Part shown: piece by piece, positions 1-64,000 of the stretch
Layout of the letters: the number at the start of each line of letters is the position of its first letter
Numbering within the stretch: the stretch's first letter is position 1
Assembly: GCF_006345805.1 (NCBI RefSeq)
Contig: NC_043001.1
Span: forward strand, 42,780,001-42,844,000
Source: Octopus sinensis
Lineage: Eukaryota
Direction: 5' to 3'
DNA: 64,000 nucleotides
Notes under the pieces: model-generated
The model's input: the letters and a program-made list of their open reading frames with translations, nothing else
Told to the model about the DNA's origin: nothing
Databases searched by the model: none
Position numbers and translations under genes: made by a program

Positions 1-285
1 TTTAGAGAATTCTGCAAATTAAGTGAGATGTCAGACCTTACATACAGGAAAATATCATGTTAGAATTCATCAGTAAGTCAGAGAAAGTGGATATCAAGGA
101 AGTTTTCATCTCATGACTGATGATGAAATAGCTGAAATATTTTCCAAACAAGGCAATCTTAATGGTGACAAAATGGTTAACAGAGGGAAAGGTGCCCATA
201 GATAACATAGTGAAAATGTGAGATGAACTTATTGAAGACTAGAGTAGCTGGCAGACATTACAGAACAAGAAATCATGGCAATATA

Positions 286-1196
286 CAGGGTGTCCATAAA
301 GTCTCTTTACGATTTAAAAAAATTATTACAAAGGCAGTTGATGAAATAGTTTAACCAGATTTGTTTTATTTTAATAATTGTTTATTAAATTTTTTATTGA
401 TATTAAATTTTTGTGTTTCACATACTCTGTTGATGGAAGGGAACTGATTCACTGAACTCCTATAAAATGAGGATGAAGCATTCCTCAAGCGAGTTTGTTT
501 TAGTGATGAGGTCACTTTCATATGTTTCAGGGAAATTAGACACAATGTGAGAATCTAGGGATCAGAACACTCCCCTGTGACTAGGGAGCTTCAACAGGAT
601 AGTCCAAAAGTGAATGTGTGATGTGGAATCATGTGCAATCGAATAATTGGTCCATTTTCCTTCAACAAGGCAACAATTACTGCAGATGTTTACCTCGACC
701 TTCTGACCAAATATGTAGCACCACAACTGATTGATTTACAACCGACCATCATTCTCCAGCAAGATGGTGTACCACCACATTGGGGATGGTATGTTCGTCA
801 GTTCCTCAATCAAACATTTCTAGACCGATGGATTGGAAGGGATGGGTCAATTCCATGGCCACCAAGTTCGCCAATTATCACTCCCTTGGACTTCTTTTTA
901 TGGGGTTATGTAAAACATATCGTGTATCAAAGATATGGGACATTGCTGACTTGAAACAAAGGATTCAAGATGCCATTGCCACCTTTGATGAGGCTATCCT
1001 ACAGCGAACATGGCAAGAAATCAAGTACCGTCTTGATGTGCTTTATGCAACTAATGGTGCCCATATTGGTCTATTAAATAACAGTTAAAAAAACTTTAAT
1101 AAACAATTATTACAATAAAACAAATCTGGTTATGCTATCTTGTCAACTGCCTTTGTAATAAAATTTTAAAATTGTAGAGACTTTATGGACACCCTG
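286..1196 (+). mobile_element. Tc1/mariner DD41D (rosa/Visitor-type) element, internally deleted and decayed
   Basis: ~110-bp imperfect TIRs starting CAGGGTGTCCATAAAGTCTCT, TA on both flanks. Transposase remnant FSDE...QQDG-41aa-TPLDFFLWGYVK. Confidence 0.88.
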
Positions 1197-1263
1197 TATA
1201 TTAAAAAAAAATATCAACAAAACACTTGTTAATGATGCAGCTGTCACTGGAATAATCATTTAA

Positions 1264-1450
1264 CCTAACCATATCCAGTCCAAATATGTTCAAACTAGCC
1301 AGATTTGTCCTCTCACACCTACCCTACAATGTAATTCTAAAAACAATCATACCATTGAAATCCCAAAGCTATGAAATAATGCATGATTAATTCAAAACAA
1401 TGTGAATGCATAACCATTGCATTTGTCAGGTTAATATGAACGCTAAAGGG
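1264..1450. mobile_element. TTAA-flanked MITE (piggyBac-type), partial left end
   Basis: Same family as 7363-7578; ends ...GCTAAAGGG|TTAA. Confidence 0.75.
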
Positions 1451-4400
1451 TTAAAAGTGATTGAACAGAGTACTACCTCATCGTTGAGTCTACTTCAGGT
1501 TTCTCAACTGTTTCTGATATTTATCTTTGGTAAAAATAAAACATTTTTATATGAAATCACCTATATTTATAATGCCCTGGATGCATGTAATGTGACTATC
1601 AGTATAAATGAAATTATTTTCATTACATTTATATTATTGTTTTACTGTCCACTTATACATGTCCGTATAGGTTGGACAGAATTTGTTGAGGCAAATTCTT
1701 CAGCTGGTTCTTCCTGTGACCAACTCTCACTGATTTCCAAGTATGGAAATATTTACTCATAACGAGTCAGGATTTCATGAAAGATTGGAAACAGACATGG
1801 CTTGCATGAAGGTTATACTTATTTAATAAAACATCCTGCATGGTATAAGCAGTATGATGAAGTAAATGAACATGCTTAAGGCTAGGTTCCATTACCAAAT
1901 CTCCCTATATATATATATATATATATATGCATAGGTAGAATAATTCAGAAAAAAAAAAAAAATCCAAAACATTTCTGATGCCAATTGCTGATAAGCTGGT
2001 GCATCAAACAAAATGTGTTGTTTGTTCTGCTTGAGTCGTACAGACACTCCCATGTCATTGAAAATGCAGCAAAGCAAAAAATTGGCTCCCTGGAAACCAA
2101 TAACTGTCACCTTAGCTATTCACAAAATATGAAAGAAAAAAGAATCAAATTATTACTTTGATCAGTTACAGTAATCAAAGCAAGAAAAAAATGATAAACT
2201 GATAATTTGAATTATCAGTCAAATTTTCATTCCAGGTTAAAATTATTTCACTTCATTCATTTACTCCAAAATATCCTCTATATTTAATTATGAAGCTGTC
2301 GTGCTAAGCAATAGAAAAATCAATATATTTTAGATTTAGCAGTCTATAAAATTGATTCAAAGCATTATCAGCCAAATAAAAGTATAAGCTTGTAAAATAG
2401 AATGTTTATATATCTTAAAACAGTCATAGATTTTCTTTTAAAAATTCCCTTAAGTATTCATTTTATAAACAGACAATCCCTTCAAAACGTTTGATGTATC
2501 AAGTTGGTATCCTAGTATTCAATTTTCTTTTTGTAAGTAATGGCATGCAGAATGGAGAAAATAAATAAACTAGGATATGATGGGATTTACTACTCAATCC
2601 AAGCTTATTTTGTAACAGAGTTTATTCAGTAAGAAAAATTATGAAATTAAGGCAGAGAGAGAGAGGGAGAAATATTTCTATCTTTACACAGATATGAAAT
2701 GCTTTTGACACTTTACTACTTTTGAATAAATACTTTTATAACCATGATATAAAGAATGTCGAATTTAGACGAAGATTGATTCATTTAAATAACTTGAGTC
2801 TCACTGTCTTTGTAATCAACATAATTTTCAAACTCCAAAATTGAATATGTAGTAAATGAAATGGGTTGAAGTACATTAAGACCCTTCGATATATTGACAT
2901 CCAAAGAACATAACATTTGTCAAACAACTAGCTAAGCTTGAAGAATATTAACAGCAGGTTGCCCCCTCCCCATATTTTTATATCCCACTGAATATTTTAC
3001 ATTGACTGCTAATTAAAGATAGACAAACCTTTTAGTATATCTAGAAATGTTCATATTTATTGATTAAAATTTTTCCACAAAGGGCAAACCCCTTAGTATT
3101 GAGATGTCGTGATCAAGCAATGCATATAACATGAATGTAGTAAGGAACACAGATATGGCATCAATATTCTGGGATTGTGTCAAAAGCACAAAATAATAGA
3201 GGAATCAAATTTCTTATAACAAAAACATGTGTTGATTTTTAAAAAGTGGGAAATGATGTAGAGTGAAACAAATTTACATTTATCTAAGTCAACAGTTTAC
3301 AAATGGAAGTAAAAAGAAAGTCATCCAGCAAATATTGGGTTTGAATTAAGTAACCATTTTAGGTGTTTGAAAATTGACTCTTATGAGTGCAAACAGATTT
3401 AGTAACATTTCAGGTTCATATTAATCAATGTACTGTCTCTGGTCACCAATACTAACTGGCTGATAGCTCTATTGTTCTCAAAATCCAATCAAAGTAAATG
3501 TATCCTACCTTCCCTCCATCTTGGTACAATAATTATTAAAAATGAATTTGCTTTAAAAATACGTGGAGACAGAATGTATTAACATTTGCTTTAAGTTGTG
3601 TAACAATAACAATATCGCTCTCTTACATAAGCATAAGACCTCATGCTTACTGGGAAGGGAAATGAGATTGTATAATGTTTGAGCCTTTCTAAAAGGCATT
3701 AATGGCTTCAATGAATTGACTTCAACTAGGGATCAAAATCAGGTCACAGACACTTTTATAACTCTTGCTGAAGTCAACAATTTCAAAAACTGCTTGGATA
3801 TTAATTAGCAGTTACAGTAAAGTAGTCAGCTGTTAATAAAATTCTTAAAACAGAAAAGTTGCTGTGGATAGTTGGCTGATTTAGTCTTAATGACTTCAAT
3901 TAGTGGCCATGATCAAGATTTTAAAGCCGATATTTTATTATAGATCTGTTAAAAACCTAATGTTCCATAAAGATAAATCTTTCATCTATACTAAGGTGAA
4001 AATCAAAAGACGATATTTTCTGAAATTTACTCCCCTCACTGTCTACTTATCATAGACTCAACTAAATCTTCTATTATAGGTTTTTTGATATCTCTGATCT
4101 GGGATCATTTTCATACAAAATAAGTTTGAATTTAACTTAATTGTCCTGATACAACTGATATATCCAGACAAACACACACACACACACACACAAAATTATA
4201 GATATACATCATATTTGAACTTACATGTATGCACATATTTTTATATGCACAAGCATACAAATATACAGAGATGCATGTATATTCTCAAACACCTATACAT
4301 AGGTTAGCTTAAATAAAAACCCAGATCAACATACATCCTTCAAGATAACATCTTAGAACATCAGTATGGCTCACCATGCACTGATGAGTTAATGAAGGTT

Positions 4401-4459
4401 TTCACAATATATGTATCTTTGCTTGTACGTTCCTGTTGGGTGATAACAACCTAAATTCC

Positions 4460-4599
4460 TTAACCTACAATAAGACCAACACCAAATCGGTATTGTGCTT
4501 TAGTGTGATTAGCATATCCACTCAAAGCAAAGGTAAATGGAAATGGCAGCAGTTTCTTCTCCAACATTGCCCCTACACACCAGTTAGTATCCAGTTGTC
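4460..4599 (-). CDS. TOMM40: TOMM40 last coding exon 7
   Basis: ttccag|(G)QLDTNWCVGAMLEKK...YRFGVGLIVG TAA. Confidence 0.96.
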
Positions 4600-7500
4600 C
4601 TGGAAAAGAAAAGGGTATAAAATATATTAATAAGTAATGATTTATTTTATCAATACATTTTCTGTAAATCTATGGCTATCATTGAAGATATAACCTAGAG
4701 AGAAGAGACCTAGAATTAGAAGTATTTTTGATGCCAATGAGAGTAGCAGCAAAAATGAAAATGCAGACGTGAGGAGGATGTGTGTTATAAAGTGAGACCT
4801 AGAATTAGTCTGTTGTTTGAGCTCTAAGATCATTTTGCAAAGTTACTCTAGCCATACATCAACATCAAAATGAAAATCAAATGGAAATTGTAGTTGTGAT
4901 ACCCGTGCTGGTGGCACGTAAAAAGTACCATCTGAATGTAGCCGATGCCAGCGCCACCATGACTGGCTTCTGTGCCGGTGGCATGTAAAAAGCACCAACA
5001 GATCATGGCCATTGCCACCCTCTTCTGGCCCCTGTGCCAGTGGTACGTAAAAAGCACCCACTACACTCACGAAGTGGTTAGCATTAGGAAGGGCATCCAG
5101 CTGTAGGAACACTGCTAGATCAAACTGGAGCCTGGTGCAGCCTCCTGGCTTCCCAGACCCCGGTGGAACTGTCTAACCCATGCTAGCATGGAAAACGGAC
5201 ATTAAACAATGATGATGATGATCATTATCCTACATGTGGAGTGGAATATGAGATAGATTTGGTTCCTCCCTCAGTCTGCAGCATGTCCTGATCTATTGCT
5301 AATTTAGGATACAGGTTTGGAGACATCCTGTGTATTTTTATAGAAACTGAAGAAAACCTTCTTAGAAATGGTTACACAAAGTGTTCTATTTTAAGTACAA
5401 CAGTGAGATATTACTAGCAACACAGATGCATCTTTGCTTATCTTATTATATTGTAATGAACCTAGCTCATTTATAAAACCAACACTAATTCAGCATTGTG
5501 TGTTAATATGATTAACATATCTATTCAAAACAAAGGTGAAAAAAAATTACAACAGAGATTTAAAAAAATAAAGTAAATGAGATTGATCAAGATGCAGCTA
5601 AAATTGTCAACGTTGGGAAACTGGATTTCAGGCTAGTCATGAAGTCATGAATGTAAAACAAGTATGGCATCAAGAGTAGAACGTAATAGAATTTTTGAGA
5701 TTTTGAAGAGCACAGAATGAATGACATTATTAGTGTTGATACATACATTAGAAATTAAAAAAACGAATAGTCAAATGAGTATTATCTATTTGATTAAAAT
5801 TTGAAATTACTTGAGAGCAGGCAAGCTGATAAAGTAGCCATTTACAAGAGATATTGGTTAATGTAGATGCAATAAATGTATTTACATCAGAATATGTAAA
5901 GTTGAAGACAAACAAAAATATGATGAATTGTTGGTAAATTAAGTCAGAAACAGGTCACAGAAGTTAGATTAAATCATAGTAAGGAATAGCTACAGAAAGG
6001 CTATTCTAAAACATTCTGTGTCTATTTTCCATGCCAGCATGGGCTGTACAGCATGTCTTGTACCTACAGTCCGTTTTTGGAATGGCTTTTATTTCTGGAT
6101 GCCCTTCCTAATGTATTGGTTGCATGTTCTTATGATACTAAACAGTCTCCTCTACGTTACATTGTCTCTATTCATTCACATGTATAGGATGCATTTTATT
6201 ATAGTAGGAGTATTAGAGAGGTTGCCATGTTCACACGACTAGATGGTGCTCTCTACATCATCTCCAATCTTTTATGGCAATTGTGACCAAGAGGCTGGAT
6301 AAAAGAGAGTGATGACCAAAAGGACAAAAGAGTGTGATGGAGAAAACCTTTTCTATTTCAAGCAGACATGAAATATTGCTAGATAACAACAAATTAGAAT
6401 AATCATACAACCTCTTTCTTTCTTTTTTGTAAACAAGTTAACCTTCTGACTAAAAATTTAAAATTCAAACTTACCCCTAAATGTCATTCCAGCATTCGGA
6501 ATTTCATATTGGTATCCTACTGTTGTAGCACTTTCTTGTAAACTTGATTCCATTTCAACAGCTATTTCAAGGTTTTCCATGACCTCCTGATGAAATCCTA
6601 AGTGAATACCTCCAGCAGCAGGACTACAGTTAGCAGAAAGCTGCCATTTATCTCCTGAAATAAAATAAGAAATAAATTAGATAGAATTTCAAGAGGAAAA
6701 TATGTATAGTCAGTTTAACCTCTTATATCTTCTATATTTTGCAACATCTTGTGTTCCAAAACAGTTATACTTATTAAATATAACTGGTTCTACTTATCTA
6801 GAGAGAGAGAATTAGTTCTTGTTTAAGCAGAATATATCTTCAAGCTCGAGACATATAGTTTAAGTTACATGGTGAATACAGCATCCTTGTGACAAAGGCA
6901 AATTATGCCAAAAAATAACGAAATTGACAGAATGGCAGCAATTTGTAGGAAAAATGGTATGGTTAATTGAATGAATCAATTCCAGTAAATGACTGATACC
7001 TATTTGATAGGATGAAAGACAAACTGTACCTAGAACAAATCCTTTCCCTATTTTTTAACAAATTAATATCACCTAAATTGAAGTTACCATTACTCTGTCA
7101 TCCAATTATTTTCTAGTTCCTCAATTTGGTTAATACTGAGTGGTCACCAAATCAAATATACTAGACACATTATTGCAGGAGAAACTAAATGCTGATAATG
7201 AGTAAATAGAATATATCTAACAAACAGTAATTGGATGGTAGAGAAATAGCATTTATGCACTAATATTAGAGTAAAAATTGTCTTCTCCAGCATCACAAAA
7301 CACAATTAGGCTATATTCTAACTACAAAGTAAATAATGAAAAAATAATACTGAAAATATTAACCCTTTAGCATTTAAACTGGCCATATCTAGCCAAAATA
7401 TTCTACTTGCTTTATACTGAAACTGGACAGACCTGGCCTCTCACACCCACCTCACAATGTTATTCTAAAAACAATCACATCATTGAAATCTCAAAGCTAT

Positions 7501-10500
7501 GAGATAGTAGATGATTAATTCAAAACATTGTGAATAAATAAGCATTACATTTGACAAAGGAATCTGAATGCTAAAGGGTTAAAGTTTACTATTGCCGTTA
7601 CCTGAATATTTCCCAGCTAATGAAAGTATAGCCATTTCATTCCCAGGGACGGTATTACCATACTGATATAATACCTCAGCACCAAGCATTAATGAAGAGC
7701 TAACTTTCTGTAAGTACTGAGCAACTGCAATACCTGTAAAACAATTTTAAACAATTAGAAATGTATATACAAAGTGATAGGTAGAAAAAAAAGGACACAA
7801 AAGCTATAAAATACATTTCATTTATACATAGTCTAATATAATAGCTATTTTGCTACACCATATAAACTGCCAAGACTCTTTGCAAGTACTATATCTACAA
7901 TTTTCAAAATTTATTGTGTATAATATATTTATCATCACCATTTTGACATGGTAAAATAGATTTAACAGTTTTGCAAGATGGCTATCACAATTTGTTTCAA
8001 ACTTGGATTATATCATCTGTGATGCCCAACATTTCTGAATCAGATCTCATCATTTTATCTTGTGTTTTCTTTGGTCTTATTTTGCCACAGTCAAGTACAC
8101 AAAACCTTCACTCATCATCATTATCATCGTTTAACGTCCGCTTTCCATGCTAGCATGGGTTGGACGATTTTGACTGAGGGCTGGCGAACCAGATGGCTGC
8201 ACCAGGCTCCAATCTTGATTTGGCAGATTTTCTACAGCTTGATGCTCTTCCTAACGCCAACCACTCCGAGAGCGCAGTGGGTGCTTTTTATGTGCCACCA
8301 GCACGGGGGCCAGTAAGGCGGTACTGTCAACAACCTCGCTCGAATCTTTTTACACATGCCACCAGCACAGGTGTCAGTAAGGTGACGTTGGTAACGATCA
8401 CACTCAAATGGTGCCCTTTTACGTGCCACCGGCACTCATGAAATAGAATTCATAGTAAAGCAGCTATCAGTCAATGTTTTTAATGCATAATCATTTTCTC
8501 ATTTCATTTGCACTCTGCTGTGTAAGTTAAAGTAGCACATCAAATGGAGCATGCTCAACTTATATTTTTCTCTTTTATCTACAGGTCTTCCACAGTTGAT
8601 GCTTTGACTGATATTGACAAAGATATGATGAAGAGTAGAGCATAAAACGTTGGTGAATGTTTATACAGTAAATTCCTCCAGCCTTATTTTTTGTATCTGT
8701 TTATAGCTTTAACAATTTTTGCAACCATGCACTTCTAGGTTCAATTCCACTGTACAAGACCTTTGGTAAATGTCATCTACCAGTCTTAAGAAAAAAATTT
8801 GGAGAACAGAAACTATGCAGAGACCTACACGTGTATGTATATATATAGATATATATACACACACACACACGTGTAGGTTTGCACAAATATATATATATAT
8901 TTCTGTGTGAGTTAGAGGTTGGGAAACCAACTAAGGGATAGTACCTATCCAATTATTCACAGACAAGTGTTAATTATTGCATGGCTATCTCGCAATTGAG
9001 TATTATATCCGAGTGGGGGTAAAAGATTTATATGGCAAGTAAGAAAACAGAGAGGGTATTAAGTCGACAGACATCAGCCAGTAAGCATTCAAGTGTGTCC
9101 ATTTATTCAATTGTAACAATTGAATAAATAGACAGACTTGAATGTTTACTTGCTGACGTCTGTCGACCTTATATCCTCTCTGTTTTCTTATTTGCCATAT
9201 ATATATGTCAGTGTGTACATATCTTTTTCCTATGTATATCAGCAAATGATATATATACTGCTGAGAAAACTAATAGACTAGACCAATGAGAAAAAAAAAA
9301 AAAATAATGTAGTAATTAATTGAGTTACATAGATACGCCTTTATCACTTTTACAACTGGAAACAGTGAAATAGCGACTGATCTGCTGGAACAATTACTAG
9401 TTCACTGCATTTCCACAAATAACACAATGTAAGATAAATGAAAATTTGTCTAATCTGTGGGTACAGAAATGGAATTATAACAAAAGATATCTCAATTCCA
9501 ATTTGAAACTTGTCATGATATATTCAAATGAAAAAGTGAAAATGTTTATCAAGTACAAATCTGCTCACTTGGCCTGACAAAAATACAAACTCTGATGAAA
9601 CAAAGCACAAAAAATTGGTAGCTGATAACTCAAATGTGTCCTAAAGGGTAGCAACAATTAGCATTAGTATCACTAGATACCACTACTTTCCATGCTACGA
9701 CTAACTGATTTTGAATGTATTGTAGTTTTTAGCTATTAGTTTCTTTTCCTTTGGATAATTTGTAAGACAATTGTATCTAAAAAGCTTTTGCTGATTAGAC
9801 AAGAGTTGGTTTTTATATATTAAAGTTCCAAATGAAATATTTTGAAAAATTAAATTATTGCTCATAAATCTATAAAAATGAAAAATAAATACATTACATT
9901 ACCAGATATTAAATACTTACCAGATTCATTAACAATATCTATATTTCCAAGAGTACAAGAACCAGTGAAATTATTGCCTTTATAATCCACAGCGCATTGT
10001 GTGGCCAGCCACTTGCTGTTCTGGATCTAAATAAAGAAAGTAACATCATTTCATTTTCTTTATTTCAGCACAACAAAACCCTCAAAAGCAAACCTCTATT
10101 ACTCTTCATTAAAACAATAAATAAATAGAGAACTGACACTTACTTGGGCAACAAATTTTCCTCGAAGTCTTTCAGTAAATTGATGTATAATGTTTGCGTT
10201 CATATTACCAGAAGCATCAGTATCACCAATAAGAACAGGGTAAGCCTATAAAAGGAAACAAGAACACTGAATCAAAAAGGCTGAAAATAAGTTTTAAATG
10301 ATACAATGCTTCCTTTAAAAAAATTACTATTGCCTTATGCATCTCACCCCCCCCCAAAAAAAAAACAACATTTTATATATATATAGAAAACAAATGTATG
10401 ACAGGACATTTAGCTATAAAATCATAGCAACACAAACCTTAGCACAGATTATTTGTATGTTCAAACATAATCAAAAGGAATATAAACGTTTCATGCCAAT

Positions 10501-13500
10501 AAATTTATATTCATAACATCTGGTGTTAAATGTAGATGTATTCATATAAAAACAACCAATGTAAGACAAAAAGGACGAATTTGTAAAAGTCTTCTGCTAT
10601 GAAATTTAACATGGAAATGCAGCCATTGATGGTCAATGAACAAAAAGCATTGTGTTATAGTCTCCATATTTGGCTGATTTAATGTTAAAAAGATAAATTG
10701 CCATTTAAAGCATCTTCAACAAAACTGAATCAAAATCTCCAGTCTGATGTGCAAAGTAATAATATTACATCAATGTAACTCCTTACACTGTATCTTTAGG
10801 ATACAATACATACAATGAAAAGAAAGCATCTTCATAGATGTAACCTCTTTACCTCTTGAGCACTGTACATTTTGGTACCAACATATGTTCCTCCAAACCG
10901 ATATCCAGTTGACTGGAATGTACTCATAGACAAAGTATGGCTGATTTGAAAATGACTGCTTAAACCTTTGGAAATAATCAGCTTCCCACCTTCGAACACT
11001 TGAGGAAATACATCTGAAGTATAAGAACACATTTATGTACTAATGAACAAGCATATATACTAATGCAAGAAAACAATAAAGGGTCATAAACTGTTAACTA
11101 ATGGCTGATCTTTCACAAATTAAAATGAGAAAGAAACTTTATAAACTTGATTACTTACAGTGATCAAATGGATAAAAAAAAAAGATCCCTCTCCTGACAA
11201 TACTACAAAATTCTTTCTTCACAAAAAGAATTTAGATTCTAATCCTAATACAATTACCTTTAAAATGCCCAAAAGGAAAACATTTTAATATGTCAATGCA
11301 ACTGAAGAATTAGTATCGAGAGGAAATATATATTAATTACACAAGTAATTTAGTCAAGACATCACCTGAAATAAATTACCCTTTCTAATTGACTGTAACA
11401 AATTATTATTATTAAGGAAACAGTGTACTAAAAACCATAAACTAAATACCTTGTGATATTTAGCTTGATCTCTCACATTTTTACTTCAAATTTCATCAAG
11501 TTTGATTTGTCTTTCATTCTCTAAGGTCCATAAAAATACATTCCAATAAATACTGATCCATGTGACATATATCCTTTTCCAAAAACTCATTATTATAAAC
11601 ACAACTCACATTACAGCATGTTTTAGGATTAAAAATTCTCCAGTAAACAAAAATAAGCCTGCTCCTACAGTACCGAAAAATACTACAATAATCATCTATT
11701 ATTTACTGAGAACAAATATAGTCAAGGGAAATGGTCGCCAACTTCATATTATGCTCATCTAATTTATTTCTGTAGCACCATCATAGATTAATTGCAACTA
11801 CATCACAAAAACAAAGCATTTATAGTACCTTGCAAAAATAACTTCTATGCACATAAAATTTCAAAAATATATAAATGTGCAGGAAGAGGTACTGTAGGTC
11901 CTGCCAAAAATTGTATTTAATAATTTGTACTTTATTTTCAAAAGTAATTCTTAAAATACAAAATATGTTAAAAAAAACATTTTATGATTGGTACTTTATT
12001 CAAGTGAGACATATCTGAAGCAAACATGCATATCTGGTTATAGCCTTGTAAGTGATAAATGAACATCACCTCTCCTTACAGCAACAAATTGGATGTGAGC
12101 TTTTAATAGTAAGTATTCCACTTAGATAAAGCTAAATTCAATGAGAACTGATTTCTTAACGAAAACAGTAACATACAAATTCACTTTCTCCCTGATCAGA
12201 GGAAACTTAACAAATTCAAAATTTTTTCATAAATTCTTTACCTTGTCGGACTTTCACTTGAGTTTTTTTTTTTATCGCTATAACTCAATGAGACTTCTAC
12301 GTGATGTAACATCAATATCATCTATTTATCACAAATGGATTCACCCACTAACCAAAACTGCTTATCCCTAGCAAGCTACTAAACATACATATATTAATTT
12401 CTATAATATCAATCTTAATTTTATTTCAATTTAGTGAGGCAAATTTCCAAAGACTGACATTTGAATATAGCTTATATTATCACTGAAACTAAACATTGTT
12501 TATAAATGACAATAAATGACCCCATAATATTTATCTCAAAGTTGCACCCATACTTTAATTGCCATCATATATGTAATTCTTGGTCGTATATCAATTTTAC
12601 CTTGTTAAATGGTGGCAGGATAAAAACATTAAAAAATCAGAGTTGGAAAGAAACAGAATTAAAACACACCAGTTTAATGGAGATTAGTGACTAACTTGGC
12701 AACATTCAGTTGCCTTTTGCTCAAGTGTTGCTAAATGATTTCCACAAATATTGTTAAATACTGTTGCTTCTTACAAAAAGTAGTACTGTCCTGACTAAAC
12801 TGGTCTACTCTTTTACTTGTTTCAGTCATTTGACTGTGGCCATGCTGGAGCACCGCCTTTTAGTCGAACAAATCGACTCCAGGACTTATTCTTTGTAAGC
12901 CTAGTACTTATTCTATCAGTCTCTTTTGCCGAACCGCTAAGTTACGGAGACGTAAACACACCAGCATCGGTTGTCAAGCGATGTGGGGGGGGGACAAACA
13001 GACACACACATATATATACATATATACGACGGGCTTCTTTCAGTTTCCGTCGACCAAATCCACTCACAAGGCTTTGGTCAACCCGAGGCTATAGTAGAAG
13101 ACACTTGCCCAAGGTGCCACGCAGTGGGACTGAACCCGGAACCATGTGGTTGGTAAGCAAGCTACTTACTACACAGCCACTCCTGTGCAATAAACTTCAT
13201 TTTATCTATGTCTGTCTAGTATTTTAATAGCTAGATAGTATATAGTAGTAAACCACAATGATATTCAATATTTATGCTACAATGAATGAAATATGAGGAT
13301 TATGACAAACGGATCTGGGAGTTACATTATGTGTAAGCCCTAAATAAAGGAGTTATTTATTTTGCGTTACCTCTAAAATTCTATTATAGACGATGATTCC
13401 TAATTGAGAATGTTTTAGGGTACTATTAAGACATTGTCCAAAGATTTTAACCCAGAACGGTTTTTCTTCCGTCTATATTTTCCACCTTCAATGTGCCAAC

Positions 13501-15119
13501 TAGACACCCATTGCAAACAACACCAGTTATTAACTTCCATTCTAGTTAAAAACAATCTTTCAAGCTTAACTAAAAACTGGTGCGAACTTATACACATATC
13601 TTGTTCAAGAGCAAACTGTATCTTTCTGTGTAGTCTAGAATATCAGGGCTCAATCTGTTACAAGACGAAAGACGATCTTGATCGATATCAATAAGGTGCT
13701 ACGAATCGCAGCTAAGTCTAATGACCACCAAGTCTACGTTTAGGATTAGTATTTGATTGACCCAGTCCACCCAAATGTTGAGACAGATCTCATTTCCGTA
13801 AGAACATATATATTGCATAACTAGGGAGTATTTCATTAACTTGATGTGCGAGCTCGAATTCACCGACGGAATTCTTGAAATAAAAAAGTTTCTCAGAGAA
13901 CAAATGAACTATGTATTCTAAAGTCAGCTATACTACACGGAAAGTGTTAAACTTTAATATATTTGGGAATGGAAGATAGTGTAATGTTTACCCAGTGTAC
14001 TTATATTTAAGATATCCCGAGACATGTAATGTATGTGCACCATACATAGCATTAATATACAAGTACTTATTCCATAAACGACGGTTTGACAATAAAATGT
14101 GTTCAGAAATAAATTATCCCACGTTTTATTTTTATAAATTGGAATTCATAAGAAATCATTCTTCGGCAATATATATTTTGTTGAGACTAATCTATACAAA
14201 TTGCTGTTAAAGAGAGCAACAGATGATAGATAATTACATTATGCGGAAGGCTATAATATTTTTAAATGTCAAATCATTTGTTCTCCCCCCAAACCTTTCG
14301 GTATTTTGAAAGACTACACATTTTAGTGCATTAATTATATAACAGAAAGTAAGCTAAAATAACAAAATATCGATTTTTCTTCTTGCACTAAAAAATACGA
14401 AACTTGGGATCATTGAAGGAGGTCGGGAAAATAAAGTGAGTAGTAGGGAGAGAAACAACAGAATATTGCAACTAAATAGTAATATACCATAAATAATACA
14501 TTTCTTTGAATTAACGATGGTAATATCACCGACTGAAACACAAAATTATCGATAGCTAACAAGGAGCATGTAACCTAAAAGTTGCTATTTTTACAATGAA
14601 CTGAGGAAGCCCTTTACATTTTACCTTACAGAAAAAGTTTATAGGTCAAAACACTAGATTTACATATAGTAATAAACGACAGTAATTATATAGGTGTTAG
14701 CATGAAAAACAAAAGGTTAATACTAAAATAATTCTAGTATTTAACACGAAGCCAATAATATTAATCAATTTACAGAATGTAAATGATAAACTGCAGGATG
14801 TTTTAGAGATTGAATAGCAAGTTAATATAAGAACAGGGTCGAATTACACCGGGTCATATCCAAGGTGAGACGGTCATAGGAATCAAACCTAAGAAAATCA
14901 ACGGGTTTCGTTTACAATTCTTTTACCTTTGCATTTTTTATGGAGATCTTCAAAAGTTCCAGGATTGTCAGGAAAATTTGTTGGGGGAATTTCTGATGGG
15001 GGACCTCCAGAAAGCCCAGAAGTTTGTGCCGGTTCTTTAGGTGGTGCAGGTGGCGGTGGTGTTAATAACGGTGGTACCGCCGCTGATGGAGGTTGTGATG
15101 CTGCATTTACATTACCCAT
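4460..15119 (-). CDS. TOMM40: Mitochondrial import receptor subunit TOM40, complete 7-exon gene (337 aa)
   Basis: Exons 15119-14927, 11013-10853, 10245-10144, 10026-9921, 7733-7602, 6654-6475 and 4599-4460, all GT-AG with matching phases, total 1014 nt. Hallmark Tom40 motifs: NPGTFEDLHKKCK, VFPQVFEGGKLIISKGLSSHFQISH, PVLIGDTDASGNMNANIIHQ, QLDTNWCVGAMLEKKLLPFPFTFALSG...YRFGVGLIVG*. Confidence 0.97.
4893..5222 (+). mobile_element. RTE LINE 3' end / RTE-tail SINE-like copy
   Basis: Matches the 3' UTR of the RTE copies at 36.5-36.8 kb and 59.2-59.5 kb; (GAT)n tail. Confidence 0.85.
6475..6654 (-). CDS. TOMM40: TOMM40 coding exon 6
   Basis: ttcag|(G)DKWQLSANCSPAAGGIHLGFHQ...TTVGYQYEIPNAGMTFR(G)|gtaagt. 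Confidence 0.95.
7363..7578. mobile_element. TTAA-flanked MITE (piggyBac-type)
   Basis: TTAA|CCCTTTAGCATT ... AATGCTAAAGGG|TTAA. Confidence 0.9.
7602..7733 (-). CDS. TOMM40: TOMM40 coding exon 5
   Basis: tacag|(G)IAVAQYLQKVSSSLMLGAEVLYQYG...LSLAGKYS(G)|gtaacg. Confidence 0.95.
8112..8436 (-). mobile_element. RTE LINE 3' end / RTE-tail SINE-like copy
   Basis: catcatcattatcatcgtttaacgtccgctttccatgctagcatggg... is the reverse complement of the RTE tail. Confidence 0.87.
9030..9200. repeat. Fold-back palindrome (MITE-like hairpin)
   Basis: Arms 9030-9113 and 9117-9200 match at 75/84 positions around a 3-nt loop. Confidence 0.9.
9921..10026 (-). CDS. TOMM40: TOMM40 coding exon 4
   Basis: tttag|IQNSKWLATQCAVDYKGNNFTGSCTLGNIDIVNES(G)|gtaagt. 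Confidence 0.95.
10144..10245 (-). CDS. TOMM40: TOMM40 coding exon 3
   Basis: tatag|AYPVLIGDTDASGNMNANIIHQFTERLRGKFVAQ|gtaagt, 102 nt. Confidence 0.96.
10853..11013 (-). CDS. TOMM40: TOMM40 coding exon 2
   Basis: ttcag|AT GTA TTT CCT; (D)VFPQVFEGG...GTKMYSAQE|gtaaag. Confidence 0.96.
12806..13188 (-). mobile_element. tRNA-derived SINE, near full length
   Basis: Minus-strand head with A-box (TGGCTGTGTAG) and B-box-like GGTTCAGTCCC, CORE-like ccttgggcaagtgtc, central (TA)/(TG) microsatellite. Further copies at 24.4, 28.8, 42.1 and 46.8 kb. Confidence 0.85.
14927..15119 (-). CDS. TOMM40: TOMM40 coding exon 1
   Basis: ATG at 15119; Pro-rich N-terminus MGNVNAASQPP...NPGTFEDLHKKCK, phase-1 donor G|GTAAAA. 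Confidence 0.96.
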
Positions 15120-15194
15120 AGTGTCCTAAATATGTTGAAAACTGCTATTAAAATTTATATACAGTTATATTATAGAACAGCCCCTAAATCTTCT

Positions 15195-15340
15195 CCAGCC
15201 CCGCTTCACGTGGAGCAGAGGATTGAAGCCATGTGTTCGTACATGCGCAGTAATTAACTTCCGCTCAAATATCGAAAAGTCCTATTAATCAGTAGGAGCT
15301 AACTCAGTTGCGCGTAACCGGCTTTGATTTAACGGAAGAC
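15195..15340 (-). promoter_or_regulatory. Putative TOMM40 core promoter (locally CpG-rich)
   Basis: 80-220 nt upstream of the ATG: E-box CACGTG (~15207), NRF1-like CATGCGCA (~15242), ETS-like ACTTCCG (~15258). Motif-level evidence only. Confidence 0.45.
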
Positions 15341-16041
15341 AAATGTATTGGGCACTAATATAAAACTAATCTAATTGTTTCCGACTAAGTCATTTGATTG
15401 TGACCAGCTCATACAGATTGTAAACAACGAGTAGACTTCACTTAAAATGTATTTCTACAAAAAGGTGTTATTTAACCCAGGCAATCCTGATCAGGTACAA
15501 TGCGTATAGGACAATATATAGGGTGTTGTTCGTTATTGTTTATCCCCAGGTAGCACTGTGATTACGAGCGTTATATCATCAACCATTCTTCCTATTTTAG
15601 AATCTGTATTTAGGAGTAAATTACATCCACATGGTCTTTCTTTTTTAAGATTAATGATGTGATTTTTAAGGAAAGTTGGCTACTATTTCTAAGAGATTTG
15701 GTGGATGCGTATAAATTCCCTTCTTGTTTATCCCGTTTGCTTCTTTCAAAGTATGATTATTTTTTGATTAGCAAACTAGAAATAAATATGAAGAAAAACA
15801 GCTTGTCTTCCTTTCCAGTGCTAAGCGCATATGTCACGGCAAGTAGCTTTTTTCTGGTCAGTACTCCACAGCTTACCTTAACGCTAGCTATCTTACACGC
15901 CCACTAATTCATTCATGATCGATGACTTGCATAAAATATAGGGTGTGGGATGGGGCACAATGAGTAATATTTACTGCATTTTTGACCGAGTAAAAATATT
16001 TTTTTACAAATCTTCACTACTTTACAAAAACTAAGCAAATG

Positions 16042-16450
16042 GGATCTTTTCGGTTTGAACGGCAGTTTTTTTTCTAGCGGTGTCATGAAATTGTCACCCA
16101 TAATTATGACCCTAGTATCGATCTATTGCATTTCAATCTGTTTTAGGGTTAGGGGTGGGGGGAAGGGTATCTTTTTTTCTTCAGAAATGTAAATAAACCC
16201 AATCTGTTTCTTAAACGAGGGACATTCATACGGCACAGAATGTTTTCACCTCAATAGACGTCATTGATTGGTTGAAATTGCAGAAATTAAAGAAAAAAAA
16301 CAACAAATATCTTACAAACCATAGAATTTTCTCAATAAAGCCAAGAGAAAAAGATGTTTTATTAACACATTCTACCAGTATACAAAGTTTAAAAGTGTTT
16401 AGTTACGTGGAAATTATTTTAAAAAACTGCCGTTCAAACCGAAAAGATCC
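16042..16450. mobile_element. MITE with GG-terminal ~30-bp TIRs and 8-bp TSD (Merlin-like)
   Basis: TIR GGATCTTTTCGGTTTGAACGGCAGTTTTTT at both ends; AGCAAATG duplicated at 16034-16041 and 16451-16458. Confidence 0.85.
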
Positions 16451-19395
16451 AGCAAATGACCTCCAAATGCATTAAAAAAACACTTTAACATATTCAGAAC
16501 ACTATTTTAAGAAATTACCTCAGTTCTGTTTGAGTATGTGTGTGTGTGGAGGGGTGGGTGAGATGAAGTGTTTTAACTGCATTTTTGAATTTGTGACAAT
16601 GTATTTTTTACAAATGTTCACTACCTTACAAAAACTATATCACCTAAGCAAATGGCCTTCCCTAAATGCATTAAAAGTATTATAACATATGCTGAACTCT
16701 ATTTCAGAAAATTATCGCTGTTCTCCTTGAGCATATAAAAAACAAACTTGGAGTGGCTTACATCTTGATGTATTTACACACTATGCAATTAAGGGGAAGA
16801 AATTATTGAAATTAGTCATTACTCGTTGTGCCCCGCTTTAGACATCATTTTCTGAAGATGGAAAATGATCAAATTAGACATTAGTCTTGGGGGTAAAAAA
16901 ATTTACCTGGAATCCAATAGAGAAAAGAATATTGTTAAACACTAAAAATTGTTCAGATATTTGACCCAATTGTAATTGTGGTTACTGATAGTAATCAAAG
17001 TTGAAGAAAATTTTTTTGAAAAAGAAGTACTTGTCACTTGACTATGTTTCAAACTCTCTCAACCTCAACAATAACTATGCCGACCAATTGTACTTACAAG
17101 GATGATTGAACAGAGCAAAATGATGATGTTATGCTTGCAATGTGATAATTTCAAACAGATAGAAAGAAAATGATGAGAAATCAAAAATTACTCATTCTTC
17201 CCTACTCCCTAGTTTTCTTTGAGGAAATGTGTCTATTTGCAATGATAATTTCTTACGACAAATTCTTTTGGTACATTTAAGTAGGCACCATCTGCACGAA
17301 GCACCATCTTCAGTGGGCTTCATATCCTCACCACAACCAGGTCAAAGCTAAAAAGTAATTTTTCCTAATATATTTGCTGTTAATCATTCTAAGTCTATTA
17401 GCAGTTGATACACTTGTTATCCATACATTGTCCATGTTAATGATAAATACAGAAATGTCTTGATAGACGAGTTAATTTGTTCCTGCAGATCACTCGTAAT
17501 GCAAAAGCTTGTGAAGTAGAGCAATAATTTCCCATAGTAGCAATGAAACTTTATACCGTCATTTTACTCCGTCACAGTGTAGACGCGACAGAACCAGTGT
17601 TGCCACACACACAAGATGGCTGTTCAACCTTTTTATATTTATTATAAAACAAAACTCATAAACCCAGTGTCTTGTAAAGTGGGTTCTCAAAAAGTGAGGT
17701 ATTACTGTATAATCGTAAAATATTTTGTAGGTTTCAACTTGAATAATTGAGAACATTATACAGGATGCTTTATAGTACATAGCGGCATTTCACTTTTCAT
17801 TCTTTAATAGTGTCTGTGAAAATAAATACTTTCCCTTTCTGGAAAAGAAAACACCTACTTTGGACAACCCAAACAGTTTCACTTTCATAAAACCCCAGAG
17901 AAAAGTTCTGGAAAAAAAAACCATAATAGGTCCATTAACTGGTATTATTTTGTTTCAGCAAGTACAGGTGACAACTCCAGATATGTTTTGACCTTATAAT
18001 GACATAGACTCATTGTATTATTGAAGTAGAGGGTGTAAAAATAGAAGAAAGCTTCAGTTCTACATTACCACAAAGAAAGTGCGATTTCAGATATGTTGAG
18101 CAAACCACATGTTTCTCTGTAATCTCAGAGCTGTATTTTTCTCCCAGTCTGTAAATATTGCTGTTGTTAACTGTAAAAGGCCAATACAGTTTGTATTTAT
18201 TTGTGACAATAAATTCTTGTTAAATGTTCATGGATGTTGTTCAGTTACTTCTTCATGTAACCAAGAAACATATTTTTATCCATTAACTCAACCAGCTAAC
18301 ATAGCAGCATTGACATTTATTGAGCGAAAACACCTAAAGCTCCATGAAGCTCTGGCAGGGGGGGGGGTGACCCCTGTTGTACTCTTTTGCCCCAACTTTC
18401 TCTCACTCTTTCTTCCTGTTTCTTGTCCCCAACTTCCTACGCAACCGCTGAGCCTGGATGCGCATTCATCCATCCGTTGATGCTCTTGGTGTCGGGGGTT
18501 GACCTGCTTTCTCTTCGGCAGCTCTTACGAATAGCAAAGGACCATGTTTCGAACTTCTCCCATCTTGTGATCTCTGGGACAAAGACCGTTCGCTCAACAG
18601 CAACAGCAACATTGACAAAATACCATATAATTCCACTCATGACACCAGTATAAGATCACACATAACTCATGTGACACATACTGGTTTTCAACCAATTGGC
18701 TGGCAGAAATATCATGCTATACCATAAAACATTCGGTGGATTTCTAGAAGTTTCCATGCTTTTTGTAGTATAAAAGTGAATGCCCAGGATCAACCAGAGT
18801 ATGGCCCTTCAAAGCATAAGCAACTATTATGATGAAAGGACACTATTTCTCCTCTAAGTGACACCAATCTTTTCTGTTCTTAATTTAATTTCAGCTAAAT
18901 TTGATTCTAGTTTTCTACAATACACTACAGTTGATTACTAGAAAACTTATTGTATAAATATAAATATTGTACATTACACCAATAAGAATAAAAATGTATT
19001 TAAACAACAGTTGTTATGGTTTAATATGGATAACATGTAGTCATAAACAACATACCAAAAGACATCTACACCCACTCAACAATAAACTAAATTTCTTCCA
19101 TGCTTCTTCCCCTTGCAGTGTCCACTTTGTTAGTCTCTCTTACCACCCCTCCCAAATCTGTTTCCTTTATTCAACTTTACTCTCCCTCATCACCTAGGAA
19201 AGGTATCCAGCTGTAGAAACCTAACCAAATATCACTCGCTCATGCATAACAGCAGCAGCTCCCAGTAAGAAATGTCTTGAACTGTGATGATTTGTTCAAT
19301 ACTTGCCAACATGAAACACACACATATAATGATTATGATAATGACACATACAGTCATACATACATACAAACACGCATGTAATGTATATATCAGCA

Positions 19396-21495
19396 CCATC
19401 ATTTAACGTCCATTGTCCATGCTGGCATGGGTCGGACGGTTTGACTGAGCTGGTATGCTGGAAGTCTGCACCAGACTCCTGTCTGATTTGGCATAGTTTT
19501 CTATGGTTGGATACCCTTCCTAACACCAACCACTCTAAGAGTATAATGGGTGCTTTTACATGCCACCAGCACGGGTACAATTTGTGTAACACTGGGGTGC
19601 ATTTATGTTGCACTGGCACAAGTGCCAGTTTGCGTGACATCAGTATCTGCCTCAACTGTGATTTTGCTCAATTTGACAGGTCTTTTTCTCAAGCATGACA
19701 TAATGCCAATGGTCTTGGTCATAGCCTTCATGAGGCTCAACACTTGAAAGGAGCTCAGCTACTTTGCCTCCATGAGGCTCAACGCTCAAATGGAACTCAG
19801 CCTCCTTGCCTCTGTAAGGCCCAACATTCAAAAGGAATTCAGCCACTGTGCTACCGTGAGGCCCAATGCTTAAAAGGAATTCAGTCACTTTGCCTTCATG
19901 AGGCCCAATGTTCAAAAGACGTCCTTTACGTGCCACCGGCATGGATGCACTTGGCTTGAAGGGTCCTCTCAAGCACAGCACATCGCCAAAGGTCTTGGTC
20001 ACCTGTCATTGCCTCTGTGAGGCTCAAAGTTCAAAAATCATGCTTCACCACCTCGTCCTATGTCTTCCTCAGTCTACCTCTATCACAGGTTCCTTCCACA
20101 GTTAGAGATTGACACTTCTTTACACAGCTGTCCTTGTCCATATGCATCACATGACCATACCAGTGCAGTTGTCTCTCTTGCGCATCACATCTGATTCCTC
20201 TTATGCCCAACTTTTCTCTCAAGATGCTTACACTGTCGAACATGCACACTGACAGTGCACATCCAGTGAAGCATACTGGCTTCATTTCTTTCAAGCCTAC
20301 ACAGTCCTCAGCTGTCATAGCCCATGTTTCACTGCCATACAGCATAGCTGTATGCACACAAGCATCAAACAATCTGCCTTTCACTCTGAGAGAGGCCCTT
20401 TGTTGCCATCAGAGGTAGGAGCTCTGAACTTTACCCAGCCTAATCTTATTCTCACAGCTATGCTTTTGGAGCATCCACCTCCACTACTAACTTGGTCACC
20501 TAGATAATGGAAGCTATTTACTACTTCTAGCTTGCCTCCTTGGCAGTTGATGAAGTCTATTTTCAGTGTTTATTGTATCTGTGCACATTCCACATACAAA
20601 AGCTAGTTTTCCTGTTAACCTTCCTCTGATGTTGCTACACCTTTTATGTGTCCAAAGCTTTCACTGGGTACATTTTATGGAGTTTGTACCTACATCTTTT
20701 CTACAGAGCCATCTACCTGAAGGGATTTGTGATTTGTCTGCCTTCCCACTTGTTATGACTTTGGTTTTTGCTAGGTTAAATCTAAGGCCCTTTGATTCTA
20801 GACCTTGCTTCCATACCTGGAACTTCTTCTCTAGTTCAGGTAGTGATTCAACTATAAGAGCAAGGTCATCGGCATAGAGGAGCTCCCAGGGGCATCTTGT
20901 CTTGAATTCTTCTGTTATTTCCTGGAGGACTATGATGAACAAGAGGGGGCTGAGCACCAATACTTGGTGAACTCCTACTTGTATCCTGAATTCTTCACTG
21001 TACTTGTTGCCCACCCCCACCTTACTAGTAGCATCCCTGTACAAGGCTGGTACAGCTCTCACCAACTTCTCATGTATCCCTAGTTTCTGCATTGATCACC
21101 AGATAAGGGATCAGGGGACTTTGTAAAAAGCTTTATCGAAGTCAAAAAAAGCCAAGTACAAAGGCTTATTATTGGTTGGGTATTTCTCCTGCAGTTGCTT
21201 CTACACGGCACAAAACCAAACTGTATCTCTCTAGACTAACTCTCTCTCTAATTAGCTGGGCTATGACTTCTCCGCAACTTTGATCTCCTGATCCAGCAAT
21301 TTGATACTTCTGTAACTATTTCTAAGGTATCATCTTTACCTTTGTAGAAGTTGACTATGGTGCTGCTACACCAGGAATTGGGTGACTTCTGATTTACAAT
21401 ATGGGTGACTAGACTATAATCCACACCACCAGATATTTTAAGCATCTCAGTGGTGATTCATGATGGGCCAGAGGCTTTCCCTGTCTTCATATCCT
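19396..21495 (-). mobile_element. 5'-truncated, decayed RTE LINE
   Basis: RT motifs [26 protein letters not shown]; C-terminal MLYGSETWA, RLHWYGHV; (GAT)n tail. Confidence 0.92.
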
Positions 21496-22087
21496 TGGTT
21501 TTCCGTCTTCATACCCTTAGGCTTTCCCTGTCTTCATATCCGTCATATATGTGTGTGTGTACACGAGTTGTCTAAGAGACCATAAGTCAAGACTACTGTC
21601 AATAAAGTAGCTATACTATCCAAAATGTATAGTATTATATATTATAGCAGGAAACTCATCATATGTGGGTGTGAATGTTTAAATTCCACATATGTTACCG
21701 CTTGAGTAAAGTGGTGCTTATGTTGACAGTCTTTTTTGACAGCATAGCTGATGACTGCTTTCAAAGACTTGTGGAATAAAGAAATCATTTATTTCAAAAA
21801 CATTTAAAGTTTGGTGACAGGAAGAGCATTTGTCAGTAAAATTGTGTCTGAAATAAGAAGGGAGATAGCTACAATATGACTAGTTGATAAATTTTTTTGG
21901 AACACGATAATGTGGAATGGAATGGTCATTGCCGCCAGCTGGTGAAAGCCCTGGGCATGCTTTTCTTTATGAATGTTACTTACACCTGAGGGGTCTCTTT
22001 AAAAAGTAATTGCTTTGATAATCTCTGTTGAACAGTGTTTTAACTCGCTATAGCCACATATACAGAAGCCTACAATATTCATACTTA

Positions 22088-22272
22088 CCGTAAATCCTTG
22101 AGTATAATACGCAGGGGATTAAACATTGAATAAACATTGCCAGACAGCAAATAGAGACTCGGACATTGCTTAGAAAATATTTTCCCTTTTTAACCTCATA
22201 TATAGTATGCACTAGTGATTTTAACCTTTAAATTTTGGGGGAAAAATGCGGGTTATACTCGAGGATTTACGG
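22088..22272. mobile_element. TA-flanked MITE (pogo/Tc1-type)
   Basis: TA|CCGTAAATCCTTGAGTATAA ... TTATACTCGAGGATTTACGG|TA. Confidence 0.85.
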
Positions 22273-22653
22273 TAATATGCTCTCGTGAGGTATTTCCTTC
22301 ACTCATATTGTTAATATAAGCACCACTATATCATTTATTTATCCATCTGTATTTCCATTGCTTAAGAGAAATATCTTTCACTAAGCATGAATAAGACGGA
22401 CACATGTTTATCGCTTGCGCTATTTGGTTGTTGAGATCAAACTCTCTCCAATTTGCATTGTCTATCAGGCTACGGGCAACTTTTTTTGAGAAGCGGGCCG
22501 CACGAGACATGACTCATCATCAGGCAATCTGCACTATGAAAAAAGCAAAGGTAATTTTTTTGTTGGGCGTGCCTTTCAGAAACTCCCACTGGCCGCATGT
22601 TGCTGATAACTGGTCTATATTATCCGAAAATGTTCGATTTTATTGGCGCTATC

Positions 22654-23595
22654 TTCAAAAAAGAGAGAACTTTCATAAGTTCTTTAAAATATAACTCAAG
22701 TAGTGCCTTGGTTATTAAGACATTGACTCTAATAAAAAGAGGAAATATTGAGGCGTAACAAAAATATGTAGCTGAACATATCTCCGAAGGCCGATAACCG
22801 ACAGTAAATTCTACAGTTTCATTTCTAACTAAACACCGGTGCTTAAGACATTAATAACAGTTTGAAACTGCCGTTGATTGTAGTTACTGTTGATTGTGTA
22901 ATGAAATTTCCATTTATTAATATCTAAAGGGCGTAACTTCAGTATAAGGACCGGATACATTTCAAGAAGGTGTTTCTTTTTTATATACGGGGCGGGGGGG
23001 TTAGGGGGGGGAGAAAAGGGTTTCTGTTATCTTCAGAAATGTAAACAAAGTCACGTGTGCACCTATACCGAAGGATCGCCATTTAAAGTTTTTTTACTTT
23101 TATAATAGTCTAATTTTTACTTTTACAATTGTCTGTTTTTCATATCTTCTTAAGTGACCTTTGTAATTTTTTTTTCTTTTCAAATTTTCCAGAAATATTT
23201 TCAAAAAAGACAGAACTTTCATAAATTCTTTAAAATACAACTCCAGTAGTGCCTTGGTTATTAAGACATCGAATCTAATAAAAAGGGGAAATATTGAGGC
23301 GTAACAAAAATATGTAGCTGGGCTTGTCTCCGAAAGCCGATAACCGACAATAAATTCTACAGTTTCATTTCTAACTAAACACCGGTGCTTACGACATACT
23401 AACGACAGTTTTAAAATACTGTTGATTGTGGCTAGTAAGTAATTAAATTTTCATTTATTAATATTTAAAGGTTTTTAAACTTTTATAATAGTCTAATTTT
23501 TACTTTTATAATAGTCTATTTTACATATCTTCTTAAGTGACTTTTTTTAGCCTTTGAAAGTAATTTTTTTTCTTTTCAAATTTTCCAGAAATGTC
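22654..23595. repeat. Local tandem duplication (~545-bp unit; second copy lacks ~150 bp)
   Basis: 22654-22930 matches 23200-23470; 23086-23199 matches 23471-23595. Confidence 0.85.
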
Positions 23596-24357
23596 TATTT
23601 CATTACACCATTTAGTATTCGTTTAAATACATTTGCATTTTAGCTTATTGCATGAAGAAAGTTAATGGTTTTAAACAAAATAATATTAGATTATTCGAAA
23701 ATTCTTCTGAAAATTGATATTTGTTTGGTGGCAGCCAGAGTAAATTTTTAAACGAAATAGAATAATAGAAATTACGTGGAATGAAGGGTAGCATGGCGTA
23801 TTTTCTAGAAAATATGGAGTGTTGAAAAAAGTTTACGCGAAATACAAGAACCAAAACCAGAAGCACGTGCATTTTATTTATTTATCTTTCGCGGAAAAAT
23901 ACTTTCTCTTCGCGATCACTTGCAGATTTTTGTAATAAAATAGAAATAATTTAATTTGAGCTTGAGAAGCACCCGCGGAAGTAGCTAGCACTTGTAGAAA
24001 AGTAAGGAAACATACTTTCATTTTAATTTGAACAGCACTCAGAGAAAACGGAAAAAGAAAAGGTCAATATAAAGATCCTCACCCGGGAACCAAAAAGTAC
24101 CGGATACATTTCAAGAAAGTGTTTTTTTTCTCTATATATGGGGGTGGGGTGGTGGTTAGGGTTTGTGTTAGGGGTGGGAGAAAAGGGTTTCTGTTATCTT
24201 CAGAAATGTAAACAAAGCCACTTACGGTACCTATACCTAAGGATCGCCAAAAAATAAATAAAATAACCAGCCTGGTGGGTGTTAACAAGTGTGTGGAAAA
24301 CGAATATGAAAAAAATAATGCTCGCTGACGACCCTGGGGTAGTGGGGATGGATATAT

Positions 24358-24702
24358 ACTCTCTTTTTACTTGTTTCAGTCATTTGACTGTGGCCATGCT
24401 AGAGCACCGCCTCTAGTCGAGGTATCGGTCTCTTTTGCCGAACCGCTAAGTTACGGGGACGTAAACACACCAGCATCGGTTGTCAAGCGATGTTGGGGGG
24501 ACAAACACACACACACATATATATATATATACATATATACGACGGGCTCCTTTCAGTTTCCGTCTACCAAATCCACTCACAAGGCTTTGGTCGGCCCGAG
24601 GTTATAGTAGAAGACACTTGGCCAAGGTGCCACGCAGTGGGTCTGAACCTGGAACAATGTATTTGGCAAGCAAGCTACTTACCATATAGCCACTCCTACG
24701 CC
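24358..24702 (-). mobile_element. tRNA-derived SINE (internal deletion)
   Basis: Nearly identical to 12806-13188. Confidence 0.85.
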
Positions 24703-26897
24703 TTATTGATTTTTTTTTTACGGAATCAAAAAAAAAAAAAAATCCGGAAAAAGTGAAAAATAAAGAGTTGGAATTGAAATTTTGAAAATGCGATTTATGA
24801 AATTTTTTTTCAGAATCCTCTTTAACCAAAAACGTGGAATTCCGTTAAAAAAACCCTCAATATATATCAATTTTACCCCAAGTTATGATGGAAAAATTGG
24901 ATCTTGTGAAGTTTCCGAAAGTCCACACCTCACCCCCAGGCTCGTCAGCGCGCAGCAGAAGTTTAGAATTGTCGACCAATGCAGAGATCTAGGCTGAAAA
25001 GTGAACTTTGAATAACTTGTTTCAATCAGTTGGTGTTTCGGGTATTTTGGAGATTTCAGAAAGATTTGCTAAATGTCGGTTGATCAGAAATATTTCTACA
25101 TGCATTGTAAATACGAATAAATTAATATGCATGCATTGTACATGATTGTAAAAACAATTATAGATGGCGCTGCAATAGTTGAAAACAGGAAGTATGTGAT
25201 AGGGTTTGTACTTTGACAAATCTAAACTGGATCTTACAATTAATGACCTACATTTATATTTAGAATAAAGACTTACTTTGGAAGGATGGCAAAACAGAAA
25301 CAAAAGTTACTGAACTATTCTAATTTTTCTCCACAACCAGACACATTTCTAACACGATGTATATGCTTTATAAAACATTTCTTAACCAGACACATTTTCT
25401 CATGCACAGACAGTATACAGAAGTAACAGACATCATTTACATGAATAAAACTCTTAAACTTATCAACTAAATATAATCATTGCAGAACTGGTATCCATAA
25501 AACAAAATCCAGCACAAGCCAACAAGAAAATGTGAACAATCATTCTGCTAATAATAACAGCCAAATCTCACAAGTCACCTACTTTTCTGTATTTTTGTTT
25601 TCTCAACATCTGAAAAGGTGCCTAAAACCCGATCTGGAATATTCATATTGTTCAGAGAAGTGTTTATGTAACATGTTTGAAGAGCATTAGACTGAAAAAC
25701 TTTGAATTTGTTACTCATTACACAAGAAAAAAAATCTTAGTGCCTTTCCACTGATTATTATCAAATGAAGAAGTTTAAGTTAATGTTTCAGTGGGCCATG
25801 AACATTATACTATCTTAATTCCATCTAGATCTGGAGACTGGTGCTTGCTAAGAAGTTAGTATATGTAATAAGGATAGAAATATAGCTGTTGTATCTTCAA
25901 CAAAACTTGTCTTACTTTTCTGCTGAAGCCAAATCACTTGCAATTGGAAATGTTATGACATTCCATTTTCACTTCTATTAATCAATTTCATATGATTATG
26001 AGACTTAGACTTCCAGAATAAATCCCTTCACTTGAATTCTTTGGTTGGTCTCTGCATTAACTGAATTAAGAAAGTGATCTGTCACCAACTTTATGGTGAT
26101 CTCCATTTGACCAAGTAGTGTACACTGACATATGCACTTGACAAAAGTGTGCCAACAAAAGAATGAATGAAAATATATCCTACTATTGAAATAATTAAAA
26201 AAAATTTCAAGTGACAGTAACACCTCTTCAACATTGTTTCAAAAGTGATGATATTAGAAATATGTTATTGATTTATTTAGTTTCACATCAGTCACTATAC
26301 CTTTCAGGTAGTTTATGAGTAAATAAATATGACTGAATTTAATTGCCAAAAGAGTATCATTACTCAAGAACATTGATAAAAGAATATTATTAGAAACTTA
26401 AAAACCATGAAATACCTCAAAAATACAATTCTGTATTTTAAGATATACTTCACATAAAATCCTCATAGTCCAGTTCATTATATGATCTTACCAGTGTGAT
26501 AATTGCTACTGCAGTTCTCTCACATTTAGGATGTTATTTTGTTCCACTTATACAATCATTGATATATGAGACAAAATTCTCTATGTGATTGTTCTAGACA
26601 AGTAGTTTCAACAGTCTTATAAACTGTTGGTTACACATAACCAACCTTATCTTGAAGTGCATTTTTGTGCATAGTTGACCTTGAAGAACGCTATGAGAAT
26701 CAACTAGCTACAAAGTTCACAAATATTGTAAATCATGTTGCTATCAACAGCTAACAGGTCCACTAATTCATGTCTTTAAAGTTGTCAGATGGATTTGAAT
26801 TACTTCAAAAGCAACAACAGTATGGTGTAGGGAATAAAAGCTAAGGCTAACAGTATCTTGCATTTGAGGCATACTTACTCATTATGATATTCTTTAA

Positions 26898-27117
26898 CCC
26901 TTTCATTATTGTATTTATTTTGAGATGCTCTATGTTTCTTTCAATTATTTTAAATATAACAAAGAATTTAGTAAACTAACTTAGTTATCATTCAGCTAGT
27001 GTTAGGAACATAAATTGTGACTAAGGTTTGGTGGAAGATTTTAATTCAAAACTTATGAAAACAAGACATTTGTACTCAGAGCCAGAGCTGGTTTCAACCA
27101 GGTTGGTAATGAAAGGG
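26898..27117. mobile_element. TTAA-flanked MITE (piggyBac-type)
   Basis: TTAA|CCCTTTCATTA ... TAATGAAAGGG|TTAA. Confidence 0.85.
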
Positions 27118-28769
27118 TTAACAAGGTTTTTGCTGCATTGATTCAAATGAAATAGGAAGCTGACAATTATAATTTGTTGACTGAAAACATAGTTTAGTGC
27201 ATTGTGAAAGCCATTTTCACAATCTCATGATAAAAAGAAGTAGGTTACAAATTATTTTTTAATGAGCAAATAGTTTCAAATACTTTTATGTATGCGTCTT
27301 TTTTATTGAAGGAAAATGTACACTGTTGGTAATATTGTACCTCTCTTCCTAGTATGAAATGCTGTCAACTGATAGAAAAGATAAAGGGCAATTTTGAAGG
27401 CCCATAAAAATAGACAGTCACCATTATTTGCAAAAATTTATAGATTTTCTTCAGAACCAAAGATGAAAAATGTATTAGAATTATCAAAACCAGAGCCTCT
27501 TCTCTCAGTGTAGATATCAACAGCCTGAGAATATTAGTTTCCTTGATAGCTTTAGGATTCAGTACTGATTTACCATCATTCTATAGATTAATTTTGTATT
27601 TAGAAAATTAAATAGCTTCTAGTGATAGAACAAGTTGTTCTTGTATCAGAAATCTTGGTGTACCTTGAATTTGCTGCTCTTTGCTGAATTGTTGATAAAT
27701 ATTGTTTTACTTCTGACTTTATTACACTTGTTACATGGTTATAATTTCTTCTGGTGTTTACTTATTCACACTTCACCAGAATGCTAACTCTAGATATTAT
27801 GCAGTTTCAAGACTTGATGTAATTTTTTGAAGTTTTTTACCAACTTGATTGATGAAATAATCCACTTATTTGTGCAATTTCCTGTTTTGAAAACTGAACT
27901 TTGTTCTTACAAAATAACAAAAATTTTCCCCAATTCTTAATTTATTAAAATCAGTGACATGCAGCTAGTCGTGTCACAACATAGAAATTTGTGTGGTAAA
28001 ATAAATAACAGATCCATTTTAAAAATATGAAGCAATTTGTTACTGGTGATCTAATGTCATTCATTCTTTTTATCAGTGTTCTTTTGTTTGACATGTATAT
28101 GTTGTCACATAACCAACAAGATAACAGCTTACTAAGTTTGTCTGAAACTCACTCTCTGTTAAGTCATCATCTGAGAACTGACCTAGGGAAAGATAAACCG
28201 TAGGCATTCTTTCAAACTGTGGTCAAGACCCCGATGTGCCACAACCATTGATGAATTTAGGAGACTGGTGATGGAATAGGAAGAGTGATGCAGGCTTCAT
28301 TATGCTTGATGCAAGTATAAGTTATAGTCAGTAGAGGAAGATGAGATCATTGCCAACAACTTAATGTAGTGAACCAAAGCATTTTAATAAAATTAGACTT
28401 GTAGTGAGTAAGAACTATTAACTTAACAATCAATTTTGGGCAAAATGGACAGGGGAGACAACTCTAAACTTTTAAACTTTATGAGAAATAGAATTGAGTA
28501 ATGCAGTGGTGGAGAGTGAATGTAATTTTTGGCAGTATAGAAACATCACTGGACATGATACATGATAACTTGATACAGTCTTGATACATGATAACTTGAA
28601 ATAGAGATGAAGGAAAAATACACTAGAACATGTCCTACATGAAAATCAAATAGTAAAGTTTTCCTTTCTTGCATGGGTCAGACGGAAATTATTATATTTC
28701 CCATGACTAGACGTCTTCAGAGAAGGTTGGAAATGAAGGACACCACTTGCATGATGGTGACTTGTTTAC

Positions 28770-28918
28770 TTCTTTCATTTCTGTCCACCAAATCACAAGA
28801 TTTTGATTGGCTCAGAGCTGTAGTAGAAGACACTTGCCCAAGGTGCCATGCAGTAGGCTTGAACCCAGAACCATGTGGTTGGAAAGCAAATTTCTTATCA
28901 CAAAGCCACATCTGCACC
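28770..28918 (-). mobile_element. tRNA-derived SINE, 5' part, decayed
   Basis: tagtagaagacacttgcccaaggtgccatgcag...aaccatgtggttgg. Confidence 0.75.
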
Positions 28919-29674
28919 TAGCATGCTTAATGAGGAAAAAGATTAAACATTTCTTGACTTTAGATTATGTTAGCATTGATCATTTTGGTTTTCATGTAGA
29001 GTTTGTCCCAAGGTATATTTCCCTTATCCCTTTTTAAATTGTTCACATTACAAAGTGGTTATTCACAAAAATCTATACTTCATAGAGGAGGTCTAATAAA
29101 GCACTAACATGCCCATAGTTGTCACTGTATTACCAAAATTACATTCAATTGCTATAGCATCGCACAAATTCTATTTCCATTAAATTTAATTAAAATTTTA
29201 GAGTTGTCTTGTTTAGTTAGGATGGTATTTAACTAGATATAATTATGCAGATAAGAAAAAAAACTAATTTTATCATTGACTAATATTATTTTCATTCAGC
29301 AAGTATGAGAGACAACTCCAGACATGTTTTAGTTTTATGACCCCATTAGCAAAGCTTAGACTTCACTGTTCATGCTAAGAAACACTAAGTAAATGTACAA
29401 GAATATAAACTGGTCGGCATAGAAAGCTAGAATGATTTTGAGAATAACTAACTATATTGTATAGTAATATTATTTAACAAATCTTATACCAAAAGAAAAA
29501 ATTTCCCACCTAACAACTTAAATATTGTTCCAAGTGGAAAGTAATCTGAGAGAGTCTACTGGTGAAATTATTGAAATCATATGTTGTTGATTAGTAGTGA
29601 ATGTTTCATTTTTCTTCACTAAATTCACAATATTTATTTGTAGGTTTTCAGTAAGAAATTGTTGGAGAGTTAAA

Positions 29675-29788
29675 ATGAGTACGGATAATAAAGTACCTGC
29701 TAAGGTGGTGCAAATATATCAAGATATTAGTGGAGATGACCCTGATGTCACTGAAATTGAAAGCCTTTGTGTCAATTGTGAATTACAG
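29675..29788 (+). CDS. ZPR1: ZPR1 coding exon 1
   Basis: MSTDNKVP...[15 protein letters not shown]|gtaaat. An upstream acceptor (ttgtag at 29643) suggests an extra 5' exon. Confidence 0.92.
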
Positions 29789-32700
29789 GTAAATATCAGT
29801 TTTTGATTAATTACAGAGTAATTGTCATTGTTAAAGAAATATTTGTCAATGGAAAAACTAGTTGAAAGTTTAAATAGCTAAATAAGTAATTTTCTTAGCT
29901 TAATTCAATTTCATGTCTCTGGAAGAACAAGGAACAATATCAAGTAGCTAAAAGAAAAGTTAGGTATCATGTAGACACATTATGGAGAGAAGCTGGCAGT
30001 AAGAGGGATGCCAAAATTTTACATTGAAAGGATTAGCAGCTTGAAGTGTTAGATTACAAAGCAGTGTGCCGGTGTGAATAAAAATATTGTCTGGGAAAGT
30101 GTGCATGGAATGATAGCTGCATACTTGCCCTTGCTGATGCTCAGAAGAAAGAGATGTGAAAACTTCACTACTAGAGATTTCTGAATTAGAAGAATGTATA
30201 AAAGATTCAGAAAATACCCAGTAGACAACAAGTGGTGCCAGCTATTGTAGTTGATAGTTAATATAGTCAAAAGCACAATCAAGCATATGAAGATAGGGAA
30301 ACAGACATACAGTTAAGGTTAGTCTCTTAGATGTGAAAATATCTAGTGAAGTGGGACATGTACTAACCACCCGCATGTCAGATAGGTGTCATTAGTTAAT
30401 CACTAATCATCAATTGCTAGCAAGGCAACTTCAAAAGAATGCAATTGATGGACTATGTTATCAAAGTATAAATTCTGTACAATGTATCCAATACAGACAA
30501 TGAATACACAAGCAGTTCAGTGATATCAGACAAGTTGACAGTGAACGTAAACTTTGTATGTAGCAGATGCACAGGAGTAATAATCTGTAAGAGTGCACAG
30601 GAAATAGATTTTCTTAAAAGCTCACAAGAATCCCTAAAGGTAATAGATAGCTTCTGTTACTTAGGCACCCAATTAGCAGTGGTGATGGTGGTCTTAAAGT
30701 ATAGTTATTAGAATAAGAACAAATTGTATTGTATAAAGTTCAGAGAGCTATTCTCTTGGTAATAAAATATTTTCTCTCGCAGAATGGAGTGGTGTTAATT
30801 ACAGTAAATTTATTTTTGGTCTGCTTACAAACTTGGTACTATTTCTTTTTAATTTTGTGAAAGTGTAACTGTATATGTAGTAACAAGTTGATGAAGATAA
30901 TTCTACTATTCTAAAACTGTTTTTATTAATTTTTATTAATATCAAAATTCAATTTGAATAATTATTGATATTTTAAAAATCTTTTGCACCAGGGCAAAAC
31001 CAAAATCTTACTCACTAAAATCCCATTTTTCAAGGAAGTGATTATTATGTCATTTCAATGTGATCATTGTGGATTTCATAACAATGAACTAAAGCCAGGT
31101 TCAGCTATACAACAACTAGGTGTGCAGTACAAAGTTCGAATTATTTCTAAGAAGGTAAGAAACTGTCTTTTTATTATCATACCTGTTAGTTATTATTCCA
31201 TACAGATTATCATATAAATGGCATTCATTACAAAGTACTTGCTAATTTAGCTCTTCAGCAGATAATATGGTCAACGAACACTGAGTTCAACTTTGCTTTC
31301 ATCCTTTTCCAATTACTAGGTTGATTATATTAACTGTACCCACCACCAAAATATGTAGCCTTGATACAATGTTTAGAATCACTTCAGCCATTTACAAAAA
31401 ATGTAAACATTTTCATTCTTTAAGACTGAATAGTTCTACATATTTACTGCATATTTGTAGTTTTGTTTTCAAGATATATTTCCTTAAACCAAAGTAGAGC
31501 AAGAAGACTTGTAAGCTTTGCTATTCTGCTACATTATGATTTTTAAGAAATATAAATAAACAACAAATAAATTTGCGTTTTTTTTTTATACTCTGTTGCC
31601 AAGTTCCTCATCTTGGTGTTTTGAAAATATACATTACTTACTAATATAAGTATCTTAATCAGGAAGCAGGAGTGTAGACAATACAATTAAATTACCTTAA
31701 GCAAGGAGGACACAGTTCAGTGTGGCAGAATTTGAAGCTAATCAAGTGTTTGTGGTAATTTTTGATTCAATGACTGTTTCCTTATGAACCAAAAAAAAAA
31801 CCCCAAAAAATCCCCAAAACAAAAACAAAAAAACTGGTTTTGAAGCTAAAATTTCATTTTAGTACAGTGACTTATACAATTTTAATTATTAACAAGCATA
31901 AATGTTGCATGTCTTAACCCTTTCGTTACCAAACCACCCCCAAAAAAGTTTGGTTAATGTGACCAAACCACCCAAACCCGCCCGTATTTACCTATTCCTA
32001 TTTAAATGAGAATATCAGAGCAAATCTCTTTAGAACATTCGTGAAAACATGTGATTATACTTCGTAAACAGTTCATCTACAGTTTTGTACTACGATCGAA
32101 GTGTAATTTTAATTCCGTGAATTTTGGGAGATTTTTTTCCGAAATTTGTTCCTATTGTGTTTTCAAAATTTGTAATTCTGACAAAAAAATGGATACGAAT
32201 TTCATTATATCAAGCAGCGAGTCAGAATTCGAAGGCTTTTCTACTGAAGACCTTGATAAATCTAACTCTATGACTGAAAAAAAAAGCACGCGGTATTTGA
32301 TAATGAATCCGATGTTTCATTTTCCAAAAGTGAAAACAGTGAATCCGAGAGCTCCGACAGCAATAAAGAAAATAAATTGGCACCTGAATGGAGTGAAAAT
32401 TTAAAAACTGTTTCGTTCGGTGATTTTTCTGAAGAAACTGGACCAAGCCACAGTCTCCCAGGAGAGTAAAGCCTTAGACTATTTCTATTTACTTTTTCGA
32501 ATGAGCCCATTTGAAATCATTACGGCGGAAACGAACCGTTACGCTAAATGTAAACAAAGCGAAAGAAAGGATAGTTTGTGGTTTCCCACAACCTTAAATG
32601 AAATTAAGGCCTATTTTGCCATAAATATTATTATGGGTATCAGAAAGTTACCCAGAATAACAAATTCTATCGTAAAATTTTGTTGTATATCCAATTGAAT

Positions 32701-35700
32701 ATTAGCTAATAACCCATTTTCTATAGCGATGTTTGAACAAAATTTTAATAATTTTATATTTTGTTGAATTTACCTGTATCTACCTGTAATTAGAGTCACT
32801 TTGTGACAAAAATTATAGTATAGAATTGGTTGAGAACATTTCATTAAATTATCTTCCAAAAATCACATTAATATATTGATAAATAAAAAAGTTATAGTTG
32901 TTTAATGAAACCAGACTAAAATTATGATTATGTTAGAAATTAATTGAAACACATAAGGGGTGTATTTTGGTCAGAAATATAGTAACGAAAGGGTTAATGC
33001 ATTTTGTAACATTAAGAAACATGCTGCTGTTGTTAAGTGATCATATCTGAGCTGACTGGTAGCAGTTACTTCCAGCTTCAAATGGGATTTTAGCCTGTTT
33101 TCAGCTAAGAAGAGGTTCTTTATGATTTTTTTTTTTTTTAAGTTTGCATTTCAATATCACTTACTATTTAACCCTTTAGCATTCACATTATTTTGTCAAA
33201 TGTAAAGCTTATTTATTCACATTGTTTTGAATTCATCATGCATTATGTTGTAACTTTGTGAGTTTGATGAGGTAATTGTTAATTTTTAGAATGATAATGT
33301 AGGGTTGGTGTGAAAGGACAGATTTGACCAGTTTCGACATAAAACAAGTAGAATATTTTGGCTGGATACAACTAGTGTAAATGCTAAAGGGTTAATATTG
33401 TTTTCAATTTTGAATGTCATAGAATACAACTGTATCATTGCTATCCAATGCTCCCACCACTATATACCCAAGTTTTCACCATTCACTTCATTCCCCTCCC
33501 CCATTCTCTACTTACACTTCTTTAGCAATGCCCTGCCACTTATATTATGACCTCCGTACCTCTAGGGTGTACCCTGGCACTTGCCACCATCTCTGTCTCT
33601 CTCTCTTCTTTTACTTGACCATCCCATTTATATTATCATCCCAGTCCCTTGTGAGTTTGCCTGGTATTTTGCCACCATCTCTCCTTCTCCTGCTCTTCTC
33701 TCAGGTTGGGTAACCATGTATCCCCTTTACAGCAGCACACCTGTTTCTGTCCTCATTTCTCTCTCTCTCTCTCTCTCTGGCTGGGTAACCATGTACATCT
33801 GCTACAGCAAGACACCTGTTTCTGTCTCCTCTGTCTAACTATAAGCTTTCATCATCTGACACAAGATGCTCTCTTCCAATGCCTCCTCTCCTCTCAAAAG
33901 ATCTTTGTCTTGCAAATTACTTGGTGATCCTGCTAGTGTTGGTGCCACTGAAAAAGCATCCAGTCCACACTTTAAAGTAGTTGGCATTAGGAAGGGCATC
34001 CAGCTGTAAATACCATGCCAGAACTGGCTTCACCTGTGCTTGTGCTATGTAAAAAGCACTCAGTCCATTCTGCTGGGTGGTTGGTGTTAGGAACGACTTC
34101 CGATCCGTAAAATCCATGTTAAAACAGACACAGAAGTCTAGTGCAGACTCCTACCTGGCCAGCTCCTGTCAAACCATGCCAGTATGGAAGGCGGACGTTA
34201 AACGGTGTTGATGATGATGACAACTGTATCACAAACACATAGCTGTTTGGTTAATAGGTTTGCTTTGCAATTTAGTGGTTTTGAATTAGATCTGAATATA
34301 ATGACCTGTTATATTAAGTCTTTTCCTATAGTTTTGAATCAATCCTAACCTTGTGAGACAAAATGGGTTGGCAGAAACTATGCAGAAGCCTATCAAATGG
34401 ACTGTGCTTCTTAAGTGGTAGATTTAATCTGCCACGTAGCTTAACATCACCACTCACTCTTGCACAGAAACCCTAAATGTAGAGAACATGTCTGACAATG
34501 AAAAAATTTCAGCTTTAATTATATTTTCTGCCTTCATCAATTGTATCAAAAATATACCTATACAAGAATATTGATTGTTTTATTTTTCGTATTATGTTAC
34601 AGGATTTAAACCGGCAAGTTATTCAAACTGATTCTGCTTCAGTAAAAATACCAGAACTAGACTTTGAAGTTCCACCAGGGAAAGGAAGTGAGTTGCTGTT
34701 GACATTGAATCAAGTATTATGTGATCCTTGAATCAGTATTGTAACTTGGCTGATTTAGTATTGAACCATTTCCCTTTTTCATCAGTTCATGGCTTTTTCT
34801 TACCTTTAGTATTTATTTCCTTTATAGAATAATAGACAATTATTCACAGCTTCTTCAAGATCTTTATTTTCAGTTTGATTTAGACAATTGTGCTTCTTTT
34901 CTTGTATATATCACCAGCTGTCTGAGAGTAAAAATTTCAATATTTTCTCTAATTCTTTGCTTTTTGTCATCATCTAATGACAGTTAATAATAGTATCTGC
35001 AAAGAATAGGGAAGGAAAAGACACTGAAAAAAATCCTCAATAGATTTTTTTAGCACATTTACTTTCAAAATGAACTAGTGGACACTTGTATGAAAATTTC
35101 ATTTATATAAAACCTCCCTATATATGTTACTGATGTTTTAGATTATAAAACAATATTCTTCCTTTGTATCAAAGTATTTTTATACAAATATGATGGGTTT
35201 TCTTTAAAACACATAGGAACAACTACCTAGGGATCCACCAAGGTTCAGTCCTTAGTCCTCTCCTATTTATCATAGTCCTCCAGGCAATAACAGAGGAATT
35301 CAAGACAGGATGCCCCTGGGAGCTCCTCTATGCTGACGACCTTGCTCTAATTGCTGAGTCACTATCAGAACTAGAGGAGAAGTTTCAGATGTGGAAACAA
35401 GGATTAGAATCGAAGGGCCTTAGAATCAGCCTAGCTAAAACCAAAGTTCTAATAAGTAGGAATAAGTAGGAAGGCAGGCAAACCACAAATACCTTCAGGT
35501 TGATGGCCCTGCTCGATCTGTAGAAAAGGCGTAGGTAGAAACTCTATAAGATGTACCCAGTGTAAGCTATGGACACATAAGAGGTGCAGCAATATCAAAG
35601 GAAGGCTAACTGGGAAGATAGTTTTTGTATGTGGCAGATGCTCAGGAGCAATAAACACTGAAAATATGCAGAGAACAACTTCCGTCGCATTCCAGGGAGA

Positions 35701-38700
35701 AAAACTAGGAGTAGTTGATAGCTTCCGTTACCTAAGTGACCAAGTCAGTAGTGGGGGAGGGTATGCTGAAAGTGTAGCTGCTAGAATAAGAATAGCCTGG
35801 GCAAAGTTCAGAGAGCTCTTACTTCTGCTGGTGATGAAGGGCCTCTCGCTCAGAGTAAAAGGTAGACTGTATGACGCATGTGTGCAAACAGCCATGCTAT
35901 ATGGCAGTGAATCATGGGTTGTGACTGCTGAGGACATGCGTAAGCTCACAAGGAATGAAGCCAGTATGATCCGATGGATGTGTAATGTCAGTGTGCATAC
36001 TCGACAGAGTGTAAGTACCTTGAGAAGCATCAGGTGTAGTGTGCAAGAGAGACGACTGCGCTGGTATGATCGTGTGGCGAGAATGGATGAGGATAGCTGT
36101 GTGAAAAAGTGCCACATCCTAGCGGTTGAGGGAACCTGTGGAAGAGGTAGACTCAGGAAGACCTGGAGTGAAGTGGTGAAGCATGGCCTTCGAACTTTAG
36201 GCCTCACCAAGGAAATGACTAGTGACTAAGACTTTTGGAAATTGCTGTGCTTGAGAAGACCCGGCAAGCCAAATGAGACTATAACCTTGTGGTCTATGCC
36301 AGGGGTGTAACCAGCCCACTTATGCATACCTTCCCTTCATTGGACACTGCTTGCGAAGACCTGTTGAGGCAAGTGAAATCGAAATCAAATTCGATGACTG
36401 GCATCCATGCTAGTGGTGCACTAAGAGCACCATCTGAGTGTTATCATTGCCAGAGCAGCTATCTGGCATCCGTGCCAGTGGCACGTAAAAAACACCATTC
36501 GAGTGTGATCATTACCAGTATTGCCTTACTGGCACTTATGCCGGTGGCACATAAAAAAAAACACCATTTGGGCATGGCCGTTACCAGTACCGCCTGACTG
36601 GCCCTCATGTCAGTGGCATGTAAAAGCACTCACTACACTCTCGGAGTGGTTGGTGTTAGGAAGGACATCCAGCTGTAGAAACTCTGCCAAATCAAGATTG
36701 GAGCCTGGTGCAGCCATCTGGTTCGCCAGTCCTCAGTCAAAATTGTCCAACACATGCTAGCATGGAAAGCAGATGTTAAACTATGATGATATGACTTACT
36801 GCAATATTGTGTTTCAGTTGTCTGTTCAGAGCTTTGAGCATCTTGAGGTTTGTGTTTAATGCTCAATATTCATAAGTTCATGTACAAAAGAAGTACGTTT
36901 GTGAAATTGCAAATTACTCTTTGAAACACTTTCAGTAAGAAAATGCTGCTCTCTGGGACAGCATGATTATAAGATTTTGCACTATAGGAAAATTTACTCT
37001 TAAATTGAAAGAACAACCTACTGAGCCTACAAAATTAATGTTTCCTGTACTGTGTATACCCTGGTTTTTAGAAAAAACATATGTGCCTGTATGTTTTAAA
37101 GGGGTAGCTAAAAAGATTTCTATCAAAAGGTCATCTGGTCATAAAGCAATGTCTCATAGCAAAAGCATATGTAGAGATGCTGATGATAATGTATATTATT
37201 GAAATGAAAGTAAGATGTAAATATAAAACCACTAAAATATTGAAGGAAAGCAGCTCCTCTCCATTTCAAGATATACCTGGAATTCTAGAAATTATGTTAA
37301 TGTATTGATAATTCTCTATAGTTTCTGTTTAGTCACATATCTTTTAATGTATATTGTTCACTAAATATTACAAGAACATTGTAAATTGTTGGTAGCTAAA
37401 ATATCATCAAAGAGGTTATAAAGTAAATTTTGCAATTTTGACAAAAATGAATATTTCTCTACATAATATATTTATAAATATCAACAGTTGAAGGAATGGA
37501 AATAAGTAATGGAGGCTGGGATGTTAAGTCTCATAGATTAGATTGCACAGAAATGTGAGGCATGGCAATCTGCTACATTCCATATGTGTTTAATCTTTGA
37601 ATATATAGAAAAACTAACATTAACAATGGTTGTGAATCTAAAATTATTGTTCATAGTGTTTTTTTTTTAAATAACTTCTTATTAAAGATGATGCATTGGA
37701 TTCAGATGTTTAGTTGGTTTTCTATAAACATCTCTCTCATAATCTCTGTTGCAGGCATAACTAACGTTGAAGGTTTGATAACAAATGCAATAACAGGAAT
37801 TGAGTTTCAACAACCCCTCCGAAAAGTAAGTTATTAGAAATTTAGACTCTTTTAAGATTATTTTCTCTTTAATTTTGACAGGTTTTTTTTTAATGTATAC
37901 TGGTGTTTCTTATATTTTCCATCTTTGGTTGAAATTATAATGAAGTGAAAGATTGTAATAATTGATAATAATGACAGTGGTAATATTAATAGTGATGCCT
38001 ACCACCATCATCACAATTCATCACCATCTTCATTAAGGGTTGCCTTGTTATCTGGTCATTAATTCTTCTTTGTGCTTTGGCATTAAAAATTCACTTAATA
38101 AATAGTTTAATTAAGCCTTACTACAGATTATAATGTGGTTCTTATACATCTCATGCAGTTTACATTTTTTATGAAGAAATCTCTTTGTTTTCTGAAGAGA
38201 TAAAAAATTCCCAAAGCAATTTACAGCCACTGCTGATTCTTACTAAGACTTGTTAAACTAATAAATTAATCCTTTCCCTTGTGTTGATTATTTACTATTT
38301 TAAGTGATTTTGACACACCACTGTTTAAGTATTGATTCTGTGTTAGCTACTCTGGAATGCAGATTGAGACATAATTATCTGTGTTAGCTGTATTATGTCT
38401 TATTCTTACTTAAGCTTAACCCATTATATACCAAGTAATGTTATTTTATTATTGTTGTAAACAACCCTTTCATTTTCTTAATCTATTTTAGCCATGTTGA
38501 TATTATACTCAATTCAGCCTTCTCAAATATAGAATTAGTTTAATTGAATAAATATTTCAAGATATTGTGAGATATTTCTTGATCTGTTTCATAAGAATCT
38601 TCAAAAAGGGACAGTTGAAAGAGAAAGCTGCAAGGTTATATGTTTTGTTGAGTTTCTTATAAATTAAAGAGATAGTTTTGATATATTTCATATATTACAT

Positions 38701-39921
38701 ATTAAAACAAACTTAAGGCAGAATTATTCCTCCTGCCTCTTTGTGTACTGAATTCAAATCTTACTGAGGTCAACTTTGTCTTTCATCCTTTTGAAGTTAA
38801 AATAAGTTGTAGTTGAACCATGGAGAGTTGATGCAAAGGATTTAACTACTTCTCTAAAATTACTGACTTTATATCCAAATTTGATACCATTGTCTAAACA
38901 AGCTTATTTTATTATATTTGTTTCCTTTTTCTCTAGATACAACATCCTGAATTAGCAGAACAATTAGCTCAATTTGTCATTAAGTTGAAGAAACTTCTTG
39001 AAATGGAAAAACCATTTACACTTGTAAGTATTAAAAAAAATTATACATGAATAATAGTAGAGGTTACAAAGACGACTATGTTGAGTGATTTTTAGTGAGA
39101 AATGAATAGCATTTGCTAATCTAGAAGGGTTGAACATTAGAAGATACAAAGGGATAAATATATTTAATGGTAGGTTATTGATTGGAATTTGTTTGGGAGT
39201 GTTTAGTTTACCTAACAGCTGAACTACATTTCTTAGTTCTGGTTACGCAATATTTAAGTGGTCATGGTGATTATGTATACATATTGTACTTTGTAAAGCA
39301 TTAAAAACTATATTGAACGTATGTAAATTTTGTGTGTGCTATCTAAAAAATTATATATTTTCTAAGCAAGTATTTAATGAATATTTTTTATTTCAGATTA
39401 TTGATGACCCCAGTGGTAACAGCTTTATGGAGAATCCATATCCTTTAAAGATATACCTTTTTTCCTAATGATATATTTTCTTATGAATTATTTTCCTTTG
39501 ATTTCCTGCAAAAAACCCAATCTCTAATAAACATAACTTCCATTAAGCAAAGATAATACATAAAATTTCCATCTAATTGGTTTAAATTTATATGGTGATT
39601 AATATCCATTATTCTTGTGTCAGCTTGCCTGTGATACCAAACATCCTGAAATCTTATGCTATTGCCACTACCACAGCCATCACCACCATTATTCCCCATA
39701 TTTTTGTCATTCTCTGTCACAAGTACCTTCCACTCTCAGTATTTGTCATCCATTCACATCTCATGTCAATGCAGTTACTTCCCCTACCTATCTCAATACA
39801 GATGCTCAACTAACTAATATTTTGTCTTTCGTACAAGTTATACATGCAACATTTTACTCAAAAGAGATGTGAATCACATTTCTCTCTCTTCCCTACTATC
39901 TCTTTCTCTGTATATATATAT

Positions 39922-39965
<44 letters not shown>

Positions 39966-42900
39966 CAACCGTATATTTATGTCCGTTTCACATGTTTACA
40001 TGTGTTGGACAGGTTGTCATGCTCCATGTTAGCTACAATTTAAAGTTACTACCCTTGTAGATAGGTTAGATGGCCATGTATCGCTTGTACCTTTCATTTT
40101 TGACTTGGTTTCTATGCTAGATCCCTTCTTATTGCCAACTACTTCACAGTGTTCTGGGTGCTTTTAACATGGCACTAAAACTAGAGAGGTTATGATGTCC
40201 TCTACATTACTAAAAATGTCCTTTCACTTCGACATTGCCTTTTCTTTTTTACCAACCATTTCACAGAGTGAACTGGATGCATATAGCTCGTGGTACAAGC
40301 ACTATTGAGATTGCATTGTACTCTGTGAGATTAATGAGTCCTCACTACTCTATGATGAATTTGTCTACTCAAGGTAAGGTGAATGGAAGAGCAGTAACAA
40401 CAGGTGAACAAAACACTCAAGTGAAGAGAACTGGAATATGATGGTAGAAACTGAGTGGGTGGGATGAAAGTGTGATAGAGGGGATGAGAGAGTGATAGAT
40501 AGTAATAGAAGTAGATAAAAAGTAAAAGGGTGTGATAGTTGTCAATAACAAGAGGTTTAGGAGAGAGGGTGTGGTAACTGGTAGTTATAGAAAGGGAGGT
40601 GGTAAATGTATTGAGGGTAAACAAATCCATTGCAATCCCTTATACAGTGATCTCGTGAGAGTGGGGAGTGATAAGGATGATAAGGGATTATTGAATTCGA
40701 GTAGATCCAATATTGTTCCTTATTGCATGGCAATGTGCTTTGGTGAATAGGAGAGAGGGTGAGTGTTTGAGTGAAGAGAGTATTAGACAGGAAGCATAGT
40801 ACAGGATGTAGGGAGAGATCCATTGCCATCTTTAGTTAGACTGACAGCATAGCATAGCAAATAGACGAGAGGGTATCAAAGAACTGGGGAGACAGATGTA
40901 GACTCGACAGGGGTATATTGGATGAGAGATCCAAATGTGGATATAGATACAATATGCATCCCAGCCTCCCTCACTATCATTATTTTTAACTGTTGTTTCA
41001 CCATGCTTGCTTTGTGGACAAGCCTTTGCCAGCATGATAAATGGATGCTAAATGATGATGATGAAGTCCCCCTGAGCTTTGTGACAGTTATATCAGGAGC
41101 GATCAAAATGCTATAAAACCCTAATTGCTTCTTCCTTTGTGTGGTAGACTTAATTTGTCACCTGTTTCAATACCAGCAGTTGGCTTTTAGTCAAATCCAC
41201 TATATTGCAAGCATTTGGACCAGGTCTCTTATCTGAGGATAGTCTGATATGTTGCTGCACTGATTGTCTACATGAATCAGCAGACATCAGGCATGAAGAG
41301 CTTTGAACTCAGAACCTGGAATCTTTTGTTCAAGCATAGTGTACTTAGGATCACATTATTCTTCTTTTTTCCATTTTTCAGAATAGGAGGATGGGATTTG
41401 AGGGAGATTTAACTACTAATTCTAATTGTAGAGGCTCTTCTAGTCATGGTTCATAGGTGCTAAGTACAAATTTTGTTAAGTTTGGGTAGATAGAAATGAA
41501 AGTCATATTCTTGAAAGGATAAAAAAAATAACTATTGTTCATTATACACTCTTGTTATTAGTATAATAAACAAACAACATTATCATTTTAATGCTCATTT
41601 CCTTTGTAGTATGTATTAAATATACTCAAATACACATGGCACATTTTTCACAGTGTACAGTATTTATGAAAAGCAAATCTCTCTTCATTCCATTTATTGA
41701 TCCTTAATTTACTTTTCCACTCATGCTCCAAACAAAGATACAGAAATGGTTGTGCACAACTATAAAAGGTCTGCTGAACAGAATGTATCACTTGGCATAC
41801 CAGTGAGTAATTTTTATTTCTACTGATATTTATATTCATCATCACCATCATCATCATCATGTCCACTTTTCCATGCTTGTGTGGGTTGAATAGAGCTTAT
41901 TGAAGCAGACTTTCTATGGCTGGATACCCTTCCTGCTGCCAACTCTCACCTGTTTCCAAGATAATATTTACCTTAAGGCTAGACATGTTTGCAAAGAATA
42001 TTGCAAAATGATGATATTGCCGGGATGACAGTGGCACTTACAACTGGCACACAATGTTAAGACAAGGAGATACAAATATACACACATTCACACTTGCAAA
42101 CACACACATTCAAGTGATGGGCTATTTCTGTTTCTGACTACCAAATCCACTCACAAAGCTTTGATTGACCCAAGCTATAGTAGAAAACGCCCAAGGTGCC
42201 ATGCAGTGGGGCTGAACCTGAAACCATGTGGTTGGGAAGCAAACCTCTTACCACACACCTTGATCTTTTGTTATGCTTAAGTTGTTCAGAACCTTGCTAC
42301 TGATATTATGATGTACTTATTGCTCAGTTGTGCTGGTCAACCTTTTCTTCACATTTTCCTGCAAGGAGGAGTGACCAAGCCTTTTTTGCACGCTTATTCA
42401 GACTATTAAGGTCAAGTAGGTTTACATTCAGCTTGAATTTCTTCAGGTTTATAGCAGAGTGGGAGACATGAAACACAATGGCTGCAGTAAGGGTTTCAGT
42501 GTATTTTAAAGAAAATATAACCTCTTTTCATTGTCTTATGATTTAGAGGAAATACTTTCTTGAGTATATGGAAACTTTTGTTTGAGAAATTATTATTGGT
42601 GATATTGTTGTTGTTTCCTTTTATTTGATACACTTTTCTCTCTAATTTTTGATTGTATATCATTGTAATATTTCTTTTTCTTTGTATTACATATAATTTA
42701 TAGCCTGAAGAAGATGATCGGACTGTTGTTGCAAGTGCTGGAATTCCTGCTGACAATACTTTGAACCTTAAAGATGAGGTATATAGAAATAATTCATTAC
42801 AAAACTAAATTTCAACACACTTTATATAAAATTTCTTATGCAAAGATCCTAAATGTGTGTGTGTTTACACCAGCGTTCATGATATTTCTTTCATTCTTGA

Positions 42901-45900
42901 CCCTGCAAACTACCTCTTATTAATATGCAAATCACATACATCAATTTTTCTCTGAAACATATAACATCCAACTCCTATCTTTTCCTATCCAGGCAACATC
43001 AGTTCCAAATTTTTTCTGAAAAGGTGTAATTTGTTATTTAAAATCTACTGTTTCTATCACTTGCAGCTATTTTTGGTGAAAGTTTCATCCCCTGATTATC
43101 TTAAATTTACTGACTTTATTATTTTAAATGTCTTTTAGTGACCACCTACAGCTTCTGTGTTGCCAATTCCTTCAGTGTTTTATTTTGAATGCTTAACCTT
43201 TGTGGTTATTTCTTGAGAACTTTAACAAAAAAAAAATATTAATTATCTTAATATCAGATGAACACATTTAGAATTGACCATATTTAGCATGAGATTTTTC
43301 TGCCTTTGGGTTCCATCAATTTTTCATATCTAAATTTTCCCAGCAGAGAGTGTATTGACTAGAAGCTGTCCAAGTCACAATCTTTGAATGCTGGTATACT
43401 TGGCAAACTGGCAAAATCATCAACGTGACACACACAATACTTAGTAGCATTTTTTCCAGTTTTTTAGGTTCTGAGTTCAAATCCCACTAAAGTCAACTTT
43501 GCCTTTCATCTATTTGGGGTTGATGTAATTGATTTTCCCTCTTCCCTCAAAATTGCTGGCCTTGTGCCAAAATTACAAAGAATACTGTCACTTCTAATTA
43601 AACATATTTCTGTGCAAATGATGCCACAATTCCACCCTTCACTTCTCCATAATCTTGTCTATACAAACATCATCCAGAACTAATTTTGTTTGCAACACTT
43701 CTATGACCAATGAACTTCAAAGGTTGTTATTGTCAATGGAGGCATAATAGCATCTAAAATATATAAAAGAATTCACCAATTTTCAAAAATTGGAAGCCCA
43801 ACCATCTTTCCAACATACCATCTCTTTTCTCTCTTTCTTCTGTTATTGTGACAGTTCCTACTCTTCTGAGCTATCAAGTTGTGTATTTCTCTTGCCCACT
43901 CCTACTTAAATGCACCAACCTGTTCTTTTCTTGTCATTCTCACTGTGTCTTACACTAGAAACCTCATATTAAATGATTGGCTAATTCTTCCTACTCACAA
44001 TTATAATTTACAAGAAAGTGAGTATGAGAAAGTATGGACAGAAGATTAGGATGGGTGGGTGATAAGTTCATTAGGGTGTGAGAGTAGAGCAACGGATGTT
44101 TCTGCTAAATATTTATTGTCTAAAATATTGTTTGAAAATTATTATTTGTAAGAAATGTATGTATTTTGAAGTTTTTTCTTGTGATAATATTTGGAAACCA
44201 AGCTTTTGACTGGCTTGATATAAATTGATATATTCTGTTATATTTCTTTATTATAGGTGTTATCCTTTGAAATAAATTGCCCTAACTGCAATGCGATGTG
44301 TTCTACTAACATGAAATTAATCAGTATCCTTTTATTTTAATAAAATTTGATTAAATATTTCCTTTTCTACATTTGCTAGATAGCTAAAATTTATTAAGTA
44401 GGATATATTTTACTAAATAAATATCATGTTTTATTCTGGTGATGAGTTGCATTTTAGAATAAAGGCTAATGCATGAATTAATAATTTTTTCTAAACATTG
44501 CAAAATATTATAGAGAAAAGTGAAAAAATGAAAAGAAAAGAAAAGAAAAAATAAAGTAAAACAAATATGGCATTAATAGAAACAACAGCTAAAAAGCAAA
44601 ACATATTTTTCTGAGCCTTACAACTTTCTTTTGGAATGATAGTTATTAAAAGGATTGTTGATAAAAATGGTTTTGTAATCTGTCAATATAAATTATGCAC
44701 ACACATACATATATACATATACATATATACACACATATATAGAAACTCACATATTGATAGTGTTGAAGAAGCTATTACAACTTTTACAAATTAAAAATCT
44801 TTCTCTGAAATAAATAACTGCCATTTGTTAATGTCATCACCTTAACTGTACTAGATATTCCTCACTTTAAAGAGGTAGTTATAATGGCTACATCTTGTGA
44901 ACAATGTGGCCATCGTGATAATGAAGTTAAAAGTAGTGGTGCCATAGAACCAAAAGGGAAACATTTGGATTTGAGAATACGAACAATTACTGATCTGTCT
45001 CGAGATGTCTTGAAGGTATACATTTTCTTTGGTTTTTTAAGTACTTTTTTTAGTTTTCTTAGTGTAATTTTGAAAATTTATTCTCGTTCATTGATTGAAA
45101 TTAATTTTTATCAGTCTTTTAATTTTATTCTAACACTCTGAAAATGTTGGCTGTAACATTTTGTATGAAAATGAATTTAGAAATTTCCTCTTTAGATAAC
45201 TATTTTCTGACATCACTTTTAATATAGTTATCCTAGTTTATTGAAACATTTAATCATGTAAATGAGTTATGACATGTTTTCAAATATACAAAATTGTTTT
45301 ACATGATGATAATTCAAAATATGTTTGCCAATCATTGCATCATTAACTAATGATGAATTTCTTTGGTCTATTACAGAGTGAAACCAGCAGCATTTCTATT
45401 CCAGAGCTTGAACTTGAAGCTATGATGGGTTCCTTAGGAGGAAAGTTTACAACAGTTGAAGGTTTACTTAGTGATATAAATGACTCAGTAAGTCAAAGGA
45501 ATTTTGTTTTAATTTTACCAAATGTAGGCTGAAAAATGATTTACAATGAAAGAAATGAAAGTTTTTTTTTTTTAACCACTAAATCAAAAGTCAGCCAATT
45601 TAAGAATATTGATGTTGATTATAAATCTGTCCTTACGTAATAAATAATCACTGTACAAAAGTGTTTTGGTGCGTCTGATATCTGAGCAGGAGGTCAAGGG
45701 TTCAGATCTTCAGGCCCCTGGTCCATCCTGTCTTGCTCTATAATTCAGGAGCTACATGAACTCCTTTGGTGCCAGGATGCTTCATAAGATTTATGGGTTG
45801 CCATTGGTTGGATTTCCTATCCAACCAAAGGTTATACTTAGAAACTAGAATGCATCATGTTACTTGTATGATTCAGGAGCGTTGGCTCAGACTGTTTGGT

Positions 45901-46937
45901 CATGTTGCTCCATTTTCTGAGTTTGATCCTGTGTATCATGTTCTCTTGAGGATCTGGCCACGGTGATGGCTCATGTTGGTCAGTCACATGCCACATGGTT
46001 ATGACTGATAAAGGAGTATCTCATATAGATGGGGACTGACTGGGATACTGCTCAAAGAGTTGCTTGTGGCAATTTGAGCAAATACCGATAAATGGTAGAT
46101 GCAGTGATGTACTGCAATGGTTCATGCCCCCAAACCTGACTTGATCTGACCTAATTTGAATTTTGAAAGATTTTTATTTAAAAAATATAGAAATTATGTA
46201 TAGACTGTATTTCATTTGTCTGTTATTTTTTTTTATGACTACTTGTTGAAACTAATTATTAGTGTGATGTTTTAAAACTTAAACCTTTCTTACAGTGGAT
46301 TATACTAGATGGACATAAGCATAATTTTCTTTAGAAAATATTAGAATATTTAAGGAAAGAAAGAAAACAAAACTAATTTAATTCTTATCTGAATTTTTTT
46401 GTGTGGATTTTCTTGTAATCAAAAATATCATTAACCAAGCAATTTTTATGAGAAGAATTTTCCAAAACTTCATTACTTTTCACAAAGCTAACATGGGTTA
46501 GACAGAATTCATTGACACAGATTTTCTGTGATAAGGCCATCAGGTAAGGCTAAGATGCCTTACCTATTGCAAAATTTCATATTTCCAAGCAAGGTAATAT
46601 ATATTTTCTCATGATGAGATGTGGTTTCACAGAAGATTGGAAAAAAATGACATTGCTTGTATAATGGTGATGCTCATTTACAACTATTGTGTAATACCAA
46701 AACTGGGACACAAATGATGATGATGGTATATGTGTGTGTGAGTATGTATATATATTTACACACACACACACAGACACACACACACATACTTATAAAGGCA
46801 GAGGTATGGCTATGAGGTAAGAAGCTTGCTTCTCAACCACATGGTTCCAGGTTCAGTCTCTCTCTGTAGCACCTTGGGTAACTGTCCTCTATTTTCCTTG
46901 TGAGTGGATTTGGTAGATGGAAACTGAAAGAAGCCTG

Positions 46938-46993
<56 letters not shown>

Positions 46994-49900
46994 TCATCGT
47001 CGTTTAACGTCTGTTCTCCATGCTAGCATGGGTTGGACGGTTCGACCGGGGTTCTGGGAAGCCAGAAGGCTGCACCAGGCTCCAGTCTAATCTGGCAATG
47101 TTTCTACAGCTGGATGCCCTTCCTAACGCCAACCACTCCATGAGTGTAGTGGGTGCTTTTTACGTGCCACCTGCATAGGTGCCAGGCGGGGCTGGCAACG
47201 GCCACGGTCAGATTGGTGTATTTTATGTGCCACCGGCACGGAAGCCAGTCGAGGCGGTGCTAGCATCAGCCACGAGTCGGATAGTGCTTTTTACGTACCA
47301 CCAGACCAGGGATCCTGGCTGGTTCAATTCGATTTCGATTTCGCTTGCCCCAACATGTCTTCACAAGCAAAGGGGGTTGGCATGGGTGCCTGTCGTACGG
47401 TCGCATTGGAGTATTTTACGTGCCACGGCCACGAGTCGGATAGTGCTTTTTACGTACCACCAGACCAGGGATCCTGGCTGGTTCAATTCGATTTCGATTT
47501 CGCTTGCCCCATGTCTTCACAAGCAAAGGGGGTTGGCATGGGTGCCTGTCGTACGGTCGCATTGGAGTATTTTACGTGCCACGGCCACGAGTCGGATAGT
47601 GCTTTTTACGTACCACCAGGCCAGGGATCCTGGCTGGTTCAATTCGGTTTCGATTTCGATTTCGCTTGCCCCAACATGTCTTCGCAAACATGGGGGGTTG
47701 GCATGGGTGTCTGTCGTCGGATGAGGTTCTATATCGACTTCGCTTGCCTCAACCGGTCTTTGTGTCCAAGGGAGGAAAGGCATTCATAAGTGGGCTGGGC
47801 TCACTTGTCCTACCTGGTCTTCTCACGTACAGAATATTTCCAAAGGTCTCGGTCTCTGGTCATTTCCTCAGTGAGGCCTAAAGTTCGAAGGTCGTGCTTC
47901 ACCACCTCGTCCCAGGTTTTCCTGGGTCTACCTCTTCCACGGGTTCCCTCAACTGCTAGGAATTGGCACTTTCTCACACACCTTCATCCATTCTCGCCAC
48001 ATGACCATACCAGCGCAATCGTCTCTCTTGCACACCACAACTGATGCTTGTTAGGTACAATATTTCTCTCAAGGTGCTAACGCTCTGTCGAGTATGTACA
48101 CTGACATTACACATCCATCGGAGCATACTGGCTTCATTCCTCACGAGCTTACGCATGTCCTCAGCAGTCACGGCCCATGTTTCGCTGCCATGTAGCATGG
48201 CTGTTCGTACACACGCATCATACAGTCTGCCTTTTACTCTGAGCGAGAGGCCTTTAGTCACCAGCAGAGGTAAGAGCTCCCTAAACTTTGCCCAGGCTAT
48301 TCTTATTCTAGCAGTTACACTTTCAGCGCACCCACCCCCACTACTGACTTGGTCACCTAGATAACGGAAGCTATATATATATATATAAATATGTTTATAT
48401 GTGTGTGTGTGTGTCTGTTTCCTCCACTACCACTTGGCAACCAGTGTTAGTGTTTATATCTCCATAACTTAGTGGTTTGGCAAAAGTGACCAATAGAATA
48501 AATGCCAAGCTTTAAAGAAATATAAGTACTTGGGTTGATTCATTTGTTCAACTAAAAATTCTTCAAGGCTATGCCTCAGTATAGCCACAATCTAATGACT
48601 GAATAAGATAAAAGAGAAAATATGTATATATATACACACACCTTATGCCTTCAGATTCACCACTCTATTGATGTTGTTGATAATTTGCATAATGGAAATA
48701 TATATATATATATATTGATGTTGTTGATAATTTGCATAATGGAAATATATATATATATATGCAATTATTAAGCAATTAACACCATTCTTTGTATTTATTG
48801 CTAAACACCGGAGTTGGTGATTTGATGGAATTATATAATTTTCAACAAACAATTATGTAATCCTGGCAATTAATTTGACAAAATACATCTATGCTTCATA
48901 AAACAAAGCAAATATGTTTTCTGTATTTTATTAATACGCACACTCACACACATTTGTAATTGTATGCAGTTATCCACTTAAACATAAATTCATGAATATT
49001 TCTCTTTTACTCTGAAGCTGTCAAAGAACAATCCCTTTTGCTTTGGCGACTCTGCTGAGGAAGAAACAAAAGCAAAAATGAATGAATTCAGTAATAACAT
49101 TTCCCAAGTAAGTTTTAATTTTTACTAATTGACCTATATTTTTGTGAACGTTCTATTAATGAAAAGTTTCTGTTCAGTAAGACATATTAAAAAACTTAGG
49201 CCTGTTAAATTGTAAGAAATGTCTCCATCTCTAGACAACTGGTAACTGAAGTAAACCTCTTTCTAGCTTTAAAGTAAGATAGAAGCAGTTTATAATGGTG
49301 AAAATTTTATGACTGTTTTACTATTTGCTTTAAGTAAATGAAAATTGAAAGCTATTATCTGTTATCCTTTGCTATCAAATTAATGCTTATAATACTTTTA
49401 TTCCCTTATTAGTTTTAGTCATGAAACTGGGGCATTGCCTTTTATTGTCAATTACACTCTTTGAGAGTGTGTACTGTGTATTGTGGGTTCATGAATAGGA
49501 GCATGTAGTGTTGTGAGATTGTTTTCTTGCTATGCACAGTCACTGTGTTTTGGTGCTGTTAAAGAGATTAAGTTGCCATATATCTTTTAGAGTGCATATC
49601 TGACATATAAGTTATTAATTGAATGAATAGGTCCCAACCACAGATTTATTGTTTAAGATATGATTTTTCGAAGTGAACCATACTGTTTGCTCTAACATTC
49701 AGTGGTTTATTATATAGAGTACAGTGTGGCATTTTGGGTGTGTAGTTTTTTGTTTTTTTTATCTAATCTGCTTTTAAGTTCTAGTGATAGAAGCTTGGTT
49801 TAGATAGTCCTGGTCAGTTCACAACATCAGTTGTTTGCATCATTGTACAAAGTTTAATGTTATTAGTTTACAGGCTCAAAGAAATTGCCTTTCTTGTAGA

Positions 49901-52900
49901 AGATAGGAGCTAGATCAAGTGTGCACTGTTTTTTTTATGGGAATGGATTGAATGCTATCTGGACTACTTAGATTGGAGTGACTAGAAAAGAGTTTGTACT
50001 TGGCAGCTTTGTGCACTTAGAGGTGAAGTACATGGGACAGGGGAAGTGGCTGGAAAAAAGAGTTGAGGTGGAATTTTATTGTGTCTACAGTGTTGAAATG
50101 GAAGCAAAACATAATCAGCATAGGTGATTGCCTTTATTTACAGTTGTGTGTTACTTTTTGAGTCATTTTAGTTAAGAAGTCTTGAGGAAAGGGATAGAAC
50201 ACTTTTTCTAGCTTAATACAGATCCTGTTGCCAGTTACTTAAAATATTTGGGTTTAATTTGGAAAGAGTGTGAGAGAGAGAGAGCTTTTAGGCCTTTATT
50301 TCCTGATAATCATCTTGCAGACATTACACAGGTGTATGAGTACCTCCCAATTGGTGAAGATGGGTGATTTTCTCTAGGTGTTATTAGTGATGTTTATTGC
50401 CTGTGCAGCCGTTGCACAGTTTTGTGAGCAATTTAAGGTTTCTTTATTAGAGTAAAATGAAATTTTGATGGTTTCATTTTGGGTATTGTATTTTCTTGAA
50501 CCATAAAATAATTAAAAAATACTTTTTATTGACTTTTCATCCAATTTTTTGTTAGTAAGCAAAAATATAAAAAACAGTTTGAAAAAAATTTAACATCTGG
50601 TTACAGTCTAGAGAAAGAAACTCTAGTTTTATATTGTATCATACTGAAGTAAAAGTAATTTATTTGTGACAAAAAAAAAATTTTAATAATTCATATGTAA
50701 AATATTTCCTTTGATTTGTTCAATGATATTTGATGCATATTATCAAGTCATTAAGAATGAAATGTCCAATTTTGAAGTTCAAAATTTTACTTTATCTCAA
50801 TAAAAAGCAATGTAATTAATCAAAGTATGCACCTAAATTATCAACACAATTTTACCATTTTATCGGTAGCCTATTTGTGCCAGCAGTGAAGAATTCTGGG
50901 GAGAAAGAAGTGATGAAATCATGAAAGGCTGTTCTTGCATCTTTAGATTTGAATTTTTTTTCTTGCAAAAAGTTGTCTAATGCCTGGAAAACATGATAGT
51001 CAGTTGGTGCAAGGTCTGGTGAATATGGTGGATGACAGAGTACTTCCAAGTTCAATTCTTGTAACTTGAATAGCATTCTTTGTGCAACATGTGATTGAGC
51101 ATTGTCTTGCAAGAGAATTGGCCTGTATGTATTGACCAATCTCAGTTGTTTAATTGCATGTTCACTCATCATTTCATCCAATTGGTTGATGTATACATCC
51201 ACTGTAATTGACTTACCAGTTATCATGAAGCTGTAGTGGATGACACCAGTGCTGAACCACCAAACATACAGTATTTGCTTTTTTGATGAATATTCTTTTT
51301 TACATTGTGTTTTGGCACTCCATTTCTATCAAACCACTGTGCAGAATGCTTGCTAAGAATAATTTTTTCATCATACGTAACAATACAATGCAAAAATGGT
51401 TTGCTTTTATGCCATGACAGCAAAGAATAGCAAGTTTCAAGACAATATGTCATTTGATGCTTGTTTAGTTTGTGTGGTACCCACTTGTTCAGCTTCTTTA
51501 CCATGCCGATTTGTTTTAGATGATCCAATACAGTTGGAATCAAAACATCAAACCTTACTGCTAACTCACTACAGTTTCTAGCTCACCATTATCCATCTTG
51601 GTCTCAGGTCAACCATGGGACTGATTTTCAAGCGTAAAGTCACCAGACCAGAACTTCTCAAACCTTTGACATGCAGTGCACTCATTCGCCACATCTTCAC
51701 CAAACACCTCATTGATGTTTCAAGCTGTCTGGAATGCATTGGTTCCATGATGGAACTCAAATTCATAAACAACATGAATTTTTGATCTATCCCCAGGCTC
51801 ACAAAAATTGACTTACAAGAGAAAATTCACAATACAATCAGACACAATGAATTGCCTTTTGTAAAGTGATGTAACTCTTCAATGTTTAAAACAAAGAATT
51901 GTCAGGATTAAACATTAGAGTTAACGACTGTCAAACTTGATGCTTAAGAAAATTGGACATTTCATTTTAAATGATCTGATAGTTGGAAACTTATAAATTT
52001 TGCTTGTTTTACAGATTATATCAGGAGAAAAGCTTAATGTCCATTTGATCCTTGATGATCCTGCAGGCAATAGTTATATCCAGGTAAGCTAAAATAATTG
52101 TTAAATGTTACAGAATGATATAAGAACTTACATATTCTGAATGATATATATAACTACATTAAACGAAGAATGGGGACTGTTGGGGTTTGAAATAGACCTG
52201 ACTCAAGTTTGGCTCACAGGAAATGTAAAAACAGAATAAGTTTGTAAAACTATTTATTTGAAGTTGAAAGCTGTAGAGTTAATTTTTCTTTTGTATTTAG
52301 TGCATCTAGAAATCTAAGATTTGAAGAAAAATTTTTCATTAATATATTTGGCAGCTGACAGAATTGTTAGCATGTTGAACGAAATATTTATATGGCATTT
52401 CTTCTGGCTCTTTCAACTTCAGGCCTCACTGCTGATTGGCATGAAATCACTCACCAACATAATCCAACCTCTAATACTTATATGTGCTGTCTTCTCATTC
52501 TTTCTTTTTACCACTACTCCATCAGTCTCTAGTCTTCAGAGCTGCTTAGTGATCTTGTGTCACTTTCCTTTCTCTCTCTAAATGTACCACTGGTACAAAA
52601 TTATTTACAATTGCTGAACTAATGACTTATGGAAAGTTTTTTGTCTTTTCTTACATCCATTTTTCAATGTAAGCATGATTTAGATGAATGTATTATTGAG
52701 GCACATAGTTTTACAGCCAGATGCCCTTCATGTTGCTAATCCTTACAAGTTTCTCAAGTAAGGATGTCTTATTTCACACGTCTTTGTGGGCACAAAGCCA
52801 ACAAATAATTTATCAACAAGGAAAATGGCAACAACGTCACTTCTTGTAGCTCACAGTATTTAATATTCAGAGAGAATATGTAAACACACACATGCACACT

Positions 52901-53141
52901 TAACTATACTGTCATTCTCTGTATTGATATTTATCCTTTTACATAGATCAGCAATATCCTTAAATAGTTTCTTTTTCATCATTTGTGCCTTAACCTTAAA
53001 TTGGCTATTATTTTTTTTTCTTCCTTACAGGATTTATGTTTTCCTGAAGAAGACCCTGACCTTAAAATCACATATTATGAAAGGAATTTTGAAGAGAATG
53101 AAGCTTTAGGCTTAAATGATATGAAAACTGACAATTATTAA
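29675..53141 (+). CDS. ZPR1: Zinc finger protein ZPR1, complete 14-coding-exon gene (441 aa)
   Basis: Exons 29675-29788, 30993-31154, 34603-34687, 37755-37825, 38937-39023, 39397-39437, 41721-41802, 42704-42778, 44257-44323, 44855-45015, 45377-45487, 49018-49107, 52015-52083 and 53031-53141 total 1326 nt with consistent phases. Two C4 fingers (CVNC..CDHC; CPNC..CEQC), each followed by the ZPR1 A/B domain ([42 protein letters not shown]), ending [10 protein letters not shown]. Confidence 0.97.
30450..30790 (+). mobile_element. Old RTE LINE fragment
   Basis: Decayed ...NFVCSRC...[11 protein letters not shown], equivalent to FVCGRC...[11 protein letters not shown] in the younger copies. Confidence 0.65.
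30993..31154 (+). CDS. ZPR1: ZPR1 coding exon 2
   Basis: ccag|[32 protein letters not shown]...IISKK|gtaaga. Confidence 0.96.
31918..32993 (+). mobile_element. Internally deleted piggyBac (PGBD4-like) element
   Basis: TTAA|CCCTTTCGTTAC ... GTAACGAAAGGG|TTAA; N-terminal transposase remnant [44 protein letters not shown]. Confidence 0.9.
33172..33391. mobile_element. TTAA-flanked MITE, same family as 7363-7578 in opposite orientation
   Basis: TTAA|CCCTTTAGCATT ... AATGCTAAAGGG|TTAA. Confidence 0.88.
33905..34222 (+). mobile_element. RTE LINE 3' end copy
   Basis: gttggcattaggaagggcatccagctgta... and (GAT)n tail. Confidence 0.75.
34603..34687 (+). CDS. ZPR1: ZPR1 coding exon 3
   Basis: tacag|[29 protein letters not shown]|gtgagt. 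Confidence 0.96.
35229..36794 (+). mobile_element. 5'-truncated RTE LINE in ZPR1 intron 3
   Basis: [23 protein letters not shown], Cys-rich insert, [22 protein letters not shown]; 3' UTR and tail. Confidence 0.93.
37755..37825 (+). CDS. ZPR1: ZPR1 coding exon 4
   Basis: tgcag|(S)[23 protein letters not shown]|gtaagt. Confidence 0.95.
38937..39023 (+). CDS. ZPR1: ZPR1 coding exon 5
   Basis: tctag|[29 protein letters not shown]|gtaagt. Confidence 0.95.
39397..39437 (+). CDS. ZPR1: ZPR1 coding exon 6 (41 nt, U12 AT donor)
   Basis: ttcag|[15 protein letters not shown]|atatccttt. Confidence 0.93.
39438..41720 (+). other. U12-type (minor spliceosome) AT-AC intron of ZPR1
   Basis: 5' ss ATATCCTTT, branch site TCCTTAAT at 41701-41708, 3' end AC at 41719-41720. 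Splicing joins ENP|HAP in frame. Confidence 0.93.
41721..41802 (+). CDS. ZPR1: ZPR1 coding exon 7 (AC acceptor)
   Basis: tccttaattt acttttccac|[28 protein letters not shown]|gtgagt. Confidence 0.92.
42075..42258 (-). mobile_element. tRNA-derived SINE, 5' part, decayed
   Basis: taccaaatccactcacaaagc...cccaaggtgccatgcagtggg. Confidence 0.75.
42704..42778 (+). CDS. ZPR1: ZPR1 coding exon 8
   Basis: tatag|[25 protein letters not shown]|gtatat; linker ending LKDE before VLSF. Confidence 0.88.
43400..43580 (+). mobile_element. Second SINE family, decayed
   Basis: gttctgagttcaaatcccac..gtcaactttgcctttcatc; a related fragment lies at ~38.75 kb. Confidence 0.55.
44257..44323 (+). CDS. ZPR1: ZPR1 coding exon 9 (U12 GT donor)
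   Basis: tatag|[23 protein letters not shown]|gtatcctttt. Confidence 0.94.
44324..44854 (+). other. U12-type GT-AG intron of ZPR1
   Basis: 5' ss GTATCCTTT, branch site CCTTAAC at 44840-44846, AG 8 nt later with no polypyrimidine tract. Confidence 0.9.
44855..45015 (+). CDS. ZPR1: ZPR1 coding exon 10
   Basis: ctag|(N)[28 protein letters not shown]...DLSRDVLK|gtatac. Confidence 0.96.
45377..45487 (+). CDS. ZPR1: ZPR1 coding exon 11
   Basis: tacag|[37 protein letters not shown]|gtaagt. Confidence 0.96.
45760..46150 (+). mobile_element. 3' end of a different RTE-clade LINE
   Basis: [12 protein letters not shown]...[11 protein letters not shown]...; ends in short CCTGA/CTTGA repeats. Confidence 0.65.
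46797..48620 (+). mobile_element. tRNA-SINE split by an RTE insertion (5' half 46797-46990, 3' half 48374-48620)
   Basis: Head and body are collinear with the reverse complement of 12806-13188; the break is in the central (TA)n. Confidence 0.8.
46991..48373 (-). mobile_element. 5'-truncated RTE LINE with tandemly amplified 3' UTR
   Basis: [19 protein letters not shown]...[13 protein letters not shown]; tail at 46991. Confidence 0.92.
49018..49107 (+). CDS. ZPR1: ZPR1 coding exon 12
   Basis: tgaag|[30 protein letters not shown]|gtaagt. Confidence 0.94.
50741..51981 (-). mobile_element. Full-length decayed mariner (DD34D) in ZPR1 intron 12
   Basis: TIR TATCA(A/G)(G/A)TCATT.A.AATGAAATGTCCAATTTT at both ends; WVPHKL, TYDEK, QDN-34[13 protein letters not shown]; several frameshifts. 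Confidence 0.92.
52015..52083 (+). CDS. ZPR1: ZPR1 coding exon 13
   Basis: tacag|[23 protein letters not shown]|gtaagc. Confidence 0.96.
53031..53141 (+). CDS. ZPR1: ZPR1 last coding exon 14
   Basis: tacag|[39 protein letters not shown]; AATAAA at 53445-53450. Confidence 0.96.
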   Translation, partial: DLCFPEEDPDLKITYYERNFEENEALGLNDMKTDNY

Positions 53142-53942
53142 GAAGATTTAATGCACCAAATAATATCCATTTTGATTTTAAAATACTATAAAGTTGCTAA
53201 TTGGTTTTAAAGATAATTGTTCTTATCTTTATTCACAGCTTAAATTTTGGCTTCTGGAAAATAGAAATAATGTTGGTTTCCATAAAATGTGAAGAATCCT
53301 GAGAGAAAATGCTCTCTTTAGGATATTGATAGTTCCAAGTTTAGTTACATTGTTCTCTTTCTAACCACTTCTGGGTTTGGTGTTATGCACAATATCTTGA
53401 GCAAATGTTACTTAACTATAATCTTTGGTTGACTAATTCTTTGTAATAAAATCAGTGTCAAACCTTATTTATCTCTTATGTTAATATTTGCAAACCTTTT
53501 CTTTTACCAATGTAAGTTGTTTGCTGACTACATTATGTTATGGATTGAGTAAAGTCTTTGATGTCAGAGGTTTTTGATTTATAACAATTTATTCAGCTTA
53601 TAAACCAACATCATAAAATGCATAGTCTACTTTGACAAGTTTGATGTAGATGCAAATTCAGTAGCTGTTGACTGGTGAAGAACTTTTGGAAATGAAATTT
53701 CATTGCTGAATGCTGTGAAGAGCACCTGACAAACTACAATACTAAACAAAATATGTCATTGACAGTGTATAAGTGGATACAATAGACTTTGATACAGTAA
53801 TTTCAATATTAGAAAAGGTGATATAAAAAAGAAATCTATTTGCCAGTAATAACTTAGTACAAGGTGACACCTACTTGGTAAAGTCTTTGATGATTTTCTT
53901 CAATTTCTGTATGATCTCAATAAAAATTGCACATTGTTGCCT

Positions 53943-54134
53943 GGCCCCCATGCCAGTGGCACATAAAAAGCACCCACTACACTCACGGAGTGGTTGACAT
54001 TAGGAAGGGTATCCAGCCGTAGAAACATTGCCAGATCAGACTGGGCCTGGTACAGCCTTCTGGCCTCCCAGACCCCAGTTGAACCGTCCAGCCCATGCTA
54101 GCATGGAAAGCGGATGCTAAATGATGATGATGAT
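53943..54134 (+). mobile_element. RTE tail SINE-like copy
   Basis: tgccagtggcacataaaaagcacccactacactc...(GAT)n; another short copy at ~54195-54322. Confidence 0.82.
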
Positions 54135-54724
54135 GTAAAGTGCAGCAACTGAACAATATCATGAGTAGCTGGTAAGGAATGCCTTCATAAATGAATTGTA
54201 CACAGATATCAGACTGGAAGGTGTACCAGACTCCAGTCTGGTGCAGCCTTACAGCTTGCTAGCCCTGGTCAAATCGTCCAACCCATGCCAGCATGGACAA
54301 TGGACATTAAATGATGATGATGTATATGCCAACATCTGTGAAACTCACAGTTATGATCAAACTAGAACTTTGGTATTACATCACAACTCTGAGACATTTC
54401 AACAACTTTGTTCTATGGTTGTAGCAGTATGTCAGGGTATATGGAAAAAGCTCATAAGCCTTTATGTATTCTTCAGCAAGCTAATGTTCGTTTTAAAGAT
54501 GTAACACTTGCAGGGATAATAAGTAAGAAATGCTGCTGGGTTTGTGGCTCTAATATTTATCCATGAGTAAAGTGAATACTTCTCATGCGGGGGGAAAAAT
54601 GTCACTGGGTAAGAGTTTGCCTGATGAAGAAGAAAGTTATGGTTTACGTTATTTCTTTGTGACTTCTCAATTGCTGCTCCTTGGTGTTTACACTCTCTTA
54701 CTGCAAAATCACAGTTAATGGAAA

Positions 54725-57700
54725 TTAAGGTTCATGACACCCTCTTGCAGACTACTTCGTTGATGGATGACAGGGACCTTCTCCTTGTGGCTGGTGACTT
54801 CAATAGACATGTTGGACAACATACAGGGGGCTTCCAAGGCGTACATGGAGGCTACGGTTTTGGTTCCCGCAATGAGGAGGGAACCAGCTTGCTGGAGTTC
54901 TGCAATGCAAATGATCTTATGGTTTGCAATACTAACTTCAGGAAATCTGCTAGTCACCTAGTCACTTACCGTTCTGGCAGATACACTAGCCAAATTGACT
55001 ACATCCTTTGCCAGAAAAAGGGAATGATGGCTGCTTAAAATTCCAAAACCTTCCCAGGCGAAGAATGTACCTCACAACATAAACTGGTAGTTAGTGACTT
55101 CAGGATCAGGGTTAAGTGGATGCCCAGAAGACGACCAGCATGGAGGAGAAGGAAGCTTAAGGATCCTGCGAATGGACAGAGATTTAGAGACCTGTTACTC
55201 GAAGCCTTTGACGAAATGGGGATATAGCTTAACACAATGTAGAAGACAACTGGAGGTTTCTATGGGATAACCTGCTGAGGGCCACTGACCAGATCTGTGG
55301 ATGGCGCAAAGTCCCCTCTCGACCCAAAATAACATGGTGGTGGAACAATGTTGTTGACAGGGCTATTAGAGTAAAGAAACAGGCTTGGAAGAACGGTGGT
55401 TGCAGGGAATTGTATCAGATTGCCAGCATGGAAGCTAGGAGACAGGTTTATTTAGCCAGAGGGGAAGCAGATAAGAAAAAATTTGTCAATGTTCTGAGCC
55501 GTGAGGACCGAAGACTTGAGGTATTTCGTGTTGCAAGACGGTGTGTGAGAGAGAATTGTGATGTAGGAGAGAAATGTGTCTGCATGGATGATGGTTCTCT
55601 TGCACTAAATAAGACTGCAAAGAGAGGTTTGGAGACGCCACTATGAAAGATTGCTGAATAAAGAAAATGAATGGGAGAAAGAGAGTCTGCCGAATGTCAA
55701 CCCAACAAAGGGACCAGCTATCTGAGTTGAAAGTACCTTGGTAGATAAAGCAATTAAGAATATGAAGATAGGGAAAGCTCCCGGCCCATCAGGAATCACT
55801 GCAGAGATGCTCAAAATATCTGGCAGTGTTGGCTATAGCCAAGTCACCCATATAGTTAACCAGGTGATACACGAAGGAGTCATACCCAATGATTGGTGTA
55901 GCAGCACCATAGTCAACTGCTACAAAGGTAAAAGTGATGCCTTAGATACAAATAATTACAGAGGTATCAAGTTGTTGGATCAGGTAATGAAGGTCAGGAG
56001 AGGGTCATAGCCCAATTAATTAGTGAGGGAATCAGTTTAGATGAGATGCAGTTGGGTTCGTGCCAGGGAAAAGCACCACTGATGCTATACAGTTGTGGCC
56101 AAAATGTTCAGAACAGCATTATTTTCGTCAGAAAAGTAGGTATAAGTTTTTATCAAAGTTGTTTTATATTCTATAATTTTCACAGTAAATACGATATTAT
56201 TTGTTATTGTCTGAAATTTTGGTGTAATTTGAGAGGATAATACAAAAGTTATGGATGAATTAGGGATTTACTGCAAAACCCATGGCGGCCAAAATGATCA
56301 GAACAGTTGCTTTTACTCCGTGTTTTAGTATATTTAACTGGCGAACTCTAATGTTTTGAATTTGTTTACGTGATGGTTCGTTTACTAAACATTAGTAAGA
56401 ATGTCTTCGTTAATATAATGCCACTTACTCCGTTACCAATTTGTCAGCAGATTATTAAGCTTCGAAAGAAGGATAATTTAAGTATTGGGTCTATTGCAAA
56501 GATCGTTAATAAGTCAAAAAGTGTTGTTCATGGTATTCTTAAGGTCTACGTTGATTGTGGTTTGTGTGAAGCAAGAAAATCTACAGGTAGGCCAAGGAAA
56601 ACAACCAAGAGAGAAGATCATGCTATAGTAAAGTTGGTTAAAAAGGACATTTAAAACTGCTGCTGCTGTTTCTCAGGAAATGAGCATTGTACTGAAGAAA
56701 ATTTTATCTCGAAAAACTGTGTCACGTCGTTTAGTTGAACATGACCTACAAGCAAGAGCACCTGCAGTGAAGCCCCTGATCAGCTCCAAGAATAAAAAGT
56801 GTCGTCTTACCATTGCAACCGAACATGTGTTGTGGTCTCAAGTAAAATGGCAAACGGTGCATTTCAGTGATGAATCTAAGTTTATGTTATTTAGCTCAGA
56901 TGGGAAAAGGTACGTTCGTCGAAAAGTAGGTGAAAAATTGTCGCCTAAATGCCTTAAGACTAGTGTTAAATTCAGTGGAGGAAGTGTCATGGTTTGGGGG
57001 ATGATATCTGGAGATGGTGTGGGCCCTTTGGTGTGATTACATGGAAAGGTAAATGCAGGAGTTTATAATCAACTTGTAAAAGATCATGTCTTGCCTGTGC
57101 TGAGAAATTCAACTAAGCGATCACCCATATTCATGCAGGACAATGCCCCATGTCACAAGGCCAAGGTGGTCATGAACTTCCTCAATGCTGAAAAGGTTAT
57201 TGTTATGGATTGGCCTGCTCAAAGCCCAGATCTCAATCCTATTGAAAATGTGTGGAATATTCTAGGAGAACGTTCGAAAGCCAGAAATCCTAAAACAACC
57301 GAGCAATTATGGAATGCCTTCAGGAAGAATGGAATAAGATCACCCAGCAAGAAATTCAAAATTTAATTTCTTCATGCAGTCGAAGATGTCAAAGTGTGAT
57401 TGAAGCTAAAGGTTTTCACACCAAATATTAAATAATTCCAGTATTCTCTGTCATTCTTGATTATTTTGTTATATTTTCAACCATTCTGATCATTTTGGCC
57501 ACCATGGGTTTTGCAGTAAATCACTAAATCATCCATAACCATTGCATTATCCTCTCAAATTACACCAAAATCTCAGACAATAACAATTAATATCGTATTT
57601 ATAGTCTGTGAAAATTATAGAATATAAAACAACTCTGATAAAAACTTATACCTACTTTTCTGACAAAAACAATGCCATCCTGAACATTTTGGCCGCAACT

Positions 57701-59544
57701 GTATATCTGGTAAGACAGCTGCAGGAGAAATACATAGCCAAAGATAAACCTCTGTACCTGGCTTTCGTTGACATGGAGAAAGCCTTTGACAGGGTCCCCT
57801 GATCCCTTATCTGGTGGTCAATGAGGAAACTAGGGATAGATGAATGGTTAGTGAGAGCCGTGCAAGCCATGTACAGAAATGCTGTCATTAAGGTGAGGGT
57901 TGGCAACGAGTACAGTGAAGAATTCTGGGTAGAGGTAGGTGTCCACCAAGGTTCAGTCCTCAGCCCCCTCCTATTTATCATAGTCCTCCAGGCAATAAGA
58001 GGAATTAAAGACAGAATGCCCCTGGGAGCTCCTCTATGCTGACGACCTTGCTGAGTCACTATCAGAACTAGAGGAGAAGTTTCAGGTGTGGAAGCAAGGA
58101 TTAGAACTGAAGGGCCTTAGAGTCAGCCTCGCTAAAACCAAAGTCTTAGTAAGTAGGAAGGCAGGCAAACCACAAATCCCTTCAGGTAGTTGGCCCTGCT
58201 TGATCTGTAGAAAAGGCGTAGGTAGAAATTCTATAAGATGTACCCAATGTAAGCTATGGACACATAAGAGGTGCAGCAATATCAAAGGAAGGCTAACTGG
58301 GAAGATAATTTTTGTATGTGGCAGATGCTCAGGAGCAATAAACACTGAAAATGGGCAGAGAACAACTTCCACCACATTCCAGGGAGAAAAACTAGAAGTA
58401 GTTGATAGCTTCCATTACCTAGGTGACCAAGTCACTAGTGGGGGAGGGTGCACTGAAAGTGTAGCTGCTAGAATAAGAATAGCCTGGTCAAAGTTCAGAG
58501 AGCTCTTACCTCTGCTGGGTACAAAGGGCCTCTTGCTCAGAGTAAAAGGTTGACTGTATGACGCATGTGTATGAAAAGCCATGCTACATGGCAGTGAAAC
58601 ATGGGCTGTGACTGCTGAGGACATGTGTAAGCTCGCAAGGAATGAAGCCAGTATGCTCCAATGGATGTGTAATGTCAGTGTGCATACTCGACAGTGTGTA
58701 AGTACCTTGAGAGATAAGTTGAACCTAAGAAGCATCAGATGTGGTGTGTAAGAGAGACGACTGCACTGGTATGGCCATGTGGCAAGAATGGATGTGGATA
58801 GCTGTGAGAAAAAGTGCTACACCCTAGCGGTTGAGGGAACCCGTGGAAAAGGTAAACCCAGGAAGACCTGGGATGAGGTGGTGAAGCATGACCTTTGAAC
58901 ATTAGGCCTCACTGAGGCAATGACTAGCGACCGGGACCTTTGGAAATATGCTGTGCTTGAGAAGACTTGGCAAGCCAAGTGTGACCATAACCTCGTGGCC
59001 TACGCCAGGGATGTAACCAGCCCATTTATGCGCACCTTTCCTTCATTGGACACTAAACTCTGCTTATGAAGACTTGTTGAGGCAAGTGAAATGAAAATCA
59101 AATTCGATGACTGGCATCTGTGCTAGTGGAGCACTAAGAGTACCATCTGAATGTAATCATTGCCAGAGCAACAAACCAGCTTCCGTGCCAGTGGCATGTA
59201 AAAAGCACCATTCAAGCGTGATCGTTACCTGTGGCGTCTTACTGGCACATGAAAAAAACATTCGAGCGAGGTCGTTGCCAGTACCATTGGACTGGCCCCT
59301 GTGCAGGTGGCACATAAAAAGTATTTGTGCATGGCCATTGCTAGTGCCACATGACTGGCCCTCGTGCCGGTGCCACGTAAAAACATTCACTACACTCTCA
59401 GAGTGGTTGACATTAGGAAGGGCATCCAGCTGTAGAAACTGCCAGATCAGATTGGAGCCTTGTGCAGCCATCTGGTTTGCCAGACCTCAGTCAAATTGTC
59501 CAACCCATGCTAGCATGGATAGCAGACATTAAATGATGATGATG
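54725..59544 (+). mobile_element. Long 5'-truncated RTE LINE (APE + RT), interrupted by a Tc1 element
   Basis: Endonuclease VAGDFNRHVG, NEEG..LLEFC, SQIDYIL; [47 protein letters not shown]; 3' UTR and (GAT)n tail; multiple stops and frameshifts. Confidence 0.95.
56090..57701 (+). mobile_element. Tc1 (DD34E) element with ~220-bp IR/DR-type TIRs; transposase pseudogene 56418-57431
   Basis: TA|CAGTTGTGGCCAAAATGTTCAG ... CTGAACATTTTGGCCGCAACTG|TA; GRPRKTT, FSDESKF, QDN-34aa-SPDLNPIENVW. Confidence 0.96.
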
Positions 59545-59789
59545 TCTTATCAGATTTTTGGTAACCAGTAAGTTTGGTTACTTATTCAACCTATTTCTCA
59601 CTGTATATACAAGTCCTTAGTTACTGCTCCTGTGATGGGCAAACAAGTGCACTGATGATCTTTTCTTAAATGACACTCCATATCCAAACACTTGTCTGGG
59701 CATTTGAAAGGATCTTTGTAGTGATGTGATTCTCAAGACAGATTTTTAAACAATGTTCTCAGTTACAATAGTATACAGAGGAAATAGAT

Positions 59790-60010
59790 CTGAGCTCAAG
59801 ATTTCAAACCTTGTAAATAATTCTGTATGTAGTCTGTCCACAAGGAAAAGGTACAAGCCATTGTTATTTGCAAACATAAAGAAGGATGTGAACCTATAGC
59901 TACTCAATCCATGAGGTTTAGTCCTGCTGATCAAGAGTTCATACCTTAAGAAATTCAATGGTTATTTTCTGAAGGGATTATGGAACACAGTGTATGCAAA
60001 TGTAAGAGAT
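59790..60010 (+). mobile_element. Decayed Gypsy pol fragment (protease-RT junction)
   Basis: With one frameshift: SVCSLST..LFANI / GCEPIATQSMRFSPADQEFI.*EIQWLFSEGIMEHS, resembling KPIATKSRRYS...FI..EV..LL.EGIIE.S. Confidence 0.55.
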
Positions 60011-60582
60011 GACTCTTGAGCATTACAAGAAGCAAATGTGCATTAATTATTCATTTACAATAAACATTTATACTCTTTACCAAACATAAAGACTATGGGG
60101 AACAGTTTAACAATTTATCACATATTCTCAATTTTTTATCATAAAAGTGCATATGACCTTCTGAACATTTTGACTGTGATAAGCCTTTTATGGTTTTGCA
60201 GCTATCAATTTACCTGAATATAGTTTGGTGTTACCAATGTTGTTGCTGTCTTGTAAAGAACCATAAATAAATGCATGGAAGAAGAGAACTTCTGTGACAT
60301 TTCCCCTTACAAACTCAAGGGGAAATCAGTGATTGACATCAAGCGGAACATGTAAACATAGGAAAGTTTGTGTTTGCTGCTGAAGTTGACTTTTAATGAA
60401 TCTAAATTTGTTAAAATTACAATGTCAATCAATCTTCTCAACTACCAAATTACAAATGGTTGAATTGAGCTGGACCTTGAATAACTGAAGCAATTTCAAC
60501 AATTGCTGTTATCAATATAAGTTTCTTTAGTTAGAAGTGGACATTCACAAAGTTTTTATCTTTCACATTATTCTATCTTTAA

Positions 60583-61432
60583 CCCCTTAATGGATTATCT
60601 CGGGTTTACTCGTGCATCGCAAATGTATCTTTTTAGAACCAGACGAGTATACTCGGTCAAAATTAACTTTTAATTTTAGCACTCAAACGAGTTTATTTGA
60701 TTTGTGTCGTTTCATTTTTGAGCAATCATGAATTTACTTGTGTTGTTTAAAAAAAAAGTAATTTTTCATTTGATGGATTTGGCTATCTGGAATGCTTATG
60801 TTTTGAATAAAGCATCATTGGAAAGTTCAGTTTCTGCTATGAAACCACTGAAATTTAGAATGCAAATAATCACCAAGTTTATTGAAAAATATAGGCCCTT
60901 ATTGCCTCCCACGAAACCAGGAAGACCATCATCGATCCCACATCCAACAAGATTTGCCCCAGCTGGTCACTTTCCCATGGAAATATCACCAAGTGATAAG
61001 AAAAAGAACCCTACCAGATAGTGTGAAAAATGTGCAGAGAAGAGAGACGCTAAAGGAAAGAAGATTTGGAGAGAAAGCAGGTACATGTGTGATGTCTTCA
61101 AGATAACTTTGTGTGTAACTCTTTGTTTTAAAAATTATTCTAAATAAACTATCTCATTTAAAAAAATTTCTTTTGATTTAAAAGCAATACATCTTATAAA
61201 AAATCGAAGATAGTTAAGTTATAGGTATTTTTTCAATGTCCGAGTTAACTCGTTTAACTCCTATAAATCCAAATGAGTAAAAGTACATTTTAATTTCTAT
61301 AATAAAAAATAAAGGAAACAAGATAAAAAAACTTTTTTTTGTAATTAACACAGCGTATATAATAAAAAAAGGAAATAAAAAAATATGCTTTGAAATGAAA
61401 CGCCATGTCAAAATAATCGATCCATTAAGGGG
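60583..61432 (+). mobile_element. Internally deleted piggyBac element (C-terminal transposase remnant)
   Basis: TTAA|CCCCTTAATGGAT ... ATCCATTAAGGGG|TTAA; KKVIFHLMDLAIWNAYVL...GHFP and Cys-rich tail (CEKC..SRYMC..LCV..CF). Confidence 0.9.
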
Positions 61433-61680
61433 TTAAACTGTTACTCTCTTCTCTTGCTCAATATGTTATTGTAGAAATATTTGCTACAAAACCATTTGTA
61501 AAATTCATTTGCTTCAAAATTACTTGTAAAAATTATTTGCTGTATCTATATAGCAAATAGCACTATACTTACTAGTAATGTAAAGGAATTCATTAATATT
61601 CTAGGAACGGATTGATCCTCTCTCCACTCATCTTCTCTTCTAGTCACTATTATTCTGCTAGCATAACTGAGGATAAATAA

Positions 61681-62636
61681 TGTTACGAACCACCTGCCGT
61701 CGCTCAAACTCTTCGGAAAACCCGGGACCCTACCAAGTCGAGCGACGACGATTTACCGGCCCGATCGATCGGCGAACTCGCCACGGACTCAGGGAGAGAG
61801 AGAATTCAGTGGGGGAAGGTGGCAGTGAACCCGGCAACCGGCGACCGGAGATAACAACAACAACAACAACAGGAAGAGACACAGAGGAAAGCAGTAGCTT
61901 ACATTTAAGAACAGTTTATACAATTATTACAACATCAAATAAAATGTGATTCATAGCAGGTACATTAAAGAAAATACAAGCAACAAAATCAAAGCATTTA
62001 AACAGTTCACGTCGTTCTGTTACAATCAAAGGCATGCACAATACAGAACATCAAAGCAATCAAAACAGTTCCCGTCGAATCAAAACAAATAATGTTCACA
62101 TTAACGATACAGTTCAATACATTAGAGTCTTTCTCCTTCTTTTTCAACAACTCTGTAACACAATTCACAATGTTCTTTATAATCTCATTTCTTTTTCTCT
62201 TTAGCACTGTTCTTTCTTTTTCCTCTTTCCTTCTTTCTCTCAAAATACAACAACCAAAAGACACAAACAAAACTTTACCAAACGTTCTTTCCAGTCTGCA
62301 ACAATTTCAGAAACTACTACCGTAATCGCCATGCCCTCTCGCCGCAATCTCTCCCAATTCCTTCTCAGCTCCTTAATCTTCTCTGCCTGTCTTCCTCTTT
62401 CACGTTCACTGTCACCACAGAAACCACCTGTCACTAACTTGCTCTGTCCCCAACTGACTAACAGACTCACATATCCTGCCTTTTAAAGAGGTGCTTCCTC
62501 GAACTTTCTTTCACCTGAAAAGGGTCGAAGGTCCCCCCCCAAAAGCCATCACTCTCTCCAGAATCTGACAGGACAAAGGATTTACTCACAAAAAGTCGGT
62601 CGCAAGCACTGTCCCTGAATTGACCTACTCATAACA
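61681..62636 (-). mobile_element. Solo LTR (Gypsy-like)
   Basis: TGTTACGA...TCATAACA termini (TG..CA, 7/8 inverted match), 4-bp flank ATAA on both sides, no coding capacity. Orientation is inferred. Confidence 0.72.
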
Positions 62637-62917
62637 ATAATAATAATAATGAAATTATTGTATACAGTGCTCAGGTGCACCACAACTTGTCAAAAGTGCA
62701 TATAAAGTATATGCAGTAATGTACAAATGTCTAGAAAGTGAACGAGTCAGATACATGCTTGCATGTGTATGGAGGGGAGAAAATCAGGTGTAGTGTTGGC
62801 GAATCTCAGGAAGCATGGAAGTTTTGAAGGATGCAGTGCTCCGACAACTAACAACTGATGCTGGCTGTTTGTTCCATGCTTCAGCAACTCTCAGCGTGAA
62901 AAAATGGCAGCAGTACC
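62637..62917 (-). mobile_element. CR1/L2-type LINE 3' end
   Basis: Minus strand FFTLRVAEAWNKQPASVVSC...SFKTSM followed by a 3' UTR and (ATT)n tail. Confidence 0.75.
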
Positions 62918-63601
62918 TGATAAACCCTACCATCACCCTTTCTGTATTGTCAGTTATCACTCCCTCTTCTCAAAGCCACTTCTTATTGACATACATTGCT
63001 TATTCTTCCCATTGTCTATTTCTATTACTATTCATCACTCTCTCCTCCTCTACCACTCCCTGAATATTTTGTCAAAAGTGTGATAAATGTTTGCCATATT
63101 TAAACTATGCAGGGTTACATATGAGTTCAGTATTAATGTACTCTTCAACAGGTTAAGATGTAATCCTGTTTACATGAACAGACACACATATGCATATGTA
63201 CATGCATATACACTTTCATGCAAACATGTAGATATGGTTACAATATTGAGTCCAATTCTCTTACATTTTAACTAAGAATGTGTTGTGAAGTGTCAGTAAA
63301 AATGACATAGATAAAATCATAAGCAATATTTCAAGCTTGACAAGTGATAAAGAGTAACTAGACTTTATTGAACAATTGCAGTACAATTTTTTTAAGAATG
63401 CTCTCCGGGTGATAAACATATCAACATATTTTAGAGGAATAGGTATGGTCCTTTCAGGAAAGGAACATGTTTTTTAAAAGTGAAATATTAAATACCAATG
63501 AAATTTTTGTTTTATTATAAATTTGACTTATTACAATTAGCAATCTTTAGTAAAAACCAAAACTTAAAAAATATTTAGATTGAGGCTAATGGTATTCCAA
63601 T

Positions 63602-63798
63602 TTAGGGTTCAAGGATAGCTTTAACACATTTTCCACTGAAGATAGTCTTGAATGCTTCTTCAAATTCTCTCATTGGAAACTTATGTGTAACCAGTGGCTT
63701 AACATCAACTTGACCACTAAACACCAACATTTCACAGCATTCCCAAGTATGGAATATACGTCTACCATGTACTGTTTTTAGAGTCAAAGATTTAAAAA
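63602..63798 (-). CDS. Last exon of a Zn-dependent medium-chain dehydrogenase, L-threonine 3-dehydrogenase (bacterial Tdh)-like; the rest of the gene lies beyond the window
   Basis: ttttcag|TT FKSLTLKTVHGRRIFHTWECCEMLVFSGQVDVKPLVTHKFPMREFEEAFKTIFSGKCVKAILEP TAA. MDR C-terminal pattern (..PLVTH.F...F.EAF....SG...K.IL.P). Confidence 0.82.
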
Positions 63799-63968
63799 CT
63801 GAAAATGAAAATTTAGAAAAAGCTAATTTTATTTATAATATTTGCAAATTCAAATTGTAATAAAAATAATTATTTAAATAAAAAAAATACAATACAAAAT
63901 TGGTAAAGTGTTAAGTGTCCATAGCCTTGCAGATTCACTCTCAAATACTGGTGAGATTGATGCCATTT

Positions 63969-64000
63969 CATCATCATCATCATCATCATCGTTTAACGTC
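63969..64000 (-). mobile_element. Tail of another RTE-type copy, cut by the window edge
   Basis: (cat)n cgtttaacgtc. Confidence 0.7.

Follow-up and report, generated by a model that had tools for sequence, protein, structure and literature searches.

Why should two unrelated housekeeping genes, TOMM40 and ZPR1, both border apolipoprotein clusters in the human genome? The window analysed here, a stretch of 64,000 nucleotides from Octopus sinensis, carries both genes as divergent, head-to-head neighbours, and an earlier note had proposed from its letters that three human loci descend from one ancestral TOMM40-ZPR1 block, in whose 5'-5' gap the apolipoprotein genes were born. Such a pair in an invertebrate would point to the place where the gene family of these blood-lipid carriers arose. 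The features on which the argument rests are as follows.

4460-15119, minus strand: TOMM40 (Tom40) coding region, a spliced model with a Porin_3 match
15119-14927, 11013-10853, 10245-10144 and 10026-9921, minus strand: coding exons 1-4 of the TOMM40 spliced model
7733-7596, 6651-6475 and 4599-4460, minus strand: coding exons 5-7 of the same model
13600-16600, no strand: CpG-undepleted island reaching from early TOMM40 intron 1 across exon 1 and ~1.5 kb into the spacer
15120-29674, no strand: 5'-5' spacer, 14,555 bp between the two ATGs, without a recognisable gene
20664-21095, minus strand: LINE reverse-transcriptase fragment (RVT_1, E 1.3e-10)
29620-29674, plus strand: sequence resembling a 3' splice site, tatttatttgtag/G, 31 nt upstream of the ZPR1 ATG
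29675-53141, plus strand: ZPR1 coding region of 14 exons, with a translation equal to the RefSeq protein
29675-29788, 30993-31154, 34603-34687, 37755-37825 and 38937-39023, plus strand: exons 1-5 of the ZPR1 spliced model
39397-39437, 41721-41802, 42704-42778, 44257-44323 and 44855-45015, plus strand: exons 6-10 of the same model
45377-45487, 49018-49107, 52015-52083 and 53031-53141, plus strand: exons 11-14 of the same model
39438-41720, plus strand: ZPR1 intron 6, AT-AC (U12-type), with donor ATATCCTTT and with TCCTTAAT ~12 nt upstream of the AC acceptor

The seven coding exons of TOMM40 run from the ATG at 15119, where the protein begins MGNVNAASQPP..., to the stop codon at 4462-4460, with a GC donor at intron 5. 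The product of 338 aa is 91% identical to TOM40 of Argonauta hians and 50-67% identical to the named TOM40 proteins of other phyla, and it matches Porin_3 (PF01459) over profile positions 1-271 of 271 (E 7.4e-65). The full-length Porin_3 domain, together with animal TOM40 proteins as the closest relatives, identifies the gene on sequence grounds as the TOMM40 (Tom40) orthologue. The ZPR1 reading frame opens with the ATG at 29675 and runs to the last base of the stop codon at 53141; its 441 encoded residues match XP_029636449.1 (ZPR1, Octopus sinensis) without a difference, and exact reproduction of that RefSeq protein requires the AT-AC junction of intron 6. Two Zn_ribbon_ZPR1 domains (E 2.4e-51) and two jr-ZPR1 domains (E 2.2e-85) were found by Pfam, and this duplicated zinc ribbon and jelly-roll module, along with the RefSeq identity, likewise assigns the gene as the ZPR1 orthologue. 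All four coordinates given in the earlier note, the ATGs and stops of both genes, are exact according to these spliced models.

Six-frame translation of the spacer gave 120 stop-free segments of 45 aa or more, which were compared with Pfam. The single match was RVT_1, and no PF01442 or apolipoprotein-like frame appeared among these segments at E <=0.1, in a scan blind to exons shorter than 45 aa, to lineage-specific genes and to non-coding RNAs outside Rfam. The same profile did detect an apolipoprotein gene in the elephant shark (E 1.6e-69). No Rfam family or tRNA was found between 15120 and 29674, and tblastx and blastn detected nothing conserved between this spacer and the equivalent gap in the gastropod Gigantopelta aegis. 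About 25% of the spacer recurs elsewhere in the window or inside the spacer itself; related reverse-transcriptase-like open frames lie at about 20061-21095 in the spacer, with further copies at 35194-36226 and 57803-58550. The gap thus contains repeated sequence as well as a LINE reverse-transcriptase fragment but no recognisable protein gene, as had been claimed, and the lack of a PF01442 match is what the proposal expects of an invertebrate.

Some of the regulatory anatomy of the pair may still be legible. The CpG observed/expected ratio across the island at 13600-16600 is 0.6-1.15, against a window median of 0.22. The island is likely to be the TOMM40 promoter and may possibly represent a retained promoter shared with ZPR1; both are predictions. 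At a distance of 100-160 bp upstream of the TOMM40 ATG there are ETS-like CGGAAGT, TGCGCATG and CACGTG motifs, a putative reading made by eye. On the ZPR1 side, the splice-site-like sequence before the ATG suggests a non-coding exon further upstream. A like feature stands 16 nt upstream of the Gigantopelta ZPR1 ATG, and CpG is scarce (o/e about 0.1) in the octopus DNA between 25.2 and 31.8 kb, as it is in transcribed gene bodies. Unless ZPR1 has such an upstream exon, the octopus spacer exceeds the limit of ~1 kb for bidirectional promoters.

Adjacency was then surveyed in molluscs, a brachiopod, annelids, a nemertean, a coral, ecdysozoans and the elephant shark; a third homologue search had only protostomes among the proteins returned, and no amphioxus, hemichordate, echinoderm or tunicate protein came back from the homologue searches. 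In Gigantopelta, TOM40 (minus, 46,952,821-46,966,238) and ZPR1 (plus, 46,978,319-47,002,538) are divergent with no called gene between them, across a spacer of 12.1 kb. Gene-free head-to-head pairs also occur in the brachiopod Lingula anatina (857 bp), the annelid Owenia fusiformis (2,582 bp) and the nemertean Lineus longissimus (1,881 bp), and all four were independently confirmed by tblastn with the proteins of the octopus window. For Cnidaria the pair comes from a single metagenome contig of 12.8 kb (L050), in which ZPR1 (minus) and TOM40 (plus) diverge from ATGs 228 bp apart. Its assignment to a scleractinian coral is based on the TOM40 that it encodes, which shares 95.7% identity with the Orbicella faveolata RefSeq protein (XP_020621622.1) and 87-88% with those of Pocillopora and Stylophora. 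The spacing between the ATGs therefore ranges from 228 bp in the coral and 857 bp in Lingula through 1.9-2.6 kb in Lineus and Owenia to 12.1 kb in Gigantopelta and 14.6 kb in the octopus. In Owenia, a Cic gene lies 3' of TOM40, and in Lineus an HSL/LIPE-like gene lies 3' of ZPR1.

By called genes and tblastn strands alike, the divergent orientation is the same in every lineage that has the pair. Because it recurs beyond the octopus in five other lineages, so that Mollusca, Brachiopoda, Annelida, Nemertea and Cnidaria are all represented, the adjacency is not due to chance, and its presence in a scleractinian coral as well as in a gastropod, brachiopod, annelid and nemertean implies that the pair is older than Bilateria. 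These comparisons of gene order strongly support an ancient microsynteny. The very old bilaterian linkage that had been suggested is thereby pushed back beyond Bilateria, and an arrangement confined to octopods is ruled out. The pair has also been lost. Adjacency within 10 kb was not found in Capitella, Priapulus, Daphnia or Nymphon; the pair is rearranged in Aplysia, where 106 kb separate the two genes and both share one strand, and in Patella caerulea the two proteins sit on contigs that differ in length. Its absence from the three ecdysozoans and Capitella indicates that the pair breaks easily and could have broken before vertebrates. Literature searches turned up no paper naming the TOMM40-ZPR1 pair in its main text, and no prior report of it was found.

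In the elephant shark (Callorhinchus), a PF01442 gene with a 321-aa open frame in its final exon is the immediate 5' neighbour of ZPR1, shares its strand and ends 1.8 kb away, with BUD13 on the 3' side of ZPR1. The apolipoprotein gene thus occupies the ZPR1-5' position that TOM40 holds in invertebrates. At the human loci, APOA5, APOA4 and APOA1 lie on the strand of ZPR1 (11q23), APOA2 is on the 5' side of TOMM40L (1q23), and APOE follows TOMM40 on its 3' side in the same orientation (19q13). The last is compatible with the published order in human and mouse, in which TOMM40 is upstream of APOE/APOC1. In zebrafish, tomm40 has been placed ~2 Mb from apoc1. In the mouse, 7 kb separate Tomm40l from Apoa2 (PMC2577893), and in lamprey lal1 is linked to tom40 (PMC7431520).

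We infer that the pair persisted to the vertebrate stem, that the apolipoprotein family was born at the locus and that its partners were then lost reciprocally; this joint reading is, in our judgement, probable. The head-to-head pair would already have existed before cnidarians and bilaterians diverged, and ATGs 0.2-2.6 kb apart in compact genomes would reflect a shared bidirectional housekeeping promoter. Insertions would have widened the spacer to 12-15 kb in the octopus and Gigantopelta, and a non-coding first exon may still let octopus ZPR1 begin close to the CpG island of TOMM40. The exchangeable apolipoprotein genes (PF01442) would have appeared at this locus on the stem of the vertebrates, most parsimoniously in the interval separating the 5' ends of TOMM40 and ZPR1. 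Following two rounds of genome duplication, each copy would have lost one partner: 19q13 and 1q23 would retain TOMM40 and TOMM40L with APOE/C and APOA2, and 11q23 would retain ZPR1 with APOA5/A4/C3/A1. Such a history would account for both housekeeping genes bordering apolipoprotein clusters. The ancestral block behind the three human loci is well supported, if indirectly, by the ancient pair and by the shark, lamprey and mouse linkages. The birth of the family inside the gap fits 11q23 and 1q23 and does not fit 19q13: with APOE 3' of TOMM40, a gap origin would need one inversion, or else the cluster arose beside the gap.

The latter case, in which the pair is ancient and the cluster was born next to it, on the 3' side of TOMM40 as in the human 19q13 arrangement, is unlikely in our view, but there are points in its favour. 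The bidirectional promoter would have stayed intact until after genome duplication, and the 11q23 cluster would have reached the 5' end of ZPR1 through loss of a TOMM40 copy. A promoter spacer of 228-857 bp is a poor birthplace, since insertion there would break two housekeeping promoters, and the tight conservation of the pair in five phyla speaks for this account, as does the tandem arrangement of human TOMM40 and APOE. Yet it requires at least two rearrangements, against one for the gap model. It also predicts apolipoprotein genes on the strand opposite to ZPR1, whereas the shark gene and human APOA5, APOA4 and APOA1 share the strand of ZPR1, and it is at odds with APOA2 on the 5' side of TOMM40L, a position also given in the earlier note.

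Next in order, and doubtful too, is the view that the invertebrate pair is real and its apolipoprotein link a coincidence or the product of later movement, the pair having broken before vertebrates and the clusters having spread by tandem duplication and translocation. Its repeated loss, in Capitella, Priapulus, Daphnia, Nymphon and Aplysia, speaks for such a break. On the other hand, the Cic neighbour in Owenia and the HSL neighbour in Lineus match human 19q13.2, where CIC and LIPE both lie. By rough estimate, the probability that the invertebrate neighbour of TOMM40 flanks a paralogous apolipoprotein cluster by chance is ~1 in 1,000-10,000. A published model does derive the three clusters from tandem duplication and translocation rather than from genome duplication, moving apoa2 and apoa1/a4/c3 to other chromosomes. 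Against coincidence or later movement stand the linkage of an apolipoprotein gene with tom40 in lamprey (PMC7431520), the adjacency of one to ZPR1 in a chondrichthyan and the independent treatment of 1q23-24, 11q23 and 19q13 as paralogons (PMC4536121, citing Zucchetti 2009). That the adjacency arose independently in Lophotrochozoa and corals, or that the coral contig is mis-assembled, so that neither bears on vertebrates, is very improbable: a single cnidarian contig and the absence of the pair (within 10 kb) from 3/3 sampled ecdysozoans would allow it, but the orientation is identical with no intervening gene in 6/6 lineages, the 228-bp spacer of L050 joins the two first exons with downstream exons of both genes continuing on the same contig, and L050 aligns at 84-91% nucleotide identity to an Orbicella contig (L051) from a point 90 bp upstream of the TOM40 ATG onward.

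The pair and its proposed apolipoprotein link can be compared with several known systems. Ancient metazoan microsyntenic and bidirectional housekeeping pairs have reportedly been catalogued by Irimia et al. in 2012 and Simakov et al. in 2013. Like these, TOMM40 and ZPR1 are unrelated genes, adjacent, divergent and uninterrupted from a cnidarian to molluscs, with a very short spacer (228-857 bp) in compact genomes; they differ in standing 12-15 kb apart in the octopus and Gigantopelta and in being split in vertebrates and the sampled ecdysozoans. At human 19q13.32 (NECTIN2-TOMM40-APOE-APOC1-APOC4-APOC2), the TOMM40 orthologue is directly beside exchangeable apolipoprotein genes, with APOE on its 3' side, whereas the octopus locus has no apolipoprotein gene and has ZPR1 on the 5' side of TOMM40. 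The lamprey lal1-tom40 linkage dates the association back to cyclostomes (PMC7431520). The 1q23/11q23/19q13 paralogon, which also includes 3q13 and 21q22 and involves the nectin, JAM, TAGLN and ITAM-subunit families (Zucchetti et al. 2009), provides a framework that derives TOMM40/TOMM40L and the three apolipoprotein clusters from duplication of a single region; in those parts of the paralogon literature that were searched, TOMM40-ZPR1 was not used as an anchor, nor was the apolipoprotein origin assigned to a defined pre-duplication gene pair. A further parallel is BUD13-ZPR1-APOA5-APOA4-APOC3-APOA1 (11q23.3, and its Callorhinchus counterpart). On the 3' side of ZPR1 the two arrangements differ, with BUD13 in shark and human and a threonine-dehydrogenase-like gene in the octopus. 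In both, the 5' end of ZPR1 faces the neighbour, a same-strand PF01442 gene in shark and human and the opposite-strand TOMM40 in the octopus.

TOMM40 and ZPR1 are head-to-head neighbours in this AT-rich window (G+C about 35%). The earlier note had called them divergent, which they are, with 14,555 bp from ATG to ATG, and its coordinates for both gene models proved exact:

4460-15119, minus strand: TOMM40 (ATG 15119, stop codon 4462-4460), 7 coding exons, 338 aa
29675-53141, plus strand: ZPR1 (ATG 29675), 14 coding exons, 441 aa

Exons were first placed with human TOMM40 and ZPR1 probes and then refined with database orthologues in a splice-aware reconstruction; the human sequences served only to find exons, and the conclusions are grounded in database proteins and the window alone. 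Read on the minus strand from ATG 15119, TOMM40 begins MGNVNAASQPP..., and in the best-scoring splice model the donor of its intron 5 (7595-7594, minus strand) is GC, not GT. Its product is 91% identical to TOM40 of Argonauta hians and gives a full-length match to Porin_3 (Pfam). This 338-aa model has no exact copy in the protein collection, so the reference annotation may place one junction differently. ZPR1, whose plus-strand start at ATG 29675 runs into ...IESLCVNC, yields a 441-aa product identical throughout to XP_029636449.1 (ZPR1, Octopus sinensis), which validates the model, including its AT-AC intron. This U12-type intron 6 (39438-41720, plus strand) has the donor ATATCCTTT, with TCCTTAAT shortly before the AC. 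The donor ATATCCTT is found at the same ZPR1 codon position in the loci of Gigantopelta (L004, about 20671), Aplysia (L003, about 21104) and Owenia (L008, about 3544, minus strand), and ZPR1 of Lingula, Lineus, the coral described below and the elephant shark has no intron at that codon position. This has the look of an ancient intron of the minor spliceosome, kept in some spiralians.

Orthologues of the two genes were looked up in public assemblies. Divergent TOM40-ZPR1 pairs were found at four further loci:

Gigantopelta aegis (Mollusca, gastropod): TOM40 46,952,821-46,966,238, minus strand; ZPR1 46,978,319-47,002,538, plus strand; spacer 12,080 bp
Lingula anatina (Brachiopoda): divergent; spacer 857 bp
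Owenia fusiformis (Annelida): divergent; spacer 2,582 bp
Lineus longissimus (Nemertea): divergent; spacer 1,881 bp

At all four, both genes and their strands were confirmed by tblastn with the window proteins, independently of gene calls, and in Gigantopelta the two genes share one chromosome with no called gene between them. An adjacency confined to octopods, which the earlier note had named as a refutation of its view, is thereby ruled out. In Argonauta the two genes lie on a common 32.7-Mb contig; in Aplysia they occupy one scaffold, on the same strand and 106 kb apart; in Patella caerulea the two proteins fall on two contigs of unequal size. Within 10 kb, Capitella, Priapulus, Daphnia and the sea spider Nymphon showed no such pair. 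The last exon of TOM40 is duplicated in Capitella (L006, 5277-5414 and 12097-12234), as is exon 2 of ZPR1 in Aplysia (L003, 11254-11406 and 15019-15171); these are either local duplications or artefacts of older draft assemblies.

A homologue search with Lingula TOM40 as the query returned protostome proteins only, and the cnidarian evidence comes from metagenome contigs scanned with a TOM40 alignment. One 12.8-kb contig, L050 (OMLO01003571.1), carries TOM40 on the plus strand and ZPR1 on the minus strand, with 228 bp from ATG to ATG and with first exons that read MAEEPKEPLFKDIDADDEPETTAIESLCMSC and MGNVLAASPSNP.... Its TOM40 model has no exact copy in the protein collection and is about equally far from every bilaterian TOM40 compared (45-57% identity); it is 95-96% identical to that of the contigs L042 and L051. 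XP_020621622.1 of the coral Orbicella faveolata is identical to the TOM40 rebuilt from L051, through which the source of L050 was recognised as a coral, and belongs to a 90% cluster that also contains the Pocillopora and Stylophora proteins. Since the L050 protein is 95.7% identical to that of Orbicella (87-88% to Pocillopora and Stylophora), L050 is taken to be host DNA of an Orbicella-related scleractinian. The other TOM40-bearing metagenome contigs (termite-gut, worm-symbiont and other) show no ZPR1, and with their short upstream reach they were not counted as absences.

An arrangement common to a cnidarian and four lophotrochozoan phyla argues strongly that the pair is older than Bilateria, the cnidarian side being a single contig. 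The earlier note's "very old bilaterian microsynteny" is thus strongly supported. The absences in Capitella, Priapulus, Daphnia and Nymphon are losses, and by parsimony, from a sample of protostomes and one coral contig, the pair was present in the ancestors of bilaterians and of deuterostomes.

The octopus gap (15120-29674) was translated in six frames, and every segment of 45 aa or more without a stop codon (120 in all) was scanned against Pfam, joined by X. They gave a single match, to RVT_1, from a minus-strand LINE fragment at about 20.7-21.1 kb. The apolipoprotein profile PF01442, which the earlier note had proposed to search for, found no match in these segments. The same library detects a shark apolipoprotein at E 1.6e-69, so the scan works, and the claim that no other recognisable protein gene lies between TOMM40 and ZPR1 holds for Pfam-detectable genes in segments of this length. 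Neither Rfam families nor tRNAs were found in the gap, about one quarter of its DNA is repeated elsewhere in the window or inside the gap itself, it has no sequence in common with the corresponding Gigantopelta gap, and a search of the spacers for sequence conserved between species found none. A hidden gene in the gap was rejected, as no Pfam, Rfam, tRNA or cross-species signal spoke for one, although short exons or unfamiliar non-coding genes may lie there. The window as a whole is rich in transposon debris, with reverse-transcriptase, mariner/Tc1 and piggyBac-like open frames:

63605-63832, minus strand: final coding exon of a gene resembling L-threonine 3-dehydrogenase (top PDB match 2dq4, E 6e-13)
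622-1085, 32405-32695, 35194-36226, 50855-51826 (minus strand), 56352-57363, 57803-58550: transposon remnants in introns and flanks
4846-5172, 8178-8438, 19345-19695, 33920-34150, 36636-36869, 47127-47786, 53986-54258, 59160-59486, both strands: short interspersed repeat

The neighbour of ZPR1 on the 3' side, convergent with it and about 10.5 kb off, is this dehydrogenase-like gene, whose remainder lies past the window end. The remnants comprise mariner-like, piggyBac-type (DDE_Tnp_1_7) and Tc1-type (HTH_Tnp_Tc3_2) elements, a mariner transposase (Transposase_1/DDE_3) and a LINE reverse transcriptase with a PHD-like finger. The interspersed repeat has at least eight copies in the window and a translated motif that includes ...FYVPPA...; at 47.1-47.8 kb it forms a G+C-rich tandem array.

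The window as a whole has a CpG observed/expected ratio of 0.22, against 0.6-1.15 at 13.6-16.6 kb (13600-16600), where TOMM40 exon 1 and the flank 5' of it lie; the start codon of ZPR1 falls inside a CpG-poor stretch at 25.2-31.8 kb (25200-31800; about 0.1). A further CpG-rich stretch, at 22-25.2 kb, lies over repeats and may reflect either an alternative start site or young transposons. The octopus ZPR1 ATG has a good 3' splice site 31 nt upstream of it, and another is found 16 nt before that of Gigantopelta, where the CpG island is likewise at the TOM40 end of the gap (CM027801.1 46,965,400-46,968,900). An island only at the TOMM40 end, combined with a 3' splice site before the ZPR1 ATG in both molluscs, suggests that ZPR1 has an unannotated non-coding first exon upstream, perhaps at that island. 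In that case a large part of the gap may be a ZPR1 5'-UTR intron, and the old bidirectional promoter may have been retained.

Both genes are immediate neighbours of paralogous apolipoprotein clusters in vertebrates, and the exchangeable apolipoprotein family is a vertebrate innovation. In the elephant shark, Callorhinchus, BUD13 lies 3' of ZPR1, and 5' of it, on the same strand, lies a 363-aa gene whose last exon, an open frame of 321 aa built of 22-mers punctuated by proline, matches PF01442, 'Apolipoprotein A1/A4/E' (E 1.6e-69). An exchangeable apolipoprotein gene thus holds, in a chondrichthyan, the place that TOM40 has in invertebrates. The lamprey genes lal1 and tom40 are described as 'evolutionarily linked' on one scaffold (PMC7431520), mouse Tomm40l adjoins Apoa2 at 7 kb (PMC2577893), and TOMM40 is upstream of APOE/APOC1 in human and mouse, with zebrafish tomm40 about 2 Mb away in opposite orientation (PMC8822359). 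A passage in PMC4536121, citing Zucchetti et al. 2009, regards 1q23-24, 11q23 and 19q13 as paralogons from ancient tetraploidisation. With these linkages and the shark gene added, support for the pair as the pre-vertebrate scaffold of the apolipoprotein paralogon, which the earlier note had called possible, is good overall but indirect. A Capicua (Cic) gene lies 3' of TOM40 in Owenia (L008, 23924-26119, plus strand) and a hormone-sensitive-lipase gene (HSL_N, LIPE-like) 3' of ZPR1 in Lineus (L011, 1-89, plus strand). Human CIC and LIPE are both at 19q13.2, and these neighbours hint that 19q13 is the counterpart of a wider block around the pair. The ApoL-domain gene (PF05461) found in Daphnia 4 kb 5' of TOM40 (L010, 4774-5981, plus strand) was rejected as a coincidence, because the exchangeable A/C/E family has no relationship to Apolipoprotein L.

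By a rough estimate, if the pair were irrelevant to vertebrates, both genes would border apolipoprotein clusters with a chance of about 1 in 1,000-10,000. The facts are best explained if the family arose at the TOMM40-ZPR1 locus before the two genome duplications and TOMM40 or ZPR1 was afterwards lost reciprocally among the duplicates. Such a single pre-vertebrate site would account for two unrelated housekeeping genes both bordering apolipoprotein clusters. That the birth was strictly inside the 5'-5' gap can be said with less certainty. This model agrees with 11q23, where the ZPR1 strand also carries APOA5, APOA4 and APOA1, as in the shark, and with 1q23, where APOA2 is divergent from TOMM40L; at 19q13 it calls for a single inversion of TOMM40. 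An origin 3' of TOMM40, outside the gap, fits the 19q13 layout and avoids a shared promoter of 228-857 bp, an awkward birthplace for a new gene, but it requires a cluster inversion at 11q23 and a relocation at 1q23; on this tally birth in the gap ranks first, though not by much. Translocations rather than genome duplication, as in a published scenario, are disfavoured by the TOMM40-ZPR1 anchor, which favours whole-genome duplication with reciprocal loss. The full reading, that exchangeable apolipoproteins were born in or right next to a bidirectional pair predating the cnidarian-bilaterian split, that the pair was split on the vertebrate stem and that the three human clusters are the remnants of a single site after the two duplications, we hold tentatively, at slightly short of an even chance.

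The value of the pair is as an anchor, tying the medically important TOMM40-APOE-APOC1, APOA2-TOMM40L and ZPR1-APOA5-A4-C3-A1 loci to one pre-vertebrate site. If this is true, there is a well-defined genomic site at which to look for the proto-apolipoprotein in amphioxus, tunicates and cyclostomes, and the origin of the exchangeable apolipoproteins turns from a vague question into a testable one at the TOMM40-ZPR1 interval. The main texts of published papers, searched in a collection of 8.3 million full texts, contained no mention of TOMM40/TOM40 with ZPR1 in a synteny or microsynteny context and no paper on TOMM40L with ohnologues; no use of the pair as a pre-duplication anchor of the apolipoprotein clusters was found in published full texts either. 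The vertebrate apolipoprotein clusters and their paralogon are well known, as are conserved head-to-head gene pairs in general, and TOMM40-ZPR1 adds a new example to the known class of ancient metazoan microsyntenies and head-to-head housekeeping pairs.
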